Source: a phage | Assembly: GCA_014435945.1 (NCBI GenBank) | Contig: GCA_014435945.1_4088.1 | Length of the DNA: 64,000 nt | Strand: one strand, 5' to 3' | In this document: in pieces, positions 1-64,000 of the stretch | Layout: the number at the start of each line of letters is the position of its first letter | Numbering within the stretch: position 1 is the first letter of the stretch | The notes under the pieces: generated by a model | Databases searched by the model: none | The model's input: only the letters and a program-made list of their open reading frames with translations | What the model was told of the DNA's origin: nothing | Translations under genes and position numbers: made by a program

Positions 1-324
1 ACTATTTGGTGGTCTGATGAGTTTGATGAACCAAAAATCCAACTTTGTGGTGATTTGTCCGTTTTGAGGTTGTATGCCCTTGATTCGGAAATGAATATCA
101 AGATCACATACATACCATACACAAACAAACTTATTGTAAACACCCTAAACCCAGTTACAGTATTGAAAATTTCTGATTTGGACACGATACAGTCAGATGA
201 ATCACTATTCCAACGTTCTTTGATTGATGATATGGGTGGTATTTTATATGAAGATATTGTACAATTGAAGAAGATGTATAGTGAATTGTTAGAAATTAAA
301 AACACAGTAATTGTGGGGAGTTGA
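1..324 (+). CDS. hypothetical protein, 5'-truncated at window edge; FQxS-module family
   Basis: Frame open from base 1 to stop 322-324; C-terminal motif DESLFQRSLIDDMGG. Confidence 0.55.
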   Translation, partial: TIWWSDEFDEPKIQLCGDLSVLRLYALDSEMNIKITYIPYTNKLIVNTLNPVTVLKISDLDTIQSDESLFQRSLIDDMGGILYEDIVQLKKMYSELLEIKNTVIVGS

Positions 325-325
325 T

Positions 326-730
326 ATGGTAAGTTTACTTGATATTGATAATACCAGTCTAGTACTGGCAAAAAAAGGTGTAATTCCCAATTCTACAAAA
401 ATTGATTATGCAGTTATTGAAACAAATATTGGAAATATCTGGTATGACTCCGAAAGGGATATTGTGATTAGCTGCGTAGACAGTGACCGTGCTGAGTGTT
501 GTAGGGTTGGTCATGACGGGCAATTTATTTTCGAATTCCGTTACTGGAAAGATGCTAAATTCCATCATGAGCATGTTTCAATTACAGGTGTGTATTGCAC
601 CGAAGAATCGTTCTTCATGGATAGTACTGTTAATGATTTTGGTTCAGTTACATTTGAGTACTATAAAAAAGTATACAACATATCCAGAGAAGTAATGCGA
701 ATCATCAGAAATGCTGAGGGTCAAGATTAA
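326..730 (+). CDS. hypothetical protein, FQxS-module family
   Basis: ATG 326 after GGGGAG RBS (track start 311 is TTG); C-terminal EESFFMDSTVNDFG. Confidence 0.6.
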   Translation: MVSLLDIDNTSLVLAKKGVIPNSTKIDYAVIETNIGNIWYDSERDIVISCVDSDRAECCRVGHDGQFIFEFRYWKDAKFHHEHVSITGVYCTEESFFMDSTVNDFGSVTFEYYKKVYNISREVMRIIRNAEGQD

Positions 731-731
731 C

Positions 732-1106
732 ATGACTACTATATATGACATTCTAGGTGACTTGAATAAAAATATAGATAATGATTTTGTTATTGTTGGA
801 ACTACACAAAATATAATTCATCTTCCATTGGGTACACCAGATAGGTTAATTTTTAATATATACGGAAAAACACTGACATACCTACACGATGGTATGGTTA
901 TATTGGTACTTGATATTAAAGAAAATACAATACGATATGCATATGACTTCAACGATTATTGGTCAAGAACCCATAGTATTGATATTGAGGAAGATGAACT
1001 ATTTCAATTGTCGTTAATCGAGAAAAATGTATTAGGAGTTACCGAAATTGGCATTGTTAAAAAAGCATTAGAATATGTAAATAGCAAATTAAATGGTGAG
1101 CTATGA
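732..1106 (+). CDS. hypothetical protein, FQxS-module family
   Basis: In-frame ATG just after upstream stop; EDELFQLSLIEKNVLGVTEIG near C-terminus. Confidence 0.6.
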   Translation: MTTIYDILGDLNKNIDNDFVIVGTTQNIIHLPLGTPDRLIFNIYGKTLTYLHDGMVILVLDIKENTIRYAYDFNDYWSRTHSIDIEEDELFQLSLIEKNVLGVTEIGIVKKALEYVNSKLNGEL

Positions 1107-1558
1107 TGAAAATTGATGAAATAAAAAATCATTTTGAAATTGCATTGTCTTGTAAATTTGATGGCTCTTATGTTCCTGATCCAGAAGAGATAATTAGAAT
1201 TTCCACATCGTTTTCGGAAGAGTACAATATTCTTATTGAGAAAACATATGACAGTACTGAACTCGCATTTTACAATAAGAATTCACGAACAACAACATTT
1301 ATATTATTATATAACACAACATCGGATATAATAGAAATTATAACATGTAAAACAAGCAAAGATATACATTATGAGACTATCTCAAATGTGAGTTATTGCT
1401 CAACTGAAGAAGGATACTTTCAGGAATCTCTTGTTAAAAATTTAACAGTTAGTTATTCTGATTTAAGCACTATAATCAATTGTGTTGAAAAGCTAAATGA
1501 TTTCGTTCTATCTATGTTTGATATCACAGAGCAAAACCCGAAGGTAATCAAATGCTAA
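1103..1558 (+). CDS. hypothetical protein, FQxS-module family
   Basis: ATGA stop/start overlap; EEGYFQESLVKNL motif. Confidence 0.6.
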   Translation: MMKIDEIKNHFEIALSCKFDGSYVPDPEEIIRISTSFSEEYNILIEKTYDSTELAFYNKNSRTTTFILLYNTTSDIIEIITCKTSKDIHYETISNVSYCSTEEGYFQESLVKNLTVSYSDLSTIINCVEKLNDFVLSMFDITEQNPKVIKC

Positions 1559-2007
1559 ATCCAGGACAGTTTTTCCATTTACTTAGTATTACACCTATAC
1601 CGGATTTAATCAGTGAAGCGAATCAATATCGTGATATAGGAATTGTATCTATGGAATACGATTCACCTGACTTTAAATGTTACGTAACATATGATTTGGT
1701 AGCCTATGAGTCAGAAACTGAGATAAAAAAACCATCATACATTTTTGTGTTCATATATAATGATTATAGTGGTGATCTACTCAATGATGTTCATATTGAC
1801 ACATTTGAAATATGTGATAATATTATAACAGATGATTCATCATGTACATTTGATTTATCAGAAAACAGTACTGAAGAGGCACTTTTTCAGTTGAGTACTG
1901 TTAGTGACACTGTACTAACTCTTGATGACATTGAGAAATTTAAAGAACAGCTTGACGCAGTACGTGAGATGTTCTATAATCATTATCCAGAAATCGAGTT
2001 CAATTAA
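1552..2007 (+). CDS. hypothetical protein, FQxS-module family
   Basis: Start overlaps upstream stop; EEALFQLSTVSDTVLTLDDIEK motif. Confidence 0.6.
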   Translation: MLNPGQFFHLLSITPIPDLISEANQYRDIGIVSMEYDSPDFKCYVTYDLVAYESETEIKKPSYIFVFIYNDYSGDLLNDVHIDTFEICDNIITDDSSCTFDLSENSTEEALFQLSTVSDTVLTLDDIEKFKEQLDAVREMFYNHYPEIEFN

Positions 2008-2021
2008 CTAAAGGTATCAAA

Positions 2022-2282
2022 ATGACTAAAGTAGTTCGTAAACGCCACATGATGAACATGGATGAATTTCGCACCTTTGACAAATACCGTACTATGTTTC
2101 GTATGCTGTCACAGGGCCGTCCAATCGTCATTGTAACGGAGAATTACATGTCACCTGAGATGATGTTCGGTAATTATGAAAAGGTCTTCATGTTGTACGT
2201 GAAGCGTGAATTGCTAACGATTAAGACCTTAGCTGAAGCTACAGATGAAGATATGGATGGTGATAATACATTTACCATGTGA
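2022..2282 (+). CDS. hypothetical protein
   Basis: 86 aa ORF, AGG-rich RBS region upstream. Confidence 0.5.
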   Translation: MTKVVRKRHMMNMDEFRTFDKYRTMFRMLSQGRPIVIVTENYMSPEMMFGNYEKVFMLYVKRELLTIKTLAEATDEDMDGDNTFTM

Positions 2283-2360
2283 GGAAATATATGGCAGAAA
2301 AACCAAAAGAACCATTGGACCGTGATGATGATTTTTACGACGAACGATATGGGGAATCAG

Positions 2361-2612
2361 ATGAGTGAACATCGTGCAGTACTTAAAAAGATTTTAAATG
2401 AACTTGGTGATGAGTTTAATGTTACTGAAGAAGAATATCAATGTTGGAAGAAGGATTTTGAACTCCTTGCTGAGTATGATAAAGTCTTCAATATGATTGG
2501 TGTCATTAGCCAGTACTTACTTGGTGGTGGTCGAGCCAGTGCTTCAATTCTTGCATCTGCGATCATCTGTACTTCTCGATGGTGCGATGAAAAAAGTCTG
2601 GAAGATTTCTAA
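2361..2612 (+). CDS. hypothetical protein
   Basis: Internal ATG (MSEHRAV...) after GGGGA RBS preferred over track start 2322. Confidence 0.4.
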   Translation: MSEHRAVLKKILNELGDEFNVTEEEYQCWKKDFELLAEYDKVFNMIGVISQYLLGGGRASASILASAIICTSRWCDEKSLEDF

Positions 2613-2664
2613 ATAAGATGCTATAATGTATTATAGTACCTTAACAATATAAAAAGGATTTTAT

Positions 2665-3525
2665 ATGAAACCTATCAGAGTACTGTCACTTTTTAATGGA
2701 ATGAGCGTTGGATATATGGCATTGGCAGATGCAGGTATTCCAGTTGAAAAATATTACTCATCTGAAATTGACAAGTACGCAATTGCTGAATCTTCCGAGA
2801 ATTTTCCTGATATTATCCAGTTAGGTGATGTGACTAAGTGGAAAGAATGGGATATTGAGTGGGATAAGATAGATTTACTCATGGGAGGATTCCCATGTCA
2901 AGCCTGGTCTGTTGCTGGTAAGCAAGGTGGCTTGAATGATATACGTGGACAGTTATTTTTGGTTATGGTTGACATTTTTGAGCACATCAAAAGTGTAAAT
3001 CCAAACTTGCAATTTCTGTTCGAGAATGTTAAAATGAAGGAAGATTTCAAAGAATACATTAATAGTATTTTAGGAATCACACCAGTACTGATAAATTCCC
3101 AGCATTATACGCCTCACTTCAGGCAGAGATACTACTGGTGCAGTACTGATAAGCTTTTTATACCACCTGCATTATCAAATGCCCCTAAACTTCAAGATAT
3201 CATTGAAGATGGTTGGTACACTGACAGAACCGCTTCGTACTGTATAGATGCTAACTATTTTAAGGGTGGTGATTGTAACCAGTACTTTAATAAATCAAGA
3301 CGACAGTTGGTGTTTCGTGACCCAACGATTAATCGTCAATATCTATTGGAGAATGGTAAAAGAAATATTGACTATAGACACTTAAGTGTAGTAGAATGTT
3401 GTAAATTACAGGGTATTCCTGTAGATTTCTTTAAAGTGTCTAGTAAGACACAAGCATACAAAATGCTTGGGAATGGATGGACTATGCCAGTTATATCACA
3501 CTTACTAAGAGAGATATTCTTTTGA
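2665..3525 (+). CDS. DNA (cytosine-5)-methyltransferase
   Basis: Motif I LSLFNGMSVG, motif IV GGFPCQAWSVAG, ENV motif FLFENVK, C-terminal GNGWTMPV. Confidence 0.85.
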   Translation: MKPIRVLSLFNGMSVGYMALADAGIPVEKYYSSEIDKYAIAESSENFPDIIQLGDVTKWKEWDIEWDKIDLLMGGFPCQAWSVAGKQGGLNDIRGQLFLVMVDIFEHIKSVNPNLQFLFENVKMKEDFKEYINSILGITPVLINSQHYTPHFRQRYYWCSTDKLFIPPALSNAPKLQDIIEDGWYTDRTASYCIDANYFKGGDCNQYFNKSRRQLVFRDPTINRQYLLENGKRNIDYRHLSVVECCKLQGIPVDFFKVSSKTQAYKMLGNGWTMPVISHLLREIFF

Positions 3526-3527
3526 AC

Positions 3528-4007
3528 ATGAAGAACTACCCCACCTATACTGAACGTGTAATGAAATTTCAACGTCAGTCATCAAAGGAAGAATTAGAAT
3601 TTAATTTGTACTATCCTAATATTGGTGATGAGGTATTCTATTGTTCTCATACAAAGAATGGAACTTTACTTAAATCCGGTAAAGGTATTATTGTTGATAT
3701 GATTAGCACTTTCAAAGGTAAACTTAATGTAATGTACAAAGTACAAGATTCAAGTACTGAGTGCATTCATGAAGTGATGCATAATATACCTGCATATCCA
3801 AAGGATTTTGTTGAGCTAATATCTCGAAGGGAGAAACCTATGTTTTATTGTGGTTATGACAAACTAACCAAACAAATTATTCCTAATACTATGGGAAAAT
3901 TTAAAAGTGATGTTAAAACTGAACTTAATAAGAAATTAGGTTCATCATGGGAAACTGAAAACGAATTCATCGAAATTCGTTTGATTGAAGTTACTATACT
4001 CGATTAA
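3528..4007 (+). CDS. hypothetical protein
   Basis: ATG 3528 just after methyltransferase stop (track start 3477 overlaps). Confidence 0.5.
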   Translation: MKNYPTYTERVMKFQRQSSKEELEFNLYYPNIGDEVFYCSHTKNGTLLKSGKGIIVDMISTFKGKLNVMYKVQDSSTECIHEVMHNIPAYPKDFVELISRREKPMFYCGYDKLTKQIIPNTMGKFKSDVKTELNKKLGSSWETENEFIEIRLIEVTILD

Positions 4008-4013
4008 TTACAG

Positions 4014-4037
4014 ATCCACGCTATGCGTGGATTTTTC
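4014..4037 (+). terminator. intrinsic terminator hairpin
   Basis: ATCCACGC-TAT-GCGTGGAT followed by TTTTT. Confidence 0.55.
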
Positions 4038-4049
4038 ATAGGTGCATAT

Positions 4050-4565
4050 ATGACAGTTCCTTATGTTAAAATTATTAATAATATCCTTGATTCATGGGAA
4101 GATGTTATTACTGGTAAAAAGAACCCAATGCCAGTACACGCACTAACCGGGAGACTACAATTCAGAACGTCAAACAAAACTGAAACTTTTAATAATCATG
4201 ATGTTCACATTACTATAAAATCACCTGTACGTATTGTAATTAAAAAAAATCAAGATGATGAATTGACATTATCTATTGGTAGTGATAAAATCATTTTAAG
4301 TAATTTATCCGAAGAAGAATTCTTTCAACGAAGTACTATCATCGACATGAAAGATTTCACATATGAATCATTGGTTGAACTCAATGCACGTTTCAACGAT
4401 ATTCAGGAACGATTGCGACCAATCCTCCGCAAAGAAGAAGAAGCATGGAATGAAAGTGTAAGAAAGATGCAAGAAATGTTGAAAGAAAATATTAACAATC
4501 TGGGTAAAGCTACAATGGAATTTGGTAAATCTTTTAAACTGAACTTTTCAAAGGATCGTAAATGA
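4050..4565 (+). CDS. hypothetical protein, FQxS-module family
   Basis: ATG 4050 downstream of terminator hairpin (track start 4023 lies inside it); EEEFFQRSTIIDMKDFTYESL. Confidence 0.55.
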   Translation: MTVPYVKIINNILDSWEDVITGKKNPMPVHALTGRLQFRTSNKTETFNNHDVHITIKSPVRIVIKKNQDDELTLSIGSDKIILSNLSEEEFFQRSTIIDMKDFTYESLVELNARFNDIQERLRPILRKEEEAWNESVRKMQEMLKENINNLGKATMEFGKSFKLNFSKDRK

Positions 4566-5017
4566 AAATTGATAATTTGATTCATGTCTTAGGGACTTTA
4601 CATAAAATATTATTACATCTTAACGAGATGAATAAACTAGGTTATAATGTCCATAATGTATTTGAACCTACATTTAAATATAACTCAATCACTGGAGATG
4701 GTAATTACATAATCGAATATACATATGAAACCGATCCAGACTTCTATCCTCTTACGTTGAGAATTTATCCAACAAATCCGATAGGAATTCACGACATATC
4801 ATCAATTTCACTTGATCCAGATGGTGAAACGAGTATTGAATACAATAATGATTCAAAACCAGAATTTTACATTGATGACATTAAAAAGTTGTTCAATGAT
4901 GAATATGTTTTCCAACAAAGTACTGTGCATGATGTTGGTAGTACTACTGGGCAATTTTGGAATACATGTTATTATCATATGATTGAAATTTGTAAATTAC
5001 TAAAAGGTGTTGAATAA
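4562..5017 (+). CDS. hypothetical protein, FQxS-module family
   Basis: Overlapping start; DEYVFQQSTVHDVG. Confidence 0.55.
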   Translation: MKIDNLIHVLGTLHKILLHLNEMNKLGYNVHNVFEPTFKYNSITGDGNYIIEYTYETDPDFYPLTLRIYPTNPIGIHDISSISLDPDGETSIEYNNDSKPEFYIDDIKKLFNDEYVFQQSTVHDVGSTTGQFWNTCYYHMIEICKLLKGVE

Positions 5018-5400
5018 TGAAATACTGCATTGAAGTACATTACACTACAGGTGATACTGAAAATTGTTATGACGTTCTTAATACAATTGATATTCAATGG
5101 TCTTCTAAAGAGGAAGCAGTTGCTGCTTTACAGTGCCTAAAAGAGCATTGGGTGTTTTATATGAAGCAAGATAATTGCTATACAAAAGAACACGAAACGA
5201 TCATGGAAAATGCTAAACAAAAAGAGTGGTTTGACCCAATATCACCAGAATATTCATTCTTGGTTAAAGTTGGCGATGTAACTGTTCCATTACGAACACC
5301 GTGGAACGGCTACTTTGAAACTCTTCATAATGCACGAGTTGTCGCTGTTGATAACCCTGAACAAATCGATTTCGATTCATTGGACTGGAAAAAACTATGA
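5017..5400 (+). CDS. hypothetical protein
   Basis: 127 aa ORF, TAATG overlap with upstream gene. Confidence 0.5.
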   Translation: MKYCIEVHYTTGDTENCYDVLNTIDIQWSSKEEAVAALQCLKEHWVFYMKQDNCYTKEHETIMENAKQKEWFDPISPEYSFLVKVGDVTVPLRTPWNGYFETLHNARVVAVDNPEQIDFDSLDWKKL

Positions 5401-5840
5401 CAGTACTGCACCGATTGAAGAAGGTTAAGCATCCAGTTGTATATGAGGACTGGAAACGACAGAAGTTGCTGGGTGATTTTTATTACCCAAAATCTAAAGT
5501 TCTTGCGAATTCAAGATGTACATATTGCACACATAATGATAAAGATACAGTATTTGTCGAAATGGGTTTCCATCCATCAAACACAATGTTCACTACTAAC
5601 CAAACGTTTTACAAATTTCATATACAAAAAGATTCATTTACTGTTATGATTATAAAACATTTAGTTGAAGATCTGGCATTCAGTGAAGAACGAGTACCTT
5701 TATCATTAGTGGATATTCCTTATAATAATTTAGAGGAAATGTACTTCCAACAGTTGACAGTACAAGAAAACTTTGGTATGATAGGACTTCAAGAGTTAGA
5801 GATGATTAAGCAAATTCGTGATATCTACTTTAAGGAGTAA
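5397..5840 (+). CDS. hypothetical protein, FQxS-module family
   Basis: ATGA overlap; EEMYFQQLTVQENFGMIGLQELE. Confidence 0.55.
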   Translation: MTVLHRLKKVKHPVVYEDWKRQKLLGDFYYPKSKVLANSRCTYCTHNDKDTVFVEMGFHPSNTMFTTNQTFYKFHIQKDSFTVMIIKHLVEDLAFSEERVPLSLVDIPYNNLEEMYFQQLTVQENFGMIGLQELEMIKQIRDIYFKE

Positions 5841-5842
5841 CT

Positions 5843-5986
5843 ATGCCAGTACGTAACAGTACTTCACGCTTTACGCTTCAACAGAAAGCAGATCTTTTGA
5901 ATATGGCAAACAAAGATTCTAATTTTCACTATCTAGTACTCGGTGGTTCAGTTGAAAAGATTGACCTACGTGAGTGTATGAAATAA
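5843..5986 (+). CDS. small hypothetical protein (47 aa)
   Basis: Below ORF-track cutoff; ATG preceded by TAAGGAG. Confidence 0.35.
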   Translation: MPVRNSTSRFTLQQKADLLNMANKDSNFHYLVLGGSVEKIDLRECMK

Positions 5987-6002
5987 CAAAAAGGGGACTA
6001 AA

Positions 6003-6173
6003 ATGAGTCTACGTGAATCATGGGAACAATTTAAAGAAGAGATTGGTTATCGTGGTGTCAAAATCGAACCAATCAATCGCACCGAAAGCATCAAAGCTAG
6101 TACTAATGGCACTACCTATGATCGTTATGATGAAAAGTATGGTTTACATTCTAAACCAAAGGATACTGAGTAA
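6003..6173 (+). CDS. small hypothetical protein (56 aa)
   Basis: ATG preceded by AAAGGGGA; fills gap between genes. Confidence 0.3.
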   Translation: MSLRESWEQFKEEIGYRGVKIEPINRTESIKASTNGTTYDRYDEKYGLHSKPKDTE

Positions 6174-6316
6174 TGGTGTATACTAATATTTTTACTGGTA
6201 TTATGCGTAAGTTTGTTAATGGTACTGGATATGTATCCAATGACAACGGTAGAACATGGGTAAAAAATAATACGTCCGAATCTTTAGTGAAAAGTCTTCC
6301 GTATTATAAAGCTTGA
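6173..6316 (+). CDS. small hypothetical protein (47 aa)
   Basis: TAATG overlap with upstream small ORF; stop inside -35 of next promoter. Confidence 0.25.
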   Translation: MVYTNIFTGIMRKFVNGTGYVSNDNGRTWVKNNTSESLVKSLPYYKA

Positions 6317-6341
6317 CACATGAAAATGGAGTATGTATAAT
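6313..6341 (+). promoter_or_regulatory. sigma70-like promoter
   Basis: TTGACA, 17-bp spacer, TATAAT. Confidence 0.55.
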
Positions 6342-6373
6342 ACTCCTATATTAATCAAATGAGGATATACGAA

Positions 6374-6946
6374 ATGGCTGGTGTTGATAAAATTTGTGAA
6401 TTCAGTGGCGATTATGAAGGTTACGAAATGTACAAGTCCAAGCGTAATCACATTCAAGTTCTGTCAAAGTACCGTAAAGAATTCCGAGGACACAAAGCAA
6501 CATTGTATGTTTTTGAGAATGGATATTCTGAAGTTTTCACAAGTGGTGGGTATAGTACAGCTAACATGGCACATATCAACCCAAACCCAACTGAAGATGA
6601 TTGGAATAGTGGTAACGCTTTTCGTATTTCAATTTTGAATAAAATGAATCGTTACGACCGTTATTGTACATTCTTTGAAAATATTTCAGAATACAAGCAA
6701 GCATTAAAGAAATATAATCAACGCTTACTAATGAATTATGATTACATTCTTCATGTTCCTACTGTTCCAGGTCAGGTTAATGGTCTGTATACGAACAGTA
6801 CACATGATTTAACTGCGGTGAAGCGTCGCCTCAAACGTATGTTGGGTTGTGGTAATTTAACAATCAAGGTTATGCGTAATGAATCAATGTATAACTTTTT
6901 AAATGTACTACACTACACATTGAAGGATAATAATGGAAACGATTAA
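6374..6946 (+). CDS. hypothetical protein
   Basis: ATG 6374 after TGAGGA RBS (track start 6359). Confidence 0.5.
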   Translation: MAGVDKICEFSGDYEGYEMYKSKRNHIQVLSKYRKEFRGHKATLYVFENGYSEVFTSGGYSTANMAHINPNPTEDDWNSGNAFRISILNKMNRYDRYCTFFENISEYKQALKKYNQRLLMNYDYILHVPTVPGQVNGLYTNSTHDLTAVKRRLKRMLGCGNLTIKVMRNESMYNFLNVLHYTLKDNNGND

Positions 6947-7130
6947 GTTTATGTTTGAGGTGTTTGTTGCATTCATCTTATGTGCTGTATCTATTGCTAT
7001 TGCTTTAATCCCAGTAATCGTTTACCAAGTTAATGGTGGTACAGACCCTACAGTTGATCTGTTTCTTCGTTGCGTGGGATTCTGCATATGGTTGGCGATG
7101 TTTATGTACTATATGCATCGTGAGGATTGA
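6933..7130 (+). CDS. small membrane protein
   Basis: 65 aa, two hydrophobic helices. Confidence 0.5.
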   Translation: METIKFMFEVFVAFILCAVSIAIALIPVIVYQVNGGTDPTVDLFLRCVGFCIWLAMFMYYMHRED

Positions 7131-7963
7131 TTATGTCATTGGAAAAAGTAATTATTTCTGAATTCCGAAAGTACATCATTGATTGTGATAGAGATACCCA
7201 GCGTAAGTTCAATGAGTATCTTGACAAATATCCATATTTGATGTTTAATCCATTTGAAACTCAATCCGATGTTAATCTTGGATTTTACATTGGGTTTACA
7301 CAACGAATTCTACAACAATATGAGATGAAACAGCCAGAGGTTTGGGTAGAAACTGATTCGAATGAGACGAATGTTTTTTATCTGTACTCTTATTATGCGG
7401 AAATTGTTAGTTCAATGACGCTAGAAGGGTATCTATTCGTCAAAACATCTGATATTGAAAAAATATACATAGAACCTGTATCTTTGGATATGGTTGCCCA
7501 GCTTCCAACAGTTCAATATTTGGATGCAAATGAGTTGACATATTCGGTGTTTGAGTACCTTAACCGAGACGATTTAACTCAAGAAATTGAGAATATGGTT
7601 TCAAAATATACCACAACTCTTATATCTAATGGTTCACTTAGAATAGAACTGATTTACGACGATACTAGTACTAATGCAGTACGAGGAACTCGAATTGGAA
7701 AAGTTACTATACGTGTTGTCCACAATGATGTAGTACTTGGTTATATTTCGAAACGTGGTCATGACTTGTGTTTGATTAACACATATGTTATTGAACGAAA
7801 AGAATGGAACGATTTAATGCAAAAAATCGTAGACGGAAGTGGAATTCGTGATATAATGTGTAATGAGGTAGTGACAATGAATCCTGACATTGACTGTGAT
7901 GTATATTTCCCAGTTCCTGGATTTACTCTACGTAATTTTGGTACATTAAAGGGTACAAAATGA
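7127..7963 (+). CDS. hypothetical protein
   Basis: 278 aa ORF, ATGA overlap. Confidence 0.55.
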   Translation: MIMSLEKVIISEFRKYIIDCDRDTQRKFNEYLDKYPYLMFNPFETQSDVNLGFYIGFTQRILQQYEMKQPEVWVETDSNETNVFYLYSYYAEIVSSMTLEGYLFVKTSDIEKIYIEPVSLDMVAQLPTVQYLDANELTYSVFEYLNRDDLTQEIENMVSKYTTTLISNGSLRIELIYDDTSTNAVRGTRIGKVTIRVVHNDVVLGYISKRGHDLCLINTYVIERKEWNDLMQKIVDGSGIRDIMCNEVVTMNPDIDCDVYFPVPGFTLRNFGTLKGTK

Positions 7964-8250
7964 AAATTTTAGAAGTCTTACTTGAAAAGGATGCATCCGG
8001 CACTCTTTATGTTGGTAATGAGTTCAGTCCTGATCCAATTGATATGATGCAGCGTATTCAAACACTGACCCAATCAATTTCAGTTAAACAACCTTTCCTA
8101 AAAGAATTGGAAATTCACTGCGATAAAGATATGGAACAACATGATAATGTTATTTCTGATATCAAAAGTCTATTGACAAAGAATGGATATGTGGAGTATA
8201 ATCCTTCTATCGTAATCGTTATCCCTGACTTTATGAAAGGAACATTGTAA
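7960..8250 (+). CDS. hypothetical protein
   Basis: 96 aa ORF, ATGA overlap. Confidence 0.5.
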   Translation: MKILEVLLEKDASGTLYVGNEFSPDPIDMMQRIQTLTQSISVKQPFLKELEIHCDKDMEQHDNVISDIKSLLTKNGYVEYNPSIVIVIPDFMKGTL

Positions 8251-8519
8251 TGACTAAAGAAGAAATGAAATCTCGCCTAAGCGAACTTAAGAAAGAACGA
8301 AAACTAGTCCGTTTGGACTGGGACATTCTTAACAAAAAAGATGAGCAATCATATGCTAACTGGAGTTCCGATAAAGTTCGCAATGACCGTTCCAAAGAAG
8401 ACGCTAAACAGTTTATGGCATTGACCAAACGTTTATCTTCACTGAATAGTGAAATTACAGGTCTTCAAAAGGAAATTATTTCAATTCTTCAAGTGGAGAT
8501 CAACTCACTGTATGAATAA
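8250..8519 (+). CDS. hypothetical coiled-coil protein
   Basis: 89 aa, charged heptad-like sequence. Confidence 0.5.
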   Translation: MTKEEMKSRLSELKKERKLVRLDWDILNKKDEQSYANWSSDKVRNDRSKEDAKQFMALTKRLSSLNSEITGLQKEIISILQVEINSLYE

Positions 8520-8808
8520 ACATGAAGTGATTCATTTTGATGGTAAGATTTATGTACCAAACAATGATAGTACTGAATCTTATTATCTAATCAATGCAAT
8601 TATGTCAGAAACACAAACATGTTGCCGTCAGCGTCCAGGTGAGTATGAGTTCAGTCAGACCATTGGTTATTATCGTTATACTGAACTTGATAAATTTACA
8701 ATCGATTCTAAAAAAGTTATTGACGTTCTCACGAAGAACGGATATAATGAATCCGAATCAAACGAAACAGAGTTACCAGTTGTGAAATTTGTTCTAAAAA
8801 ATAATTAA
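8512..8808 (+). CDS. hypothetical protein
   Basis: ATG 8512 overlapping upstream stop (track start 8449). Confidence 0.45.
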   Translation: MNKHEVIHFDGKIYVPNNDSTESYYLINAIMSETQTCCRQRPGEYEFSQTIGYYRYTELDKFTIDSKKVIDVLTKNGYNESESNETELPVVKFVLKNN

Positions 8809-8925
8809 TTTTTGGGACAACACTGAAAAGCATGATATAATGTATATTATCGGCAGATGTAAAAATGCAAACCATTCCTCAATGATGAGGGTTTTTCATA
8901 AAAAAGAAATAAAAGGGTATTAAAA

Positions 8926-9135
8926 ATGGCTAAAGAAACTAACGCACAAGTACTAGATATCACCGACTTCGACCGCACTGTGAACTACATTCAGTTCCAG
9001 ATTCATCAAGCTGAAGAAGCTCTCGCAGTATTCCACGGTACTGGTGCAAGGCCAATCCGTTTTGCTCATCTAATTGCATGGAAGAAAAGTCTACAAGAAG
9101 AACTTTCTGAACTGCGTAAAGCAAACCGTAAGTAA
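8926..9135 (+). CDS. hypothetical protein
   Basis: 69 aa ORF between promoter-like -10 and terminator. Confidence 0.5.
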   Translation: MAKETNAQVLDITDFDRTVNYIQFQIHQAEEALAVFHGTGARPIRFAHLIAWKKSLQEELSELRKANRK

Positions 9136-9145
9136 TTGATTTCCC

Positions 9146-9173
9146 GCCTCATCAATGTTGATGGGGCTTTTTT
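9146..9173 (+). terminator. intrinsic terminator
   Basis: GCCTCATCAA/TTGATGGGGC stem followed by TTTTTT. Confidence 0.6.
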
Positions 9174-9200
9174 AATAAAATACAAACTGAGGATATATTA

Positions 9201-9707
9201 ATGAGTGTTGAATATTGGTTTTTGTTTATATGTCTTGGTACACTAGTACTGATTACATTGGGCTTAATCTTCAATACGGTAATCAGTGGTAGTAATTACT
9301 TCAAGTCCTTTCAACTTCTAATGTCAGCTATGCAGTACAGTGACGAGGCAGAAGAAACCACTACGTTGATTTTGAATAAACTTGAAGCTAACTTACTGGT
9401 TGCTAAAATTTCTTCGTGTAATACAAATATTGTATTTTATGCATCACCCGTGGACCTTAATGGGTACGAAATGAGTTACCAGCCAGCCGTTGCTGAAATT
9501 TTTATTGGTTCTAAGTATTATGCATATGGATATATCCGAAAGTATTATACTGAAGCAAAAGCCGAGCTAACAAAGAAACGACCGTCAATTAAGACATTAA
9601 AGCGTATCATCGCACTAGAAAAGAAACTACGAGGTGATGTGACAAAAAATGATTCACCCACTGTAGTAAATACAAAGAAAAAAAATAACGTAGTGGAGTT
9701 GGATTAA
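9201..9707 (+). CDS. membrane-anchored hypothetical protein
   Basis: 168 aa; N-terminal hydrophobic helix. Confidence 0.5.
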   Translation: MSVEYWFLFICLGTLVLITLGLIFNTVISGSNYFKSFQLLMSAMQYSDEAEETTTLILNKLEANLLVAKISSCNTNIVFYASPVDLNGYEMSYQPAVAEIFIGSKYYAYGYIRKYYTEAKAELTKKRPSIKTLKRIIALEKKLRGDVTKNDSPTVVNTKKKNNVVELD

Positions 9708-10012
9708 TGGACGCAGATAAATCAAACAGTATTCTTATTGATGTACAAACGAAGTTATTAGATGTTATGGAAATCATCAAAGATTTACCACAAGGATATC
9801 AGTTTAAAGTTCGTGAAATGTTATCTTGTGCAGAAACTGTTGTGTCTATGTACAATGATGTGCAGCATGGAATTATCCCTGAAATTCTTCAAGATGGTCT
9901 AAATATTAACACAAAGATTCCAGTACAAGAGCCTGAAGAGGTTGTTCAGCCTGAACCAGAACCTACTATACGTAAAGTACTGGATCTATCTGGTATCAAA
10001 ATTAACATCTAA
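9707..10012 (+). CDS. hypothetical protein
   Basis: 101 aa, TAATG overlap. Confidence 0.5.
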   Translation: MDADKSNSILIDVQTKLLDVMEIIKDLPQGYQFKVREMLSCAETVVSMYNDVQHGIIPEILQDGLNINTKIPVQEPEEVVQPEPEPTIRKVLDLSGIKINI

Positions 10013-10035
10013 AATACATTCAATAGGAGAAGTAA

Positions 10036-10184
10036 TGAGTAATCAAAAAATTGACTTAGTAGTAAAACTTCAAGAGATTCAAGAACTAGCGAAATCCCTT
10101 GATGAAAAACGTGCAGCAGCAGTTGATTCACTGTGTGCAACAATCCTGACTGTTTTTGCAGATTACGAAAAGAAATCTGATTGA
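10036..10184 (+). CDS. small hypothetical protein
   Basis: ATG after AGGAGAAG RBS; the longer track ORF 9942 overlaps upstream gene. Confidence 0.4.
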
Positions 10185-10196
10185 ACATTACTTTAT

Positions 10197-10223
10197 ACCC
10201 AGTCTAGTACTGGGTATTTTTTT
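10197..10223 (+). terminator. intrinsic terminator
   Basis: ACCCAGT...ACTGGGT hairpin followed by T-run. Confidence 0.6.
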
Positions 10224-10234
10224 AAGGAAATAAA

Positions 10235-22545: not shown

Positions 22546-23388
22546 ATGAGCAACATTTTCTTCAAAACCATTTCCTTCAAAAAAGAATCTTACTCTTACG
22601 CTTATGTAGATGGTAAAGTACTCAATATCGTTCTAGATGGTAAAGTACTCAATATCGTTCTAGATGGTGTTGATGTGCCTGTTCAATTTACCAGTCATCA
22701 AGAAGCGATTGAGGGTGCTCAAGAGCTTAACAGCTTACTAAATGGCATTGAGAAGAAACCTGAAGTTAAATCTGACCTTGATTTATTGGTTGACAAAATT
22801 AAAAGTGGTGAACTATTATCAATTCTAGACCAGTGTAATGAAAAATTACGTGGTGTTGTTGGTGATGTACGTACTACAGTTCAAGATCGTCTACTTGAGC
22901 AAGCATTCAAAGAAGTTACTAAGAAAACTGAAGAACGTGTTGAAGGTATGATTAAAAACATTGATGACGTTCTCACTCATATGTTCACCAAGCCATACGA
23001 ATCAAGTACTGATTCTGAAGAGAAACAAGAAGAACCAGTAGAACGCACCAAGCCATCTATTGTTACTAAAGTTAAACATAGTTTTGGTTCACTGGATGAT
23101 GTATTTGGCTTTACAAATGTACGTGTTAGTACTGATGAAAAGCCAGAAGTTGATGAAATGCTAATTGGTGACATGACAACTGGTCAACTCAAAAAAGAGA
23201 TTGATACCTTTGTTAATGAACTAATTAGTTCTGAACGTGCTGAAAATATGTTTAGCAGTATTTCAGCAAACTTCGGTAAAGAAGCAACTGAGCAAGCAGT
23301 ACAGGCATTCAAAGATTTGATTTACACTGTTGCAATTGCTAATCCAGAACAAACACTGGAAGAAGTTCTACGTAAAAACTTCAAATAA
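22546..23388 (+). CDS. hypothetical acidic protein with internal tandem repeat
   Basis: 280 aa; contains DGKVLNIVL twice. Confidence 0.55.
   Translation: MSNIFFKTISFKKESYSYAYVDGKVLNIVLDGKVLNIVLDGVDVPVQFTSHQEAIEGAQELNSLLNGIEKKPEVKSDLDLLVDKIKSGELLSILDQCNEKLRGVVGDVRTTVQDRLLEQAFKEVTKKTEERVEGMIKNIDDVLTHMFTKPYESSTDSEEKQEEPVERTKPSIVTKVKHSFGSLDDVFGFTNVRVSTDEKPEVDEMLIGDMTTGQLKKEIDTFVNELISSERAENMFSSISANFGKEATEQAVQAFKDLIYTVAIANPEQTLEEVLRKNFK
22609..22662 (+). repeat. perfect in-frame 27-bp tandem duplication inside CDS
   Basis: GATGGTAAAGTACTCAATATCGTTCTA occurs twice head-to-tail. Confidence 0.85.
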
Positions 23389-23400
23389 GATATAGATAAA

Positions 23401-23431
23401 AGAAAAGCCACTACAATGTAGTGGCTTTTTT
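23401..23431. terminator. bidirectional terminator hairpin
   Basis: AAAA-GCCACTACA...TAGTGGC-TTTTTT between convergent genes. Confidence 0.65.
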
Positions 23432-23432
23432 G

Positions 23433-24590
23433 TTATGCGTTATAACCAACAATGACTACAGTACAGCCAAATGGTTCAACAACTTTTAATACAACATTAT
23501 CATCTGCATCGAGTTCAACTTCACTTAGTACAACGTGATTGTCTTCAGCATAGACTTGAACTTGTGGGAGGATTTTACCATGTTCACTAGCAGGGATTGA
23601 CAGTGTATACATGGAATCACCATCAACTACCCAATCACTATCGGTATACGTATTGTGATATGGAGTGGTGTGTAAGGTTTTACCAATAATACTCAATGAG
23701 ATTGGAGCGTCATCGGTTTGGTACACAGTGATATTACCGCTAGGATCTACAATGAGGTCTACTCCAATTTGGAATAAATCACCACTGTATGCTTGTAGAG
23801 CAAGATACTCACCACGCTCATGCACAGTAGCTGGCACAGTTGCCATATACATGCCATCGGACGTGTACTCAAACTGCGATAGAAGTACTGAAGTAACGAA
23901 GTCAATATCTTCGCCGCTTTCTAGTATATCAAATTCAATAGTTTTGGTATTATATATGTCAGAAGTGAGGATGATGGTTCCTTTACCGGATTGAGTAATT
24001 GGATCAACTGGAATACTAAAAACATCATCAATTATTTCAGTTGTGAAGTACTCGGTTCCGTCAGGAAGTATAACGGTAATACGCATTCCAGTTGTATCAA
24101 TGACTGAACCTGCGTTGAATAGGCGACCACCTACCAAATCATCACCTACGAACGTTGGGAACATAAGGATGTTGTCTATATCTCTATCTATAATCCCGCA
24201 TTCAGGGGTGTACATATTATATAGTGTTTGTGAACTACCTAGAATTGTTTTGTGCAAAAGAAACTTATAAACAAACCCAGTAGGATCTGATTCAAGTTTA
24301 GCATCTGAGTATCCTCTTACGAAAAAAGAGTTCTTTCTTATTTCACTTAGGATTTGGTCATTAGTTTTGTTGTAGTTTAATTGATATCCTTGTATATCCT
24401 TTGTTGTAATTTGTACTTTACGATAAATTACATTACTTACAGGATCAAGTAAATCATATAATCTATGGCTTCTCTGACGATAGATTCGAACATTTTTGAG
24501 TTTAGTCCCATCGTTGAGAATTGCACCATCGACTACATAACCACATTCACCGAACTTATATCGTCCAGCAGCAGCAATCGATCTTGACAT
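23433..24590 (-). CDS. hypothetical protein (isolated minus-strand gene)
   Basis: 385 aa ORF with GGAGGG RBS; convergent with flanking plus-strand genes. Confidence 0.6.
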   Translation of the reverse strand: MSRSIAAAGRYKFGECGYVVDGAILNDGTKLKNVRIYRQRSHRLYDLLDPVSNVIYRKVQITTKDIQGYQLNYNKTNDQILSEIRKNSFFVRGYSDAKLESDPTGFVYKFLLHKTILGSSQTLYNMYTPECGIIDRDIDNILMFPTFVGDDLVGGRLFNAGSVIDTTGMRITVILPDGTEYFTTEIIDDVFSIPVDPITQSGKGTIILTSDIYNTKTIEFDILESGEDIDFVTSVLLSQFEYTSDGMYMATVPATVHERGEYLALQAYSGDLFQIGVDLIVDPSGNITVYQTDDAPISLSIIGKTLHTTPYHNTYTDSDWVVDGDSMYTLSIPASEHGKILPQVQVYAEDNHVVLSEVELDADDNVVLKVVEPFGCTVVIVGYNA

Positions 24591-24706
24591 TCATCCCTCC
24601 ATTGGTATAATTATTATAATGTATTTATTATGGATAGGTAAAAAAGCACCTTGACTGAGTTGTGTTTTTGACGTATACTTAAATGGAATATCAATAAGGG
24701 GATTTT

Positions 24707-25291
24707 ATGAGTGTTGTAGAAAAGCGATTAGTACTGAAAAATGGCAAAATGACTGTTAAGCTATACAAAGATGAAGCTGATTCTTTTATGGCTAAAGCAA
24801 TTGAGAAATCTGAACGATATAAGATTCTTGCACCTGCAAGTAAATCGCCGTATGGATTTAATCACGCTCACAGTCATTTTGTAGGGATGGTATGTGAACA
24901 TGCATCATTTGTACTTTTTAATGAAATTGAAAACTATTCAGGTATTGCACTTAACATTGATCCAGCGTTCCAAAGTGATGGTCGTGATGGTGAATGTGAT
25001 ATCAAAGTAAACAACTTAAGAATTGAAGTGAAAGGCATCAAGTACAAATCGTGGACCGACTTTGGACCATGTGTTAGTACTCGACAGTTAAAAAATATAC
25101 AGAAAAAAGCTGACGTTATTCTGTGGGTATTGTATAATGAGAAAAAGCAAGAATTCACATTTGAGGGATTCAACTATGTAAAAGACATTAGTTCGATTCC
25201 AGTTGTGCTAACAGGTGTACCAGGGCGACCAATGATTGAAAATCACCCAGTACTGAGTATTATTAAACCACTTCAGGAGTTACCATTATGA
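24707..25291 (+). CDS. hypothetical protein, possible PD-(D/E)xK-type nuclease
   Basis: 194 aa; GRDGECDIKV...IEVKG resembles D-x(n)-E-x-K motif (weak). Confidence 0.45.
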   Translation: MSVVEKRLVLKNGKMTVKLYKDEADSFMAKAIEKSERYKILAPASKSPYGFNHAHSHFVGMVCEHASFVLFNEIENYSGIALNIDPAFQSDGRDGECDIKVNNLRIEVKGIKYKSWTDFGPCVSTRQLKNIQKKADVILWVLYNEKKQEFTFEGFNYVKDISSIPVVLTGVPGRPMIENHPVLSIIKPLQELPL

Positions 25292-25515
25292 TTACTGCCA
25301 CTGTATATCAAGATATTAATGAAGAATTTAATTCTAAAATTGCATTTTTATCCTTTCCCGTATTGCCAGCTATTGGTGCTACGTTGAATCTTACAATCTG
25401 TGGCTTTGAAAAATACTATGAAGTACTATATATTGAGTACTGTGCAGATGTTTATTCATGCAACAGTGAGATTGCTATTCCTGTGCAAATCGACATTATT
25501 GTAAAAGAGGTTTGA
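25288..25515 (+). CDS. hypothetical protein
   Basis: 75 aa ORF, ATGA overlap. Confidence 0.45.
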   Translation: MITATVYQDINEEFNSKIAFLSFPVLPAIGATLNLTICGFEKYYEVLYIEYCADVYSCNSEIAIPVQIDIIVKEV

Positions 25516-25976
25516 TTATGTTTAAACACTTTCTAGTAATCACTGCTGTTGTATTCAGTACTTCCTGCTTCGTTGCACCAGTACATGCGGAAGACCAGCG
25601 TCAAACAATCAAGACGATTGGAACAGGGAAAGCCCAACCAAAACGTACTGCTGAAGAATACATGCCTGAGATGCGTGAACGTTACCGCCAGCAATACCGT
25701 GAAAAACATGCTAATGATAAGCCTATCAAAAAGCATAAATGGAATGTAGTCAAATCGCCATCGTTTTGTGCTGGGTATGCTAAGGTTAAGGATGAACAGC
25801 ACAACAAGCAGTACTATAAAGATATGTACACATTCTATGATTCGAGGATCTCGGATGATGACATGATGGCTGCTAAGGTTGATAAAGAAGAATTTCTTCA
25901 GGGTTATGACATGACCGATGATGACAAGATCATGGAATGTGTTGAAGTATATGAAAAATACAGAGGTTTTGAATGA
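25512..25976 (+). CDS. secreted hypothetical protein
   Basis: N-terminal signal peptide ending VHAEDQ. Confidence 0.5.
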   Translation: MIMFKHFLVITAVVFSTSCFVAPVHAEDQRQTIKTIGTGKAQPKRTAEEYMPEMRERYRQQYREKHANDKPIKKHKWNVVKSPSFCAGYAKVKDEQHNKQYYKDMYTFYDSRISDDDMMAAKVDKEEFLQGYDMTDDDKIMECVEVYEKYRGFE

Positions 25977-26416
25977 CACTTTTGCTGATTCTAGGTTTAT
26001 TAGTGTCATATTTCATTTTTCTTAACATCTTCTCTGATGCATCACATTTTGCATATGCTTCAGCTATTGCAAAACACGAAGGGATAAAGAAGTATATTCC
26101 TGCATTGTTATTCTCATATATGTACCATCCAAGGTACTTTACACTAGGTGTGTTTGACAAGTATGTATACGACGAAAAAGCACTCAATGAAATTGAATAC
26201 TTTGTAAGAACTCATGCTAATAACAATCCAAAATCATTAATTAACTTTACTGATAATCGTAAACGTGTTAGTATTAGAAGTGACTTGTATCCTACCAGTC
26301 ACTTTCATCTAGGCGATTGTAGTGTGTACAGAGTTAGATACGAAAACTTACTGTTACCACCATCACATATAAGATACATAGAAAAATACTTGTTGAAATG
26401 TGTTGACTCCAAATAG
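25973..26416 (+). CDS. membrane-anchored hypothetical protein
   Basis: N-terminal hydrophobic helix. Confidence 0.5.
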   Translation: MTLLLILGLLVSYFIFLNIFSDASHFAYASAIAKHEGIKKYIPALLFSYMYHPRYFTLGVFDKYVYDEKALNEIEYFVRTHANNNPKSLINFTDNRKRVSIRSDLYPTSHFHLGDCSVYRVRYENLLLPPSHIRYIEKYLLKCVDSK

Positions 26417-26469
26417 TAAATGGCAGTATAATATCTTCGTACCGCAATAACTGACAAGAGGATTTAACG

Positions 26470-26928
26470 ATGGACGTATTAGCTACTCAATTCAAACGCA
26501 ACGCAGAAGAACGTGAAGGTTACCTAAGTATCAGTGAAGTGGTTGAAGATGGATTCAAGCAGTACATTTTCAACAGTGCAATTAAACTGAAGCCAACAAA
26601 AGATTCACCGGATCGCAGCTTCACCAAGTGGATTGCATTCTGGGAAGAGTCACCAATTGCAATCGAAATGACTGTCATTACTACAGTACTGGAAACTGGT
26701 TACATCAAAGCAATTGTAGTTGATAAGAAAGTTCGTACTCTTGATGAAATCGGGACATACCCAGCACGTAACTCTAAAGTATTTGGGTGTTTAGTTGATG
26801 GTAAGTTTATGATTGAAAAAGATGCTAAGAACTATGTAATTGATAAACTACAAACCAGTGCTACTAAACAGGAAGTCGTAGACCAGAACGCAGTGGATGC
26901 TATTAAAAAGGCATGGGGACTGAAATAA
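26470..26928 (+). CDS. hypothetical protein
   Basis: 152 aa ORF. Confidence 0.55.
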   Translation: MDVLATQFKRNAEEREGYLSISEVVEDGFKQYIFNSAIKLKPTKDSPDRSFTKWIAFWEESPIAIEMTVITTVLETGYIKAIVVDKKVRTLDEIGTYPARNSKVFGCLVDGKFMIEKDAKNYVIDKLQTSATKQEVVDQNAVDAIKKAWGLK

Positions 26929-27350
26929 TGTTCACACTTAGCAATGCAAAGTATCTATTTCTTATTGCTATTATTGGTTGGGTTATGGCTCCAGTGCTTA
27001 ATGCACTGGGGTTTCCAGACGGACATAAACTTGTAAATGTTTCAGGTGTAATCCAGGGCATTTCATGGTATTCATTGATTATATTTTCTATATGTATTCA
27101 TACATTTGCACGTGATTGCCGCCGTCTGTTTTTTGTTAAAGTATTCGGTACTAAGAGATATAGTTTTGTGTTTACATTTATTTTAATACCATGTATTATC
27201 TATGCTTTTGTATTTGATTACTATACTTATCTGTGGGTGTGTGGTTCTATGTTTGTTATGTTGGAATATACAAGAACTGTTCAAAACTCATATGCTGATG
27301 AGTATTATGATCTTGAAGTTAAACGAAAATTAACGGAGCTAAACAAATGA
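26928..27350 (+). CDS. integral membrane protein
   Basis: TAATG start; multiple hydrophobic helices. Confidence 0.5.
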   Translation: MFTLSNAKYLFLIAIIGWVMAPVLNALGFPDGHKLVNVSGVIQGISWYSLIIFSICIHTFARDCRRLFFVKVFGTKRYSFVFTFILIPCIIYAFVFDYYTYLWVCGSMFVMLEYTRTVQNSYADEYYDLEVKRKLTELNK

Positions 27351-27772
27351 GGGGATACAATAAGATTTGTATTTTTGTATTTTTAGTTTGTGCAATCAAT
27401 ACATTTGGATATTACTGTACTGAAAACAACATTTCATATGGTTTAAATCCTTTGTGGTTTACAATTGCCAATGTAGCACAAATTGGTATTGCTGTTATGT
27501 CTGCACTTATGTTCTGTCCAATTGTCACTATGGATACTGATCATGAAAGGCTTGGATTTATCCGTGATACTGGAGACGAACCTTACAGTAGATTGATTGT
27601 GTTGTATCCATTTATTGTTATTTTAGGTACTAACATCCAACTTGGGTCTTTATCTAATAGTGTTACTTCAGCAGCCATTACAGTCTTTGCATTCACATTT
27701 TTTATGGTACACAAATCAGTACTCAAATGGCACATCACAAAAATGGCAGAGAAAGGTACGGAAAACAGTTGA
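27347..27772 (+). CDS. integral membrane protein
   Basis: 141 aa; hydrophobic helices. Confidence 0.5.
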   Translation: MRGYNKICIFVFLVCAINTFGYYCTENNISYGLNPLWFTIANVAQIGIAVMSALMFCPIVTMDTDHERLGFIRDTGDEPYSRLIVLYPFIVILGTNIQLGSLSNSVTSAAITVFAFTFFMVHKSVLKWHITKMAEKGTENS

Positions 27773-27831
27773 CGTGAGTTATTGAGAGATATATAATTAT
27801 TACATCAAAACTGGGAAATGGTAAGGAACTT

Positions 27832-28083
27832 ATGAACATCGATAAGGTCAAAGAACTTAGTGAAGCACTAATTAAGAACGAAGAAGCTTGTGAAGAACTT
27901 CGCAGTACTATCAAAGTTGAGTACGCACGTCTTCAAGCTATGCTTCAGGAATCCGAATGGGTAGTAACTAAATCTATCGAAGCAATCTATAAGGATATCG
28001 AATCCCTTTTCAACAAGAAAAGTAAGATTGAATCTGATTCATACAATAAGCGTAAAGAATTAAATTCGGCACTCGGTATCTAA
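27832..28083 (+). CDS. hypothetical coiled-coil protein
   Basis: 83 aa. Confidence 0.5.
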   Translation: MNIDKVKELSEALIKNEEACEELRSTIKVEYARLQAMLQESEWVVTKSIEAIYKDIESLFNKKSKIESDSYNKRKELNSALGI

Positions 28084-28157
28084 AAGTATTTGACTTAACC
28101 AATGACATGGAGTACATTGTACTCCTACTTTATTCAAAAGCCTAAAAGGAAAACATT

Positions 28158-28418
28158 ATGAAATCTATTCTCGTTGCTGTAAACCTGGTTGCTTCTCCAT
28201 CTTTCAACTTCAAACAAGTTGTTGCTGATAACCTGAAGAACATTTGCCCTAACGCTGAATTGACTTTCTGTGTGTTTGATTCAGAAAAAGTAACTAAAGT
28301 TGATCTAAACTATCTTTTGAACGAAGTACAAAGTATTTCTGGTGAAAGTAATTTGGAAGTACTGAATACGGTTGCTGATGACTATGATGATACACTGGTA
28401 ATTTCGGAGAAATTCTAA
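28158..28418 (+). CDS. hypothetical protein
   Basis: 86 aa. Confidence 0.5.
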   Translation: MKSILVAVNLVASPSFNFKQVVADNLKNICPNAELTFCVFDSEKVTKVDLNYLLNEVQSISGESNLEVLNTVADDYDDTLVISEKF

Positions 28419-28423
28419 ATCCA

Positions 28424-28843
28424 ATGCTTAGATTTATACATTACTTAATCAGTAAGTTCTTTGGTTATTATACTATTGAAGGTAAAGCTACGCTTGCACA
28501 TAAAATCTTTGTAGCATTATGTGTGGGTGATTATGACGTATTGAATAAGTACTGTAAATCTAAAGCATGTATTGACATAATGGCACTTCGTATCTATGAG
28601 TGTCAGTTCAATAGATATAATTTTTACCAGTACAGATATGATAAAGATGATTTTGATAGCATTAAAATGCTAAAGAATTTATGTAATAATAAAAAGAATA
28701 TGCATATATCTGAATTTGTTGCATTGTATTTTTATTTAAAAAGTTCATTATACATGAATACACTTAAACGCTTCGATCCTGGAATTAATGTATTCAACGA
28801 TAAAGAATTTTATATCTATGATAAATTTTTAGATAAGGTTTAA
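28424..28843 (+). CDS. hypothetical protein
   Basis: 139 aa. Confidence 0.5.
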   Translation: MLRFIHYLISKFFGYYTIEGKATLAHKIFVALCVGDYDVLNKYCKSKACIDIMALRIYECQFNRYNFYQYRYDKDDFDSIKMLKNLCNNKKNMHISEFVALYFYLKSSLYMNTLKRFDPGINVFNDKEFYIYDKFLDKV

Positions 28844-28844
28844 T

Positions 28845-29342
28845 ATGACGACTGTTTATATTGATAAACGCTTGGGAGTATTACTTACTGATTCAAAAGT
28901 GACATCAACTGAGCAACGTTCATTTTTGAACCTATTCCCGTTGAAGCCAAAACTTAGTTATGGTGTAGTTTCACAAAAAACATTGTATGTACACGACCGA
29001 CTGTTTAGTGCTTGCGGTGAGGTTAGTGAAATTAACAAAGTACTGAGATACTTGATTTCACAAGAGACTGTGATACCAGACCGCAAGGCGAGTTGTCACT
29101 GTGTTCTTGTGTCAAAAGATTACATCATTCACTTAATCGTTAATAAGGGTAAGTTTACCAAGAAGATTGATTATCTCCATAATGATTATACATTCTTTAT
29201 GGGTAGTGGTGGTGAATACATGCTTGATGCAGCAGTACATGAAGAGTGTAATACTCTTCTTGATAAGGTATTTGATACCTTCATGGATGTTCATAACCAT
29301 GATATCTATACCGATGATAATATTAATGTATACCGTTTTTGA
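28845..29342 (+). CDS. hypothetical protein
   Basis: 165 aa. Confidence 0.5.
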   Translation: MTTVYIDKRLGVLLTDSKVTSTEQRSFLNLFPLKPKLSYGVVSQKTLYVHDRLFSACGEVSEINKVLRYLISQETVIPDRKASCHCVLVSKDYIIHLIVNKGKFTKKIDYLHNDYTFFMGSGGEYMLDAAVHEECNTLLDKVFDTFMDVHNHDIYTDDNINVYRF

Positions 29343-29364
29343 TTTCATTCATTAGGAGAAGTAA

Positions 29365-30330
29365 GTGAAAAAGCTTGATTTAAATGCAATTTCTGAAGAA
29401 GTACTGGATGAGTGTTTTGCTAGTGAAGAAGTCAACGTATTAGAGGCTCTTGATTCCGTCGAAGAAGAAGAACATGACGGTCACAAGTTTGAGAAACCAA
29501 AAACAGGTATCAGCTTAACTCGCCCTAAAGGGATAACGAATGAAATGCTCATCCAAGCAGTGCGTGATGGCATAGACGTTGAAAAGAACATTGACCTTTT
29601 GGTTCGCTACAACTATCCAATGGTAGTAAGTGTTGCACGTAAGTGTACATGTTTTATCCCATTTGAAGATAAGATTTCTTATGGTGTTGAAGGTTTAATG
29701 CGAGCAATTCATACGTTCGACACTACCAAAAATGTTAAGTTCATTACATATGCAACAACAACTGTGTACATGACAATCTATAACGAAAGTGCAGATGCTA
29801 ATTATCTAGTGCATTTCCCACGTTATATGAGTGTTAATAACATTTATGTGAAACGCTGTGTAGAAGAGTATCAAATGAAACATGGTAAATACCCAACTCC
29901 TGAGATGGTGTCAAAAGAGACTGGTATTGAGATTCAACACGTTAAGAATTGTCTAACTTACAATAACACTTATGTAGCATTGAATATGAAAATGAGTAAT
30001 GATTCAGAAAGTACATTATCTGACATTGTTACTTCAGTTGAACCTGATTACAACTTAGGCGTAGAAACTGTCAGTACCCCACTGGTACAAAGTATTGCAG
30101 AAATGATGAGTAACCTATCTGCCAAAGACCGTGAATTGATTGAACGTGTACATGGTATTGGTTCTTATTCTGAACCAGAAACGCTACGAGAAATCATTGA
30201 GAGTGGTTTTGAAGATGAGAAGGGTAAGGTCATGACTGCTCGTTCTTCATTGCACCGTAAGTACTCTGAAGCAATGGAACGACTGCGTAAGATGGTTAAG
30301 ACAAAAGGTTATGAGTTCGAAGATTTTTAA
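29365..30330 (+). CDS. sigma-70 family RNA polymerase sigma factor (phage-encoded)
   Basis: Region-2-like YGVEGLMRAIHTFDTTKNVKFITYATTTVYMTI; region-4-like C-terminal helix-turn-helix; GTG start after AGGAG. Confidence 0.65.
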   Translation: MKKLDLNAISEEVLDECFASEEVNVLEALDSVEEEEHDGHKFEKPKTGISLTRPKGITNEMLIQAVRDGIDVEKNIDLLVRYNYPMVVSVARKCTCFIPFEDKISYGVEGLMRAIHTFDTTKNVKFITYATTTVYMTIYNESADANYLVHFPRYMSVNNIYVKRCVEEYQMKHGKYPTPEMVSKETGIEIQHVKNCLTYNNTYVALNMKMSNDSESTLSDIVTSVEPDYNLGVETVSTPLVQSIAEMMSNLSAKDRELIERVHGIGSYSEPETLREIIESGFEDEKGKVMTARSSLHRKYSEAMERLRKMVKTKGYEFEDF

Positions 30331-30337
30331 GATTAAA

Positions 30338-30364
30338 GGGTTGACTTCTGTCAGCCCTTTTTTT
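30338..30364 (+). terminator. intrinsic terminator (cassette variant without -10)
   Basis: GGGTTGAC-TTCT-GTCAGCCC followed by TTTTTTT. Confidence 0.7.
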
Positions 30365-30898
30365 ATGGGACAAATTTATTAATGGTGATACAATGATCTA
30401 TGTACAATCACAATGACAGTACTGGTACTGACAATCTTCCCCTACTTCACTTGAAAATGTAAAGGATAGATGAGCTTTTCATTGTAGCGAACAGCAAAAG
30501 AAACCCGTTAGATGTGGGCATAGTTTGAACCCCTCACGGCAATGCGGCTGTATAAAGAACCACGTTAGGATAGCTGGTGGTTCCTCGATAGACATATAAG
30601 GATAACACCTTACGAATTATCTAAGGGAGAGTTATCGAATTTTGTACAGGAAAGTTGCGTCCAAAATTTGAGTACTCACATTAAGTATTTGATTGCATAG
30701 ATACTTAATGAAGATACACTATGTTTAAAAGTGTAGACCGTCATATGAAACTGAAGTAGAGAGAAACAGGATGACCCGCTTTCGCACTCATTATGAGTAA
30801 TCTTCAATGCAATAGCTCTGATACCATCAGCGTCAAATTCCCCTCCATGTGGGGGGAAGAAAAATCCCTTCCTCAAATCCCGTCAATATTAAAAGTCC

Positions 30899-30927
30899 TT
30901 GACAGTTATGATTCATTCGCGTAGAAT
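30899..30927 (+). promoter_or_regulatory. sigma70-like promoter
   Basis: TTGACA, 17 bp, TAGAAT. Confidence 0.5.
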
Positions 30928-30991
30928 ACGTAGTATTAGAAGCGAACAGACATCTCGAAGAGATGGATGATTAACCACTAAGGAATATCTA

Positions 30992-31201
30992 ATGAATTCA
31001 GTAATCTTTTTAATTATTGCTCTTTCACCACAATCTGGTGTACAAATCACCCCAATGAATTCAATGAATCAATGCATTGCAGTACGTGACAGTACGTATG
31101 AACAAGTAAACAGCGTTTCACTTAGAACAGTTGGTGAAGAATTAATGTGGTGTTACAATAGCAATACTAAAGAGAAACTAATTGTTGGACAAACTAAATG
31201 A
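30992..31201 (+). CDS. small secreted/membrane protein
   Basis: 69 aa; hydrophobic N-terminus. Confidence 0.45.
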   Translation: MNSVIFLIIALSPQSGVQITPMNSMNQCIAVRDSTYEQVNSVSLRTVGEELMWCYNSNTKEKLIVGQTK

Positions 31202-31425
31202 GTTATGGTGTTCGTTTTGAGATTCGTTCTATTGTTATCAATGATGAGAAACAAGCATCGTTGGATGGCGATATACGAGAACTATATCTATCATGTATCC
31301 GTGCAAAATCTGAAGCAGATGCATTATCACAAATGATTGGTTTTAATTTCTTTCATGGATACTATTTGGTACGAGTTATCGAAGTTAAAAAAGTCACTTT
31401 TGAGTGTCTTGCAGGAGAAATATAA
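31198..31425 (+). CDS. hypothetical protein
   Basis: 75 aa; ATGA overlap. Confidence 0.45.
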   Translation: MSYGVRFEIRSIVINDEKQASLDGDIRELYLSCIRAKSEADALSQMIGFNFFHGYYLVRVIEVKKVTFECLAGEI

Positions 31426-31426
31426 A

Positions 31427-32221
31427 ATGAGCACTATAGATGAATTGATTCGCCGGAATTCAAAATACTACGACCCATCAGAAATTGTTGGCAACATTAC
31501 TAAATCTGAGTTCGGCCCAAATACTCGAAAACTCATTCATGTAATGTCACGTGATGGCTTTAAATGTGATTGTTGTGGTGAATCCAATGTGGTATTCACT
31601 TTACATAAACACAGTACTAAAGACCGTTATAAATTCAGACCTTATGTACTTAAAGGGAAACGCCTTGTACGCATGACGTTAGACCATAATGTACTGGACT
31701 GTCTTCAGGGCGGTAATGATAAAGAGAACATGACTGCACTGTGTGAAGATTGTAACGCATTACGCCAGCATAAGTTCGCTGAGTACAGTGAGTTTAAACA
31801 CTGGTATCATAACGCTGATCGTTCTATCGAGCCTGACGTTAACTACTGCTTTATTGAGTATATTAAGAATGCTAAAGATACATACATTCTTAAATCAATG
31901 TCACCTATTACAGTGTTCCCTGAGAATCTATTCAGTACTATGCAGCGTGATTTTAAACGTGGTATCATGAATGCATTCAAACACTTAGACAAAGGTATCA
32001 AGCACTTTGAGGTGCAATGCTTAAATGAAGGAATGAATCGTTTAGTACAAATTTACATGAAATCATTTATAGGTGTTGACACCGCACGTCTACCAGTATA
32101 TAATTACTTCATTGAAAGCGAAGAAGGTGAATCACTTCGTGATTATGGTGAAAGATTTAATAATAAAGTTTTCACTGCAATCGCAAACGAGATTCATTAC
32201 TATAAACCGTATGTAATTTAA
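31427..32221 (+). CDS. HNH endonuclease domain protein
   Basis: CDCCGES...LDHNVLDCLQGGNDKENMTALCEDCNALRQH (zinc-knuckle HNH motif); ATG 31427 after AGGAG. Confidence 0.7.
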   Translation: MSTIDELIRRNSKYYDPSEIVGNITKSEFGPNTRKLIHVMSRDGFKCDCCGESNVVFTLHKHSTKDRYKFRPYVLKGKRLVRMTLDHNVLDCLQGGNDKENMTALCEDCNALRQHKFAEYSEFKHWYHNADRSIEPDVNYCFIEYIKNAKDTYILKSMSPITVFPENLFSTMQRDFKRGIMNAFKHLDKGIKHFEVQCLNEGMNRLVQIYMKSFIGVDTARLPVYNYFIESEEGESLRDYGERFNNKVFTAIANEIHYYKPYVI

Positions 32222-32235
32222 TTAGAGGATATATC

Positions 32236-32418
32236 ATGCAAATCATCATTCTTATCGTAGGTATCATTCTTGGTGTATATGGTCACTCCTGGATGAACGA
32301 GAAGTTTCCTAATACCCGTCCTGAGTATTGCAGTACTAATGTATTCCAGAATAGTGATAAACCAAAGGATAGTATTGGTAAGAAACTGGACAAAGTACTT
32401 GACGTAATCAACGAATAA
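32236..32418 (+). CDS. small membrane protein
   Basis: 60 aa; N-terminal TM helix. Confidence 0.45.
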   Translation: MQIIILIVGIILGVYGHSWMNEKFPNTRPEYCSTNVFQNSDKPKDSIGKKLDKVLDVINE

Positions 32419-32427
32419 GGGTAAAGT

Positions 32428-32628
32428 ATGTTTAAATCAAATTCGAATGTTGGTAAGAAGGTTCAATTACTTGAGGATGTATCCACCTTGAGTGGAATTT
32501 TCCCAAGAGGTCACATCATGACTATTATTGCCGAAACATCCCGTGGGTGGGATTTAGAAGATGCTGACGGTAATCGCATCCTTGAGGCTGGATTCTATGG
32601 TCATCGTGAATATAAAATCATTGATTAA
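32428..32628 (+). CDS. hypothetical protein
   Basis: 66 aa. Confidence 0.45.
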   Translation: MFKSNSNVGKKVQLLEDVSTLSGIFPRGHIMTIIAETSRGWDLEDADGNRILEAGFYGHREYKIID

Positions 32629-32724
32629 GGATGTAACATGACTTTAGAGATTATCTTTGGTATTGTTAGCTTAGTCATCTGTGTGGGTTGGTTTGGGTAT
32701 CTGATGATTTTTGGTGATTAATAC

Positions 32725-32752
32725 TTGACATAAGATATCAGTACTGTATAAT
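32725..32752 (+). promoter_or_regulatory. promoter, CAGTACTG-spacer class
   Basis: TTGACA-TAAGATATCAGTACTG-TATAAT. Confidence 0.6.
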
Positions 32753-32764
32753 GTTTATATCAAA

Positions 32765-32816
32765 GGGAATGCAGTGAAAGGAAAGACAGCATAATCGTAC
32801 TCGTCACTGCGTTCCC
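32765..32816 (+). promoter_or_regulatory. 5' leader stem-loop
   Basis: About 12-bp stem GGAATGCAGTGA/TCACTGCGTTCC enclosing a 26-nt loop, just downstream of promoter. Confidence 0.45.
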
Positions 32817-32845
32817 GCCCTTTTAAATTAAATGAGGAATTAACT

Positions 32846-33154
32846 ATGTTTCAAACTAACACTCAAGGTTTTGTAATCATCGATTTGAACCAAAACAGCG
32901 GTTATTGGATGAAACCTACTGACGCATGTATGCAGTTTGATTTTTTAGGTTACAGGATTAGTGTAAGTACTGGTGCTTCTGTACTGAGAGGTGGTTGTAT
33001 CGTTGAACATCTGGTAACTGATCCAGAAGGTCGTGAGTATGAAATCGCAGGTTCAGTACAAGATGCCATTATGTTTGTATGTCAGCGTGAAATGAATGGT
33101 TCGAATTCAAATGCACTGACTCATGCTCTTTCTCAAGAAGTGGAGGTTCGTTAA
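32846..33154 (+). CDS. hypothetical protein
   Basis: 102 aa. Confidence 0.5.
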   Translation: MFQTNTQGFVIIDLNQNSGYWMKPTDACMQFDFLGYRISVSTGASVLRGGCIVEHLVTDPEGREYEIAGSVQDAIMFVCQREMNGSNSNALTHALSQEVEVR

Positions 33155-33399
33155 TGAAATATATCGTAGCAGTACTCGTAGCATTTTTACTCACTGCATG
33201 TGATGCTTCAACCAAAGAACGCACAAGTGATTTTATTCTCCCGACTGAATTAAAAGAAGCCGGATGTAAGATTTATCGTATGCAAAAGGACGGTGCTGAC
33301 GTAACCTTGTATACAGTTTATTGTCCTAATGCAAATACAAGTACTGGATACACTAGCGGTAAAACACGAATCAACACTTCCGTAATTCATGGAGAATAA
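33154..33399 (+). CDS. putative lipoprotein
   Basis: Signal peptide with lipobox LLTAC. Confidence 0.55.
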   Translation: MKYIVAVLVAFLLTACDASTKERTSDFILPTELKEAGCKIYRMQKDGADVTLYTVYCPNANTSTGYTSGKTRINTSVIHGE

Positions 33400-33401
33400 C
33401 A

Positions 33402-33770
33402 ATGAGCCTTGATACAACACGTGTAGCAGGTGATTTAACTCGTCTGAATAATGAAGAATTTCTTGCTGAAATAAAGTACAAGCTTGAAAAACTGGCACGA
33501 AGTGCTGAAGTAATTGAAGTTGAAGGTCACTTACCAATGGACCAATTCCATACGTTCAACGAAGATATGGTTTATTATCCAAATGAAATTTGGATTGAGT
33601 GGGAGTCATGGACTAACAATGTTCTCCGAATCGAAGGGTATTGTGTGAATTATGAATCTGAACCTGGTGATGTTACAAAAACTCTCTCAATTTGGTGTAC
33701 AAAAACACATGAACTAGTTGAGGTGAATTTGAATTATATGAAGGGCTTCCGTTGGGGTGATGTTCAATGA
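33402..33770 (+). CDS. hypothetical protein
   Basis: 122 aa. Confidence 0.5.
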   Translation: MSLDTTRVAGDLTRLNNEEFLAEIKYKLEKLARSAEVIEVEGHLPMDQFHTFNEDMVYYPNEIWIEWESWTNNVLRIEGYCVNYESEPGDVTKTLSIWCTKTHELVEVNLNYMKGFRWGDVQ

Positions 33771-34042
33771 TTAAAAAACTATTGACTGTGGTCTTTGTAT
33801 TCTGTACAATGTTTCTTACAGCATGTAATGATGACGGCAGGTTTAGTGCAAAAGACTTAGTTCGTCAGGATTGTACATTCACAGGTAAGTCTTTTATTAA
33901 CGAGTATGAAATATGTACACAATCAGGTCGTATCTGTGGTGGTTGGGAAAAACGTCAGGAGCGATTGTATGTATATGAATGCCCTGGACATCTCAACAAA
34001 GTACTAAGCACACACAAACTTGTTTATGATAAGGTTGAATAA
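33767..34042 (+). CDS. putative lipoprotein
   Basis: Signal peptide with lipobox FLTAC. Confidence 0.55.
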   Translation: MIKKLLTVVFVFCTMFLTACNDDGRFSAKDLVRQDCTFTGKSFINEYEICTQSGRICGGWEKRQERLYVYECPGHLNKVLSTHKLVYDKVE

Positions 34043-34257
34043 TGACTACCAATGAAATGATGCAGGTTATTTGGGATAAAGGTTGTGATATTAAAATCAC
34101 TAGTACTGATGTTCGTGTATTCAAAACTGAATACATGGAGTACTTGGACCTTGATACTTATAATAATATTGTATCAATTGAACACAAAGGTGCAGTACTG
34201 GAAACAATTGACGTAGTACTGAAGAAAGCTACCGACCTATTAGGAGTGGCAGTGTGA
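34042..34257 (+). CDS. hypothetical protein
   Basis: 71 aa. Confidence 0.45.
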   Translation: MTTNEMMQVIWDKGCDIKITSTDVRVFKTEYMEYLDLDTYNNIVSIEHKGAVLETIDVVLKKATDLLGVAV

Positions 34258-34400
34258 ATAACAAAGAGTGGGAAGATTACCGCAAGAAGTGCAGGGAGTT
34301 TGATAAAGAACTTACTGGTGCAGTGAATGCGGTAATGTGGGTATCTTCAATTATTGCAGTACTTGGTTTGGGTTCTATTATTATTAATAAATTTTTATAG
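34254..34400 (+). CDS. small membrane protein (48 aa)
   Basis: GTG start after AGGAG; C-terminal TM helix; below track cutoff. Confidence 0.3.
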   Translation: MNNKEWEDYRKKCREFDKELTGAVNAVMWVSSIIAVLGLGSIIINKFL

Positions 34401-34408
34401 GAATTCCC

Positions 34409-34609
34409 ATGCTTACTTTATATCTCGCAGTAGTTCTCACCAATGGTGAGATCACTCGTACTATTGGTGAAGGTGTATATAAAACACCTGACCAGTGCTA
34501 CTCTGCTACTCATTGGCCTCGCGATAGTGGGGATGAAACTCGCACTGAATTCAAATGCATGAAAGTAAAAGGTGATTTTGTTAACCTTAAGGTTATCGAG
34601 GCGAAATAA
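34409..34609 (+). CDS. small secreted protein
   Basis: 66 aa; hydrophobic N-terminus. Confidence 0.45.
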   Translation: MLTLYLAVVLTNGEITRTIGEGVYKTPDQCYSATHWPRDSGDETRTEFKCMKVKGDFVNLKVIEAK

Positions 34610-35124
34610 TGGATATTAATGAGTTGTTGATCTTATTGTTTAATCGTGGAAATGATGTAAGACGTTCTGAATATCAAGACAAAATTCACATTGAAACTGA
34701 TAAATGTTATGGTAAAACAACTCATGAGATTTTGAAGCCAAATGGCAAACGATATGCCGATGTATGTTTTCATGAACGAAGTGATGGTAGTGAAATAATC
34801 AGTACTGAAATTGTGTTTTATGATAGATCCTCGGCAGGTTCGTATGAAATAGAACTTATATATTGTCCTGGTTCAGAAACACACAATAAACGTCAGATAT
34901 TATATGATGTTTATTCACCACCAGGTGTAGCTGAATATTTTGTTATTGATTACAGTACTGAAGAAAGTGTGTTTCAACAGAGCTTGATTCATAACTTCCA
35001 GTTGAATGACCCAAATGTACCAAAGTTGTTCAAACTACTCGATACTATCGATGTTGATTTTGAATTTGTTATGTGCATTAGAACTTCCTTGATCGATGAA
35101 TTTATGGAACTACTTAATATATGA
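34609..35124 (+). CDS. hypothetical protein, FQxS-module family
   Basis: EESVFQQSLIHNFQLND. Confidence 0.55.
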   Translation: MDINELLILLFNRGNDVRRSEYQDKIHIETDKCYGKTTHEILKPNGKRYADVCFHERSDGSEIISTEIVFYDRSSAGSYEIELIYCPGSETHNKRQILYDVYSPPGVAEYFVIDYSTEESVFQQSLIHNFQLNDPNVPKLFKLLDTIDVDFEFVMCIRTSLIDEFMELLNI

Positions 35125-35342
35125 ATCGTTACTACATTGTTTATGAGCATGTGTCTGAGTTTAATAATGTACGTGGCTATAAGAAAGAAGTACAGAAGAT
35201 TGATGTATTTGTTCGTGCATTAAGTCCAACACATGCACTATTTAAATTGTTTGATGAAGTAACTAAGTACAACACACCAAAAACACAACGCTATGTTGAA
35301 ACAGTACATAGTGTAATACTCACAGAATATGATGGAGAATGA
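35121..35342 (+). CDS. hypothetical protein
   Basis: 73 aa. Confidence 0.45.
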   Translation: MNRYYIVYEHVSEFNNVRGYKKEVQKIDVFVRALSPTHALFKLFDEVTKYNTPKTQRYVETVHSVILTEYDGE

Positions 35343-35345
35343 CAA

Positions 35346-35564
35346 ATGAATTTATATCTAGTTGAAGGGTCAGTACAAGTATCCAAGCAAGACGGAGACG
35401 GGTATCGTTTTTCACATGTGGAAAATTTTAAGTACGTAGTAAAGGCCGATGGTCAGTACGACGCAGAAATTCAGGTTGAAGAATCATTCCGTAAGAAGAA
35501 TGATATTGGTAAATTCGAATACCAGAACTTACAATTCACTGTATGGCCTAGCATTAATGACTAA
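35346..35564 (+). CDS. hypothetical protein
   Basis: 72 aa. Confidence 0.45.
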   Translation: MNLYLVEGSVQVSKQDGDGYRFSHVENFKYVVKADGQYDAEIQVEESFRKKNDIGKFEYQNLQFTVWPSIND

Positions 35565-35565
35565 A

Positions 35566-35769
35566 ATGTGGTGGTGTCATGGTGTCTACAATGTCTATGA
35601 ATATGGTAGATTCAAAATGAGCAGCACCTATGCCAGACGTGTTAATGCGAAAAACCAAGTTGATGCTGCTTGTGAGATTGTAGAGTGGTATGCAGAGTTC
35701 AATGCAATTGATTTTATGTACGAAATAGTTACAATAAATGTTGTACAAATTGACACGTCTTTGATATAA
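35566..35769 (+). CDS. hypothetical protein
   Basis: ATG right after upstream stop (internal start of track ORF 35449). Confidence 0.4.
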   Translation: MWWCHGVYNVYEYGRFKMSSTYARRVNAKNQVDAACEIVEWYAEFNAIDFMYEIVTINVVQIDTSLI

Positions 35770-35803
35770 TAACTGTATCAAAACAACCGCAACTGAGGAT
35801 ACT

Positions 35804-36466
35804 ATGTTAGTTAATCTTAATTTCATCACTTCTCCTGATTGGGCATTGCGTGGTGTTTCTTTGAACTTTAAAGAAACTAATTTCGACTACATTGGTGATT
35901 GTACTTTAGTTAATGCTACATTTGATCCTCATCATCCTTTTTGGGCTGAGATTCATGATCCTAATGTAAACAATAGTACATCTGTTATGACTATTGTACA
36001 GACGAAACATACAGGTATCCTCTCAGGTTACAGACCTGAACATGCCATCGAGCACTTCACTGATTATGATGTAGTAGATGCATATCCAATGATCCATGAA
36101 GATGGAAGTTTATACACGTCAGAAGACTTCCGTGCTATCTTTAATAGTACTGATAACATTCTACCAAGTGGTCGTCCACGCCCTGAGTCTTATCTTATGC
36201 ACCCGTCTTATGGTGTAGCAGATACGCTTGAACAGATTTTGACGAAGTACAAGAACCTTATTGAAGGTCCAGAAGAAATTGTCTTGTGCTATCATCCAGT
36301 ACTGAAGTCTGACCAACCAGAGAGTGGTGGGTGGCGTTGGCATAAGAATGGTGAGTACATCGGTACTAAGCGTAGTAAAGAACGCTTTGAGTACTTGTAT
36401 GATGAGCCAGATGTTGAGGTTGTTTTATGTTATAATTTTCTTAAGGTGAAAAAGAAATGTATCTAG
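35804..36466 (+). CDS. hypothetical protein
   Basis: 220 aa. Confidence 0.55.
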   Translation: MLVNLNFITSPDWALRGVSLNFKETNFDYIGDCTLVNATFDPHHPFWAEIHDPNVNNSTSVMTIVQTKHTGILSGYRPEHAIEHFTDYDVVDAYPMIHEDGSLYTSEDFRAIFNSTDNILPSGRPRPESYLMHPSYGVADTLEQILTKYKNLIEGPEEIVLCYHPVLKSDQPESGGWRWHKNGEYIGTKRSKERFEYLYDEPDVEVVLCYNFLKVKKKCI

Positions 36467-36699
36467 TATTGAGTTTTGTAGTCGCATTATTGTTTATGTT
36501 CTACCCTACACTAGTAGCAGTAGCCACTAAACGAAAGCTGGTGGATATCACTACGGTATTCTTGCTAAACGTGGCACTCGTTCTAGTGTCTATTATCATT
36601 CCCGTGAACTTTACGGTTATTGACATGGCATCTGTATTACTATTCGTCTTCAGTTATCTTATGCTTATTGAAGAAAAACCTGTTGACAAACGTTTGTAG
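36457..36699 (+). CDS. small membrane protein
   Basis: 80 aa; two TM helices. Confidence 0.5.
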   Translation: MYLVLSFVVALLFMFYPTLVAVATKRKLVDITTVFLLNVALVLVSIIIPVNFTVIDMASVLLFVFSYLMLIEEKPVDKRL

Positions 36700-36710
36700 T
36701 ACTGTATAAT
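36683..36710 (+). promoter_or_regulatory. promoter, GTACTG-TATAAT class
   Basis: TTGACA-AACGTTTGTAGTACTG-TATAAT, overlapping end of upstream gene. Confidence 0.5.
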
Positions 36711-36757
36711 GGTTCTTGTAGTCTGAAACTTAACACTTAAACTTGAGGATATAAAAC

Positions 36758-37084
36758 ATGTTATCAGTTCTAATTTCAATTCCTGCTCTAATTCTGTTAT
36801 GGGTTATGGTTTTCGAATTCTTCATTAAAGACGAAACCGAGCGTGATGAGTTTCGTGAGTTGTTTATGTTAGACTCACCCATTGCACGAATCTTCTTCGT
36901 TGTAGTACTTATTTCAGTACTGTCATGGTTAGTAAGTTTTGTATTACCAATTGGACCATTTGTTTCAATTATGAATTTAGTTGAGAACATTGTTGGTATT
37001 GTATGGTTTACTAATGCATTGTTTGCTGGTAAAGTTTCCATTTGGTTTGATATCTTGAAAGATAAACTAACTAGTAAGAAGTAA
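36758..37084 (+). CDS. small membrane protein
   Basis: 108 aa; hydrophobic helices. Confidence 0.5.
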   Translation: MLSVLISIPALILLWVMVFEFFIKDETERDEFRELFMLDSPIARIFFVVVLISVLSWLVSFVLPIGPFVSIMNLVENIVGIVWFTNALFAGKVSIWFDILKDKLTSKK

Positions 37085-37162
37085 CGTTCAAAAAGTCTCT
37101 AATAGTATTAAATACTTCTGTACAAATAATATGTGCAGAAGTATTGCTCGTTAGAGGTTATA

Positions 37163-37528
37163 ATGAAAAAATATATAAGAATGATAATGGTGTTTGTAGT
37201 ATTCATGCTTTATTCAAGGTTCAGTACAGCCGTACCTGCTTACCTTGATTGTATGGGAAACGATGGAACATGGCATGTACTTTCTAATGACCCACAAAAT
37301 GGAAACAATATTGTCGTAGATGATGAGGTTTACCGTTTCAGGGCCGAGAGTTTGATTGGGAATAAAAAGGTATCGACATATAAATCAGATGCTGGTATAA
37401 TAGCAAATGTAATATTGATAGTGGACCCCAAGACAAAGGATGGGGATATTTACATAGTCATTTATCAAGATTCGTCGAATAAACGCGATCAGGACATTGA
37501 TAAATTGAATATTCATTGTGAACTGTAA
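37163..37528 (+). CDS. secreted small protein with Cys pair
   Basis: ATG 37163 after GAGG RBS; signal peptide; Cys near both ends of mature protein. Confidence 0.5.
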   Translation: MKKYIRMIMVFVVFMLYSRFSTAVPAYLDCMGNDGTWHVLSNDPQNGNNIVVDDEVYRFRAESLIGNKKVSTYKSDAGIIANVILIVDPKTKDGDIYIVIYQDSSNKRDQDIDKLNIHCEL

Positions 37529-37538
37529 GGTATAACAA

Positions 37539-37922
37539 ATGATAAACGATGTAATGCTTTATGTATTAATTACTCCGATTCTTATTAACTCAGTAATAAC
37601 TATTTCAATGGCATTATTTGGTATAGTAGCAATTGTTTATGCTGTTAGTACTGGAAAGTATACTTTAATTAGTAAGGTTGATTCATGGTTCGCATCTGAT
37701 AGTGTACCATATTCAGCTAGTATGATTACGATTGGTATTCTAATCGTTGCATTTACACTGCACTGTATTGGTTTTATTAATACAAGTATTTTTTCAGTTT
37801 TTATTGGTCTATCATTATATCCATCACTTTGGTACTTGATTTATGTAACCGATGTTTGGTATAATAACTACAAGCAGTACAAAGTGAAGAAATCCATTTT
37901 ATCCAAAGGAAACAAATCATGA
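37539..37922 (+). CDS. integral membrane protein
   Basis: 127 aa; 3-4 hydrophobic helices. Confidence 0.5.
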   Translation: MINDVMLYVLITPILINSVITISMALFGIVAIVYAVSTGKYTLISKVDSWFASDSVPYSASMITIGILIVAFTLHCIGFINTSIFSVFIGLSLYPSLWYLIYVTDVWYNNYKQYKVKKSILSKGNKS

Positions 37923-38269
37923 AAGTAATTTTGTTTTTTGTTTGTATGATTATATGTGGTATGTCTTATGCAGAACCATTACCTGGACTAGTCTGTACTG
38001 AAGGTGATATTAAACACATTTACCAAGGTGATAGCGATGACCATACTATCGTTTATATCGACGGTGAAGTGTATAATTTTGTTAAAGAACATACCGTAGG
38101 TGACATTAGTTTTACGCAGTACTCGAACGATACTGATCCCAATATGCTTGCATTTCTTCAAGTTGATGTATATGAAGATAGTAATGGCGAACAGTATGTT
38201 AAACTTGTGATGATGCGTAAGGCAGCAAAACAGGCAACATTCGGTGGCTTGTGTAAATATGAGGACTAA
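37919..38269 (+). CDS. secreted small protein with Cys pair
   Basis: Signal peptide ...SYAEP; VCTEG...GGLCKYED. Confidence 0.5.
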   Translation: MKVILFFVCMIICGMSYAEPLPGLVCTEGDIKHIYQGDSDDHTIVYIDGEVYNFVKEHTVGDISFTQYSNDTDPNMLAFLQVDVYEDSNGEQYVKLVMMRKAAKQATFGGLCKYED

Positions 38270-38273
38270 ACAT

Positions 38274-38465
38274 ATGTTGATTTATCAATGTGATAACATT
38301 CGTGTTATGCAGCATCCCTACTTACAAATCTTTGATGTGCAGCAGTATATGGAAGGTGATGACCCAAGAACCTATGGTCGTAAGTATGATTACTTCACTG
38401 TAAAGCAGTGTCGTAACATCAAAGAAGTACGACAATTAGTTCAAGAACTTCAAAATAAAGGTTGA
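38274..38465 (+). CDS. hypothetical protein
   Basis: ATG after GAGGA RBS; stop codon inside downstream TTGACT. Confidence 0.45.
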   Translation: MLIYQCDNIRVMQHPYLQIFDVQQYMEGDDPRTYGRKYDYFTVKQCRNIKEVRQLVQELQNKG

Positions 38466-38491
38466 CTTCGGTCAGCCTTTTTTGTTATAAT
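38457..38491 (+). promoter_or_regulatory. terminator-promoter cassette
   Basis: AAAGGTTGAC-TTCG-GTCAGCCTTT hairpin with T-run; TTGACT ... TATAAT. Confidence 0.65.
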
Positions 38492-38520
38492 TATTTCATC
38501 AAATACTGGGGATTTTAATT

Positions 38521-38961
38521 ATGTACGTATATCGTTTTGAACTTAAATTCAGTTATATTGAACCTAACTTAGATCCAGCAAAAACAGTAGGTCCGTTCGC
38601 ACGGTACTCTTCACGATACAGTACTAAAAATGGATTTGACCGTTTGTGCATGACCACGCCTTCGCAATTCCAACCAGAACCAACTGAAGATGGAATCTAT
38701 TCAATCAAACGTGGCTGGGCATTTGGCTGTCAGAGTTTGAATGATTTGTTTAAGTTCTTTACTATGGACTTGGGTAAATTACATCGTGCAGGGTTTGCTG
38801 TATCAGTATATGAAGTTCCTGATAATCATGTTGACATTGGTCGTAGTCAGGTTCAGTACTATTGTGGTAGTGCCAATCTGGTTCGTATCATGTCAGTGAG
38901 AGAAGCAAAGGATGAGTACCGCCAAAGTAAAAGAGTAATACATGAGGCTGTATATGGATAA
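38521..38961 (+). CDS. hypothetical protein
   Basis: 146 aa. Confidence 0.55.
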   Translation: MYVYRFELKFSYIEPNLDPAKTVGPFARYSSRYSTKNGFDRLCMTTPSQFQPEPTEDGIYSIKRGWAFGCQSLNDLFKFFTMDLGKLHRAGFAVSVYEVPDNHVDIGRSQVQYYCGSANLVRIMSVREAKDEYRQSKRVIHEAVYG

Positions 38962-39298
38962 GACTCAAATAGAATTAAAAAAATTTGTATCGTTTTATCT
39001 ACCCAATGACCCACGTTGTACACAATATGATGTTGCATATTACAATGCATTGACTACACAGTTAATGAAGAAATTCAAACAGTGTTTGACTGTATTCAAT
39101 GATGATGGTAGACGTAGATATAGAATCATTCCAATGAATGATGAAAACGATAACTACTTTGACTTTGATGTTGTTTTTCGAGCATACAATGATGATAGAA
39201 TAAAATTAAATTATGAGCAAATAATGCTTGACCTGAGTGTTATCTGTGTTATAATTACTCACATAGCCGAACTTGATGGTTTAAAAGAATGGTATTAA
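38954..39298 (+). CDS. hypothetical protein
   Basis: ATG 38954 after GAGG (track start 38942). Confidence 0.5.
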   Translation: MDKTQIELKKFVSFYLPNDPRCTQYDVAYYNALTTQLMKKFKQCLTVFNDDGRRRYRIIPMNDENDNYFDFDVVFRAYNDDRIKLNYEQIMLDLSVICVIITHIAELDGLKEWY

Positions 39299-39312
39299 CT
39301 TAGAGGATAATC

Positions 39313-39579
39313 ATGAAGCTTAAATTACAATACAATGGTTTTACTTTGCGTAACGACACTGAGTTTGTCAATCGTTCACCAGGTGCTGAGTTGTTTTTGC
39401 GAGAGATGAACATTCCTTTTGTCATCACTACTGTTGGTGACCGTGAAGTGCTACAATACGCAGAGCATCCTGAGATTGATGTTCCGTGGTATTCTGAGCA
39501 TATGTACATGGATATGGCCCGTCGCTACGACTGTAAGTTCGTAGTTGAAGGTGATAAAATTACAGTCCAATTCAAATAA
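39313..39579 (+). CDS. hypothetical protein
   Basis: 88 aa; GGAG RBS. Confidence 0.5.
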   Translation: MKLKLQYNGFTLRNDTEFVNRSPGAELFLREMNIPFVITTVGDREVLQYAEHPEIDVPWYSEHMYMDMARRYDCKFVVEGDKITVQFK

Positions 39580-39590
39580 GGTAACTTAAA

Positions 39591-39884
39591 ATGATCAGTA
39601 CTTCAGTAAATGCAAGCATCGTGGCAGACGTAGAAATGGTTAAAGAATGTACAGACGAAACCCTTCGCAACATGTACATCAATGATTTGATTTCAGAGTA
39701 CGGAAGTCGTGGTGTTCATGAGTTTGTTCGCCTAAGCGGTGAATTGATGAAGAATCGCATTCGTATGAAGCTTAATGTGCATCCAAAAGCATGGGCGTTT
39801 ACAATGAAGTACGCTGAAGATATTGTTGAGTTGCGTCGCAATGATGTGTATAATCGTTTACACAATGGTACATTAAAGGACTAA
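39591..39884 (+). CDS. hypothetical protein
   Basis: 97 aa. Confidence 0.5.
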   Translation: MISTSVNASIVADVEMVKECTDETLRNMYINDLISEYGSRGVHEFVRLSGELMKNRIRMKLNVHPKAWAFTMKYAEDIVELRRNDVYNRLHNGTLKD

Positions 39885-39889
39885 ATTAT

Positions 39890-39921
39890 AGGAATCCGTA
39901 AAAGGATTCCTGTTCTTGTTT
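39890..39921 (+). terminator. intrinsic terminator
   Basis: AGGAATCC...GGATTCCT hairpin followed by T-rich tract. Confidence 0.6.
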
Positions 39922-39934
39922 ATAAGGTAATAAA

Positions 39935-40159
39935 ATGAAATATCTAGTACTAGTACTGCTATTCTTGAGTACTGTTGTATGTGCTAAACCAAAGTATCAT
40001 GTAGTGTGTATCAACGAGATGGAAGGATATACTGAAACATATAAGAACCATATTGTTGAAGTTGCAGCCCAAGGTTCCTATGGGACCATCATCTTCCTTA
40101 AGAACAATGTGATTGTTCAGTACAAAAAAGATTCAAATTGTAAAGTGACTAAAAATTGA
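39935..40159 (+). CDS. secreted small protein with Cys pair
   Basis: Signal peptide; VVCINE...NCKVTKN. Confidence 0.5.
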   Translation: MKYLVLVLLFLSTVVCAKPKYHVVCINEMEGYTETYKNHIVEVAAQGSYGTIIFLKNNVIVQYKKDSNCKVTKN

Positions 40160-40174
40160 TCTAGATCAATTTTT
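40151..40174. promoter_or_regulatory. perfect 24-bp palindrome (terminator or operator candidate)
   Basis: AAAAATTGATCTAGATCAATTTTT, contains two GATC sites. Confidence 0.4.
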
Positions 40175-40229
40175 CAGATATTCTCTGTAAATAATAGCAG
40201 TACAGAACATTATTTTACGGAGGTGTAAT

Positions 40230-40466
40230 ATGGAAACTATAATCATCATATGTGCGTTGTTTGCATTTTTGGTAATGTGGTCACCAACATTCATTGCATA
40301 TAAAATGAAAAATAAAAATGCAGAAGCAATTATGTACGTAAACTTATGTTGCATACTAACTTATGGAATACTTTTATTCTTTACTGAATTTACATTAATC
40401 CCAGTAGTAGTTTGTTCATCAATGTTTATTTGGTTGTTTCTGCTTTATGAATCTATTAAAAAATAA
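40230..40466 (+). CDS. small membrane protein
   Basis: 78 aa; hydrophobic. Confidence 0.5.
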   Translation: METIIIICALFAFLVMWSPTFIAYKMKNKNAEAIMYVNLCCILTYGILLFFTEFTLIPVVVCSSMFIWLFLLYESIKK

Positions 40467-40520
40467 AAGATATAGGGTTGGTAATATGCCATCCCTTTTA
40501 CTTTATGTGGGGTTTAATTA

Positions 40521-41093
40521 ATGAATAGAAAAGGTAAGTTCAAAGTATCAAAGAAGAACAAAAGTTCTAGATTTAGACCTATAACTTTAACTTTTAAGGC
40601 TAAAGAAGAATTAACTGCACTTAGTAAAAAGATAATTTCATCTAAGATTAAAGTATCATACGTAAATTCGTTAAAATTTCAGAAGGTTAAACCACAAGAC
40701 AAACTCATTTCACTTATATTTGAACGTAATGATTTTGAGATATTAGTAGATGATTATAGAGCCTATAATGCTGGATTCATCCATGTCACTTGTAATACCG
40801 AACTAACTGAGTTGGAACATTTGACATGTATCATAAGTGTAGATAACGGTGTGGTGAAGTACAAATTTTTACATTTTACCAATATCAATAATGGAATGGG
40901 TGTACAATCCAGAACTATAGTACCTACATGTGATGTGACTAATTTAGCAAAGCTCAATGAAGAAGAATATTTTCAAGAAAGCATTGTAACTGAGCATTTA
41001 GATGCTATAATAGCAACTTACAAAGAATGCATATGGGTTTTGAATGCGATAAAGCCCAAATTGTGTTTAATGAATGTCGTTCGTGATTTATAA
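40521..41093 (+). CDS. hypothetical protein, FQxS-module family
   Basis: EEEYFQESIVTEHLD. Confidence 0.55.
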   Translation: MNRKGKFKVSKKNKSSRFRPITLTFKAKEELTALSKKIISSKIKVSYVNSLKFQKVKPQDKLISLIFERNDFEILVDDYRAYNAGFIHVTCNTELTELEHLTCIISVDNGVVKYKFLHFTNINNGMGVQSRTIVPTCDVTNLAKLNEEEYFQESIVTEHLDAIIATYKECIWVLNAIKPKLCLMNVVRDL

Positions 41094-41106
41094 CTGGAGA
41101 TGTAGT

Positions 41107-41550
41107 ATGGGTTGGATTAACGTTAATAGCATTGAGCTAAATGAGCAAGACATATTTGCCTTTGTTAATTTGGTAGAGAACATTGCTATTAAAGGTCGTC
41201 TGTTTAGTTCATCGGACGGTAAAAAATGGATCTCTCTTATGAACGACAATGGCGAGATTTATGACGTTATGCAACTACCTCATTGGGCTTATAAGAATAC
41301 ATCTGATGATGTGATGGCTGCTGTTATGCGTGAGTTTGAGAAGCTGCCAGGTGGTGATATTAAGAACATCGTATTCAATGCAGAACGCATGAACTACACA
41401 CCAGAGCAGCTTCAACAGTTGGCAATTGCTGCCTATCAAGCTGCCATTAAGAAACCTGAATGTGTGATATTAAAGTACACACCGGACTTGAAGTTAACAC
41501 TAGAAGATATGGATTCCTTTATCTTCAGTTCAGAACTTAAACAGTACTGA
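41107..41550 (+). CDS. hypothetical protein
   Basis: ATG 41107 after GGAG (track start 41074 overlaps upstream gene). Confidence 0.5.
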   Translation: MGWINVNSIELNEQDIFAFVNLVENIAIKGRLFSSSDGKKWISLMNDNGEIYDVMQLPHWAYKNTSDDVMAAVMREFEKLPGGDIKNIVFNAERMNYTPEQLQQLAIAAYQAAIKKPECVILKYTPDLKLTLEDMDSFIFSSELKQY

Positions 41551-41661
41551 TTTGACTTTGGGACAACCATTTCTTACGTGATATAATCTTAAGTGTCTGT
41601 AGAAATAAACAGCACATGAAGTATAAATATTAAAGTAATTTATCTCTTTAAGGAGTATGAA

Positions 41662-42045
41662 ATGGTTGATAAATGGAATAAGAAAGATCCATCGCATGAT
41701 GTGGATATTTCTGGAATTGATAATGCACATAAGCATAAGTATCTTGATTCACTAGGTCTACTAAAGCCTGACCAAAGTCTTGCACATGATCGTCCTTCAC
41801 GTGAAAAAGCTTTCAGTCTAGAATCACTAGGCCATGAATTGAATCGTGTATTTGAAGATCATCCAATTTATGTACGTGATATCATTGAGAAACTTAAAGT
41901 GACTCCTAAAGAGCACTTCAAGGCAACAGTACACGCAGCATTCCGTGCACTACATGAAGCACTAAAGAAAACTCATAACCTTCGCAAGATTCATGATGAC
42001 ATCGTGAACTCTATTGAAGGCGAAAAACATAAGTTTAAAAAATAA
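41662..42045 (+). CDS. hypothetical basic protein; shares SLGLL motif with 42893 gene
   Basis: KYLDSLGLLKPDQ motif; AAGGAG RBS. Confidence 0.55.
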   Translation: MVDKWNKKDPSHDVDISGIDNAHKHKYLDSLGLLKPDQSLAHDRPSREKAFSLESLGHELNRVFEDHPIYVRDIIEKLKVTPKEHFKATVHAAFRALHEALKKTHNLRKIHDDIVNSIEGEKHKFKK

Positions 42046-42051
42046 TTAAAA

Positions 42052-42085
42052 GGGGTTGACTTCAGTCAGCCCTTTGTCGTATAAT
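42052..42085 (+). promoter_or_regulatory. terminator-promoter cassette
   Basis: GGGGTTGAC-TTCA-GTCAGCCC, T-run, TATAAT. Confidence 0.65.
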
Positions 42086-42132
42086 ATTTTCATCAAGTGA
42101 TACAAAATACAAACAACGTGAGGTATTAAATT

Positions 42133-42246
42133 ATGCAAGGTACTAAATTCATCATCGCTGCCCTAATCGCTGCTGTTGTAGTGGGTACAGTATGTTATTC
42201 AATTGACACCTATATCAATACACCTAGTGTTGAACAAACCAAATAA
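42133..42246 (+). CDS. small membrane peptide (37 aa)
   Basis: Below track cutoff; GAGG RBS; one TM helix. Confidence 0.3.
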   Translation: MQGTKFIIAALIAAVVVGTVCYSIDTYINTPSVEQTK

Positions 42247-42254
42247 GGGATATC

Positions 42255-42518
42255 ATGGCTGAAACATTATCACTATATGCGTTAGTACTGTTATTTGTCG
42301 GATTTCTTCCTGCACTCATTACAGCCATTCGTGTTGTTAAACATGAAGCTGCATTGATTGTATGTAGTATTGGGTCGAACATTCTATTGTATTTCTTTTT
42401 GACAAATACTATTGTACTGTTTGCTTTCTTTATCATGATTCTGTGGGTACTTGTAATTCTCGGATTCTTCATTTGGTCATTGGTTGATCCTAAGAAAAAA
42501 ACAGGAGAAGTGAAATGA
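42255..42518 (+). CDS. small membrane protein
   Basis: 87 aa; hydrophobic helices. Confidence 0.5.
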   Translation: MAETLSLYALVLLFVGFLPALITAIRVVKHEAALIVCSIGSNILLYFFLTNTIVLFAFFIMILWVLVILGFFIWSLVDPKKKTGEVK

Positions 42519-42811
42519 AATTAATTATAGCAATGATGATGTGTTTGGCTTTCCCTGTACTGGCTACTCCTAATCTGGACTGCACACTGTTGCGTTCAGA
42601 TGGTGACACACTTGAAATCAACACATATGAACTCTTTGGTCCAAGTGTAGTGGAGAATGAAACCACCTACAATTTCAAAGCTATTGACTTTGAAGGTAAT
42701 GTTCCAGTACTAACTACAATGACTATTGACAAAACTACTTTACTCGGACGAATCACCACACAACGCGGAGAAAGTAAAACATTCACAGCGAAAGCTGACT
42801 GTAACTACTAA
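42515..42811 (+). CDS. secreted small protein with Cys pair
   Basis: Signal peptide; LDCTLL...KADCNY. Confidence 0.5.
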   Translation: MKLIIAMMMCLAFPVLATPNLDCTLLRSDGDTLEINTYELFGPSVVENETTYNFKAIDFEGNVPVLTTMTIDKTTLLGRITTQRGESKTFTAKADCNY

Positions 42812-42832
42812 TGGTATAGTACAGTGAAAATA

Positions 42833-42871
42833 GGGTTGACTTCGGTCAACCTTTTCTTTATACTATAAATA
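42833..42871 (+). promoter_or_regulatory. terminator-promoter cassette
   Basis: GGGTTGAC-TTCG-GTCAACC, T-run, TATACT followed by TATAAATA. Confidence 0.65.
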
Positions 42872-42892
42872 TAGTCATAGAGAATAAACAAT

Positions 42893-44404
42893 ATGAAATC
42901 TATGGAGAGAAATCAAATGCCAGGTCAATTTACTGATAAAAATGGCGGGAACATGGCAGGTCACTCTGATAAATGGAGTGAACGCAATCGTCGTCAAAAT
43001 AGCTACCAAGCAGGACAGGGGTCACGTGGATCACGTAATCAAGGGACAGGTTTAGCTGGTAAGGCAAACGCAGAAGCAGGTGAAGTTAAGAGTACTGAGA
43101 ACATGACTGAGCTAGAAAAGCTACGTTATGTTAACTCATTAGGTCTTCTTAACGCAACACAGAAACAACGCCTTGCTGATATGGAACGTGCTGAGAAAGA
43201 ACAAGCAGTTCCTAAAGAAGAACCAAAACCAGAAGCTCCTAAAGCAGCTAACCCTGTTAAAGAGTTATCTGATAACTTAGGTAAGATCTTTGCTAACAAA
43301 CCACAGTTGATTCAGGGTATTGTCAAAGCACTACAGGCAGTTCCTAAAGAAGAACTCAAAGGTAAAGCACAAGCTGTACTTGATGCAATGAAAGGTAATA
43401 AGAGCACTGAACCCACTGAAGTATTCAGTACTATCATGCGTGCACTTGAAGGTACACACAAAGAAGATTCGAAAGAACCTGAACAGGGTGAAGCAAGTCT
43501 TGATGGTATTCTTAAAACTTTTGATAGTATTGGTAAAGCAGACCGTGCTAATGCCCAGCAAATCAAGAATGTACTGGCTAAACTTGAAAACCGTTTAGAA
43601 GGTAAAGACGATAAGGTTAAGCTCGTATCAGATGCAGTTAACAGTGCACTTAAATCTTATGTACAAGGTGAGAAAAGTCGCTTCGTAACAGCTATGGATG
43701 CTGCATTCAACACTATGAAAAAGTATGAAGCAGAACATGGTGAGAAGGTAACACCAGATGGTTATCTAAAGCGTGCAGATGAAGAAGGTGCAGTTGAACA
43801 GAAAGATGTAGAACCTGAACAAGAAGATCTACCTGATACCGTTGATATGGATGGATATATTCATCGTCCTGAGATGGAAGAGTTTGGGTCAGATAAAGAA
43901 GGTTTTGAACATGCAATGGCAGTATATAAAGCATTAGTTAAAAATCCAGATTATGCTAACCGTTTTGTTGACGAGTTTGATAGTGCATGGAATAACTACA
44001 AAGACAAAGGTTATGACTTCCCTGCTGAAGCTGCATTCTTTGAACTTGGTAAACTATTAGCTAAACATGGAATTGACGTTGGTTCATCTGATTCCGAAGG
44101 TATGGAAGAAGAACATCTTGAAATGACCGATAAATCAATTCATGAACTTCAAAAGCTAATGATGTGGATATCCGAGATTGGTAAAAAAGCAGGTGCTGAT
44201 AGTAAAAGTATCAACAAAAACATTAGTTGGATTAAAGATAATGTTGGTAACAATGCTCGTAAACTACAAAAGGCGTGGGCTGATTTAGTAAATGGTGCAG
44301 ATGATGTTGACATTGAATCACCAGAAGCATATGAGTATGCACTAACTACACTTGATAACTCATTCAAAGAGTACGACCGTGGTGTTGGAAAAGATAAAAA
44401 ATAA
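42893..44404 (+). CDS. large acidic/lysine-rich protein with internal repeats
   Basis: 503 aa; AVPKEE repeated; SLGLL motif; highly charged and low-complexity. Confidence 0.6.
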   Translation: MKSMERNQMPGQFTDKNGGNMAGHSDKWSERNRRQNSYQAGQGSRGSRNQGTGLAGKANAEAGEVKSTENMTELEKLRYVNSLGLLNATQKQRLADMERAEKEQAVPKEEPKPEAPKAANPVKELSDNLGKIFANKPQLIQGIVKALQAVPKEELKGKAQAVLDAMKGNKSTEPTEVFSTIMRALEGTHKEDSKEPEQGEASLDGILKTFDSIGKADRANAQQIKNVLAKLENRLEGKDDKVKLVSDAVNSALKSYVQGEKSRFVTAMDAAFNTMKKYEAEHGEKVTPDGYLKRADEEGAVEQKDVEPEQEDLPDTVDMDGYIHRPEMEEFGSDKEGFEHAMAVYKALVKNPDYANRFVDEFDSAWNNYKDKGYDFPAEAAFFELGKLLAKHGIDVGSSDSEGMEEEHLEMTDKSIHELQKLMMWISEIGKKAGADSKSINKNISWIKDNVGNNARKLQKAWADLVNGADDVDIESPEAYEYALTTLDNSFKEYDRGVGKDKK

Positions 44405-44410
44405 ACATTT

Positions 44411-44446
44411 AAAAGGTTGACTTCGGTCAACCTTTTTTTGTAAATA
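44411..44446 (+). promoter_or_regulatory. terminator-promoter cassette (weak -10)
   Basis: AAAAGGTTGAC-TTCG-GTCAACCTTTT perfect hairpin, T-run, TAAATA. Confidence 0.6.
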
Positions 44447-44475
44447 TTGTAGAGGGTTTTATAAGAGGTAATGCA

Positions 44476-44727
44476 ATGTTTAAATATGTTTTATTTTCAC
44501 TTGTATTGTTTGCTGATATAGTTTATAGTACTGAATACCAGTGCTCCATTGCTAGACAGGAGTTTAGAAACGGTGAGTTCTATACCAAGTCTTACACTAG
44601 AGGATTGGTACATGACAATAATAAAACTATAGGGTTCAATGCATTTGATAACAAAGATCGATATACGTCTGGAATACTATCTGAACGTAAGTCGGATATA
44701 CTAGGTATCGAGCGTGAATTCCGGTGA
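44476..44727 (+). CDS. secreted small protein
   Basis: Signal peptide MFKYVLFSLVLFADIVYS. Confidence 0.5.
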   Translation: MFKYVLFSLVLFADIVYSTEYQCSIARQEFRNGEFYTKSYTRGLVHDNNKTIGFNAFDNKDRYTSGILSERKSDILGIEREFR

Positions 44728-45055
44728 CACGGTTGCAATGTGTAATGATATTGAGAGTACTAAGAAAGTATATACTAATGGTGAAACTACCTTTAGATTC
44801 CACAATCTTACTACTAATGAAAGTTTATACTTCTACAACTGTAAAGAGTTCATTAAACCTGTGGATAACTCATGTGATATGCCGGAGCCAAAAGCTGCTG
44901 TATGTGAGGAACCACAATCCAAAGCTGACAAATCGGATAAAAAAGAAAACAAAAAGAAAGCTAAAGATGATAAAGATAAAAAGTCCCCTAAGCCAAATCC
45001 ATTTGAAAAGCCAAAGAATGAAAAGCCAAAACCAGACATGACATGTAAAATATAA
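44714..45055 (+). CDS. hypothetical protein with Lys-rich tail; start uncertain
   Basis: Track start is GTG; alternative ATG at about 44738; KKENKKKAKDDKDKK tail. Confidence 0.4.
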   Translation: MNSGDTVAMCNDIESTKKVYTNGETTFRFHNLTTNESLYFYNCKEFIKPVDNSCDMPEPKAAVCEEPQSKADKSDKKENKKKAKDDKDKKSPKPNPFEKPKNEKPKPDMTCKI

Positions 45056-45062
45056 AAGAAAA

Positions 45063-45095
45063 GGGTTGACTTCGGTCGGCCCTTTTTGCTATAAT
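45063..45095 (+). promoter_or_regulatory. terminator-promoter cassette
   Basis: GGGTTGAC-TTCG-GTCGGCCC, TTTTT, GC, TATAAT. Confidence 0.7.
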
Positions 45096-45121
45096 CATTT
45101 CATCAACTACTGGAGGCAAAC

Positions 45122-45535
45122 ATGTTAAAAGTTATTTTCCGTTCTATCAGTTCATTACTTCTTATGATTAGTTCAGTTTGTTATGCAAATGAAGTATCTG
45201 ATTTATTTGAGAAGAATTACCCAACTGCACAAGAGATGGGTGTTTTAAAATGCAAGCTAACTTCGTACAACATCATCGGCAGTAAACTTGTACTGGAACA
45301 TGAACGTAGTACACCAATCCCTCTAGTAGAAGAAGGCAGTACCTTTAGCTTCAAGTACGGGGTGAACGTAACATCTGGTGTAATGAACAATGTTGATGCA
45401 GAGACTGGTTCAACATGGAGTACTAGCGGTAAAGATGTGTTTCATCGTATGCGTGAAAATGGTAAACTGAAGTACGTATATGAAAGTTCATTCATGAAAC
45501 GTGTATTCATTATAAAAAATTGTGTACCAGCATAA
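45122..45535 (+). CDS. secreted protein
   Basis: Signal peptide ...SSVCYANE. Confidence 0.5.
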   Translation: MLKVIFRSISSLLLMISSVCYANEVSDLFEKNYPTAQEMGVLKCKLTSYNIIGSKLVLEHERSTPIPLVEEGSTFSFKYGVNVTSGVMNNVDAETGSTWSTSGKDVFHRMRENGKLKYVYESSFMKRVFIIKNCVPA

Positions 45536-45546
45536 GGAACAACATC

Positions 45547-45822
45547 ATGCGTTCATTTGAAAACTTAATCGGTAAACTTCGCTTACAAGAAATTGAAGCT
45601 GATGTGAAGGAATTATCTGAAACTAAGAGTTACATTCATTTAGATGAACTGTTTATTAAGTACGGTGAGATTGGTTTTAAGTCATTATTTGTTTTTGTCA
45701 TGAAGGTGCATAGTTTAAAGTACTTTGATTTGAGTTCAAAAGACGGACAACCAAATCTGTATTACATGTATTATCTTAAGAACATAGACGAAGCTAATAC
45801 ATTATTCTTAGAATATATGTAG
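45547..45822 (+). CDS. hypothetical protein
   Basis: ATG 45547 after AAGGAA (track start 45520 overlaps). Confidence 0.45.
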   Translation: MRSFENLIGKLRLQEIEADVKELSETKSYIHLDELFIKYGEIGFKSLFVFVMKVHSLKYFDLSSKDGQPNLYYMYYLKNIDEANTLFLEYM

Positions 45823-45831
45823 GGGGTAAAA

Positions 45832-46170
45832 ATGGAACATCATTTTGAATTAATTAATAAGGTATCATTTTATATAGTATCGTTAGTTTGGGTGTATTAC
45901 ATGTTTGGTTACATTATTGCATTCTTCCGATACACGACCTTGTATCAACGCATATACTACGATGCACCAATTTCATTTTTGATGTTCTGTGCATGTACGT
46001 GGGGGATAATTGAAGCACTGGTATGTGGATATAGTACGGACGAATTAAATCTCGTATCGGTGTTGACATTACTAACAATTGCTACTATGATAGCTACAGT
46101 TCCAATATTTTTGCTCTTTAAACTGCTTCATCGCATCGATGAGTGGCGTAATAAAATCCCTGAAAAGTAA
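45832..46170 (+). CDS. small membrane protein, array A member 1
   Basis: About 3 TM helices with basic C-terminal tail; GGGGG RBS. Confidence 0.55.
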   Translation: MEHHFELINKVSFYIVSLVWVYYMFGYIIAFFRYTTLYQRIYYDAPISFLMFCACTWGIIEALVCGYSTDELNLVSVLTLLTIATMIATVPIFLLFKLLHRIDEWRNKIPEK

Positions 46171-46179
46171 GGATTGATA

Positions 46180-46521
46180 ATGATTTTTTACACTAATGCG
46201 TTTGCTTATGCCGTTGCATCAATCTACATTGTGTACTTCTTATTTGGTGGAGTACTGTACTTCTTTAAGTACAAAACATTGTTTAACCGAATGTATCCAA
46301 ATCATCCAATTGTAGTAGTACTTTTGATTATTTCTGTTGCTCACATCATTGTAGAAACAATAATGGGTATTAGTGCAGTACATTACAGTCTAGGTACTAT
46401 TGTGATTATTACTATGATCATCGCATACATTTTAGTAATGGGTTCTGGTTTATTTGGGAATGTAGCAATGAAATTGTATAATCGAATTAAAACCTTACGT
46501 GATAATCTACCGGAGCGTTGA
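46180..46521 (+). CDS. small membrane protein, array A member 2
   Basis: ATG 46180 after AAGGA (track used TTG 46174); same architecture. Confidence 0.55.
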   Translation: MIFYTNAFAYAVASIYIVYFLFGGVLYFFKYKTLFNRMYPNHPIVVVLLIISVAHIIVETIMGISAVHYSLGTIVIITMIIAYILVMGSGLFGNVAMKLYNRIKTLRDNLPER

Positions 46522-46522
46522 G

Positions 46523-46867
46523 ATGTATAATTTAAATTTAATATCATATATCATAACAACACTGTTTACTTTCTATGCCTTTGTTGGTATACTCCTACTG
46601 TACTTTAAATTTTATAAACTCTTTGACCGTTTTTATCCGTCATTAGAACATGAATTCTTATTGGTGATGTACATCTGTCTAACGTTTATGTCTACATTTT
46701 TCACTGCATCTGATGGTATCATTGGTATTAAAGCTGAAGAACCAAATGGGAGTACGCTTGTTGCCTTTATTCTGGTAGGATTTTTCAGTACTTATATTAC
46801 CTTTATTTCAGGATGTACCGTGATTGATTATCTTGTGAAATTACGAGATAAAATGCCAAATCGATAG
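46523..46867 (+). CDS. small membrane protein, array A member 3
   Basis: ATG 46523 after GGAG (track used GTG 46499); same architecture. Confidence 0.55.
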   Translation: MYNLNLISYIITTLFTFYAFVGILLLYFKFYKLFDRFYPSLEHEFLLVMYICLTFMSTFFTASDGIIGIKAEEPNGSTLVAFILVGFFSTYITFISGCTVIDYLVKLRDKMPNR

Positions 46868-46876
46868 GGGATTGCT

Positions 46877-47134
46877 ATGTTTGCATTGCGTAATAAAAAT
46901 ACAAAAGAGATTCTATGTATCTCAACAGTATGGGATTGTGCAGGAAGTGAAATGATTCTCGAAGAAGGTTCAGGTGATTGTGTTTATGTTGTTCAGGATC
47001 GTCGCGAACTGGAATCATTACTTGACGAATTTAATGCTGGTGGAAATCCTAAAAGTACTCAATTCCCTGAGATCAGGAATCCAGCACCACCAGGCTCTTA
47101 TGAAATTCTACAACTGTGGGAGATGGATAAGTAA
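46877..47134 (+). CDS. hypothetical protein
   Basis: 85 aa. Confidence 0.5.
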   Translation: MFALRNKNTKEILCISTVWDCAGSEMILEEGSGDCVYVVQDRRELESLLDEFNAGGNPKSTQFPEIRNPAPPGSYEILQLWEMDK

Positions 47135-47514
47135 TGCGTCAAATGCACAAAGTAACCGAGCTAAACAAGCGTCTGATTAAACAATCAATGTTTGAGGATA
47201 AAGAGTCTTACTATAACTTCAAACGTGCTGTAGAGGCTGCTATCCACATTCAGAAGCTTAAAGAACGTGGTTGTATTATTCTCGAAAATGGTTCTGACGT
47301 TGTGACGAATGACTTCAGTGTAGCGTTTGATGTTTCACCTGATGGTTCGCTATCAATGCCACGCTTAGGGACTGGTAACATGACTGTGTGGGTAGGTTTC
47401 ACTATGGGAAATGTACCAGGTACTGTGTATGTAGATGATGCTGAGTTGAAAGAAAGCTTCAAAAACTTATCGTATCTTGAACCACAACACGCACATGAAA
47501 TGAATTTATTTTGA
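47134..47514 (+). CDS. hypothetical protein
   Basis: 126 aa; TAATG overlap. Confidence 0.5.
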   Translation: MRQMHKVTELNKRLIKQSMFEDKESYYNFKRAVEAAIHIQKLKERGCIILENGSDVVTNDFSVAFDVSPDGSLSMPRLGTGNMTVWVGFTMGNVPGTVYVDDAELKESFKNLSYLEPQHAHEMNLF

Positions 47515-47515
47515 G

Positions 47516-47543
47516 TTGACAAACTCATTCAGTACTGTATAAT
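47516..47543 (+). promoter_or_regulatory. promoter, CAGTACTG-spacer class
   Basis: TTGACA-AACTCATTCAGTACTG-TATAAT. Confidence 0.6.
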
Positions 47544-47552
47544 GTTTATCAA

Positions 47553-47573
47553 GGGGATGAACTTCTCATCCCC
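47553..47573 (+). promoter_or_regulatory. 5' leader hairpin
   Basis: GGGGATGA-ACTTC-TCATCCCC downstream of -10. Confidence 0.45.
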
Positions 47574-47590
47574 ACAATCGAGGAATTGTC

Positions 47591-48145
47591 ATGATTACTT
47601 TTAAGAAAACTGCTAACCACATCCATGAGATCTACATTAACGGTCACAAAGCTGGCCTTCTTCGTTTACTCGCCCATCATCCGAATATTACCGTATCTGA
47701 TAATGAACCTAAAGATTGGCGTGTATTTTTCTTTGGAAAGTACAGTGATTTTCAAGTATCAAACCTGAAGAACATTCGTTCAGTATGCACGTTAACTGAA
47801 ATTAAAGAAAAGTTAACCAAAGCATTGAAAACTAATCCAGATAGTGTTCTTCCACCTGATAACTTTGTAGAGAAAGGATATGCCTTAGCTCATTTCAAAG
47901 ATGGTACTATTCAATCTATCAGTACTGAATATGAATATCAATGGACTGAGTACTTCACTTATGGATCGCGTAATACATTGATGGCTTCACGTAGTAAATT
48001 GGAAGAAGTACTGACTCGTATGAATGAACGCGAGCGTCAATTATATGACAAACCAGAAATGTGGAGTTCAACTTACATTGACCGTATTGACTATGTTATT
48101 ATGACTCCAATCTTTGACACTGCTTACTATGATTCTTTGAAATAA
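47591..48145 (+). CDS. hypothetical protein
   Basis: 184 aa; GAGGAA RBS. Confidence 0.55.
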   Translation: MITFKKTANHIHEIYINGHKAGLLRLLAHHPNITVSDNEPKDWRVFFFGKYSDFQVSNLKNIRSVCTLTEIKEKLTKALKTNPDSVLPPDNFVEKGYALAHFKDGTIQSISTEYEYQWTEYFTYGSRNTLMASRSKLEEVLTRMNERERQLYDKPEMWSSTYIDRIDYVIMTPIFDTAYYDSLK

Positions 48146-48156
48146 GGATAACTTAT

Positions 48157-48333
48157 ATGAAACTACGTACTCGTAATCGACTGATGGATGCACTGTACCA
48201 TGAACAGCTTTCACTGAATGAAGTGAAGCGACAGTTAATGTACACATATCTGTTACCCGCTCGCATTGCAAAACAACGTGCTAAAGAATTGCTGAAAGAA
48301 GCAATCGAGTACTGGGAATCTGATTCGTACTAA
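48157..48333 (+). CDS. small hypothetical protein (58 aa)
   Basis: Below track cutoff; TAAGGA RBS. Confidence 0.35.
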   Translation: MKLRTRNRLMDALYHEQLSLNEVKRQLMYTYLLPARIAKQRAKELLKEAIEYWESDSY

Positions 48334-48361
48334 TTGTCACGTTAATTAAATGAGGCGATAA

Positions 48362-48613
48362 ATGAAAATTTTATTAGTTCTAATACTACTAATTGTTTTA
48401 CCATTTACGTTAGTATCCCCTGAACTTGCATGGAATGTGTTTGTGTACTTACTATGTACTATTGTAGTAAATGGTATCTTGTTCTTAGTTCTATTCATAA
48501 ATGGAATAGGACACGGTGGAGGATGGACCAGTACTGCTGATATTGTACATAAAACCACTATGTCTTTATTTGTAGTGTGGAATTTATTCTGGACTTGGTT
48601 TGTGTTCTTCTAA
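48362..48613 (+). CDS. small membrane protein
   Basis: 83 aa; hydrophobic. Confidence 0.5.
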   Translation: MKILLVLILLIVLPFTLVSPELAWNVFVYLLCTIVVNGILFLVLFINGIGHGGGWTSTADIVHKTTMSLFVVWNLFWTWFVFF

Positions 48614-48622
48614 TTAAAAAAT

Positions 48623-48994
48623 ATGAATATAGATTTGAAAGGTGCAACACGAACTGTCATACTCATTGGGGAATATGCTATCAAGATTCCAACCTTTAAA
48701 AGTTGGAAGCTATTCTTAACAGGGATGATAGCTAACCTCAATGAACGTTCGTGGATGCAGTACTCCAAGCGTAGTGATACTGGTATCTGTCCTACTTTGT
48801 GGTCATCATGTACTGGACTAGTAACTGTACAGAAACGTTGTAAGCCAGTACAACATAGGGGTTTATTTTGGGTGGAGTTGTGTGCTTTAGCATTGAATTC
48901 AGAGTTAAGTACTGACTTCTTCTATTCAGATGCGAAGCCAGAAAACTTTGGGTATCTGTGTGGTAAGTTGGTTAAACTTGATTATGGAGATTAA
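48623..48994 (+). CDS. hypothetical Cys/Trp-rich protein
   Basis: 123 aa. Confidence 0.5.
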   Translation: MNIDLKGATRTVILIGEYAIKIPTFKSWKLFLTGMIANLNERSWMQYSKRSDTGICPTLWSSCTGLVTVQKRCKPVQHRGLFWVELCALALNSELSTDFFYSDAKPENFGYLCGKLVKLDYGD

Positions 48995-48995
48995 T

Positions 48996-49265
48996 ATGTA
49001 CGCATTGTATAATAAAGAAAAGAAACGATTTGCTAAGGTTGAAATTTCGATTGATACATTTGACATGTTGGAGTACTGTATTGTAACGGATTTATATGCT
49101 AACTTGTATTACGTTCTTGATGACGTATCAGTACTGCAACGATTGCTTGAGAATTCCAAAAGCCAATGCCAGGGCATCTATGATGGTTCATCTTATGAAA
49201 CACCTGAGTGTTCCTACGGCTATCTGGACGGGTATGAGATTGTGAAGTTGGGGATTGTTGAATAA
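48996..49265 (+). CDS. hypothetical protein
   Basis: ATG 48996 two nt after upstream stop, GGAG RBS (track start 48930 overlaps). Confidence 0.5.
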   Translation: MYALYNKEKKRFAKVEISIDTFDMLEYCIVTDLYANLYYVLDDVSVLQRLLENSKSQCQGIYDGSSYETPECSYGYLDGYEIVKLGIVE

Positions 49266-49358
49266 ATGGATTAAACAATGAAGAAGTGTATCATTCTTTG
49301 TTCTAATCACCATCGCATGGTACATTCTGGTAGACTATGTTTGATTGAAAGAAAAAAA

Positions 49359-49391
49359 GGGTTGACTTCAGTCGGCCCTTTTTGCTATAAT
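49359..49391 (+). promoter_or_regulatory. terminator-promoter cassette
   Basis: GGGTTGAC-TTCA-GTCGGCCC, TTTTT, GC, TATAAT. Confidence 0.7.
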
Positions 49392-49419
49392 CATTTCATC
49401 GAAACGAGAGGATGAATAC

Positions 49420-49935
49420 ATGACACGCATTAACTTAGTACACGTTAAAGAACTTGCTGACCAACATCTGATGGCTGAATATCGTGAACTCCCACGTGTG
49501 TTTGGTGCTGTACAAAAACATGTTCAAGCACGTAAGCGAGTCCGTGATTTCAAAATTAACAGTACTTACCTGTTAGGTTCAGGTCATGTAACATTCTTCT
49601 ACAACAAGTTATTGTACTTACAGAAGCGTCATATTGATATTGTTAACGAATGTTTGCGTCGTGGTATGAAGATTCAAAACACTGAAGTAAACGACATTAG
49701 CGGATTCCCTGCTGAGTTTTGTAATGACTACGTACCATCGGAGTCAGAGATTAAAATGTCTCGTGAGCGTTTGATTGAGAAGCTACAGATGAAGCCTACG
49801 TGGTATAAATTTACTGACGTTGAACGCCCACAGTATGTTAAAGATATGCAGGACGTAAGTAGTAATATAGAATCTAGTACTGATATGTTCGACGAAATTG
49901 AAGAACAAATCAAAGATGAAATGAATAATTATTAA
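49420..49935 (+). CDS. denV: pyrimidine-dimer DNA glycosylase (T4 endonuclease V homolog)
   Basis: N-terminus [31 protein letters not shown] and [15 protein letters not shown] closely match the T4 DenV sequence as I recall it. Confidence 0.85.
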
Positions 49936-49941
49936 AGGAAA

Positions 49942-49974
49942 GGGTTGACTTCGGTCAGCCCTTTTTGCTATAAT
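49942..49974 (+). promoter_or_regulatory. terminator-promoter cassette
   Basis: GGGTTGAC-TTCG-GTCAGCCC, TTTTT, GC, TATAAT. Confidence 0.7.
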
Positions 49975-50000
49975 TATTTTATCGAAACGAGAGGTAATAC

Positions 50001-50213
50001 ATGAAACTATCTTTTATACGTTTAGCAGAATTCTTCGGTACTGATATTATTACTTTACAACAAATTGCAGACAATACTTCATTAAGTACACAAGAAGTAC
50101 TTGACTTAGATGTAATTCAGTGCGATAATACTTCCATTGATTTCAAAGAAGGTCTTGTCGAAAAAGATAAGATTCAAGCTAAGATTAATGGTGCTGGACG
50201 GGTTCAGTACTGA
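50001..50213 (+). CDS. hypothetical protein
   Basis: 70 aa; GAGAGG RBS. Confidence 0.5.
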   Translation: MKLSFIRLAEFFGTDIITLQQIADNTSLSTQEVLDLDVIQCDNTSIDFKEGLVEKDKIQAKINGAGRVQY

Positions 50214-50229
50214 AAAGGAGTATTGAGTA

Positions 50230-51378
50230 ATGTTTGAAAAGTACTATTTAAATGAAGATGGTGAGAAAGTTTATATTATTGAAGAATTATGTACTAAATT
50301 TGAGTACATGAAAATAGAAAATGTTCCTGTAAAAAATAAAAAAACTATCGTTAGAATTGATGAAATTAAACTAAAAGCCATTGAAAAAGAAGATACTATT
50401 TTTGGCTTACAGATATCAAACAGTAATCAATTTTTTGGACTAGAAAAGAATAAAGTTCTGTTTAGATGTGGAACATGCAGCACTTTATGTACAAGTTCAC
50501 TGAAAAGTTATCTTATCTCTGGTGGATGTCAGATATGTGGTAAGAAGAAAAGAAAAGAGTACCAAAACACTATCAAAATATCTGAATCTGATGCATTAAA
50601 AGAAATACAAAAAGAGTGTAAACGCGAATCTATTACATTTATCAAATTTGAAGGTGAATTTACTACAAAATTCAAATCTAAATTTTGGTACAAATGTAAA
50701 AACAACCATACTCGTTTATGTGAGAACATTTATGATTTTCTTAATGGTCATAATTGTGTTGAATGTCGTGATTACAGCTCGGCAAAAAAGATTCGTTTGA
50801 ATATTCTAGTAGTCAAATATGAAATAGATAAAAGAAACGCAGTTTGTAATAATACCTTTATTGGATTTGTGGGAGGTGTTTATGAAACATCAAAAACAAA
50901 ATTACATTTACAGTGTAATGATTGTAATAACCCATTTTATCCATCATATCATAACTATATATCATCTGAGTCTTCATGTCCTACCTGTTCATCAGGTGAG
51001 AGTAAGAATTTAGTTGATATTGATGGTATGTTAGAAGATGATACCATAAAAGAGAAACGCTTCATTGATTGTAAGTTCAAAAAGCCATTACCTTTTGATC
51101 GATTTATTGAAAGTAAACGAATCCTTCTGGAATATGATGGAGTACAACATTTTCAATCAATCAAATTATGGGGCGGCAAAAGTGCTTTTGAACAAAGAAA
51201 GATAAAAGACGCAATAAAAACTGAGTACGCCATCAACAACGGTTACAACTTCATTAGGATTGCATACTATGAAGACCACGTTGCAGTACTGAAATCTTTT
51301 CTAAAACTTATCGAAGATAATCCAGAAAAGCAAATCGTACAGATTTATGGTGAAGTACAAATCTTAGACAAGAAATAA
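50230..51378 (+). CDS. zinc-ribbon-rich protein with C-terminal endonuclease-like region (possible homing-endonuclease-like)
   Basis: Several CxxC pairs; C-terminal LEYDGVQHF...RKIKD...GYNFIRIAY resembles Vsr/PD-(D/E)xK-type nuclease core (low certainty). Confidence 0.5.
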   Translation: MFEKYYLNEDGEKVYIIEELCTKFEYMKIENVPVKNKKTIVRIDEIKLKAIEKEDTIFGLQISNSNQFFGLEKNKVLFRCGTCSTLCTSSLKSYLISGGCQICGKKKRKEYQNTIKISESDALKEIQKECKRESITFIKFEGEFTTKFKSKFWYKCKNNHTRLCENIYDFLNGHNCVECRDYSSAKKIRLNILVVKYEIDKRNAVCNNTFIGFVGGVYETSKTKLHLQCNDCNNPFYPSYHNYISSESSCPTCSSGESKNLVDIDGMLEDDTIKEKRFIDCKFKKPLPFDRFIESKRILLEYDGVQHFQSIKLWGGKSAFEQRKIKDAIKTEYAINNGYNFIRIAYYEDHVAVLKSFLKLIEDNPEKQIVQIYGEVQILDKK

Positions 51379-51388
51379 CAATACAAAA

Positions 51389-51421
51389 GGGTTGACTTCG
51401 GTCAGCCCTTTTTGCTATAAT
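51389..51421 (+). promoter_or_regulatory. terminator-promoter cassette
   Basis: GGGTTGAC-TTCG-GTCAGCCC, TTTTT, GC, TATAAT. Confidence 0.7.
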
Positions 51422-51449
51422 TATTTCATCAACTGATGAGGATAACGAA

Positions 51450-52220
51450 ATGACCAGAGAAGCACGTAGCATTCAAATCCAGAAAAACTTCAACTCCATG
51501 ATGGTTGCTCTTGAGTGTTTGCTCGATGATAGCAGTACTGTAAAAAGTATGGTTGTCAGTGGTGCACCTGGTGTTGGTAAGACTTACACCCTGTCACAAC
51601 GCCTCCAGAAAGCTCATGACGCAGCAGAATGGAACGTAGCTACTATCAGTGGTAAGATGACTACTCTTGCTCTGTATGAAGTTCTGTACAAGAATCGTCA
51701 CAGCACTAACGTATTAGTACTGGATGATATGGACAGCATCTTTGATTCAGAAGACGGTATGAACCTGCTCAAAGCAGTACTGGACAGCGGTAAACGTACT
51801 GTGTCTTACATGACTAGCTCTAAGTACTTAACTACCAACGGTATCCCTAACAGCTTTGATTTTAACGGTCGTATCGTATTCATTACTAACAAAGATTTAG
51901 CACTGAATGCTAAAGCTAAAACCAAAATGTCTGCTCACTATGCTGCTCTTATGTCTCGCTCTGTGTATGTTGACTTACAGATCCAGACTAAAAGCGATAT
52001 CATGATTCACATTGAAAACGTAATGAACAAGACCAACATCCTGTCAACTAAAGGTGTTAATAGTAATGGTAGCAAAGCAATCCTGAATTGGATGCTGAAA
52101 CATGAAGATGCACTTCGTGCCCCTTCACTGCGTATGCCTCTGTTGATTTCAGCAGTATACAACAACAACCCGTATGATTGGGAAGAGCAGTGCGAAAATT
52201 TGTTCCTTGAGAAAATTTAA
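51450..52220 (+). CDS. P-loop NTPase (AAA-like ATPase)
   Basis: Walker A GAPGVGKT; Walker B-like VLVLDDMD. Confidence 0.7.
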   Translation: MTREARSIQIQKNFNSMMVALECLLDDSSTVKSMVVSGAPGVGKTYTLSQRLQKAHDAAEWNVATISGKMTTLALYEVLYKNRHSTNVLVLDDMDSIFDSEDGMNLLKAVLDSGKRTVSYMTSSKYLTTNGIPNSFDFNGRIVFITNKDLALNAKAKTKMSAHYAALMSRSVYVDLQIQTKSDIMIHIENVMNKTNILSTKGVNSNGSKAILNWMLKHEDALRAPSLRMPLLISAVYNNNPYDWEEQCENLFLEKI

Positions 52221-52228
52221 TTACATGT

Positions 52229-52258
52229 ATTGACAGTACTACCATAGTGTAGTACTAT
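52229..52258 (+). promoter_or_regulatory. candidate promoter with AGTACT-rich spacer
   Basis: TTGACA then about 17 bp then TACTAT. Confidence 0.4.
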
Positions 52259-52287
52259 AACTTAATATTCACCACCGGAGATACGAT

Positions 52288-52626
52288 ATGCTTGAGTTTT
52301 TTAATTCAGATACAATGCTTAGTATTACTTTGATTTATCTGTTTGGTTTTTTCTTTTATCATGCACTAGTTGTAGTACTATGGTATTTTAAAAAGAAAAT
52401 CGTTTTCAAACTGTATCCTGATGGAAACATTTCACTACTTCTTTTCACTATTATCCAAGGTATGTTTGCAATTGTTGGTCTTATCGCACACTTAATTTAT
52501 TGTGCTAATCCACAGTTGAACTCAATATCACAATATATTGTATTCCTTGGATTACTAATTTGGGTGCTGATATACTTGTTTAATCTCATCATCAATGGTA
52601 GAGCAAAAATTCGTGGGGACTTCTAA
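52288..52626 (+). CDS. small membrane protein, array B member 1
   Basis: 112 aa; about 3 TM helices; basic C-terminal tail. Confidence 0.55.
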   Translation: MLEFFNSDTMLSITLIYLFGFFFYHALVVVLWYFKKKIVFKLYPDGNISLLLFTIIQGMFAIVGLIAHLIYCANPQLNSISQYIVFLGLLIWVLIYLFNLIINGRAKIRGDF

Positions 52627-52973
52627 TGTTTGAATCTTATCTTGAGTTTTTAAAGAGTAGTTCTGTTGCACATTCAATTGCAGGGATTATTCTAACAGGT
52701 TATGTAACATTTTGGGTAGTTATGTTTCTAGGATGGTATTTTAAACGACAATTCTATAAGCGTAATGGTGAAGATTTTATGAATTCTTTCATTAATCAAT
52801 CGTTGTTTGCATCAACATTGATAGCATCTATTGTAGCAACACTCACTGGAAAGGTACTGCCAGCATTCTCCGCAGTTTACGGTACATTGGGTATGATATG
52901 TGTAGTTTTTTACTTGATCATTAAACTTTGTTGTGTTATGATTGACCTTCGAAACAAGATACCGGAGGAATGA
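52626..52973 (+). CDS. small membrane protein, array B member 2
   Basis: TAATG overlap; tail ends DLRNKIPEE, like array A. Confidence 0.55.
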   Translation: MFESYLEFLKSSSVAHSIAGIILTGYVTFWVVMFLGWYFKRQFYKRNGEDFMNSFINQSLFASTLIASIVATLTGKVLPAFSAVYGTLGMICVVFYLIIKLCCVMIDLRNKIPEE

Positions 52974-53308
52974 TGGAATATTTTTTACACTTACTGCCGT
53001 GGTATATGAAAGTTAGTACTATGTACTATATTCTTAGTGCTGGATTCTACTTTCTGATGTGGTTCTTCAAACGACCAATTTCAGTATTCATCTCTGATAA
53101 CATGCTGCAATTAAAATTACACGCATGGTTTGGTATGGCGATGATTATGCCAATTATTCACTACTCAATGATTAGTAGAGGGTTCCGTTCCAATGGTGAA
53201 CCAATTGTATTAGTATTCTATTGGGGTTCAACTATTGCATATGTAAGTTTGTTGTTGTTCCCAGTCGTTCATAAATTACGTGCTAAAGTTCCTGATGCGA
53301 GGTACTAA
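52970..53308 (+). CDS. small membrane protein, array B member 3
   Basis: ATGA overlap; same architecture. Confidence 0.55.
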   Translation: MMEYFLHLLPWYMKVSTMYYILSAGFYFLMWFFKRPISVFISDNMLQLKLHAWFGMAMIMPIIHYSMISRGFRSNGEPIVLVFYWGSTIAYVSLLLFPVVHKLRAKVPDARY

Positions 53309-53622
53309 TGGATATCGTAACATTGATTTACACGCTTTATTCATTCTATTTTATTATGTGTTGGGTTGGATTTTTATTTGTATTGAAGATGTTTGATTAT
53401 GTTGAAAAACAGATAAAAGAATTTTGTATTCCTTTTATTGGGTCAACCATAATTAGTATTACTTGTTTGTATTATTTGGTATGTGATCCACCTGTTAATA
53501 CAGCAATGATTGACTTCATGTTATTACCAACAACTGTTATTTTTTTATGTAGTCTGATGCCACCGATTAGTCGTGGGCTAACCGAATTTAGACGCAATCA
53601 AAAGCGTAAACGAGGGATGTGA
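53308..53622 (+). CDS. small membrane protein, array B member 4
   Basis: TAATG overlap; same architecture. Confidence 0.55.
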   Translation: MDIVTLIYTLYSFYFIMCWVGFLFVLKMFDYVEKQIKEFCIPFIGSTIISITCLYYLVCDPPVNTAMIDFMLLPTTVIFLCSLMPPISRGLTEFRRNQKRKRGM

Positions 53623-53990
53623 TGGAAATTACACTTATTATATTAACTGCTATGTTGTTTATTAGTACAATTGTTATTATTGGCAAGTTCTTCTGTGTAT
53701 CCTTCTTGGAAACCGTATACGATGAAATTGCTGATGATTATGAATTACATGCGGGATTTTTTACTACGTATTGGATTAGTTTATTACTACTTATCACTGT
53801 ATGGATTTTACATATATTCAAATGGGGTATGGTAGATGGTGATCCAGTACTGGCAATTATCTGTGTAGTGTTTGGTCTACTCGGTGGTGCTGTCCATAAT
53901 CTGATGGTAATTTGGCAAACCGTACAATATGTATTAGTTCCACATTTTCAGAGAATGCACCAAAGCATCAAATACCGCAAACGAGGATAA
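53619..53990 (+). CDS. small membrane protein, array B member 5
   Basis: ATGA overlap; same architecture. Confidence 0.55.
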   Translation: MMEITLIILTAMLFISTIVIIGKFFCVSFLETVYDEIADDYELHAGFFTTYWISLLLLITVWILHIFKWGMVDGDPVLAIICVVFGLLGGAVHNLMVIWQTVQYVLVPHFQRMHQSIKYRKRG

Positions 53991-53991
53991 C

Positions 53992-54354
53992 ATGAATAAT
54001 ATTGAATTATCTTTTATTGGTCAATTAATGGTAATGGCGTATACATTTATCTTCTCACTGAATGCATTCGTGTGCATTGGGAAGTACTTCCATAAGCGAC
54101 CATTATCAAATATATATGATGTAATACAAAGGAGATATAGCCCAGCATATACTGTGTTGAGTACAGCATTCAATTTTGGTTTTATTCTAATGCTGGTTGC
54201 ATTATTAACATCGAGTTTAAATTTTATAACATTTGGTATTATGGTATGTTCACTAACACTGAGTGTGGTTATTCTCTGTGCATCCGTTGAGTTGATGGCG
54301 TGGATGTATTATAAGATTTCCGAAATCCATGACCGTTTAGGTAAGAGGAACTAA
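53992..54354 (+). CDS. small membrane protein, array B member 6
   Basis: Same architecture. Confidence 0.55.
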   Translation: MNNIELSFIGQLMVMAYTFIFSLNAFVCIGKYFHKRPLSNIYDVIQRRYSPAYTVLSTAFNFGFILMLVALLTSSLNFITFGIMVCSLTLSVVILCASVELMAWMYYKISEIHDRLGKRN

Positions 54355-54355
54355 A

Positions 54356-54727
54356 ATGAGTTATCGTGAAATATTTTCGATCATTACTATTATTGTTTTT
54401 AGTTTAGGTTCTTTGGTGTGGTTATTGTATTACTTCTGTGTAACCCCAGTATATAATATGCTAAATTCAGTACGCTCTGATGTTGGTATTGTTTCTTTTA
54501 TTATCTTCATGGCATATTATATGCTAAGTATCACAGGTTTGGTTTTGGTTGTTATCTTTGACCTTGGACCGAATCAAGATGGTATGGAGGTGTGGGAATT
54601 GATAACGATGTTTGCATGTATGATACCTGCATTTGGTGTATGTGCTGGTGTATTTTATGGGTTATGTAAAGGTGTGAACTACTTAAAAAATATCCACAAT
54701 ACTATTCGTAAAAAACGTATGTTATAA
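54356..54727 (+). CDS. small membrane protein, array B member 7
   Basis: Same architecture; tail IRKKRML. Confidence 0.55.
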   Translation: MSYREIFSIITIIVFSLGSLVWLLYYFCVTPVYNMLNSVRSDVGIVSFIIFMAYYMLSITGLVLVVIFDLGPNQDGMEVWELITMFACMIPAFGVCAGVFYGLCKGVNYLKNIHNTIRKKRML

Positions 54728-54728
54728 T

Positions 54729-54764
54729 AAAAATCCAGTACTATTATAGTACTGGATTAATTTT
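54729..54764. terminator. bidirectional terminator at strand switch
   Basis: Perfect 10-bp stem ATCCAGTACT/AGTACTGGAT with A-run and T-run flanks, between convergent genes. Confidence 0.7.
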
Positions 54765-55887
54765 AATTATCTAAGCCACCAATTACACTGAACTGTGTGG
54801 TAACGTCTGAACTATTATCTATGTAAGTTCTTCTACCAACATAATATAGTTGTCCTTTTGCTTGTATAAAAGTTACTGTCCCTGTATTGAATGTTATAAT
54901 ATCATTGTATGTAATGTCAGGTGGTAGTGCTGCTGATAACGCAGTAACTTTACTTAATGCAGCACTAGTACTACCATTTATACCAGCAGCAATACTACCA
55001 GTACCATAGAACTTATTATCTTTACCAATGAATACGTTGGCTGATGCTTGTGTAGCTGATGTTATTGCCTTACCAATTTGGAATGCGGTTCCTATGGTGT
55101 ATGGTGTGCTCCTGGCTGCGTCTATGCTTTGTGTATATCCATCCCCTAGCTGACCATTAACTTTGTCACCACATGAGTATAGAGTACCATTGAGGCTGTA
55201 TATGATCCCACGGTTAGAGAAGCTAACAGCTTCTGCATTAGTCCATACTGGTGCGGTGTATGAGTTTACACGACTAGCGGTAGTTCCTAGACCTAGTATA
55301 CCATATGTGTTATCACCACATCCAAACCATTGCCCAGAACTGTTTTGATAGAACACTGAACGTTCTGTTGATTCCATGCGTACAGCATCCACAGCACCAC
55401 TTTTAACGAACGAAGTGGATGAGGATGTAGTACCAGTACCCAATGCACCATAAGTGTTTGTACCAATCGCATAGATTGATCCTAGTGGTGTCATAACACG
55501 TATGCAGTTATATCCCAATTGAACTTTACATTCAAATAGGTTGTCCCATATTTCAGGAACAGCAGAAAATAAATTTGTAATTTCGAACCATGATGTTGTC
55601 GAACCAGTTAATCCTATACTGCTTTTGTTTCCTAAAATGAAAACAGTTTTGTCCTTCTTAATTATCCATGATGATAGGAAACCTATCTCACAGCTATGAA
55701 CATTTGATTCTATTTGGGTAATATAATACTTAACTGTGTTATCACCCATGAATGCCGCAGCACCGGATGCAAAAAGGTTTCCAGTTTGTTTATTTAAAAT
55801 GTAGTTATTGTTTCCATATACTCTAACATCATAAGAACTTTCTTGTTTTTCGTTCCCATAATCAAATAACAATACGAAAGGTAACAT
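54763..55887 (-). CDS. RCC1-like repeat (beta-propeller) protein, MLPF family paralog A
   Basis: N-terminus MLPFVLLFDYGN; Gly-rich repeats YGALGTGTT, YGILGLGTT, NGQLGDGYT. Confidence 0.65.
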   Translation of the reverse strand: MLPFVLLFDYGNEKQESSYDVRVYGNNNYILNKQTGNLFASGAAAFMGDNTVKYYITQIESNVHSCEIGFLSSWIIKKDKTVFILGNKSSIGLTGSTTSWFEITNLFSAVPEIWDNLFECKVQLGYNCIRVMTPLGSIYAIGTNTYGALGTGTTSSSTSFVKSGAVDAVRMESTERSVFYQNSSGQWFGCGDNTYGILGLGTTASRVNSYTAPVWTNAEAVSFSNRGIIYSLNGTLYSCGDKVNGQLGDGYTQSIDAARSTPYTIGTAFQIGKAITSATQASANVFIGKDNKFYGTGSIAAGINGSTSAALSKVTALSAALPPDITYNDIITFNTGTVTFIQAKGQLYYVGRRTYIDNSSDVTTQFSVIGGLDN

Positions 55888-55964
55888 GATAAAATCTCCT
55901 TGTGTTATACTTTATTTAATCATTTTATAATGTACAATTTTACAGCGATTTAATTGAGGTACTC

Positions 55965-56615
55965 ATGAATAAAAGAAGTAAGTTCTATCAAGAATATTTC
56001 ACTAAACAGAAACGATTCACAAAAAAATACTTTACATCATCCCACCGACCAGTTGCAAGTTACAAACGTCCTAATACTAACTATCTTACTGGTGGCAAGT
56101 TTAGTGCAAAGTTCGAATTACTTATGCGTGAAAAGAATATCAAGATGCATTACGCAGAGACGAGAAAAAACTCATCAATTATTTGCTCTGATTTTCTTGA
56201 GTACGGTTGCTTAACTTATAAATTCAACGATGTATATTTGTATATTGATGTTGATTGTAACAGTACTCGTATGTTTGAGATTTCAATTCACCCAAATCAC
56301 AACCGTTATATAAACATTAACTTGGTTGATAAAGTACTGATTGGTATATCTAGTACTGATGGTGGTGGATTTGAATTTATTGCTTCAAAATATGATGAAG
56401 ATTTCGTACTTTACCCAGTACTTGATGATGTGAAAGATATTCTCAATTCATTAAAAGGAAGTCAATACAAATTATCTGAAGAACAGCTATTCCAGTACTC
56501 ACTTATTCATGATGATATCGAGATATACTTAGAGTGTGCGAGAATCTTGGAGTATCTTTATAATGAACTAACAACAACTGGTAAAGTGACTGCATTCACA
56601 TTATATAATATGTAA
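55965..56615 (+). CDS. hypothetical protein, FQxS-module family, embedded in minus-strand array
   Basis: 216 aa; C-terminal EEQLFQYSLIHDDIEIYLE. Confidence 0.55.
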   Translation: MNKRSKFYQEYFTKQKRFTKKYFTSSHRPVASYKRPNTNYLTGGKFSAKFELLMREKNIKMHYAETRKNSSIICSDFLEYGCLTYKFNDVYLYIDVDCNSTRMFEISIHPNHNRYININLVDKVLIGISSTDGGGFEFIASKYDEDFVLYPVLDDVKDILNSLKGSQYKLSEEQLFQYSLIHDDIEIYLECARILEYLYNELTTTGKVTAFTLYNM

Positions 56616-56646
56616 AAGAAAAGCCAGTACATAGTACTGGCATTAT
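56614..56646. terminator. bidirectional terminator hairpin
   Basis: GCCAGTAC-ATA-GTACTGGC flanked by A-run and T-rich tract. Confidence 0.65.
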
Positions 56647-56647
56647 A

Positions 56648-57784
56648 TTAAACTGGTGGAGAATTATATGGCTCAAATTTATAAGTTGTCGTAGCAGTAC
56701 CAGCAATGGCGTTGTTAGCTAGTATGTACATAGTCCTGTAGTCGATTACCACCACAGTAATACTACCACCAAAAGCATAGTCTGTTATGTTATTAGTGTT
56801 GAATGGTAAATTAGATGAACTGGTCCATGTATTAGCTGTTGTGCTATTTGTACCATTGGAATAGCCGACACTAGATGCACCAGTTGTCCATAAGTTTCCA
56901 TCATTGAACAACGATACATGGTTAGCTGTATATGATTTATTAGGTATAGAACTATCAATTGGTGTATTCCAAACTTTAGTAACCCATGTTGTAACTGCTG
57001 TATTATTAGTAACGCCATTACCTAATGAACCATTTATTGGTATACCTCTTATATAAGAAGTGTTAGTACTAGGGTCAACATATCCAAATGTATATGTATC
57101 AAATGCAAATTGAAAACAATCAGAACTCGGTAATGTGTACAGTAATGTATATGAAGACGTGTTTATTGATGAATTTGTACCGTTCACGCCTTGGTATAAA
57201 ATACCACTAGCCAATATTTGATTATTATTTTTTGTTATAGTGTTCATTGACGGATATGTTTTCACATCACGCACATCATTAGTCACATATGTTTGTGTTG
57301 ATAATGCAACATTACTACCATTACCTATAACTCCTGTATTTGCACCACTCCCATAAAGTGAACCATCATTCAAAAGAACCATTGTGACATTACCATTTCC
57401 CGTAATTGTTTTAATATTACTAACATCCACCGCAGCAAATACAGTTGATGTTAAATCAGTGAAACGTGTATAATGTGATGTTGTGCCATTGATTGGTGTC
57501 GCAAAACCAGAATACAAAATTCTATTTTCTTTGGTAATAAGGAATGTGCCAGTAACACCATTTGAATGGATATCAACAATATTATCGCCCATTAATACCC
57601 AATCACTTACGAATGTTGTTGTGCCAGTACCTAACCCATATGTAGTGTTGTAACCACGTCCATATACTCTACCATCACTGAGTAATGTTACCACACATTG
57701 ACCACCACCACCAAGTATAACTTTTTGTATAGTACTCTTTACTTTTATATTCCCGTACTTAACCATTCTTGCAAAAGGTAACAT
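56648..57784 (-). CDS. RCC1-like repeat protein, MLPF family paralog B
   Basis: MLPFARMVKYGNIKV; YGLGTGTT-type repeats. Confidence 0.65.
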   Translation of the reverse strand: MLPFARMVKYGNIKVKSTIQKVILGGGGQCVVTLLSDGRVYGRGYNTTYGLGTGTTTFVSDWVLMGDNIVDIHSNGVTGTFLITKENRILYSGFATPINGTTSHYTRFTDLTSTVFAAVDVSNIKTITGNGNVTMVLLNDGSLYGSGANTGVIGNGSNVALSTQTYVTNDVRDVKTYPSMNTITKNNNQILASGILYQGVNGTNSSINTSSYTLLYTLPSSDCFQFAFDTYTFGYVDPSTNTSYIRGIPINGSLGNGVTNNTAVTTWVTKVWNTPIDSSIPNKSYTANHVSLFNDGNLWTTGASSVGYSNGTNSTTANTWTSSSNLPFNTNNITDYAFGGSITVVVIDYRTMYILANNAIAGTATTTYKFEPYNSPPV

Positions 57785-57821
57785 AATTCCCTCCTTTATT
57801 CATTATACTATATTTAATCAA

Positions 57822-57856
57822 AAAAGAAAAGCCAGTACTCAAGTACTGGCATTATT
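57822..57856 (-). terminator. intrinsic terminator (minus strand)
   Basis: GCCAGTACT..AGTACTGGC hairpin, U-run on minus strand. Confidence 0.65.
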
Positions 57857-59017
57857 TTAAATTGGTGAATCTTCAACAAATATAGTACTAGCAGTACCAC
57901 CAGATACTAGGTTAGTACCACTTGAATATATTTTGTTTCCATCTGTCATATATGTTTTACCATAGCAACTTTGGATTTTAACATCATTGAAATTTAAATC
58001 AGGAGTAATAGACTTAGTGTAAGTTAATACGTTAGTAGTTGAACCTGTACTTAATTGTCCATAGTATGAAGTCGCTGAGTTATTACCAGCAACGTATACA
58101 CCTGTGTCAGTAATAACAAAGTTAGAGTAATATCCGTACCCATATCCTATATCTAATATATTTCCTTGTGGTTGATTTGCCACAACAGTTGTCAATATGT
58201 TGGTTGATGCTGCTGTATTAGTAGCAGTCTGTCCATATGATTGGTCACCACCAGTATACACAGTAACAACAGACGTACTTTTGTTTCTAGCAATACCTTG
58301 AACCATACCATTAACAGTACTTATAAATGCTATAGTACTAACAGTTGCTGGTAATCCATCTGATAATGCGAATACATTATAAAAACTCACGGTTGAAGTA
58401 CTGTTAGTATCACCTTTAACTTCACCTGTGTAATATAATCTACCACTTTCGGCAATAAATGAACACATGTTTATACCTGCAATAATCCTTTTCGGAACCG
58501 CACCACTTGGTATAATTGATTTTACTAATGTAGTAAAACTGTTAGAATAAGAAGCATTGCCAAGCTGTCCTCCTGTGTTATAACCACCACTCCAAATAGT
58601 TCCATTACTCATAAGTATTGAAATGAAGTTATTTCCTAATGATATTTCAGTAATTGTTCCTTGAGAATTAACTTGATTAATAAGAGTTTGCATAGAAGTC
58701 CATGCATTAACAGATGATGTACCCATACACACATTGTATTGTCGCCCTGTGTATTGATATGTACCATCTGATTTGTGAATCATTGTAGCATACTGACCAC
58801 ACCATACATCAATGACATCCGATGCAGTTACTGTCCATGATGTTCTGGTTGTATTGTCTCCTAAACCCAACTGACCACTTGAATTGGCACCACGGGTATA
58901 TAATTTACCATTATTACCCAATACCATAACCCAGTTATACCCTGCAACTAATTTTTTAATGGCAGCAGGGGATGGTGCAATGTTTCCGTAATCAAACATT
59001 CTAACAAAAGGTAACAT
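57857..59017 (-). CDS. RCC1-like repeat protein, MLPF family paralog C
   Basis: MLPFVRMFDYGNIAP; SGQLGLGD and GGQLGNASY repeats. Confidence 0.7.
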   Translation of the reverse strand: MLPFVRMFDYGNIAPSPAAIKKLVAGYNWVMVLGNNGKLYTRGANSSGQLGLGDNTTRTSWTVTASDVIDVWCGQYATMIHKSDGTYQYTGRQYNVCMGTSSVNAWTSMQTLINQVNSQGTITEISLGNNFISILMSNGTIWSGGYNTGGQLGNASYSNSFTTLVKSIIPSGAVPKRIIAGINMCSFIAESGRLYYTGEVKGDTNSTSTVSFYNVFALSDGLPATVSTIAFISTVNGMVQGIARNKSTSVVTVYTGGDQSYGQTATNTAASTNILTTVVANQPQGNILDIGYGYGYYSNFVITDTGVYVAGNNSATSYYGQLSTGSTTNVLTYTKSITPDLNFNDVKIQSCYGKTYMTDGNKIYSSGTNLVSGGTASTIFVEDSPI

Positions 59018-59029
59018 AATTATTCTCTC

Positions 59030-60148
59030 CTATATTACTATTTTTTCTTCAGTATATATTAATGCTTTATCTGAGGTAGTGTATCCAGGTAAAGGATACA
59101 ATCTACCTGCAACATAACATATGTCATTTTCTATATAATATGATGAATATGTACTGTCAAAGAATATAGGCTCTATTGAAGTTGGTGCATTGATCATCTT
59201 AGTAAATGCTGGAACCGGTCCAGGTGCAAAACTTGCATTTGTACTGGTAAACCCATAATTATCGGAAACTGCTGACGCATAATAATCGGTTCCATTCTGG
59301 ATTATTATTCTTGCTGCAACCGAACTACTATTATGAACGATTTTAGGAAATGCAAATGTAGCTGCATTATATGTGAATGGTAACGAACAAGAAACTAAAG
59401 TTGCAGTTGCACCAGACACTGATGTTCCATATGTATTGTTGACGTTTCCTCTGGCAAATACACCACTAGCTGTATTAAGCACTACAACAGCAACTGTTGC
59501 TGAATAACCCAAAACCCCTGTTGCAATTTGGGTAAACCCAGTGGAACTAGGTATTTGACTAGCGTTTGGGTTTCCAGAACCATAAAGAACCCCAGAATTA
59601 GTTAATGCCCATACGTTTGCATACATTAATTTGAATGACTTGACATCACTGACTATTGTATTTTTAACAAAAGATGTACTACTACTTGGTGTGCTCATTC
59701 CAAATATATATTGCGTATTCGTACCAATGAACCACAATTCTCCTAAATTTGTTAGCACACCTATACAGTTACGTAACACATTAACTTGAACATCAATTAT
59801 TGTACCAGTTATTGCATTAAAAATCGAACTACAATTAACAAATATATTACTTGTTGGATAACCAAATGCAGTAGTTACACCGCTACACATATACTGACCG
59901 TCTTTGAGTTTTAAAAATGTCCACGTAGGTGAATTGTAAAAGTCATCAACATTTTCATATATCAAAGTCCACTTATCAGCAGATGTAGTAACATCACCAA
60001 ACTGACCATTTGTATTTGGTCCAGTAGCATATAATTTCCCACTTGTTGTTAGTAATAAAACTCCATTACTACCATCCGTGACCAATTTGCGTATTTTCGT
60101 AACTTCTCTTACATTCCCGAACTTAACCATTCTTGCAAAAGGTAACAT
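59030..60148 (-). CDS. MLPF family paralog D (beta-propeller-like)
   Basis: MLPFARMVKFGNV; NGQFGD repeat. Confidence 0.65.
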   Translation of the reverse strand: MLPFARMVKFGNVREVTKIRKLVTDGSNGVLLLTTSGKLYATGPNTNGQFGDVTTSADKWTLIYENVDDFYNSPTWTFLKLKDGQYMCSGVTTAFGYPTSNIFVNCSSIFNAITGTIIDVQVNVLRNCIGVLTNLGELWFIGTNTQYIFGMSTPSSSTSFVKNTIVSDVKSFKLMYANVWALTNSGVLYGSGNPNASQIPSSTGFTQIATGVLGYSATVAVVVLNTASGVFARGNVNNTYGTSVSGATATLVSCSLPFTYNAATFAFPKIVHNSSSVAARIIIQNGTDYYASAVSDNYGFTSTNASFAPGPVPAFTKMINAPTSIEPIFFDSTYSSYYIENDICYVAGRLYPLPGYTTSDKALIYTEEKIVI

Positions 60149-60157
60149 ATTTCCCTC

Positions 60158-61315
60158 CTAATTTATATTCAATTTGATTTCTGTGTAGTTCATCAGTTTT
60201 GGATTATTACCTGGAAAATAAGTTAAAGAATCATCATTAAAAGGCCCACTACCAAATACTTTCCCATCAGAGTTTATAAGAGTTGTATAATTACTTGCAC
60301 TAACAACTGTCTCAATATTACCATCCACTGAACTGAAATCCTGTAATGTAAAGTTTGAACCAGCACCTGGCACAGTTGGGTTGGTGAATCCCATTCTGTT
60401 AGTACTACTGCTATTTGCACCAACACCATAATGAACGACTGAATTGGAAATCCACACACTGACGGTCGCTGTCTGTTCATCTGTTAGAATCTTAAATGTA
60501 CTTACATCATAAGAAAACGGCAATGTAATCTTGCTATTAATTGCACGCTGTTCTGCACTGAATGAATAACCATATCTGTTCGACGATAAACCACGGAAAT
60601 ATAAACCATCACTTTTTGTGTATAACAATTCACCATTTAAACCATTACCGTAGATATTAAGTATAGCAGTATCACCAAGGTTCGTAAATGTAGTCACATC
60701 AGTATTACCACTAATAAACTGATAATTACCACAGAACCACGCTGTATTATCATTCTTAAGAGCCACTATAGTCTCATAAGAACAACTTACAAAATTCCTG
60801 CAATTGGTGTTTATCTTCGTAAATGTTCCTAAACTATTACTTTTGCCTAACCCCAATTGACCACGGTTTCCATATCCAATACCATATAAATCACCATCAG
60901 TGTTTAATGCATATACTGTGTACGAAGCATTATTCCTTCTGGTAAAATCAATCTTCTTGATAGTTCCTAATGCAGAGAACGTAGAACTAACATCAATATA
61001 ATTCAATCCTGAACTACCACCCAGTACTGTAGAGTCGCCAGCAGCAAGATAACGTCCATCAGACATTATTAATAATGTACATCTGGGATGACATATCATA
61101 TCCGATACACCCTGCATTACCATCTGCGGAACTCCCCCACTAATCTCACTAGAACTACCACTACCAAATCTCCAGTTGGTGTTTTGACCATATGCATACA
61201 CGTCACCTGTATTCGTCAATATCATCTGACTAGTACCGAAAGAGTTTATCTTCTTAATCCCAGCAGGTACTGGTGCAATATTCCCGTACTTAACCATTCT
61301 TGCAAAAGGTAACAT
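60158..61315 (-). CDS. RCC1-like repeat protein, MLPF family paralog E
   Basis: MLPFARMVKYGNIAP; RGQLGLGK repeat. Confidence 0.7.
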   Translation of the reverse strand: MLPFARMVKYGNIAPVPAGIKKINSFGTSQMILTNTGDVYAYGQNTNWRFGSGSSSEISGGVPQMVMQGVSDMICHPRCTLLIMSDGRYLAAGDSTVLGGSSGLNYIDVSSTFSALGTIKKIDFTRRNNASYTVYALNTDGDLYGIGYGNRGQLGLGKSNSLGTFTKINTNCRNFVSCSYETIVALKNDNTAWFCGNYQFISGNTDVTTFTNLGDTAILNIYGNGLNGELLYTKSDGLYFRGLSSNRYGYSFSAEQRAINSKITLPFSYDVSTFKILTDEQTATVSVWISNSVVHYGVGANSSSTNRMGFTNPTVPGAGSNFTLQDFSSVDGNIETVVSASNYTTLINSDGKVFGSGPFNDDSLTYFPGNNPKLMNYTEIKLNIN

Positions 61316-61324
61316 ATTTCCCTC

Positions 61325-62500
61325 CTATTCTGGTAAAATCATTTTCTTCATTTTAACTTGTTGTGTACCTGGACTCTGTTCCTGAAACATAGAGCCGTTC
61401 CCACACCAGTACACCTCATTAGTCCCCACTAACGCGTATAACACACCAGAACCACCTTGAACTGAAAATGCATTAACATCTGGTGCAACATCCATATCCT
61501 CATATTGTACCTGGTGGTAATAAGATCTTTCTGATGCAGTAGTAACAGGCCAACCAAGAGGAACACCACTACCACATGTATAAAGTTTACCATTCTGTGT
61601 CATTGCCATTATAAAATAATTCAAACTGTGATTGTTCATCGACCCAGCATCTGGTATAATACCACTAATTGCGGGAGTGGCACTAAATGGACTCATGATA
61701 CTAGTAGTGTCGCCATAACCAATACCTAAAGTATAATCAGTGTTTATACCAGCAGTATATACTCTAATATTACCATTATTAGATGTAAGTACTAAAGTCG
61801 TTAATGTAGTACATGAAATACCAATAACTGTTCCCGATATATCAGTACTTACCGTAAATGTCGAAAGTTTAGAAGAACCTGACCCTAAGTTGTAACTTGC
61901 GTTATTCCCACATCTGTAGTATTGATTATTTTTAACATAATGGAAAGCATCCCCAGCCGTTGTTCCCGCAATTATAGTAACTCCAGTAGCAATCTGAATT
62001 GGCGTTGTTTTTCTACCAGTAACACCCAATGCACCTCCTGTATTACGCCCAATCCCATATAAGTCCCCATTACTTAACAAAATCAATAACGCACCATTTG
62101 ATGCAGTAGTTTCAGTAGCAGCTATATCTACTACTGTAGTAAGTGCTGGTATTGTAGACAATAAAGATGTGATATTAGTCCATCCAGGAACTGGTGATGC
62201 AGATACACCGACATAACCCATTTGACCAGCTAAGTAAAATGCTCCGTCAGTCGTAAGTATAATTGTTGCTGCAAAGAAGCACCAAACATTAGAAACTTTA
62301 TATGGACACTGTACCCACCCATTTTGCACATACGCAGTGCTATTATTTCCTAGCATATAGTTTGCACCATTTCCACGTAGATATAAGTTACCACTATCAA
62401 ATAACATACCCATATGTGATGGAGATGTACTTATCTTCATAACACCTGAAGGTGCTGGAACTCTGTTTCCGTACTTAACCATTCTTGCAAAAGGTAACAT
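61325..62500 (-). CDS. MLPF family paralog F (beta-propeller-like)
   Basis: MLPFARMVKYGNRVP; GGALGVTG repeat. Confidence 0.65.
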   Translation of the reverse strand: MLPFARMVKYGNRVPAPSGVMKISTSPSHMGMLFDSGNLYLRGNGANYMLGNNSTAYVQNGWVQCPYKVSNVWCFFAATIILTTDGAFYLAGQMGYVGVSASPVPGWTNITSLLSTIPALTTVVDIAATETTASNGALLILLSNGDLYGIGRNTGGALGVTGRKTTPIQIATGVTIIAGTTAGDAFHYVKNNQYYRCGNNASYNLGSGSSKLSTFTVSTDISGTVIGISCTTLTTLVLTSNNGNIRVYTAGINTDYTLGIGYGDTTSIMSPFSATPAISGIIPDAGSMNNHSLNYFIMAMTQNGKLYTCGSGVPLGWPVTTASERSYYHQVQYEDMDVAPDVNAFSVQGGSGVLYALVGTNEVYWCGNGSMFQEQSPGTQQVKMKKMILPE

Positions 62501-62540
62501 ATTTCCCTCCTTTATTCATTATACTATATTTAATACAAAT

Positions 62541-62570
62541 AAGAAAGCCAGTATCAAGTACTGGCCTATA
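62541..62570 (-). terminator. intrinsic terminator (minus strand)
   Basis: GCCAGTA-TCAAG-TACTGGC hairpin. Confidence 0.6.
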
Positions 62571-62571
62571 T

Positions 62572-63741
62572 TTAAACTGGTGAATCTAATATAAATTCTA
62601 AACTACTAATGCCACCATATGTGACATCTGTTCCCGTGCTATATACAAAATTACCATCAGTTATATAAGTTCGGTGATAACTACCTGCCATCTGTGACTT
62701 ACTATAATCAAACCCATCAGGTACGATTGCTTTGGTATATACTAATGCATTAGTAGATGTACCAATACCTAACATACCAGCTTGTGTAGATTTATTGTAA
62801 CCGCAACAATATATACCATCTGTTGTAGCAATAACTTGGTTATAATATGAAGTATTGTTAGCAATGCTTACTACATCACCAGGTGGCATTAGTGATGCTG
62901 TTTGTACCTCAAATGCTCTATAATCGTTGAGAGAACCATCGTTCCCATCTGCTTGTGCACCAAATATTCTTGAACCACCATTTGCGATGATAGTTTTACC
63001 AGTGGGATCAGTGCCTATTGCCATTGCCATTGAAGTACCATTATTCACATAGTATTTTATATTAATTGTATTACTTAAGCTGGTAGGAGCACCATAATAT
63101 ATATTATATAACTTACTTCCTGAACTTGTAACTGCATTGACTCTTCCTGTATAAAATAGCCATCCTTGGTTTGTAACATAACCGTGCATTAAATTACTTG
63201 CAAACAATTTAACAGGTAATTGATTTGCTGCGGTCGGGACAGTACTTTTGACGAATCTACCAGAAACATAGTTAGTTGTTGTCCCATCACCCAACTGACC
63301 ATCCGACCCTACTCCAGTACTCCATATTGTTTGGTCTGATAGTAACACACTTGTAGTCTGATAACTAACGGCTATATCTAATATTGGTAATGTTAATGTA
63401 TTGAATATAGGCATAGCAGATGTCCATATTGATACTCCTGCCCCTTTCATACCAACAGTTGTTGAACTTCCACTGTACCATATTTCATTATTGCTTTTCT
63501 TAACAACTATCGACGTGGTTCCCATCCAAAAATCTTCAACACCAGAAGTACTAAAAGTCCATGTAGTAACAGTATTTTCGTGACCTAAACCCAAAAGACC
63601 ATATGCATTATCACCACGCACATATAAATCACCACTGTTTGTTAAAACAGCAACATTATAGTTGTTAGCAAGTATTTTTTTAATATTTGGTTTAGTAGGT
63701 GCAATATTCCCGTAATCAAACATTCTAACAAAAGGTAACAT
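62572..63741 (-). CDS. RCC1-like repeat protein, MLPF family paralog G
   Basis: Start at internal Met (MLPFVRMFDYGNIAP) preceded by AAGGAGG; DGQLGDGTT repeat; track start 63777 adds 12 non-conserved residues. Confidence 0.65.
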   Translation of the reverse strand: MLPFVRMFDYGNIAPTKPNIKKILANNYNVAVLTNSGDLYVRGDNAYGLLGLGHENTVTTWTFSTSGVEDFWMGTTSIVVKKSNNEIWYSGSSTTVGMKGAGVSIWTSAMPIFNTLTLPILDIAVSYQTTSVLLSDQTIWSTGVGSDGQLGDGTTTNYVSGRFVKSTVPTAANQLPVKLFASNLMHGYVTNQGWLFYTGRVNAVTSSGSKLYNIYYGAPTSLSNTINIKYYVNNGTSMAMAIGTDPTGKTIIANGGSRIFGAQADGNDGSLNDYRAFEVQTASLMPPGDVVSIANNTSYYNQVIATTDGIYCCGYNKSTQAGMLGIGTSTNALVYTKAIVPDGFDYSKSQMAGSYHRTYITDGNFVYSTGTDVTYGGISSLEFILDSPV

Positions 63742-63780
63742 ATTTCCTCCTTTATTCATTATACTATATTTAATCAAAAA

Positions 63781-63808
63781 GAAAAGCCAGTATCAAGTAC
63801 TGGCATTA
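63781..63808 (-). terminator. intrinsic terminator (minus strand)
   Basis: GCCAGTA-TCAAG-TACTGGC hairpin, same as at 62547. Confidence 0.6.
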
Positions 63809-63811
63809 TTG

Positions 63812-64000
63812 TTATAGTTGTCTTGGAGTATCAAGTACATATCTATTTGTACTAGGACCACCATCATCATAAGTTCCGGTTGAATATATATTTTTCATAT
63901 CAGCAGTTAGGAAAGTACGTAACGACCCTCGATATATTTTTATTTTATCATACATAGAATATGTTATTTCTGACGGCAATGGACATGCAGTAAATTTACC
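63812..64000 (-). CDS. 3' end of a further minus-strand gene (5' part beyond window); likely another MLPF paralog
   Basis: Open minus-strand frame ending ...LDTPRQL at stop 63812-63814, similar to ...LDSPV/...EDSPI ends of paralogs. Confidence 0.4.
   Translation of the reverse strand, partial: GKFTACPLPSEITYSMYDKIKIYRGSLRTFLTADMKNIYSTGTYDDGGPSTNRYVLDTPRQL

What the first reader, a model, noticed from the sequence alone, without database searches (positions are those of the whole stretch)
22609..22662. Perfect 27-bp in-frame tandem duplication inside a CDS
GATGGTAAAGTACTCAATATCGTTCTA is repeated exactly twice, duplicating DGKVLNIVL in the 280-aa protein (22546..23388). Identity at the nucleotide level suggests a recent slippage event or copy-number-variable repeat.
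Basis: seen in the sequence. Interest (0 to 1): 0.35.

Follow-up and report, generated by a model that had tools for sequence, protein, structure and literature searches.

The report
Private 27-bp slippage duplication, phage gene
One isolate of a giant E. coli phage carries an exact 27-base tandem duplication that adds nine amino acids to a virus-particle protein; it looks like an ordinary DNA-copying slip seen in no other sequenced relative, so it is real but not remarkable.

Summary
GATGGTAAAGTACTCAATATCGTTCTA occurs at 22609 and 22636, and the repeat tract is 22607-22668 (2.3 copies, 100% identity). It lies in frame in the 280-aa CDS 22546..23388 and duplicates DGKVLNIVL. The window comes from an Asteriusvirus jumbo coliphage (121Q/PBECO4 genus, Ecwhy_1/Turkey3/TH47 subgroup). 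The gene encodes a conserved RaK2-like virion-associated protein (PHROG 14991); its orthologues were detected in phAPEC6 and fENko-Kae01 virions by mass spectrometry. All 32 phage records spanning the site have one copy, as do the 13 other full-length protein-cluster members (on more than 130 contigs) and 38 family representatives. The duplication junction is absent from three public contig collections. In the single-copy allele the unit is bracketed by an 8-bp direct repeat (TAGATGGT) spaced exactly 27 bp apart. Only 0.06% of window positions have that property, which is the signature of replication slippage. With the extra copy removed, the protein is identical to Turkey3's. The insertion adds one beta-strand-plus-turn unit to a length-invariant N-terminal module, and its effect is unknown. 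It is a lineage-private slippage mutation, not a hypervariable repeat. An assembly artefact cannot be excluded without reads. Interest is low. In passing: a second private perfect tandem duplication (80 bp, tRNA-Thr) lies 4.7 kb upstream.

The parts
22546..23388 (+). CDS of 280 aa (stop included): conserved RaK2-like jumbo-phage virion-associated protein. Predicted layout is an N-terminal beta-meander plus helix, a long helix, a disordered acidic linker and a C-terminal helical bundle.
   Evidence: ORF. PHROG 14991 'virion structural protein', E=2.1e-72, full length. No Pfam family. Orthologues annotated or detected in virions. AlphaFold2 secondary structure.
22609..22635 (+). Copy 1 of the 27-bp unit (encodes DGKVLNIVL, aa 22-30)
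   Evidence: Exact match; TRF
22636..22662 (+). Copy 2 of the 27-bp unit (encodes DGKVLNIVL, aa 31-39). This is the extra copy compared with all relatives; which of the two is 'new' cannot be determined.
   Evidence: Exact match. Appears as a 27-nt gap in TH47, Turkey3 and vB_Ec-M-J and in the Turkey3 indel list.
22607..22614 (+). First copy of the 8-bp microhomology TAGATGGT (encodes the xDG turn) that brackets the unit
   Evidence: Sequence; comparison of the flanks in the single-copy allele
22634..22641 (+). Second TAGATGGT, at the duplication junction
   Evidence: Sequence; the period-27 identity run of 35 nt starts at 22607
22661..22668 (+). Third TAGATGGT, the partial third repeat copy that ends the tract
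   Evidence: TRF end coordinate 22668
22533..22538 (+). Shine-Dalgarno-like AAGGAG, 7 nt upstream of the ATG
   Evidence: Read directly from the sequence; the start codon is conserved in all relatives
23403..23429 (.). 12-bp-stem hairpin with T/A runs on both sides, lying between this gene and the convergent 385-aa virion protein gene; likely a bidirectional terminator
   Evidence: Terminator scan; the equivalent site is annotated as a terminator in phage Munch
22554..22582 (+). Older, degenerate 15-bp near-repeat (IFFKT/ISFKK) at the N-terminus of the same gene. It is conserved in relatives and is not part of the recent event.
   Evidence: TRF, 1.9 copies, 92%; present in 121Q and UB

Best explanation
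This is a real, lineage-private, in-frame tandem duplication. It arose by replication slippage (slipped-strand mispairing) between two pre-existing 8-bp direct repeats, TAGATGGT, that lie exactly 27 bp apart in the ancestral gene. In this model, the nascent strand ending in the downstream TAGATGGT re-paired with the upstream copy, so the intervening 27 nt were copied twice. The 8-bp repeats exist because the protein already has two 9-residue strand-plus-turn units that each begin with Asp-Gly (DGKVLNIVL / DGVDVPVQF). The product is a 280-aa instead of a 271-aa virion-associated protein, with one extra beta-strand-plus-turn unit in its conserved N-terminal module. The reading frame, start, stop and the rest of the protein are unchanged. 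The allele is most likely a tolerated, neutral or mildly deleterious polymorphism with no regulatory role. What is shown: the repeat itself, the microhomology, the private distribution and family membership. What is inferred: the slippage mechanism, the extra strand (low-confidence model) and the fitness effect.
For: The repeat is exact and in frame. The single-copy allele with flanking TAGATGGT...27 nt...TAGATGGT is present in TH47, Turkey3, vB_Ec-M-J and CMSTMSU; in 121Q and UB the shared flank is a weaker 6-bp GATGGT. Only 4 sites in the de-duplicated 64-kb window, 0.06% of positions, have an >=8-bp direct repeat at spacing 27, and the duplication sits on one of them. All 32 phage records spanning the site cover 101-102 nt against the 129-nt query, meaning one copy. 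In the 90%-identity protein cluster the 280-aa form is on 1 contig, while the 13 other full-length members are 271 aa and sit on more than 130 contigs. The 8 homologue clusters are all single-copy, and 38 family representatives show no insertion at the site. The junction sequence is absent from viral, metagenome and genome contig collections. The gene differs from Turkey3's by 1 synonymous substitution plus the duplication, and the protein minus 9 aa is identical. The duplication is the largest indel and the only clean tandem duplication in 14.9 kb of collinear alignment at 98.5% identity. TH47 has an independent 9-bp tandem duplication in the same gene, so such events recur. AlphaFold2 models the single-copy form as three strands plus a helix (pLDDT 75-79) and the duplicated form as four strands plus a helix (pLDDT 52-64). 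Orthologues are virion-associated: phAPEC6 gp078c, 4 peptides, 21.4% coverage (PMC7247149), and fENko-Kae01 ENKO_454, 'identified with LC-MS/MS'.
Against: No sequencing reads are available, so the reality of the duplication in the phage population is not shown. The source record could not be retrieved. A second private perfect tandem duplication (80 bp) 4.7 kb away could point to a technical quirk of this assembly rather than biology. The structure models are low-confidence overall (mean pLDDT about 59.5, pTM 0.27-0.28), so the 'extra strand' is only a suggestion. The N-terminal module is length-invariant across the family, which argues that an insertion there should be costly and sits uneasily with 'tolerated'. 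The repeat region has no hairpin potential, so nothing beyond the direct repeats favours misalignment.
Confidence: 0.8

Rival explanations
1. Assembly or sequencing artefact: the extra 27 bp were created by the assembler or polisher (for example an unrecognised overlap at a contig join or a mis-resolved short repeat), and the phage really has one copy.
For: The allele is seen on a single contig only and nowhere else. A second perfect tandem duplication unique to this genome lies 4.7 kb away. No perfect tandem duplication of 14 bp or longer occurs in 272 kb of relatives. Reads are not available.
Against: The duplication coincides exactly with a pre-existing 8-bp direct repeat spaced 27 bp apart, which a random join would hit at only 0.06% of positions. 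The 80-bp one is likewise bracketed by a 9-bp direct repeat. The surrounding 14.9 kb shows few other indels against Turkey3, all 1-3 bp. The gene stays in frame. Short tandem duplications between microhomologies also occur in an independent record (TH47).
Confidence: 0.1
2. Selected functional variant: the extra beta-unit changes how the virion protein assembles or interacts (particle stability, host interaction), and the allele rose because it was advantageous on this isolate's host or during laboratory propagation.
For: The protein is virion-associated in orthologues. The insertion hits the most conserved, length-invariant module, so it is unlikely to be functionally silent. It is the only protein-level change in this gene relative to Turkey3.
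Against: There is no recurrence in any other lineage. The protein's function is unknown, with no fold or sequence match to solved structures. Nothing links it to receptor binding. One private event cannot be distinguished from drift or hitch-hiking.
Confidence: 0.07
3. Hypervariable repeat (VNTR or contingency-type locus) whose copy number changes frequently within and between populations.
For: Once two perfect 27-bp copies exist, further expansion or contraction by slippage or recombination becomes easier (established knowledge of tandem repeats). A different small tandem duplication exists in the same gene in TH47.
Against: About 170 independent sequences have exactly one copy and none has three or more. 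A unit length of 27 is a multiple of 3, so there can be no on/off frame switching. The unit is ordinary coding sequence of a conserved domain.
Confidence: 0.03

Closest known systems
Microhomology-flanked tandem duplications by slipped-strand mispairing (Streisinger-type misalignment, classically described in phage T4 and E. coli; from my own knowledge, not tested against a paper here)
   Same: The copies are perfect and head-to-tail. The ancestral allele has short direct repeats (8 bp) exactly one period apart. The event is private to one lineage and in frame.
   Different: Nothing unusual. There is no hairpin assistance, and the length of 27 bp is within the usual range.
phAPEC6 gp078c / 121Q gp154 / RaK2 ORF233 (YP_007007388) / fENko-Kae01 ENKO_454: the conserved virion-associated protein of RaK2-like jumbo phages (PHROG 14991)
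   Same: Full-length homology: 63% identity to 121Q/phAPEC6 and 32% to RaK2. Same synteny, downstream of a 113-aa gene and, in Asteriusvirus and the Munch/Kae01 group (not RaK2), convergent with a roughly 385-aa virion protein gene. Same N-terminal module and C-terminal helical domain.
   Different: The window protein alone has the 9-aa duplication. All orthologues have a single DGxxLxIxx unit.
Engineered tandem-repeat insertions in T4 lysozyme (Matthews laboratory; recalled from memory, given only as an analogy)
   Same: An exact duplication of a secondary-structure element is inserted next to the original, and a folded protein can accommodate it.
   Different: Those are helix duplications with solved structures. 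Here it is a natural beta-strand duplication with only a low-confidence model.
TH47 9-bp duplication AGAACCAGT x2 (EPV to EPVEPV) in the same gene
   Same: An independent, private, in-frame perfect tandem duplication in the orthologous gene.
   Different: It lies in the disordered acidic linker, where the family's length varies freely, not in the length-invariant beta-module.

Membership tests
Slippage-type (microhomology-flanked) tandem duplication | Head-to-tail copies with no spacer, identical or nearly so | tested here: met
   2.3 copies, 100% matches, 0 indels; exact unit at 22609 and 22636
Slippage-type (microhomology-flanked) tandem duplication | The unduplicated allele carries short direct repeats spaced exactly one period apart | tested here: met
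   TAGATGGT (8 bp) lies at both ends of the 27-bp period in Turkey3, TH47, vB_Ec-M-J and CMSTMSU. Only 4 such sites exist in 64 kb.
Slippage-type (microhomology-flanked) tandem duplication | Derived state: sister lineages have the single copy | tested here: met
   32 of 32 phage records; 13 of 13 other full-length cluster members; 38 of 38 family representatives
Slippage-type (microhomology-flanked) tandem duplication | The duplication is physically present in the DNA (reads or PCR) | not testable with these tools
   No reads available; the source contig could not be retrieved
Hypervariable tandem repeat / contingency locus | Several copy-number alleles among isolates | tested here: not met
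   Only 1 copy (all others) versus 2 copies (this genome); no allele with 3 or more copies; junction absent from three collections
Hypervariable tandem repeat / contingency locus | Copy-number change alters the reading frame or promoter spacing | tested here: not met
   The unit is 27 nt (9 codons), inside the CDS, and the frame is kept
PHROG 14991 / RaK2-like jumbo-phage virion protein | Significant full-length profile match | tested here: met
   E=2.1e-72, residues 2-280 against profile positions 1-236 of 236; tblastn hits in 51 jumbo phage records
PHROG 14991 / RaK2-like jumbo-phage virion protein | Conserved gene neighbourhood | tested here: met
   The same 113-aa upstream gene and convergent ~385-aa virion protein gene occur in Turkey3, vB_Ec-M-J, 121Q, UB, phAPEC6, Turkey5, A4, Munch and Kae01. 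RaK2 and ph0011 instead have a same-strand 585-bp gene downstream.
PHROG 14991 / RaK2-like jumbo-phage virion protein | Presence of the protein in purified virions | not testable with these tools
   Shown only for orthologues: phAPEC6 gp078c by ESI-MS/MS (PMC7247149) and the fENko-Kae01 annotation note. Not known for this phage.
Natural beta-hairpin repeat protein with a variable number of units | Unit number varies among family members | tested here: not met
   The N-terminal module varies by only 1-2 residues in 38 representatives and 10 phage orthologues; none has an extra unit
PH-like / bacterial PH fold (weak lead for the N-terminal module) | Significant structural or profile match | tested here: not met
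   Top Foldseek hits are PH domains but with E>=0.63 and TM<=0.25. No Pfam hit. No PDB sequence hit below E=0.18. The query model itself has low confidence, so absence of a match is weak evidence.

The most novel reading that the evidence does not exclude
This phage lineage, or its propagation history, has an elevated rate of medium-sized perfect tandem duplications between 8-9-bp microhomologies. Two private ones (27 bp in a virion gene, 80 bp adding a third tRNA-Thr) lie within 5 kb, while none of 14 bp or longer is found in 272 kb of relatives. The 27-bp one may be a selected change in a conserved virion module. If so, Asteriusvirus genomes would offer a natural system for watching protein-repeat and tRNA-array growth by slippage in real time.
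Probability: 0.07. Interest if true: 0.4.

Novelty: new member of a known kind. Interest (0 to 1): 0.12.

Why it matters
Mostly it does not. It is one more example of a textbook mutation type, in a protein of unknown role. It has modest value in three ways. It is a clean natural example of how a protein gains a secondary-structure unit because turn codons (Asp-Gly) supply the DNA microhomology. It is a convenient 27-bp length marker for telling this isolate from its close relatives by PCR. It is also a natural insertion mutant that could be used to probe the conserved N-terminal module of an uncharacterised jumbo-phage virion protein.

Tried and rejected
Searches for the two-copy allele elsewhere:
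- The junction pattern was absent from viral contigs, metagenome contigs and genome contigs.
- The 2-kb region had no match in E. coli genomes or plasmids.
- The source contig could not be retrieved by exact protein look-up.

Function of the protein:
- Pfam gave only sub-threshold noise (CheZ, 15.7 bits against a cut-off of 30.7).
- A PDB sequence-profile search found nothing below E=0.18.
- Foldseek against the PDB found nothing below E=0.63. The PH-domain look-alikes among its top hits were rejected as not significant.
- The RaK2 paper's main text does not mention ORF233.

Mechanism:
- I tested whether a hairpin could favour misalignment. The minimum free energy was 0 kcal/mol on both strands, no better than shuffled sequence, so this was rejected.

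Interpretations considered and rejected:
- VNTR or phase-variable locus: no copy-number variation elsewhere, and the unit is a multiple of 3.
- A natural variable beta-repeat family: the module is length-invariant.
- Using the identity of the two copies as a clock: at about 2% divergence, 54 nt would often carry no substitution anyway.

Structure prediction was run for both alleles, but overall confidence is low. Only the local secondary-structure contrast is used, and it is flagged as weak.

Full report
**Observation.** The sequence at 22609-22662 is two exact copies of GATGGTAAAGTACTCAATATCGTTCTA. Tandem Repeats Finder reports 22607-22668, period 27, 2.3 copies, 100% matches and no indels. 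The repeat lies in the ORF 22546..23388 (+, 280 aa) and encodes DGKVLNIVL twice, at residues 22-30 and 31-39. The gene has an AAGGAG motif 7 nt upstream of its ATG. It ends before a 12-bp-stem hairpin at 23403-23429, which it shares with the convergent 385-aa gene. A perfect 27-nt tandem repeat cannot arise by chance in 64 kb. The only other perfect tandem duplication of period >=9 in the window is an 80-bp tRNA unit.

**What genome and what gene.** The region matches jumbo E. coli phages of the genus Asteriusvirus (the 121Q/PBECO4 group). It is 97-98% identical to TH47, Turkey3, vB_Ec-M-J, Ecwhy_1, fEgEco12, WPEC3/5, EC.P1, BF17 and CMSTMSU, and about 75% identical to 121Q, PBECO4 and phAPEC6. 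No record is identical.

- The protein matches PHROG 14991 ('virion structural protein') over its full length at E=2e-72. It has no Pfam family.
- tblastn finds orthologues in 51 jumbo phage records: Asteriusvirus, Klebsiella RaK2/K64-1 (32% identity), Salmonella Munch/7t3 and Klebsiella fENko-Kae01 (about 27%).
- Synteny is conserved in Asteriusvirus and the Munch/Kae01 group: a 113-aa gene lies upstream and a convergent gene of about 385 aa, annotated as a structural or Ig-domain protein, lies downstream. RaK2 and ph0011 differ downstream.
- Virion association is experimental for orthologues. phAPEC6 gp078c was detected by ESI-MS/MS with 4 unique peptides and 21.4% coverage, and its neighbour gp077 with 10 peptides (PMC7247149).
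- No role within the particle is known. A PDB sequence-profile search found nothing below E=0.18 and Foldseek found nothing below E=0.63.

**Distribution of the duplication.**

- All 32 phage records that span the site align over 101-102 nt to a 129-nt query containing both copies, so each has one copy.
- Direct inspection confirms a single copy in TH47, Turkey3, vB_Ec-M-J, CMSTMSU, 121Q and UB.
- In the 90%-identity protein cluster, the window's 280-aa sequence occurs on one contig (358,057 bp, NCBI). The 13 other full-length members are all 271 aa and occur on more than 130 contigs, including E. coli assemblies and Logan/ENA metagenomes.
- Eight homologue clusters and 38 family representatives from a search of 1.84 billion proteins have no extra residues at this position.
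- The junction sequence, which exists only in alleles with two or more copies, is absent from the viral, metagenome and genome contig collections.

The duplication is therefore private to this genome, and the locus is not copy-number variable in any broader sense.

**Mechanism.** In the single-copy allele the sequence reads ...ATG TAGATGGT AAAGTACTCAATATCGTTC TAGATGGT GTTGAT.... An 8-bp direct repeat thus brackets exactly one 27-bp period. In the de-duplicated window only four sites have an >=8-bp direct repeat at spacing 27. That is 38 positions, or 0.06% of the window. A duplication placed at random, for example by an assembly join, would almost never coincide with such a site. A slipped-strand misalignment between the two TAGATGGT copies produces exactly the observed sequence.

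The region has no hairpin potential on either strand, so the direct repeats alone account for the event. The microhomology is not accidental. It encodes the x-Asp-Gly turn that begins each of two consecutive 9-residue strand-plus-turn units of the protein (DGKVLNIVL, DGVDVPVQF), so protein periodicity supplied the DNA substrate.

Within the gene the window differs from Turkey3 by a single synonymous substitution plus the duplication. The protein with one copy removed is identical to Turkey3's. Across 14.9 kb of collinear alignment at 98.5% identity, the duplication is the largest indel and the only clean tandem duplication. TH47 carries its own 9-bp tandem duplication (AGAACCAGT x2, EPV to EPVEPV) in the acidic linker of the same gene. 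Such slips therefore recur.

**Consequence for the protein.** Family alignments show a conserved N-terminal module of about 60 residues with the pattern F-x-x-V-x-F ... V-(D/E)-G-x-x-L-x-I ... V-x-F-x-S-x-x-E-A ... E-L. Its length varies by at most 1-2 residues across all representatives. By contrast, the linker regions vary freely.

AlphaFold2 was run with shallow alignments. Overall confidence is low (mean pLDDT about 59.5, pTM 0.27-0.28).

- The single-copy form is modelled as strands 18-22, 25-30 and 33-38 followed by helix 42-56, with local pLDDT 75-79.
- The duplicated form is modelled as four strands (17-21, 24-31, 34-39, 42-47) followed by helix 51-65, with local pLDDT 52-64.

The insertion is thus plausibly accommodated as one extra strand in the meander. 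An odd number of added strands must reorient whatever follows, and the drop in confidence is compatible with a perturbed module. This is inference from weak models. Because the module is length-invariant in the family and the allele is a singleton, the likeliest status is a tolerated neutral or mildly deleterious polymorphism. A selected change cannot be excluded.

**Rivals.**

- An assembly artefact remains possible because no reads are available and the allele is seen on a single contig. The exact coincidence with the pre-existing microhomology argues against it, and so does the otherwise clean local alignment.
- A hypervariable repeat or contingency locus is contradicted by the census and by the in-frame unit length.
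- An adaptive variant has no evidence beyond the location in a conserved virion protein.

**In passing.**

- The window contains a second perfect tandem duplication that is also unique to this genome. tRNA-Thr(TGT) copies 2 and 3 (17885-17958 and 17965-18038, 80-bp units) are identical and bracketed by a 9-bp direct repeat, CGGCACAAA. The closest relatives have two tRNA-Thr genes, and the 121Q/PBECO4 group and WPEC3 have one.
- In 272 kb of relatives, perfect tandem duplications of period >=9 exist but are all 9-13 bp long. Two medium-sized ones in 64 kb is mildly unusual (crude P about 0.04) and is unexplained. It could reflect lineage propensity, propagation history or a technical quirk.

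**Verdict.** It is an ordinary, private, microhomology-mediated in-frame duplication in a conserved jumbo-phage virion-associated protein of unknown role. It is a new instance of a well-known kind of mutation and deserves low interest.

Noticed in passing
window 17805-18038 (units at 17879-17958 and 17959-18038): There are three tandem tRNA-Thr(TGT) genes. Copies 2 and 3 are a perfect 80-bp tandem duplication bracketed by a 9-bp direct repeat, CGGCACAAA. The closest relatives (Ecwhy_1, CMSTMSU, BF17, Turkey3, fEgEco12) have two copies, and WPEC3 and the 121Q/PBECO4 group have one. The third copy is therefore also private to this genome.
   Followed up: partly
window 1-64000 compared with L014-L019 (Turkey3, TH47, ECO103 4-12-1; 272 kb): Perfect tandem duplications of 14 bp or longer number 2 in the 64-kb window and 0 in 272 kb of relatives, which only have 9-13-bp ones. 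This is a mild excess and is unexplained; it could be lineage propensity, passage history or an assembly quirk.
   Followed up: partly
L001 about 1530-1550 (TH47, MT446416.1 near 154573); aligns to window about 23031: TH47 has its own private in-frame 9-bp tandem duplication, AGAACCAGT x2 (EPV to EPVEPV), in the acidic linker of the orthologous gene.
   Followed up: yes
window 14733-15219: Three tandem paralogous 54-aa ORFs, all starting MTHEEWM, have overlapping ATGA stop/start junctions. TRF sees them as a 161-bp repeat at 80% identity. They lie just downstream of an HNH-endonuclease-like ORF (14170-14694) and a tRNA-Arg gene. Turkey3 has the same three ORFs.
   Followed up: no
window 16439-16530: ARAGORN calls a tRNA-Ser with anticodon ACT (A at position 34), which is unusual. 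Relatives annotate a tRNA-Ser at the same place.
   Followed up: no
window 17805-17878 compared with L014 4315-4387: The first tRNA-Thr differs from Turkey3's by changes on both sides of the anticodon stem (CTGAC...ATCAG in the window, TCCCC...GGGAA in Turkey3), while the rest of the tRNA is identical.
   Followed up: no
protein cluster of window 22546-23385 (P0003): The single-copy 271-aa protein is recorded on 115 contigs, including entries named 'hypothetical protein [Escherichia coli]'. Asteriusvirus DNA is therefore common in E. coli isolate assemblies (contamination or carrier state). However, no complete RefSeq E. coli genome or PLSDB plasmid holds this region.
   Followed up: partly
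L004 about 1046-1090 (CMSTMSU, MH494197.1): The CMSTMSU record has one A fewer in the A-run near the start of this gene (6 against 7 in the window). This breaks the ORF into fragments in its annotation and is probably a homopolymer sequencing error in an 'UNVERIFIED_ORG' record.
   Followed up: no

Follow-up and report, generated by a model that had tools for sequence, protein, structure and literature searches.

A cluster of small proteins predicted for export, including putative lysozyme-inhibitor-like barrels, in an Asteriusvirus jumbo coliphage

Why would a virulent phage devote one stretch of its genome to a series of small proteins bearing N-terminal signal peptides? The question is raised by a 64,000-nucleotide stretch of DNA (the window) from an Asteriusvirus, a 121Q/RaK2-like jumbo coliphage of E. 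coli, in which a preliminary description had listed ten such genes and proposed that several of the products adopt a disulfide-closed secreted fold. Our analysis points to a cluster of putative early genes, at least nine of which encode small proteins predicted for export to the host envelope; consensus promoters suggest the early timing and apparent reading of the block by host RNA polymerase. Genes are referred to below by the position of their first nucleotide.

Signal peptides and lipoproteins in the region

All signal-peptide calls rest on an explicit home-made heuristic for n-, h- and c-regions. To pass, a protein needs an n-region with K or R but neither D nor E, and a hydrophobic core that is free of charges and 8 or more residues long; it must also have a lipobox or a -3/-1 site and lack any later transmembrane (TM) segment. 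Nine genes were positive (25518, 33154, 33767, 37163, 37919, 39935, 42515, 44476 and 45122), which is 9 of the region's 45 small genes; in the rest of the window 1 of 80 passed, and that one is dubious (Fisher p = 4e-4). The background was 0.6% for shuffled proteins and 6% for open reading frames (ORFs) in non-coding frames. A Shine-Dalgarno motif with proper spacing precedes all nine except 33767, whose start overlaps the stop codon of the upstream gene. The nine signal peptides are of the classic type, and their character is retained in the 121Q, JNE01 and RaK2 orthologues despite sequence drift, leaving 30992 as the one doubtful case among the ten first proposed. The products would probably be exported by the host Sec machinery, with the lipoprotein pathway also serving 33154 and 33767, in both of which the lipobox (LTA↓C) was upheld. 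Members lying outside the units described below are as follows.

25518..25976, + strand: exported protein; signal peptide MFKHFLVITAVVFSTSCFVAPVHA↓E; 128-aa charged mature chain; PHROG 36332, no assigned function
30992..31201, + strand: doubtful member; hydrophobic N-terminus and two Cys, both conserved
33154..33399, + strand: lipoprotein; lipobox LLTA↓C; Asp at +2; 3 Cys
33767..34042, + strand: lipoprotein; lipobox FLTA↓C; 72-aa mature chain with 5 Cys; PHROG 31263, no assigned function

The start given earlier for the first of these is the TTG at 25512, which precedes the annotated ATG (25518) by two codons; the mature chain of this protein looks helical and carries two conserved Cys at positions 60 and 117. 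Gene 30992 failed the heuristic, having neither a basic n-region nor a cleavage site, and its 121Q counterpart is annotated as a shorter ORF that begins past the hydrophobic stretch. In E. coli, lipoproteins with Asp at +2 are kept in the inner membrane, and retention there is therefore predicted for 33154. This protein belongs to a widespread family of uncharacterised phage lipoproteins (PHROG 902, 572 phage records) whose phages use very different receptors, and neither lipoprotein is related to the barrel proteins described below.

Public records label some genes of the set 'Cor superinfection exclusion', 'lytic conversion lipoprotein' or 'immunity to superinfection', but the evidence behind these labels is weak. 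Gene 44476, whose product has no lipobox, is named a lytic conversion lipoprotein in one record, and 'immunity to superinfection' is assigned in one record to 40230, whose match to Pfam Imm_superinfect lies below threshold (15.7 vs 27.9 bits). The number of exported proteins, which had been singled out as notable, can fairly be called so in this region because of its enrichment over the rest of the window; it is not unprecedented, since T4, too, has early envelope proteins that it exports, Spackle and Imm among them (PMC7677548).

Cysteine pairs and a predicted barrel fold

Exactly one Cys near each end of the mature chain was found in five proteins, at positions 7 and 96 of 98 residues in 37163, 8 and 94 of 98 in 37919, 8 and 52 of 57 in 39935, 6 and 79 of 81 in 42515, and 22 and 112 of 115 in 45122. 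The Cys pair of 45122 was absent from the preliminary description. The chance probability of each placement is 0.004-0.03, and both Cys are retained by every orthologue in all five pairs, together with the signal peptides, across orthologues only 40-60% identical. In the periplasm these pairs would be expected to become oxidised to a disulfide bond. The suggestion of a single family with a conserved Cys pair was not supported: 37163 and 37919 are paralogues (hhalign probability 91%, E 1e-6) and the only two with alignable mature regions, 44476 has one Cys, and alignment and profile comparison detected no sequence homology among the remaining Cys-pair proteins despite the common layout. The five are therefore not one sequence family, as only 37163 and 37919 are demonstrably paralogous.

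The proposed disulfide-closed fold gained support from structure prediction for part of the set. The AF2 model of 37919 is an eight-stranded beta-barrel (pLDDT 86.3, pTM 0.76) whose first and last strands carry Cys8 and Cys94, respectively, and the best PDB matches of the model are PliC, MliC and PhiA. For both 37163 and 37919 the confident prediction is a small eight-stranded beta-barrel whose first and last strands would be joined by a disulfide. A small closed barrel was also modelled for 42515, confidently in only one of five models, and this protein may tentatively be considered a similar disulfide-clamped, eight-stranded barrel.

At least two of the exported proteins are accordingly predicted to share the fold of the periplasmic lysozyme inhibitors of bacteria. 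In MliC, PliC and PhiA the barrel is closed by a disulfide between Cys in the first and last strands, the layout predicted for 37919 and 37163, and MliC (of the Pfam PF09864 inhibitors of c-type lysozyme, which are periplasmic or bound to the membrane) has one Cys near each end, as do the phage Cys-pair proteins; Neisseria ACP belongs in the same comparison group by fold. However, Pfam hmmscan, PDB hmmsearch and hhalign profile-profile comparison gave no sequence match of the barrel proteins to MliC/PliC, they lack the SGxxY and TKG lysozyme-binding motifs, and, in contrast to MliC/PliC, their genes belong to a virulent phage and lie in early-type units beside membrane-protein genes. The Brucella PhiA barrel, stabilised by Cys76-Cys154, likewise has no SGxxY motif; its proposed target was not inhibited in vitro, and it has been proposed to regulate an endogenous T4-lysozyme-like autolysin (PMC8334348). 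The phage barrel family gave 9 matches among 1.84 billion representatives and is confined to Asteriusvirus and Alcyoneusvirus phages. The predicted fold makes these proteins putative candidates for blocking rival phages.

Units, variable slots and divergence

The genes for exported proteins are arranged in units between σ70-type promoters and terminators, interleaved with genes for small membrane proteins.

36683..36710, + strand: perfect sigma-70 consensus promoter (TTGACA, 16 nt, TATAAT; 12/12) heading the five-gene unit 36758-38465
36758..37084, + strand: small polytopic membrane protein, first in the unit, conserved as far as RaK2
37163..37528, + strand: exported Cys-pair protein, predicted beta-barrel, paralogue A
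37539..37922, + strand: small polytopic membrane protein; stop overlaps the start of 37919 (ATGA)
37919..38269, + strand: exported Cys-pair protein, predicted beta-barrel (AF2), paralogue B
38457..38491, + strand: hairpin terminator ending the unit, with a -35-like TTGACT in its stem, then TATAAT for the next unit
39935..40159, + strand: exported Cys-pair protein, 51% identical to its 121Q orthologue
40230..40466, + strand: 3-TM membrane protein adjoining 39935, absent from 121Q
42054..42085, + strand: hairpin-plus-promoter element (TTGACT, 18 nt, TATAAT) heading a variable slot
42133..42246, + strand: 37-aa single-TM ORF, sole gene in the corresponding 121Q slot
42255..42518, + strand: 3-TM membrane protein found in neither 121Q nor JNE01; its stop codon overlaps the 42515 start
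42515..42811, + strand: exported Cys-pair protein, absent from 121Q
42832..42864, + strand: hairpin terminator/promoter element closing the slot 42054-42834
44415..44432, + strand: hairpin element upstream of 44476
44476..44727, + strand: exported protein, 65-aa mature chain with a single Cys
45064..45095, + strand: hairpin-plus-promoter element upstream of 45122 (11/12 consensus match)
45122..45535, + strand: exported Cys-pair protein

Near-perfect sigma-70 promoters number 32 on the + strand and 0 on the - strand, with about 7 expected per strand, and the hairpin/promoter element that brackets the units with 42515, 44476 and 45122 was seen 9 times against an expectation of 0.01. The gene content of the slot 42054-42834 differs among the window, 121Q and JNE01. 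Pairing of a barrel gene with a membrane-protein gene is not obligatory: the 42515 orthologue stands alone in JNE01, the 39935 orthologue occurs without 40230 in 121Q, and 45122 has no membrane-protein neighbour.

Locally, divergence is highest in the Cys-pair genes, with a median dN of 0.43 vs 0.06 for cytoplasmic neighbours (p = 0.002). The extreme is 45122 (dN 0.57; identity to the 121Q orthologue about 41-44% in different alignments), and the JNE01 orthologue of 39935 was missed by BLAST and found by profile only. With saturated dS and a dN/dS no higher than 0.4, this divergence does not demonstrate positive selection and looks instead like a mosaic of old alleles kept under purifying selection.

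Candidate roles and known counterparts

By analogy, periplasmic superinfection exclusion or envelope protection appears the most likely overall function. More specifically, we tentatively favor a battery of exported accessory proteins that would modify or protect the infected cell's envelope, chiefly to exclude superinfecting related phages, much as T4 Spackle and Imm do. After infection, at least nine small proteins would be exported into the envelope by host machinery, the barrels being co-transcribed with small inner-membrane proteins and some units acting as swappable slots. The barrels might then bind a part of the incoming virion that acts in the periplasm, such as a tail-associated peptidoglycan hydrolase, the tail tip or the tape-measure protein, and their membrane-protein partners would act at the inner membrane.

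The set could instead comprise generic small secreted binders with unrelated roles in host takeover (periplasmic chaperones, Tol-Pal, stress sensors, small ligands), in which the Cys pair, a common stabilising staple of small periplasmic proteins, would imply no common function. The barrel fold is indeed put to many uses (avidins, lipocalin-like proteins, designed barrels), sequence homology links only 37163 and 37919, and the set is heterogeneous, with its helical-looking 128-aa protein, lipoproteins and single-Cys protein. However, regulation, clustering, variable-slot behaviour and high divergence are all common to these genes, pointing to a common selective arena, and we consider unrelated roles unlikely.

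Receptor masking or envelope remodelling from the periplasmic side, in the style of T5 Llp and T1/phi80 Cor, appears rather improbable. Here, lipoproteins, and perhaps barrels, would bind outer-membrane receptors or transport machinery and stop progeny and rival phages from adsorbing productively to infected cells or debris. Both Llp and Cor are small phage lipoproteins, produced shortly after infection and acting from the periplasm; Llp, which contains a disulfide, blocks FhuA. The two genuine lipoproteins, 33154 and 33767, resemble them by their lipoboxes. Virulent phages commonly encode such factors (PMC11990801), and 33154, labelled Cor-like in OQ718158, has a weak match to PHROG Cor (E 0.0015). 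That match, however, covers residues 1-50, mostly signal peptide, and the predicted inner-membrane retention of 33154, the very different receptors used by phages carrying its family, the soluble nature of the barrels, which have no lipid anchor, and the lack of adjacency of the genes to receptor-binding protein genes, which usually neighbour such factors (PMC11990801), all argue against masking.

A similarly low probability attaches to control of lysis or of peptidoglycan hydrolases, whereby the barrels would restrain the phage endolysin, the tail lysozyme or host lytic transglycosylases, or would time lysis as antiholin/holin-like pairs with the membrane proteins. Periplasmic RI acts with holin T in the timing of T4 lysis. 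The lysozyme-inhibitor type of the predicted fold, the autolysin role proposed for PhiA, the closest motif-less relative by fold, and the overlap of stop and start codons where barrel genes adjoin small membrane-protein genes all fit such control. Against this, the consensus promoters point to expression early and not late, none of the membrane partners matches a holin family, related records annotate no lysis genes in the corresponding stretch, and high divergence with variable presence would be more typical of accessory genes involved in conflict than of a core lysis clock.

Protection of the infected cell from outside attack, by immunity-like binding that neutralises periplasm-acting toxins (for example colicins, animal lysozymes or T6SS peptidoglycan-hydrolase effectors) while the long latent period of a jumbo phage lasts, is highly unlikely, as the motif that engages c-type lysozyme is absent, the family is limited to one phage lineage, and no precedent was found in the literature searched. 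Least credible is an artefact of chance hydrophobic N-termini in an AT-rich genome, or of uncleaved membrane anchors, with coincidental Cys: non-coding-frame ORFs from such DNA do pass the heuristic at the rate given above, but 20% of the region's genes pass against 1% outside, orthologues conserve signal peptides and both Cys, the Cys placements are improbable by chance, and the confident barrel model puts the two Cys in its first and last strands.

Morons are independent promoter-gene-terminator accessory units in phage genomes (PMC3594210), and the units with 42255/42515, 44476 and 45122 are like them in being bracketed by a repeated hairpin terminator/promoter element, one slot varying in content. 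Classical morons, however, reside in temperate phages and are expressed from the prophage, whereas these units lie inside a long same-strand, putatively early block of a strictly virulent jumbo phage.

T4 Spackle (gp61.3), the product of an early gene of a virulent myovirus, is a small protein of the periplasm; its signal is cleaved, it has one disulfide, and it inhibits gp5, the tail lysozyme of the incoming phage (PMC7677548). Imm, also early, is a small protein of the inner membrane and prevents DNA from entering by binding the tape-measure protein (PMC7677548; bioRxiv 10.64898/2026.03.06.709160). The window holds the same cast of small disulfide-type periplasmic proteins and small polytopic membrane proteins. 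However, no sequence similarity to Spackle or Imm was found for the window proteins, Spackle is an alpha-helical bundle whereas the phage barrels are all-beta, and the Spackle and Imm genes are not adjacent in T4, whereas the barrel genes here adjoin membrane-protein genes. If superinfection exclusion is indeed their role, these proteins would constitute a functional analogue of Spackle plus Imm with a different fold.

Signal-peptide genes and their cysteine pairs

The region is a dense array of small genes on one strand, almost all entered as 'hypothetical protein' in related records, and our analysis revealed a local enrichment of signal-peptide genes within it. An explicit heuristic for the n-, h- and c-regions, combined with a lipobox search and with proteins carrying later transmembrane (TM) segments excluded, was positive for nine genes (named by start coordinate in the window, + strand): 25518, 33154 (LLTA↓C), 33767 (FLTA↓C), 37163, 37919, 39935, 42515, 44476 and 45122. 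These passes represent 9 of the 45 small genes in the region versus 1 of 80, a dubious one, elsewhere in the window (Fisher p = 4e-4), and the background rate was 0.6% for shuffled proteins and 6% for ORFs in non-coding frames; an artefact is a very unlikely explanation. The preliminary description had counted at least ten signal-peptide genes between 25512 and 45535; nine of the ten that it named, conserved in orthologues, stood, whereas 30992 failed the heuristic, having neither a basic n-region nor a cleavage site. The N-terminus of 30992 is hydrophobic and conserved, and the protein has two conserved Cys. The lipoboxes noted earlier in 33154 and 33767 were confirmed and are kept in orthologues. 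For 25518, the annotated start is an ATG two codons 3' of the TTG at 25512, from which that gene had been read. A Shine-Dalgarno motif with correct spacing precedes eight of the nine positive starts, the exception being 33767, which overlaps the upstream stop codon. In the orthologues from the related phages 121Q, JNE01 and RaK2, the signal peptides keep their character while their sequence drifts, as expected of real signal peptides. An eleventh candidate, 28158, was rejected, as its N-terminus (MKSILVAVNLV; MKDILIAVDGS in RaK2) resembles a cytoplasmic beta-strand start without a proper hydrophobic core.

Five of the mature proteins contain exactly two Cys, one toward each end, with a chance probability of 0.004-0.03 for each placement.

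Cysteine positions in the mature Cys-pair proteins (+ strand genes)
37163: Cys 7 and 96 of 98 residues
37919: Cys 8 and 94 of 98 residues
42515: Cys 6 and 79 of 81 residues
39935: Cys 8 and 52 of 57 residues
45122: Cys 22 and 112 of 115 residues

Both Cys are invariant across all orthologues of these five proteins, even at 40-50% identity. Among the other positive proteins, 44476 has a single Cys, the lipoprotein 33154 carries 3 and the lipoprotein 33767 carries 5, and both of the Cys in 25518 are internal. The proteins 37163 and 37919 are paralogues (hhalign probability 91%, E 1e-6), and all-vs-all blastp and hhalign with orthologue-enriched profiles detected no similarity of 42515, 39935, 45122 or 44476 to this pair or to one another. 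A single common Cys-pair family was therefore rejected, and profile comparison did not bear out a blastp hint of a link between 37163 and 42515 (E 0.004, from a very small database). The conserved Cys pair described previously thus holds within each orthologue set, whereas across proteins it can be aligned (hhalign) for 37163 and 37919 only; it is a common layout, not one alignable family. Scans of all candidates against Pfam, PHROGs and NCBIfam returned no informative family, only PHROGs of unknown function and one marginal match to Cor.

The Cys-pair genes are strongly diverged between related phages. In comparison with 121Q, their dN had a median of 0.43, whereas neighbouring cytoplasmic genes had 0.06 (Mann-Whitney p = 0.002); 121Q lacks 42515, and different alignments of 45122 with its 121Q orthologue gave about 41-44% identity. 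For 39935, BLAST missed the JNE01 counterpart, which was recovered by profile only (hhalign 90.8%), between flanking genes that are 70-78% identical. Across the Cys-pair genes, dS was saturated and dN/dS was ≤0.4, which leaves gene-wide positive selection unsupported and would fit an exchange of alleles that diverged deeply long ago and evolve under purifying selection.

The distribution of the Cys-pair families is very narrow, in contrast to that of lipoprotein 33154. The 37919 family comprised 8 clusters among 5.8 billion proteins, and a joint 37919/37163 profile gave 9 matches in an exhaustive HMMER search of 1.84 billion representatives, with no relatives beyond this phage lineage; a marginal match was to a 1969-aa protein (E 3.7e-4). 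All tblastn matches to the genes came from phages of the Asteriusvirus and Alcyoneusvirus groups that infect Escherichia, Salmonella or Klebsiella. A 21-kb stretch of the DNA shares 98% identity with the Escherichia phages CMSTMSU, fEgEco12 and vB_Ec-M-J and approximately 85% with 121Q and PBECO4, of the genus Asteriusvirus, jumbo myoviruses of 350-385 kb. Hotspot mapping among close relatives left out CMSTMSU and TH47, both flagged UNVERIFIED; the CMSTMSU gene calls are fragmented.

Predicted early transcription and probably exchangeable gene units

The + strand of the window has 32 near-perfect sigma-70 promoters (at least 11/12 consensus) and its - strand has none, with approximately 7 expected on each. 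These counts imply a long multi-promoter block on the + strand (1-52000) read by host RNA polymerase, and given the strand bias, the whole block looks early, including the region discussed here. An 18-nt palindromic repeat, GGTTGACTTCGGTCAACC, occurs in 9 copies, all on the + strand, against 0.01 expected.

Candidate transcription signals (+ strand)
36683-36710: perfect promoter by consensus match, at the head of a five-gene unit
38457-38480: hairpin terminator by consensus match, at the end of the five-gene unit
30339, 38460, 42054, 42834, 44415, 45064, 49360, 49943 and 51390: copies of GGTTGACTTCGGTCAACC, kept in 121Q, JNE01 and RaK2

The five-gene unit consists of 36758 (membrane protein), 37163 (barrel), 37539 (membrane protein), 37919 (barrel) and a 63-aa ORF at 38274-38465, and the order 36758-37163-37539-37919 is kept as far as Klebsiella phage RaK2. 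The repeat GGTTGACTTCGGTCAACC forms a terminator-like hairpin with a -35-like TTGAC in its stem, followed by a -10 box, and looks like a combined terminator/promoter punctuating early gene units. Its copies flank the units of 42255/42515, 44476 and 45122. The slot between 42054 and 42834 is occupied in the window by a 37-aa single-TM ORF, 42255 (membrane protein) and 42515 (tentatively a barrel); in 121Q, a 37-aa TM ORF is the sole occupant, and in JNE01, the barrel gene stands alone. The 37-aa ORF (42133-42246; MQGTKFIIAALIAAVVVGTVCYSIDTYINTPSVEQTK) has a good Shine-Dalgarno motif and is conserved in 121Q. To judge from their layout, the bracketed units are probably moron-like, swappable accessory slots, matching a moron-type unit in having their own promoter and terminator (assigned here by consensus only) and, at the 42054-42834 slot, in gene content that varies between relatives.

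Four of the five Cys-pair genes adjoin a gene for a small polytopic membrane protein, with overlapping stop and start codons in two pairs, but the pairing of barrel and membrane genes is not obligatory. Tandem duplication of a two-gene module was unsupported because the membrane partners have no detectable paralogy among themselves. Downstream, small membrane proteins (approximately 104-123 aa, 2-3 TM segments) that look paralogous are encoded in two tandem arrays, at 45832-46867 and 52288-54727, and are strongly diverged between phages (26-38% identity to JNE01). The gene at 44738-45055, lying between 44476 and 45122, codes for a protein whose C-terminal half is of low complexity and very rich in Lys, Pro and Asp (KKENKKKAKDDKDKKSPKPNPFEKPKNEKPKPD); its identity to the 121Q orthologue is only 49%, and it had no match in the JNE01 locus examined.

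Several other features of the window were recorded. The phage sigma-factor gene (29365-30330) is mosaic, with 59% identity to 121Q and 88% to JNE01, the reverse of the pattern of neighbouring genes. In the approximately 660 nt that follow (30331-30991), we found no convincing ORF, no tRNA and no Rfam match above noise; at the syntenic locus of RaK2, pseudo-tRNAs are annotated elsewhere (11650-11736 and 12542-12617). BLAST of an HNH endonuclease gene and the small gene upstream (31198-32221) against the examined syntenic loci of JNE01 and RaK2 gave no match, a pattern that suggests the insertion of a mobile homing endonuclease; position 32076, inside the HNH gene, bears a perfect sigma-70 consensus. 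At 14065-18038 is a tRNA cluster (Arg, Ser, Met, Asn) that includes three tandem copies of tRNA-Thr(tgt).

Predicted barrel fold of the 37919/37163 pair

The preliminary description had suggested a disulfide-closed secreted fold, and for 37919 structure prediction supported such a fold, with a putative disulfide. AlphaFold2 on the 37919 mature alignment gave a confident model (pLDDT 86.3, pTM 0.76) with eight beta-strands, Cys8 lying in the first (6-10) and Cys94 in the last (90-96). The predicted architecture is that of MliC/PliC, an eight-stranded antiparallel beta-barrel, and the Cys of MliC (EYQCDEK and LNNCQLQ in the PDB sequence) have the same layout as those of 37919. Generic barrels followed close behind in score for the 37919 model: haemoglobin linker (8.5), the T6SS immunity protein BtaiB (7.8) and Cap15 (7.7). 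The PhiA barrel is reported to be stabilised by Cys76-Cys154 (PMC8334348). MliC/PliC proteins carry either a lipobox (MliC) or a Sec signal peptide (PliC), and 37163, 37919 and 42515 were positive in the heuristic, with conservation in orthologues. The 121Q orthologue of 37163 (14025-14384 of the 121Q locus) has a possible lipobox, ALFS↓C, in place of a plain signal peptidase I site, recalling the distinction between MliC, a lipoprotein, and the soluble PliC.

The SGxxY loop of MliC/PliC, which together with the TKG region enters the lysozyme active site, is absent from the phage families; no conserved SG..[YF] occurs in any of them, and the sole instance, SGDAF, is non-conserved and belongs to one 121Q orthologue. 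Pfam hmmscan at E <= 1 gave no MliC match, a PDB profile search gave no MliC or PliC match, and hhalign against three MliC/PliC sequences gave a probability of <1%. The modelled phage barrels are therefore MliC/PliC-like in architecture but outside the family. PDB sequence searches, which included the Spackle entries, found no match for the 37919/37163 profile, the 45122 profile, 25518, 33154 or 33767.

Possible functions and comparison with known exclusion systems

We propose that the exported proteins and lipoproteins are accessory proteins, which would be made early, depend on Sec and function in the envelope of the infected host. The barrels, with a putative MliC/PliC-like disulfide clamp, would be plausible binders or inhibitors of a component acting in the periplasm. 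The structural and export part of this proposal appears highly probable to us, and a function of the proteins in superinfection exclusion is advanced tentatively, as the leading one of several possibilities. A competing explanation is that the proteins regulate lysis, or the hydrolases of the phage itself or of the host. Because 33402 lacks a TM segment, we rejected the idea that 33154, 33402 and 33767 are a spanin set or lysis cassette.

Receptor masking of the Llp/Cor type is a second alternative, mainly for the two lipoproteins, which share the lipobox of Cor and Llp. In E. coli, Asp at position +2 is an inner-membrane retention signal (the Lol-avoidance rule). The 33154 product (33154-33399) has Asp at +2 after the lipid-modified Cys (C-D-A-S), kept in 121Q and JNE01, and because of this residue it is predicted to be retained in the inner membrane, contrary to the outer-membrane placement of Cor/Llp, which argues against masking; 33767 has Asn at +2, which is ambiguous for sorting. 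The best family for 33154 was PHROG 902, of unknown function (E 3e-14), and the match to PHROG 1119 (Cor) reached E 0.0015 over residues 1-50 only; 33767 had no Cor match in the PHROGs scan. NCBIfam matches of both were sub-threshold and to lipoprotein signals only, and a sub-threshold match to TrbK entry exclusion in the candidate scans was dominated by the lipoprotein signal. The 33154 family is widespread and uncharacterised, with 572 phage records, all 'hypothetical', including FelixO1-like, V5-like and Vibrio phages. Related records label 33154 as 'Cor superinfection exclusion protein' or 'lytic conversion lipoprotein', 33767 and 44476 as 'lytic conversion lipoprotein', and 40230 and 42255 as 'immunity to superinfection'. 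The last label is weakly founded, since 40230 matched Pfam PF14373 (Imm_superinfect) at E 0.014 and 15.7 bits, below the gathering cut-off of 27.9, 42255 had no Imm_superinfect match, and neither matched PHROGs. All of these public labels are poorly supported and should be treated cautiously.

Two further alternatives are immunity against outside toxins and a set of unrelated host-takeover binders with no common function. Returning to the exclusion function, its most specific form, which we regard as unlikely, is that Asteriusvirus and Alcyoneusvirus evolved PliC/MliC-type barrels, or captured them and diverged beyond recognition, and deploy them early in the periplasm with small inner-membrane partners as an exchangeable, multi-layer arsenal against rivals' tail lysozymes or entry machinery. 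If this is true, the lysozyme-inhibitor barrel class would gain its first members encoded by phages, and the problem that T4 solves via Spackle and Imm would have a second, structurally independent answer. Should the barrels inhibit peptidoglycan hydrolases of phages or of the host, the MliC/PliC structural class would extend to viruses and provide new specific muramidase inhibitors; if they act otherwise, they would still be fast-diverging envelope effectors, restricted to one lineage, in a group of phages that has received little study. For virulent phages, the molecular basis of superinfection exclusion is known for only a handful of proteins, namely Spackle and Imm of T4, Llp of T5, and Cor. 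Jumbo phages are under development as therapeutics and are used in cocktails, in which it matters whether one phage excludes another. The locus offers a compact, testable candidate set, namely a conserved operon and several bracketed single- or two-gene slots.

That virulent phages export early envelope-modifying or exclusion proteins is known in general, and our literature search found no description of these particular proteins or of phage-encoded MliC/PliC-like barrels. The closest functional precedent is T4. There, the early, periplasmic and disulfide-bonded Spackle acts as an inhibitor of gp5, the tail lysozyme that a superinfecting phage brings (PMC7677548), and Imm, a small membrane protein, blocks DNA entry by binding to the tape-measure protein (bioRxiv 10.64898/2026.03.06.709160). 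Spackle (gp61.3) is an alpha-helical bundle, whereas the models here are all-beta, and the PDB sequence searches gave no match to it. Spackle has a cleaved signal and one disulfide, and the Cys-pair proteins correspond to it in layout, with a signal peptide, two Cys and early-type consensus promoters, from which we infer export and early timing. The same cast as that of Spackle and Imm, periplasmic disulfide-type proteins together with small inner-membrane proteins in early, variable and fast-diverging units, would appear here on a different fold.

What the first reader, a model, noticed from the sequence alone, without database searches (positions are those of the whole stretch)
29365..30330. 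Phage-encoded sigma-70-family protein
The 321-aa product has a region-2-like segment (...EGLMRAIHTFDTTKNVKFITYATTTVYMTI) and a region-4-like C-terminal helix-turn-helix. Many promoters in the window have near-consensus host-type -35/-10 boxes, so this sigma factor would be expected to recognise a different promoter class (possibly middle or late genes).
Basis: partly seen in the sequence, partly recalled or inferred. Interest (0 to 1): 0.5.

Follow-up and report, generated by a model that had tools for sequence, protein, structure and literature searches.

The report
Jumbo-phage sigma factor for middle genes
The ORF is a real, already annotated sigma-70-family protein of a Rak2-like E. coli jumbo phage, and it most likely redirects the host RNA polymerase from host-type early promoters to a phage-specific promoter class (GRGACA-N16-TGnTATAAT) that drives replication genes, the late sigma gene, a tRNA and a family of unannotated structured RNAs.

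Summary
ORF 29365-30330 (+, GTG start, AGGAG ribosome-binding site) encodes a 321-aa sigma-70-family protein. Pfam regions 2 and 3 score above their cut-offs, and the closest solved structures are E. coli sigmaS and mycobacterial SigA/SigB. It is 98-99% identical to "RNA polymerase sigma factor" genes annotated in fEgEco12-like Asteriusvirus jumbo phages, so its identity is already known.

Three points go beyond the annotation.

- **Family hallmarks.** About 19 clusters at 50% identity, all from Rak2-like jumbo phages, have lost the tryptophan dyad of region 2.3 and carry a ~9-aa insertion in the region 4.2 helix-turn-helix. The insertion explains the missing Pfam region-4 hit.
- **A matching promoter class.** GRGACA-N16-TGnTATAAT occurs 4 times in the window (0.00 expected) and 17 times in fEgEco12 (0.27 expected), always on the + strand. 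It precedes replication genes, the gp55-like late sigma gene, tRNA-Arg and a conserved structured RNA.
- **Co-variation.** The -35 hexamer differs between phage genera in step with the sigma's recognition helix.

The likely cascade is host sigma70, then this sigma (middle genes), then the gp55-like sigma (late genes). The assignment is inferred, not shown. No experimental study of this sigma was found.

The parts
27769..27797 (+). Host sigma70-type promoter-like site (TTGACG-17-TATAAT, 11/12) upstream of the co-oriented gene block that ends with the sigma gene
28090..28118 (+). Second host-type promoter-like site (TTGACT-17-TACATT). The orthologous site in fEgEco12 is TTGACT-17-TACAAT. It is the probable proximal promoter of the four-gene unit 28158-30330.
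28158..29342 (+). Three small genes upstream of sigma on the same strand, with no strong terminator between them: 86 aa, 139 aa, and a 165-aa HslV-like peptidase homologue
   Evidence: PHROG 1040 'peptidase HslV family', 2.7e-6
29354..29358 (+). Ribosome-binding site AGGAG, 6 nt before the GTG start
29365..30330 (+). Sigma-70-family protein gene, 321 aa
29365..29514 (+). Acidic N-terminal region (aa 1-50, 15 D/E against 5 K/R). It is conserved in the family (MKKLDLN..EEVLDECF) and predicted with low confidence.
29599..29787 (+). Region 2 (aa 79-141). F126, T128, Y129 and A130 are kept. The W433/W434 equivalents are T132/T133, and the R436, Q437 and T440 equivalents are Y135, M136 and Y139.
29848..30036 (+). 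Region 3 (aa 162-224)
30082..30309 (+). Region 4 domain (aa 240-315): region 4.1 plus a helix-turn-helix
30196..30222 (+). Family-specific ~9-aa insertion (I278-K286, IESGFEDEK) in the turn of the region 4.2 HTH. It is predicted as a beta-hairpin.
30241..30288 (+). Recognition helix R293-R308 (RSSLHRKY...). R293 corresponds to sigma70 R584, S294 to E585, H297 to R588 and R298 to Q589.
30335..30360 (+). Intrinsic terminator ending the sigma transcription unit (11-bp stem, then a T run)
30367..30394 (+). Class-ii (putative phage-sigma) promoter GGGACA-N13-TGATACAAT, directly after the sigma terminator
30436..30675 (+). Core of a conserved structured non-coding RNA, one of 4 paralogues per genome, apparently transcribed from the promoter at 30367
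8814..8841 (+). Class-ii promoter GGGACA-N13-TGATATAAT, upstream of ORF 8926-9135
14028..14055 (+). Class-ii promoter ending 9 nt before tRNA-Arg(TCT) at 14065-14138
41560..41587 (+). Class-ii promoter upstream of ORF 41662-42045, the orthologue of fEgEco12 g551 'virion structural protein'

Best explanation
The gene encodes a phage sigma factor of the sigma-70 family. It is made early, as the last gene of a unit transcribed from host sigma70-type promoters and closed by a strong terminator.

The protein is proposed to bind host core RNA polymerase in place of sigma70. It would then direct the enzyme to a phage-specific 'middle' promoter class: a -35-like hexamer GRGACA, a fixed 16-bp spacer, and an extended -10 element TGnTATAAT.

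In this model the altered recognition helix of region 4.2 (RSSLHRKY instead of RERIRQIE) reads the changed -35 box. That helix lies next to the family-specific hairpin insertion. The conserved -11A pocket residues (F126, Y129 and neighbours) still read a TATAAT-type -10.

The inferred regulon includes DNA replication genes, the gp55-like late sigma gene, at least one tRNA and a multi-copy structured RNA. This gives a cascade: host sigma70 (early), then this sigma (middle), then the gp55-like sigma (late).

Shown here: the protein family and architecture, the existence and statistics of the promoter class, and the genes that follow it. Inferred: that this sigma reads these promoters, when it does so, and that it binds core polymerase.
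For: **Protein identity**
- Pfam regions 2 and 3 score above their cut-offs. NCBIfam's best matches are RpoD_Cterm, SigB and RpoS. PHROG 351 matches at 3.9e-48.
- PDB matches are Mtb SigB at 3.6e-17 and RpoS over aa 79-319. The Foldseek top hit is E. coli sigmaS 5ipl_F at 2e-10.

**Expression context**
- Host-type promoters lie at 27769 and 28090, and a terminator at 30335-30360.

**Changed specificity determinants**
- The alignment with RpoD and RpoS shows sigma70 positions E585, R588 and Q589 replaced by S, H and R, plus a 9-aa insertion in the HTH turn.
- Both features are found in all 19 family representatives. They are absent from the nearest cellular sigmas.

**Promoter class**
- G[GA]GACA-N16-TA[TC]AAT occurs 17 times in 345 kb of fEgEco12. 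All sites are on the + strand and all have a 16-bp spacer, against 0.27 expected.
- With the TGn element added, the window has 4 sites against 0.00 expected.
- The sites precede the clamp, gp32, primase, exonuclease and topoisomerase II genes.
- One site lies about 60 nt upstream of the probable true start of the gp55-like gene. PHROG 12791 'sigma factor for late transcription' (1.4e-152) aligns only from aa 36 of the annotated product.

**Co-variation of the -35 box with the recognition helix**

| Phage lineage | Recognition helix | -35 box |
|---|---|---|
| Window/fEgEco12, 121Q-like | R-S-S-[LI]-H-R-K-Y | GRGACA |
| fENko-Kae01/Munch | R-T-S-L-H-R-C-Y | GRGACA, spacer 17 |
| RaK2 | R-G-T-L-H-Y-K-F | TGAACR |
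| CBB, Yen9-04 | K-A-T-L-S-R-R-Y | GAAACR |

- The fENko-Kae01/Munch sigma is only 36% identical overall to the window protein and is closer to CBB's (45%). It still shares the window's helix type and -35 box.
- Each -35 variant is enriched only in its own lineage.
- These phages infect closely related hosts. Their sigma70 region 4.2 is conserved, which I take from general knowledge.

**Literature**
- The CBB paper independently predicted a divergent RpoD-like promoter (TGAAACG plus TATA) before DNA-synthesis genes and the gp55-like gene (PMC5259590).
Against: - No transcriptomic or biochemical data exist for this sigma in any Rak2-like phage.
- The -10 element is the host consensus with an extended TG. 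Host sigma70 could therefore use these promoters without a good -35 box.
- The sigma has lost the tryptophan dyad and the Q437 and T440 equivalents, yet the proposed -10 is canonical. That is not what one would naively predict.
- The relation between helix and -35 box is not a simple one-to-one code. RaK2 keeps R...H in the helix but has A at the third -35 position.
- Only six lineages were sampled, with 3 to 17 sites each.
- Another phage-encoded DNA-binding factor could co-vary in the same way.
- The core-binding motif of region 2.2 (DLIQEG) is changed to DKISYG, so binding to host core polymerase is assumed rather than evident.
Confidence: 0.6

Rival explanations
1. The GRGACA-N16-TGnTATAAT sites are ordinary extended -10 promoters read by host sigma70. 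The phage sigma serves a different, still unidentified promoter set, or only a handful of genes.
For: - The -10 element with TG is a textbook sigma70 extended -10, and the -35 box matches TTGACA at 4 of 6 positions.
- The sigma lacks the tryptophan dyad and the Q437 and T440 equivalents that read a sigma70-type -12/-11 junction.
Against: - A -35 box that sigma70 does not need would not stay invariant at four positions with a fixed spacer.
- It would also not switch to a different, equally strict hexamer in each phage genus while the hosts' sigma70 stays the same.
- K-mer analysis of upstream regions found no further over-represented class beyond the TTGACA, GRGACA and TAAATA types.
Confidence: 0.15
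2. The lineage-specific -35-like box is bound by another phage protein, such as a MotA-like activator or sigma-appropriation partner working with host sigma70. The phage sigma would not be its reader.
For: - T4, a distant relative, activates middle promoters in this way (general knowledge).
- Iyer et al. report AsiA homologues in some group 2 jumbo phages (PMC7824862).
- An HTH protein gene lies next to the sigma gene in CBB.
Against: - The box sits at the canonical sigma4 position with sigma70-like geometry and keeps the ..ACA core of TTGACA.
- Recognition-helix type predicts the box across lineages, including one case that goes against overall sequence relatedness.
- None of the four genes upstream of sigma has an HTH family hit.
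- The genome was not searched systematically for MotA or AsiA homologues.
Confidence: 0.12
3. The protein acts mainly as a competitor for core polymerase, shutting off the host by displacing sigma70, and has no dedicated promoter set of its own.
For: - It is expressed from early host-type promoters.
- It has an acidic N-terminus reminiscent of the autoinhibitory region 1.1.
Against: - The DNA-reading parts are conserved across the family: the -11A pocket residues, the recognition helix and region 3.
- A pure decoy would not need them.
Confidence: 0.05

Closest known systems
Annotated orthologues: fEgEco12 g519, 121Q gp167, RaK2 ORF244, CBB_513 (PHROG 351); the 'RpoD-like sigma of group 2 jumbo phages' of Iyer et al. 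2021
   Same: It is the same gene in the same genomic position. Identity is 98-99% to the fEgEco12, WPEC3 and BF17 proteins, 59% to 121Q, 39% to RaK2 and 37% to CBB.
   Different: Nothing differs in kind. The published work stops at annotation and the general statement that the factor probably redirects host polymerase.
E. coli sigmaS / sigma70 and mycobacterial SigA/SigB (group 1-2 sigma factors)
   Same: - It has the same region 2, 3 and 4 architecture and the best sequence and fold matches.
- Region 4.1 and the -11A pocket residues are conserved.
- The proposed promoter has a -35 box, a sigma70-like spacer and a TATAAT -10.
   Different: - There is no region 1.2 match, and it scores far below the RpoD and RpoS equivalog cut-offs.
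- The tryptophan dyad is replaced by TT.
- DLIQEG is changed to DKISYG.
- A conserved CTC motif sits in region 2.1.
- A 9-aa hairpin is inserted in the 4.2 HTH.
- The -35-reading residues are changed.
Bacillus phage SPO1 gp28 (phage sigma for middle genes)
   Same: The proposed logic is the same. An early phage gene product replaces the host's primary sigma on host core polymerase and switches on middle genes, which include the late-transcription factor genes (general knowledge; PMC13401047 abstract).
   Different: No sequence relationship was tested. SPO1's middle promoters differ in both the -35 and the -10 element, whereas here only the -35 box departs from the host consensus.
T4 transcription programme (MotA/AsiA for middle, gp55/gp33/gp45 for late)
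   Same: The phage is T4-related in its replication and late modules. A gp55-like late sigma lies next to gp47/46-like genes, and TAAATA late-type motifs are present.
   Different: T4 has no RpoD-like sigma and turns on middle genes by remodelling host sigma70. This phage appears to use a sigma of its own for that step.

Membership tests
Sigma-70 family | Region 2 (core binding and -10 recognition domain) | tested here: met
   Pfam Sigma70_r2 matches aa 79-141 at 37.1 bits, cut-off 24. All 23 sequences of A5 match it.
Sigma-70 family | Region 3 | tested here: met
   Pfam Sigma70_r3 matches aa 162-224 at 44 bits, cut-off 25.3.
Sigma-70 family | Region 4 (4.1 plus the 4.2 helix-turn-helix) | tested here: met
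   There is no Pfam r4 hit for this protein. However:
- The family C-terminal profile hits sigma4 of solved sigmas at E 1.9e-4, over 4.1 and the first HTH helix.
- 8 of the 23 sequences of A5, four of which are cellular sigmas, hit Pfam r4.
- AF2 predicts confident helices at 240-249, 253-263, 274-279 and 293-314.
- The alignment breaks at a 9-aa insertion.
Sigma-70 family | Binds core RNA polymerase and confers promoter-specific initiation | not testable with these tools
   This needs biochemistry. The region 2.2 motif DLIQEG is only partly kept (DKISYG).
Group 1/2 (RpoD / RpoS type) sigma factors | Region 1.2 | tested here: not met
   This protein has no Pfam Sigma70_r1_2 hit. Only 3 sequences of A5 match it.
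Group 1/2 (RpoD / RpoS type) sigma factors | Tryptophan dyad (W433/W434) and Q437/T440 in regions 2.3-2.4 | tested here: not met
   The equivalents are T132/T133, M136 and Y139. The dyad is lost in all 19 family representatives and kept in the nearest cellular sigmas.
Group 1/2 (RpoD / RpoS type) sigma factors | Score above the NCBIfam RpoD or RpoS equivalog cut-offs | tested here: not met
   RpoD_Cterm scores 96.1 bits against a cut-off of 354. rpoS_proteo scores 80.9 against 378.7.
T4 gp55-type late sigma | Homology to gp55 (PHROG 'sigma factor for late transcription') | tested here: not met
   The window protein hits only PHROG 351. A different gene, fEgEco12 g336, hits PHROG 12791 at 1.4e-152.
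Rak2-like jumbo-phage RpoD-like sigma clade (PHROG 351 subset) | Full-length homology, loss of the W dyad, insertion in the 4.2 HTH turn, and a CTC-IPF-DK motif | tested here: met
   Fifteen representatives score E<=1e-30 among 1.84 billion proteins, with a clear gap to cellular sigmas. All the hallmarks are present. tblastn finds the clade only in Rak2-like phages.

The most novel reading that the evidence does not exclude
This protein represents a distinct sub-family of sigma-70 factors. It has no tryptophan dyad, a hairpin insertion in the region 4.2 helix-turn-helix and an altered core-binding motif.

It would be the middle-gene sigma of Rak2-like jumbo phages. It would read GRGACA-N16-TGnTATAAT in Asteriusvirus and genus-specific -35 variants elsewhere.

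Its regulon would contain the gp55-like late sigma, tRNAs and a 3-5-copy structured RNA of unknown function. That amounts to an SPO1-style sigma cascade joined to a T4-style late system, with a natural set of helix and -35 specificity variants.
Probability: 0.5. Interest if true: 0.55.

Novelty: already known. Interest (0 to 1): 0.35.

Why it matters
The gene itself is a routine annotation. What would matter is the transcription programme of the largest coliphages, which is unstudied. A defined sigma-promoter pair would give a testable temporal map for about 350-kb genomes.

The genus-specific -35 variants, paired with small changes in one helix, form a natural experiment on how sigma region 4.2 reads DNA. 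An orthogonal sigma-promoter pair that works on E. coli core polymerase would also be a useful tool.

The same promoter class points to an unannotated, conserved, multi-copy structured RNA.

Tried and rejected
- **CBB -35 motif.** The published CBB motif TGAAACG was sought in the window. It gave no bipartite match and no enrichment (7 sites against 8.2 expected). The motif is genus-specific, and the Asteriusvirus equivalent is GRGACA.
- **Generic promoter scan.** The scan showed no overall excess (89 sites against 90.1 expected). Only the near-perfect matches are informative.
- **RpoS-like N-terminus.** An apparent similarity of the acidic N-terminus to that of RpoS, seen in MAFFT alignments, is not significant (BLASTP E 0.21). 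The idea of a recent capture of rpoS was dropped.
- **Neighbouring genes.** Pfam found nothing in the four genes upstream of sigma or in the gp55-like protein.
- **Rfam.** No family matched the non-coding region at E<=0.3.
- **PA5oct paper.** The omics paper gave no information on the sigma or on a non-host promoter class.
- **Other papers.** The Sharanji and fEgEco12 papers and the 2026 review only restate the annotation.
- **Not done.** There was no systematic search of the genome for MotA or AsiA homologues. The last 29.7 kb of the fEgEco12 record were not fetched.

Full report
**What the window is**

The window is AT-rich (32-38% G+C). Most of its genes are small and lie on the + strand, and it holds 7 tRNA genes. 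The stretch 28000-32000 is 98% identical to Escherichia phage fEgEco12 and its relatives, and about 84% identical to the 121Q/PBECO4 group. These are Asteriusvirus 'Rak2-like' jumbo myoviruses of about 350-380 kb. In fEgEco12 the ORF in question is g519, annotated 'RNA polymerase sigma factor'.

**The observation**

ORF 29365-30330 (+) starts with GTG, 6 nt after an AGGAG, and encodes 321 aa.

- Pfam gives Sigma70_r2 at aa 79-141 and Sigma70_r3 at aa 162-224, both above their gathering scores. It gives no region 4 and no region 1.2.
- NCBIfam's best matches are RpoD_Cterm, SigB and RpoS, all far below their equivalog cut-offs.
- PHROG 351 'RNA polymerase sigma factor' matches at 3.9e-48.
- Against solved structures the best sequence matches are M. 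tuberculosis SigB (3.6e-17), SigA, and E. coli RpoS aligned over aa 79-319.
- An AlphaFold2 model built on 21 sequences is confident for three domains: sigma2 at about aa 50-145, sigma3 at 153-198 and sigma4 at 240-315. The N-terminal 50 residues and the 200-239 linker are not confident.
- Foldseek places E. coli sigmaS first, at 2e-10.

**Why region 4 is missed by Pfam**

Alignments with E. coli RpoD and RpoS show a ~9-aa insertion (I278-K286, IESGFEDEK) between the first HTH helix and the recognition helix of region 4.2. AlphaFold2 models the insertion as a hairpin.

A profile of the family's C-terminal 85 residues still finds sigma4 of solved sigma factors at E 1.9e-4, but the match ends at the insertion. 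Eight of the 23 sequences in alignment A5 match Pfam Sigma70_r4, and four of those 23 are cellular sigmas.

**Family and hallmarks**

A search of 1.84 billion representative proteins gives only 15 clusters at E<=1e-30. A gap follows before thousands of cellular sigmas at about 1e-19. tblastn against 50,697 phage records finds full-length relatives only in Rak2-like jumbo phages of Escherichia, Salmonella, Klebsiella, Cronobacter, Pectobacterium, Erwinia, Serratia, Yersinia and Xanthomonas. Identity falls in steps: 99, 87, 59, 39, 37, 34 and 31%.

All 19 representatives share four features:
- loss of the W433/W434 dyad (TT in this protein);
- the HTH-turn insertion;
- a conserved C-T-C motif just before 'IPF.DK.QYG', which replaces sigma70's 'LQFLDLIQEG';
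- a recognition helix of the type [RK]..[LI][HS]R[RK]Y.

The nearest cellular sigmas keep the tryptophan dyad and lack the insertion. Residues around the -11A pocket are kept (F126, T128, Y129, A130; D119 for E420; K for R423).

The sigma70 residues implicated in base-specific -35 contacts are R584, E585, R588 and Q589, which I take from general knowledge. Their equivalents here are R293, S294, H297 and R298.

The gene also diverges faster than its neighbours. Between the window and 121Q the sigma is 59% identical, while the two genes upstream are 88% and 74% identical.

**Expression context**

The sigma gene is the last of a co-oriented block. Host-type promoter-like sites lie at 27769-27797 (TTGACG-17-TATAAT) and 28090-28118. 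The orthologous site of the latter in fEgEco12 is TTGACT-17-TACAAT. A strong intrinsic terminator follows at 30335-30360.

Perfect TTGACA-N16-TATAAT sites occur 5 times on the + strand of the window, against 0.02 expected. The gene sits in what the CBB authors called the early region (PMC5259590).

**Search for a cognate promoter**

I assembled 345 kb of the fEgEco12 record. I called ORFs crudely and examined 254 upstream regions. Three motif classes stand out:

1. **Host type.** TTGACA-N16/17-TATAAT has 37 exact sites, all on the + strand. They are concentrated at 1-50 kb and 267-330 kb.
2. **Late type.** TAAATA motifs, which resemble the T4 late promoter, precede structural genes and the minus-strand RCC1-like genes.
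3. **A third class.** G[GA]GACA-N16-TA[TC]AAT is almost always preceded by TGn. It has 17 exact sites, all on the + strand and all with a 16-bp spacer, against 0.27 expected from Markov simulations. A weight matrix adds about 14 weaker sites, 31 of 32 on the + strand.

The exact sites of the third class precede the sliding clamp, gp32, primase, an exonuclease, topoisomerase II and other genes between 59 and 256 kb.

One site (190988-191015) lies 14 nt inside the annotated start of g336. That protein matches PHROG 12791 'sigma factor for late transcription' (1.4e-152) only from residue 36, and its gene sits next to gp47/46-like genes as gene 55 does in T4. The promoter is therefore probably upstream of the true start.

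The window itself has four sites of this class, against 0.00 expected:
- 8814-8841;
- 14028-14055, which ends 9 nt before tRNA-Arg;
- 30367-30394, directly after the sigma terminator;
- 41560-41587.

**Linking the sigma to the promoter class**

The link is indirect. I compared 45-50-kb replication-gene regions of five other phages with their sigma sequences.

| Phage | Recognition helix | -35 box | Count on + / - strand |
|---|---|---|---|
| ELP-22 (121Q-like) | RSSIHRKY | GRGACA-N16 | 7 / 0 |
| fENko-Kae01 (sigma 99% identical to Munch) | RTSLHRCY | GRGACA, spacer 17 | not counted |
| RaK2 | RGTLHYKF | TGAACR | 7 / 1 |
| CBB | KATLSRRY | GAAACR | 5 / 0 |
| Yen9-04 | KATLSRRY | GAAACR and GGAACA | 3 / 0 and 2 / 0 |

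- The fENko-Kae01 sigma is 36% identical to the window's and 45% to CBB's, and its HTH insertion is 2 aa longer.
- The CBB box matches the published TGAAACG.
- Each variant is enriched only in its own lineage, with 0.05-0.5 expected.
- All lineages keep TGnTATAAT.
- The hosts are closely related Enterobacterales whose sigma70 region 4.2 is conserved, which I take from general knowledge.

A -35 box that changes with the phage's own recognition helix is most simply read by the phage sigma. In the fENko-Kae01 case it does so against overall sequence relatedness.

**Caveats**

- The -10 element is the host consensus with an extended TG, so sigma70 might use these promoters.
- The loss of the tryptophan dyad sits oddly with a canonical -10.
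- The correspondence between helix and box is not a clean code.
- Few lineages were sampled.
- A different phage factor could co-vary in the same way.
- No experimental work on this sigma was found.

**Verdict**

The finding is real and its interpretation is sound. The identity of the gene is already known from annotation and comparative papers (PMC7824862, PMC5259590, PMC13070987).

This analysis adds a concrete, testable candidate promoter and regulon, the family hallmarks, and a proposed three-step sigma cascade. I put about 0.6 on the middle-gene sigma model.

**Side observations**

Four further things were seen in the window and its relatives:
- a conserved structured RNA downstream of the sigma gene;
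- a strongly over-represented palindrome, CAGTACTG;
- cassettes in which a terminator hairpin also carries a promoter's -35 box;
- the array of RCC1-like genes on the minus strand.

They are described under things noticed in passing.

Noticed in passing
window 30395-30990 (core 30436-30675, + strand); paralogues in fEgEco12 at 59914, 110667, 195773 and 307153; CBB L013:22184-22391; Yen9-04 L018:45437-45640: The ~600-nt gap after the sigma gene holds a conserved structured RNA of about 200-240 nt.

- Each genome has 3-5 copies. blastn finds 62 phage records and 251 places, all in Rak2-like jumbo phages but not in the RaK2 regions examined.
- Each examined copy lies 60-100 nt downstream of that genus's own class-ii promoter.
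- On 8 sequences, all 32 predicted pairs are kept and 12 show compensatory changes. The covariation score is 0.386 against 0.150 for shuffles (0 of 500 reach it), and slid controls give at most 2 such pairs.
- There is no Rfam match.
- The copies are mostly unannotated. UE-S1 calls its copy a 'repeat_region', and some records place short hypothetical ORFs over it.

The function is unknown.
   Followed up: partly
window, 37 sites, e.g. 1252, 12001, 30417, 32739, 41542, 47530: The 8-bp palindrome CAGTACTG occurs 37 times in the window, against about 1 expected. fEgEco12 has 208 sites in 345 kb, spread over the whole genome and mostly inside ORFs. AGTACT alone occurs 924 times against about 118 expected.

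In several early promoters the palindrome fills the spacer directly before TATAAT. Over-representation of a palindrome is unusual for a phage. The cause is unknown.
   Followed up: partly
window 38457-38491; also 30335-30360; fEgEco12 315243, 318855, 319615, 321877, 326501, 327084: A ~40-nt cassette recurs in which an intrinsic terminator hairpin (AAAGGGTTGACTTCGGTCAGCCCTTT) contains the TTGACT -35 hexamer of the next host-type promoter, with TATAAT 18 nt downstream.

The sigma gene's terminator is a copy of this hairpin, but it is followed by a class-ii promoter instead.
   Followed up: partly
window 54763-63759 (- strand) and 23433-24590 (- strand): Seven long paralogous ORFs (372-395 aa) lie in an array on the minus strand. 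Their fEgEco12 counterparts are annotated as RCC1-like 'chromosome condensation regulator' or 'DNA condensation' proteins.

Some of them are preceded by a hairpin-plus-T-run terminator and a T4-late-like TTAAATATAGTATAAT motif. The array is shorter than the corresponding fEgEco12 region (window 63950 maps to record 338000, not about 340666). The structural gene at 23433-24590 has ATAAATA upstream.
   Followed up: partly
window 28845-29342 (+): The gene immediately upstream of sigma, in the same transcription unit, is a 165-aa distant homologue of the HslV peptidase (PHROG 1040, 2.7e-6). fEgEco12 annotates it as HslV. Pfam gives no hit. The pairing with sigma is conserved in 121Q.
   Followed up: partly
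window 29365-30330 compared with 121Q (L016): The sigma protein is 59% identical between the fEgEco12-like and 121Q-like clades, while the two upstream proteins are 88% and 74% identical. The non-coding region downstream is 82% identical at the DNA level. The sigma therefore evolves faster than its surroundings, mostly in aa 31-60 and 200-250.
   Followed up: partly
window 14065-18038: The tRNA cluster holds three tandem tRNA-Thr(TGT) genes at 17805-18038 and a 92-nt tRNA-Ser with the unusual anticodon ACT at 16439-16530.
   Followed up: no
fEgEco12 record 190974-191912 (L009:40974-41912): The annotated start of the gp55-like late sigma gene g336 is probably about 35 codons too far upstream. 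The PHROG alignment begins at aa 36, and a class-ii promoter lies inside the annotated 5' end.
   Followed up: partly

Follow-up and report, generated by a model that had tools for sequence, protein, structure and literature searches.

The hyperplastic region of early genes in this Asteriusvirus-like jumbo coliphage carries nine copies of a cassette of about 45 bases that is very probably a composite of the PeSL (promoter-early stem-loop) type. The window, i.e., the whole 64-kb stretch of DNA that was analyzed, is of the Asteriusvirus type (121Q/PBECO4), with E. coli as the host. Comparative sequence evidence supports a single element that would act both as an intrinsic terminator and as a sigma-70 promoter, with the -35 box lying in the 5′ arm of the stem, so that one transcript would probably end, and the next begin, at each full cassette. 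That transcription does terminate and initiate at these sites, early in infection and with the host sigma factor, is what we infer from these features.

Nine copies of a putative composite cassette

To locate the repeat, both strands of the window were searched with GGGTTGACTTCGGTCAGCCC, allowing up to 3 mismatches. Nine matches were found, all on the + strand and co-oriented with the genes, at positions 30338, 38459, 42053, 42833, 44414, 45063, 49359, 49942, and 51389. The consensus of these nine copies, spread over 30.3 to 51.4 kb, is (A)n-GGGTTGAC-TTCG-GTCAGCCC-(T)n. The number expected by chance is zero, as GGGTTGACTTCGGTCAGCCC had no match in 100 dinucleotide-preserving shuffles. A covariance model of the 56-nt cassette, scanned over the window with filters off, recovered exactly the same nine copies (48.9 to 75.1 bits) and no tenth one, the only other hits being reverse-strand shadows of the nine. 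The repeated element pointed out by a previous sequence-only reading is thus real, although the coordinates given there were off by 0 to 3 nt because the A-run or an extra G had been included. The same reading described the element as 33 bp long, almost invariant, and terminated by TATAAT, which is accurate for six copies but not for 42833 (TATACT, at 17 bp), 44414 (TAAATA), and 30338 (no -10).

The full design, present at 38459, 42053, 45063, 49359, 49942, and 51389, comprises a -35 (TTGACT) that forms part of the 5′ arm of the stem and, after a spacer of 18 bp, TATAAT, in most cases preceded by TGn; the predicted start site is an A. In copy 38459 (38455 to 38498; stem AGGTTGAC/GTCAGCCT), TGT-TATAAT (38486 to 38491) precedes a predicted start near 38498, and the TGA stop codon (38463 to 38465) of the upstream ORF (38244 to 38465) sits within the -35 (38462 to 38467), as had been noticed for this copy (then placed at 38457). 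The annotated orthologues of this ORF in WPEC3 and 121Q terminate in the same way, with the stop codon within the -35. Copy 42053 (42049 to 42092) has a TTCA loop, a weak U-run (TTTGTCG), and TATAAT at 42080 to 42085 without TG, while copy 45063 (45059 to 45102; TGC-TATAAT, 45090 to 45095) carries the 3′ arm GTCGGCCC, which creates two U·G wobbles. Copy 49359 (49355 to 49398) is found upstream of denV (49420 to 49935, Pyr_excise), and copy 49942 (49938 to 49981) lies between denV and ORFs 50001 to 50213 and 50230 to 51378, the latter encoding a treble-clef zinc finger. The last copy, 51389 (51385 to 51428), is located upstream of an AAA-type ATPase gene (51450 to 52220), with its -35 at 51392 to 51397, TGC-TATAAT at 51416 to 51421, and a predicted start at A51428.

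The three remaining copies depart from this design. Copy 30338 (30334 to 30364), AAAG-GGGTTGAC-TTCT-GTCAGCCC-TTTTTTT, begins 7 nt past the stop codon of a phage sigma-factor gene (29365 to 30330) and folds with a free energy of -17.8 kcal/mol (z-score, -5.2). A -10 was looked for downstream of its hairpin and is absent, in agreement with its earlier description as promoter-less, and the copy following the sigma-factor gene would therefore be a terminator only. Copy 44414 (44410 to 44446), TTTTTTTG-TAAATA, has a degenerate and presumably decayed -10; its stem, AGGTTGAC/GTCAACCT, is a perfect palindrome, and both strands fold equally well. In copy 42833 (42829 to 42871; stem GGGTTGAC/GTCAACCT), the TATACT at 17 bp is overlapped by the late-promoter-like motif TATAAATA (42864 to 42871). 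In relatives, the homologue of the 503-aa ORF downstream (42893 to 44404) carries the annotation virion structural protein; this copy would combine the hairpin and a T4-type late-promoter motif upstream of such a gene.

The proposal that the cassettes insulate single-gene units was overstated, given that the successive intervals contain 23, 9, 3, 1, 2, 12, 1, 2, and at least 7 ORFs. Likewise, the ATPase gene had been placed between two cassettes, but there is one before the gene and none after it. The same reading also missed that the element is of a known class and that it marks recombination and homology breakpoints.

Predicted hairpin and promoter in the same bases

Read from upstream, the RNA would form an 8-bp G/C-rich hairpin, GGGUUGAC-UUCG-GUCAGCCC, with a cUUCGg-type loop and an A-U extension, followed by 3 to 7 U. 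The nine hairpins have predicted free energies of -12.7 to -18.4 kcal/mol, with z-scores between -4.2 and -5.5. The GC stem of 8 to 10 bp initially described is a core of 8 bp that includes one or two G·U pairs and is lengthened to 10 to 13 bp by flanking A-U pairs. Wobble-bearing copies fold worse in the antisense orientation (-13.6 versus -17.6 kcal/mol and, for copy 45063, -10.1 versus -18.0 kcal/mol). Among 116 distinct copies from many phages, which were ascertained as hairpin-containing hits and aligned by fitting to the model, 98.8% of the stem cells are paired and all one-sided stem changes are G·U wobbles on the sense strand. Pair 14/31 is U·G in 104 copies and U-A in 10, the other variable pairs change to G·U or U·G only, and the basal pair covaries (G-C in 89 copies, A-U in 17, G·U in 8, and U-A in 1). 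Neither the observed covariation score nor the percentage paired was reached in any of 500 shuffles. These patterns support a stem kept as a sense-strand RNA helix and hence the terminator half of the cassette. Hairpin stability alone does not account for how strongly G is favored over A at the position facing the first U of UUGAC (104 versus 10). In seven of the nine copies, 6 to 21 nt separate the start of the hairpin from the stop codon before it, and an intrinsic terminator would end transcripts at that distance from the gene; in the two exceptions, the stop codon falls inside the stem (38459) or is separated from the cassette by an HNH-endonuclease remnant (49359). In the predicted fold, the A-tract is able to pair with the U-run, which might reduce termination efficiency.

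As DNA, the same bases would form a strong host sigma-70 promoter. Its -35, TTGACT, would come from the 5′ arm, and the loop, the 3′ arm, and the U-run would fill the 17- to 18-bp spacer. The last T of the U-run and a G would provide the extended -10 (TGn), directly followed by TATAAT, and transcription would start at an A 7 nt further on, giving a leader of about 20 nt with a Shine-Dalgarno sequence. The A-tract may double as an UP-like element. Since hairpin and U-run must both fit the spacer, stem length would trade off against U-run length, and both solutions occur (CCC+TTTTT and CCCC+TTTT). Of 121 distinct copies, 103 have a -10 after a spacer of 18 bp (70 copies) or 17 bp (33 copies), and 85 of these also have TG; spacers of 16 or 19 bp do not occur. 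Counts for the -10 columns, out of 116 copies, are T97 A95 T96 (A/T) A74 T93, with TG upstream; an A is found 7 nt past the -10 in 92 of the 116, and TTGAC is invariant in all of them. The distance from the end of the hairpin to the next start codon is 39 to 42 nt in seven of the eight copies closely followed by an ORF and 60 nt for 42053. Two features count against the predicted promoter: its 18-bp spacer exceeds the optimum by 1, and its -35 matches at 5 of 6 positions. This comparative evidence supports the core idea of a fused terminator and promoter but not the claim that each copy restarts transcription, as a canonical promoter is present in only six of the nine.

Could one of the two halves be incidental? 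The element might be merely a terminator or an RNA 3′-end stabilizer, the TATAAT and the TTGAC of the stem being coincidental or nonfunctional and the next genes being reached by read-through or from other promoters. A good -10 is missing from three of the nine copies, the GenBank records of GAP32 and Muenster label the site just "terminator," and consensus promoters without a hairpin exist in the same region (32076, 32725, 36683, and 47516). We nevertheless find this explanation unlikely. Terminators need no particular stem sequence, yet TTGAC never varies, and a -10 with A2 and T6 lies at exactly 17 or 18 bp in most copies, often with TG. Located 7 nt past the -10 is a purine start with a pyrimidine just before it, and the start-codon distance is fixed at about 40 nt. 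The converse explanation, in which a dimeric phage or host regulator bound to GTTGAC-N4-GTCAAC over the -35 silences the early promoters and the RNA hairpin is incidental, appears highly improbable, even though the repeat occupies a classic repressor position, early transcription must be shut off by the phage, and two copies (42833 and 44414) are perfect palindromes. The arms are asymmetric as DNA, and the T opposite G in 104 of 116 copies is a wobble in the sense RNA but a C·A mismatch on the other strand. Because of the near-complete pairing, the wobble-preserving nature of all the variation, and the covarying basal pair, the conserved object is best read as an RNA hairpin and not a DNA operator. 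Moreover, stem pairing is preserved even though the loop is free to vary in sequence, and hairpin and U-run persist in terminator-only copies without a -10. Finally, the same hairpin is found in unrelated phage families and hosts, including Gram-positive Brochothrix, for which a shared repressor is unlikely.

Conservation and homology breakpoints

Some cassettes have stayed with their genes over long distances. In L040, a jumbo-phage contig of 366 kb, the ATPase shares 58.6% protein identity, and the 20-nt hairpin of the ATPase-gene cassette is kept; those of the denV and kinase cassettes are kept, altered at most in a wobble-neutral way or in the loop, at 65% and 63% protein identity, respectively. 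This suggests long-term purifying selection on all three. In 121Q, all seven strict copies are located within one stretch of about 14 kb of the 348-kb genome. Like PeSLs, the copies are concentrated in an early region that is variable and frequently coincide with homology breakpoints. The repeated identity of about 45 bp marks, and would probably supply, recombination sites for module swaps between related phages.

A stronger version of this idea, the PeSL mini-circle model, holds that the main role of the cassettes is to let the genes that they flank be excised, inserted, and exchanged through this identity, with regulation secondary; this is a real possibility that we would not go so far as to call probable. 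Of 22 breakpoint clusters identified against five relatives, 5 fall on cassettes (P = 7e-4 versus uniform placement). Breakpoints are found at the right edge of copy 42053 (42096; versus 121Q, slurp01, and JP4), the left edge of copy 42833 (42827), and the 5′ edges of copies 49359 (49344 to 49354, with the HNH-endonuclease remnant directly upstream) and 51389 (51373 to 51385), as well as within copy 49942 (49931 to 49955). Cassette and downstream gene are kept while upstream flanks are replaced: in four of six orthologous pairs between the window and 121Q, the 37-nt core is 95 to 100% identical and the downstream gene 88 to 96% identical, whereas the 200 nt upstream are nonhomologous (55 to 63%). 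The site orthologous to copy 49942 in 121Q is a truncated half-cassette in which GGGTTGACTTCGGT is joined to TACAC. In WPEC3 and JP4, the stop codon and the cassette are separated by an HNH endonuclease gene inserted exactly at their junction, a remnant of this gene persists in the window, and mini-circles of PeSLs have been reported for RB49/phi1 (PMC2839356). However, 17 of the 22 clusters lie off cassettes, and the enrichment is not significant against a null of any gene junction (P = 0.125; cassettes occupy 8 of 65 junctions). Cassette-gene pairs are also vertically inherited across deep divergence in the Rak2-like clade, and the wobble-only changes, fixed -10 spacing, and A at +1 form the pattern of a transcription signal and not of a mere homology patch. 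The mini-circle model is compatible with the terminator-promoter composite that we favor and differs from it in emphasis.

Relationship to known PeSLs

The closest counterparts are the PeSLs of nt-1 and KVP40 (Comeau, Arbiol & Krisch 2014, PMC4122927). They share the architecture A3-4 G3-TTG... stem-loop-C3 T3-4 with a -10 at about 17 bp, the -35 within the 5′ stem arm, and a short leader with a Shine-Dalgarno sequence. In both cases, the elements are intergenic, multicopy, and located in variable ORFan-rich regions adjoining indels. The published nt-1 PeSL between ORF109 and ORF110, AAAAAGGGTTGAC-AGAT-GTCAGCCCTTTTTTG-TATCAT, scores 42 bits with the covariance model, and the sequence of this spacer (AAAAAGGGTTGAC-AGAT-GTCAGCCCTTTTTTGTATCAT) is partly shared with the window cassettes. 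A KVP40 copy scores 60.6 bits, positions 21140 to 21187 of KVP40 are 81% identical to the cassette over 48 nt, and another nt-1 PeSL has the leader CATCGAAACGAGA in common with copy 49359. Those phages belong to the Straboviridae, whereas the window is from an Asteriusvirus (Rak2-like jumbo phage). The window stem (TTGAC-TTCG-GTCAG) is far more uniform, most nt-1 copies being different (TTGC-TTCG-GCAG or TTGCA-CTA-TGCAG), and one window copy joins the hairpin to a late-promoter motif, while the variants described in the literature are of the early (PeSL) and middle (PmSL) types.

The PeSLs of RB49/phi1 (Arbiol et al. 2010, PMC2839356) also combine a near-consensus sigma-70 promoter with a stem-loop terminator, flank ORFans in hyperplastic regions, and have been proposed to allow modular shuffling. 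They differ in sequence, with poly-G/poly-C stems, and in geometry, the stem-loop lying mostly between the -35 and -10 or over the -10; overlap with the -35 characterizes just one of five subclasses. They are the only members with experimentally reported activity of both kinds: according to the authors, a reporter with a promoterless lacZ confirmed promoter activity, and the stem-loop lowered lacZ expression to an extent similar to that seen with a strong terminator (PMC2839356). In the searchable literature, we found no published transcript-end or reporter results for any Asteriusvirus. For the Rak2-like phages CBB and GAP32, the relevant passages of a published study (PMC5259590) describe RpoD-like early promoters in the same clade and region, among small hypothetical genes around the sigma-factor gene, with a sigma-70 consensus after an A-rich UP-like element. 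These passages list promoters and terminators separately, mention no fused repeated element, and make no link to PeSLs, and a keyword look-up of that paper returned "stem-loop" 0 times. Lambdoid morons are likewise single genes or small sets added to phage genomes with their own promoter and terminator (PMC2839356), but in the window one conserved element would do both jobs. Promoters and terminators of adjacent units are described as extensively coupled in the portion consulted of a bioRxiv study (10.64898/2026.08.19.745784), which there concerns bacterial chromosomes, unlike the phage cassettes. The class of element to which we assign the cassettes was already described in T4-like phages and is here extended to a new phage group.

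Cassette copies and their gene context

When the window was searched for GGGTTGACTTCGGTCAGCCC with up to three mismatches, nine matches were obtained, all on the + strand, with hairpins starting at 30338, 38459, 42053, 42833, 44414, 45063, 49359, 49942, and 51389, in agreement with the positions proposed in an earlier sequence-only reading. No match occurred in 100 dinucleotide-preserving shuffles. The same nine were recovered by a covariance model derived from the copies, with filters off; a search for diverged extra copies in the window with this model (E up to 10) returned only these and their reverse-strand shadows. An Rfam scan of the window at gathering thresholds reported tRNAs only, and no known RNA family covers the cassettes. 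All nine are confined to 21 kb, with none in the remainder of the 64 kb. Alignment of the copies with their flanks revealed a conserved block of about 45 to 50 nt, made up of an A-tract, GGGTTGAC, a 4-nt loop (TTCG in six copies, TTCA in two, and TTCT in one), GTC(A/G)(A/G)CC(C/T), and a T-run, which is followed in six of the nine copies by (T)G(C/T)-TATAAT-nATTT(C/T)ATC. In copy 51389, for instance, the A-tract (51385-51388), the 5′ arm GGGTTGAC (51389-51396), the TTCG loop (51397-51400), the 3′ arm GTCAGCCC (51401-51408), TTTTTGC (51409-51415), and the -10 hexamer TATAAT (51416-51421) follow one another on the + strand. The -35 hexamer TTGACT, which matches the consensus at five of six positions, lies at 51392-51397 with an 18-bp spacer, T51413-G51414 form an extended -10 (TGn), the predicted start is A51428, and the ATG of the next gene is at 51450 (all +).

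The copies are intergenic, which rules out peptide- or codon-driven repetition. In seven of the nine copies, 6 to 21 nt separate the upstream stop codon from the hairpin. For copy 49359 this distance is 113 nt and includes an endonuclease remnant, and in copy 38459 the upstream TGA lies within TTGACT, as had been noticed from the sequence, an arrangement also found in the annotated orthologues. The next start codon comes 39 to 42 nt past the hairpin end in seven copies and 60 nt past it in copy 42053, and no ORF closely follows copy 30338. GAGG-like motifs precede the start codons downstream of the cassettes and the A-tract precedes the stem, giving the order of stop codon, AT-rich stretch, Shine-Dalgarno sequence, and start codon described for promoter-early stem-loops (PeSLs).

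Gene context was taken from the annotation of relatives and a Pfam scan. A phage sigma-factor gene (29365-30330; Sigma70_r2/r3) directly precedes copy 30338, which is followed by a long run of small, mostly hypothetical + strand ORFs. Among these ORFs are denV (49420-49935, +), a treble-clef zinc-finger protein gene (50230-51378), and an AAA-type ATPase gene (51450-52220, +), and an RCC1-like gene array occupies the minus strand from about 54 kb. The many copies thus sit in a hyperplastic region of small ORFs, as PeSLs do, with mostly hypothetical neighbors. Elsewhere, a tRNA cluster at 14065-18038 encodes Arg(tct), Ser(act), Met(cat), Asn(gtt), and three tandem Thr(tgt) tRNAs (17805-18038). 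The roughly 600 bp at 30365-30990, after the terminator-only copy, lack a sizeable + strand ORF and contain a TTGACA-17-TAGAAT promoter-like site at 30899 with a C/G-rich inverted repeat, tcccctccatgtgggggga, just upstream; this stretch could be a noncoding RNA or a regulatory region.

The sequence-only reading had proposed that each cassette ends the upstream transcript and restarts transcription for the next gene. This mechanism seems essentially right for six of the nine copies, those with a canonical TATAAT, but does not extend to the remaining three: copy 30338 is promoter-less, as had been recognized, and the canonical hexamer attributed to 42833 and 44414 is replaced by TATACT/TATAAATA and TAAATA, respectively. 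The accompanying idea of single-gene insulation holds for only the virion-protein gene (42893-44404) and denV, since successive units contain 23, 9, 3, 1, 2, 12, 1, 2, and at least 7 ORFs, and the ATPase gene is not enclosed by two cassettes, none being found after it. In addition, hairpin-less consensus promoters at 32076, 32725, 36683, and 47516 serve the cassette region. What remains is a real, repeated, and functional-looking composite of terminator and promoter.

Copy 42833 may have a distinct role. The T4-type late-promoter motif TATAAATA is depleted in the window (2 in 64 kb versus 10.9 expected), and both sites (41622-41629 and 42864-42871) fall within the early region, 30 to 40 nt upstream of the two ORFs that have homologues annotated in relatives as virion structural proteins. 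In copy 42833 the motif thus lies upstream of a virion gene, as in a T4-type late promoter, and this copy probably ends early transcription and supplies a late promoter.

An RNA helix within a predicted sigma-70 promoter

The nine hairpins folded as RNA with energies of -12.7 to -18.4 kcal/mol (z of -4.2 to -5.5 versus shuffles). They show the features of intrinsic terminators, i.e., an 8-bp stem with A-U extensions, a 4-nt loop, and a location after a stop codon in the orientation of the genes, with 4 to 7 U straight after the core stem in eight copies and UUUGUCG in copy 42053. We then assembled a comparative set from five Asteriusvirus relatives, 39 IMG/VR loci that a degenerate pattern had picked out, KVP40, and seven bacterial-labelled contigs, from which 150 matches (116 distinct) were aligned to the model. 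Standard pairs filled 98.8% of the stem cells of the 116 distinct copies, with 148 wobble and 14 unpaired among 1,159 cells, counts to be read with the alignment having been fitted to the model and the matches ascertained via the hairpin. The 5′ arm is invariant in these copies, so that stem variation is confined to the 3′ arm, where all of it preserves pairing through wobbles: at pair 14/31, 104 copies have U·G and 10 have U-A; at pair 15/30, 108 have U-A and 8 have U·G; and at pair 16/29, 110 have G-C and 6 have G·U. Covariation occurs at the basal pair (G-C 89, A-U 17, G·U 8, and U-A 1). None of 500 shuffles matched the observed covariation score or percentage paired, and sliding the 3′ partner as a control lowered pairing to 16 to 59%.

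These substitutions differ in their consequences on the two strands. On the antisense strand the wobbles become C·A mismatches, and copy 45063 folds at -10.1 kcal/mol compared with -18.0 kcal/mol for the sense strand. Because the variation is wobble-only and strand-asymmetric and the antisense fold is weaker, the comparison points to the signature of a hairpin kept by selection on a sense-strand RNA helix and not as a symmetric protein-binding site; a DNA operator palindrome is ruled out by the same strand-asymmetric wobble together with the covariation. At one stem position, G (forming the U·G wobble) is strongly preferred over A. Common descent may account for this preference, or a perfect DNA palindrome or cruciform may be disfavored within the promoter. 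Another idea, that the conserved wobble serves to avoid an antisense promoter, is not favored by the geometry, in which the spacer of the reverse promoter would be too short.

The promoter half follows an equally strict grammar. In a consensus scan of the window, the six full copies scored 11/12 with an 18-bp spacer, five of them with TG. TTGACT-18-TATAAT and a stable stem-loop share one intergenic element in six of the nine copies, the hairpin spanning the -35 and the spacer, as in PeSLs. The elements expected of a sigma-70 extended -10 promoter are present, namely, a TTGACA-like -35, a spacer of 16 to 18 bp, TGn, TATAAT, and a purine about 7 nt on. Across the 116 copies, the -10 columns read T97/A95/T96/(A63,T33)/A74/T93, T105-G75 lie two columns ahead of them, and an A following C or T lies exactly 7 nt past the hexamer in 92. 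A -10, called as at least 4/6 matches with A2 and T6 required, was found in 103 of 121 distinct copies, with a spacer of 18 bp in 70 and 17 bp in 33, never 16 or 19; TG accompanied it in 85 of these 103, and the other 18 of the 121 are terminator-only. TTGAC is invariant across the collection, although a terminator stem does not need it. Moreover, stem length and U-run length trade off, in that CCC+TTTTT+GC and CCCC+TTTT+GC both give 18 bp, so that their sum fits the promoter spacer. Chance likeness to a promoter is ruled out by the fixed 17/18 spacing and the +1 A over more than 100 copies. As judged from these alignments, the family-wide pattern corresponds to the requirements of a predicted sigma-70/sigma-A promoter, and another explanation would be hard to find.

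Relationship to PeSLs and distribution among phages

PeSLs were described in RB49/phi1 (PMC2839356) and later in PST/T4 and nt-1/KVP40 (PMC4122927) as composite sigma-70 promoters and stem-loop terminators; they are intergenic and repeated, concentrate in hyperplastic regions, and have been linked to modular shuffling (PMC2839356; PMC4122927). For RB49, promoter and terminator activity were reported as confirmed with lacZ constructs (PMC2839356). The nt-1 consensus is A3-4 G3-loop-C3 T3-4, TTGYVH-N17-TAWWAT (PMC4122927). We retrieved the published region of the nt-1 ORF109/110 spacer (Fig. 6B of PMC4122927), which reads TCAAAAAGGGTTGACAGATGTCAGCCCTTTTTTGTATCAT..., and two further nt-1 spacers, AAAAGGGTTGC-TTCG-GCAGCCCTTTTTTGTTATTCT and AAAAGGGTTGCA-CTA-TGCAGCCCTTTTTAGTATTAT-ATCTACATCGAAACGAGA. 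They share the architecture of the window cassettes, including the -35 within the 5′ arm, and the last has the leader CATCGAAACGAGA in common with copy 49359. The window-derived model scored the nt-1 spacers at 38 to 42 bits (42.2 bits for the ORF109/110 PeSL, E of about 1e-7) and a KVP40 copy at 60.6 bits, a kinship of both sequence and structure. Because architecture, -35 position, and model scores all match, we infer that the window cassettes are nt-1/KVP40-type PeSLs residing in a phage that does not belong to the T4-type group.

By megablast, the window belongs to the Asteriusvirus group of 350- to 385-kb jumbo coliphages (121Q, PBECO4/slurp01, BF17, WPEC3, and fEgEco12), with 89 to 98% identity and coverage of only 55 to 74%, implying many indels relative to these phages. 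For the closest records (121Q, slurp01, and BF17), taxonomy places Asteriusvirus directly under Caudoviricetes without a family. Residence in a T4-type phage (Straboviridae), where the class was first defined, is a PeSL trait lacking here, and it concerns the host of the element and not its mechanism. A literature search found no report of PeSLs in Asteriusvirus or Rak2-like phages, and a literal search of the texts of 8 million papers for four variants of the cassette core returned nothing relevant. Transcriptomics of these phages, also sought in the literature, was found for PA5oct only, where promoters and terminators are listed as separate features. For the related phage CBB, a published study (PMC5259590) predicted RpoD-like promoters with UP-like elements, clustered in regions such as this one, and gave terminators as features separate from promoters. 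The PeSL class is known, and only the host group, the uniformity, and the late-promoter variant are new.

Within the Rak2-like clade, cassette-gene pairs are kept from genus to genus. The ATPase of a jumbo-phage contig of 366 kb (L040) has 58.6% protein identity while the 20-nt hairpin is identical; in other jumbo contigs, denV (65%) and a kinase (63%) have likewise diverged and the hairpin is kept, altered at most in the loop or by a wobble-neutral change. Drift is seen in the -10 and the spacer (TATAAT/18 versus TATTAT/17). A 48-nt query matched 179 phage records at 662 places, 35 of the records being Escherichia phages, with 6 to 10 copies per genome among the Rak2-like jumbo phages listed and 1 to 4 in KVP40-like phages, Aeromonas T4-likes, Certrevirus, and others. 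Copies were verified in Brochothrix A9 (Herelleviridae), Aeromonas 65.2 (Straboviridae), Xanthomonas XbC2 (Mimasvirus), and Cronobacter CR9 (Vequintavirinae), each between a stop codon and the next gene. The exact 24-mer GGGTTGACTTCGGTCAGCCCTTTT occurred in only seven contigs (L046-L052; three Vibrio, three Bacteroidetes MAGs, and one Clostridia MAG) from 185,579 bacterial and archaeal species genomes, mostly followed there by a long T-run without a -10, i.e., the terminator-only form. These contigs may be prophages or misbinned phage contigs.

How such similar elements came to reside in distant phages can be read in two ways. A 26- to 30-nt string, (A)AGGGTTGACTTCGGTCAGCCCTTTT, is identical, U·G wobble included, in the window Asteriusvirus, Aeromonas 65.2, and Brochothrix A9, which has a Gram-positive host; the copies in XbC2 and CR9 are almost the same (one wobble change; one extra G-C pair), and the leader part CATCGAAAC is common to the window phage, Vibrio nt-1, and Cronobacter CR9. 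Movement between families together with the downstream genes was ruled out by all-against-all BLASTP of 146 downstream ORFs, which found no cross-family homologues, only homologues inside the Rak2-like clade or between near-identical contigs. The cassette possibly moves horizontally between phage families alone, in keeping with flanking genes that are nonhomologous across families. Alternatively, the near-identity possibly marks a very narrow convergent optimum for a terminator squeezed into a 17- to 18-bp promoter spacer. That it is a single portable expression unit common to unrelated families of large virulent phages seems to us rather unlikely, and we put it forward tentatively. With the terminator inside the promoter, RNA polymerase released at the U-run might re-initiate at once on the same cassette.

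Plasticity, neighboring repeats, and significance

Breakpoints were mapped by BLAST of window 28-54 kb against five relatives. Five of 22 breakpoint clusters fell on cassettes (42096, 42827, 49344-54, 49931-55, and 51373-85), an enrichment that is clear versus uniform placement (p = 7e-4) and not significant versus any gene junction (p = 0.125; 8 of 65 junctions bear cassettes) in a small, non-phylogenetically-independent sample. In 121Q, slurp01, and JP4, a stretch of 135 bp takes the place of the 731 bp that separate copies 42053 and 42833. For four of six orthologous window/121Q cassettes, homology begins at the cassette, since the 37-nt core (95 to 100% identical) and the downstream gene (88 to 96%) are alike whereas the 200 nt upstream are nonhomologous (55 to 63%). 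After denV, 121Q (L042, 24279-24300) carries a half-cassette, GGGTTGACTTCGGT|TACACAAAGG (starting TACAC), joined to two extra genes (218 and 219) that are absent from the window; recombination has thus joined the two parts within the hairpin. The strict copies in 121Q, seven in all, cluster within about 14 kb of its 348 kb. These data fit the PeSL shuffling picture, with limited statistical weight.

A free-standing HNH endonuclease gene lies exactly between the upstream stop and the denV cassette in WPEC3 (L001 25012-25425) and JP4 (L045 21455-21868), its TGA stop falling within the cassette TTGAC. The window retains an internally deleted remnant of about 23 codons, with 5′ and 3′ ends fused (49278-49349), and 121Q is without the insert.

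Other repeats were also evident. The 8-bp palindrome CAGTACTG occurs 37 times in the whole window (1.0 expected; maximum of 4 in 100 shuffles), for example at 1252, 13389, 15243, 32739, 47530, and 51533, while AGTACTGA is the commonest 8-mer in the window (42 times) and AGTACT occurs 178 times versus about 22 expected by base composition. The + strand gene block at 1-54 kb contains 36 of the 37 CAGTACTG sites, and 29 of the 37 are within + strand ORFs, in all three frames, which indicates a signal at the DNA or RNA level instead of a peptide motif; no literature match for the palindrome was found. This over-represented palindrome lies in the spacer of a second, hairpin-less class of near-consensus promoters, TTGAC(A/T)-N8-(C/T)AGTACTG-(N)TATAAT, at 15229-15257, 15641-15669, 16400-16428, 32725-32752, 36683-36710, and 47516-47543, of which the one at 32725 coincides with a breakpoint (32746-32773) common to four relatives. 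A second recurrent family of terminator-like hairpins, which read GCCAGTAC-loop-GTACTGGC and then TTTTCTTTTT, lies within the minus-strand RCC1-like paralogue array (54732-54758, 56623-56641, 57831-57850, 62545-62567, and 63786-63804, all minus), and its arms hold the two halves of CAGTACTG.

In the literature we found, transcription signals of Rak2-like phages have so far come from motif or terminator prediction software. For annotation, the cassettes predict nine transcript boundaries and six start sites among genes mostly of unknown function. For synthetic biology, they offer a compact natural part (about 45 nt) that would both insulate and drive expression, along with a design rule, that stem and U-run must fit the promoter spacer. 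The cross-family near-identity of the element poses a testable question of transfer versus convergence. Finally, the PeSL design is not limited to T4-type phages, and it organizes the early, fast-evolving gene region of the 350- to 380-kb Rak2-like jumbo phages.
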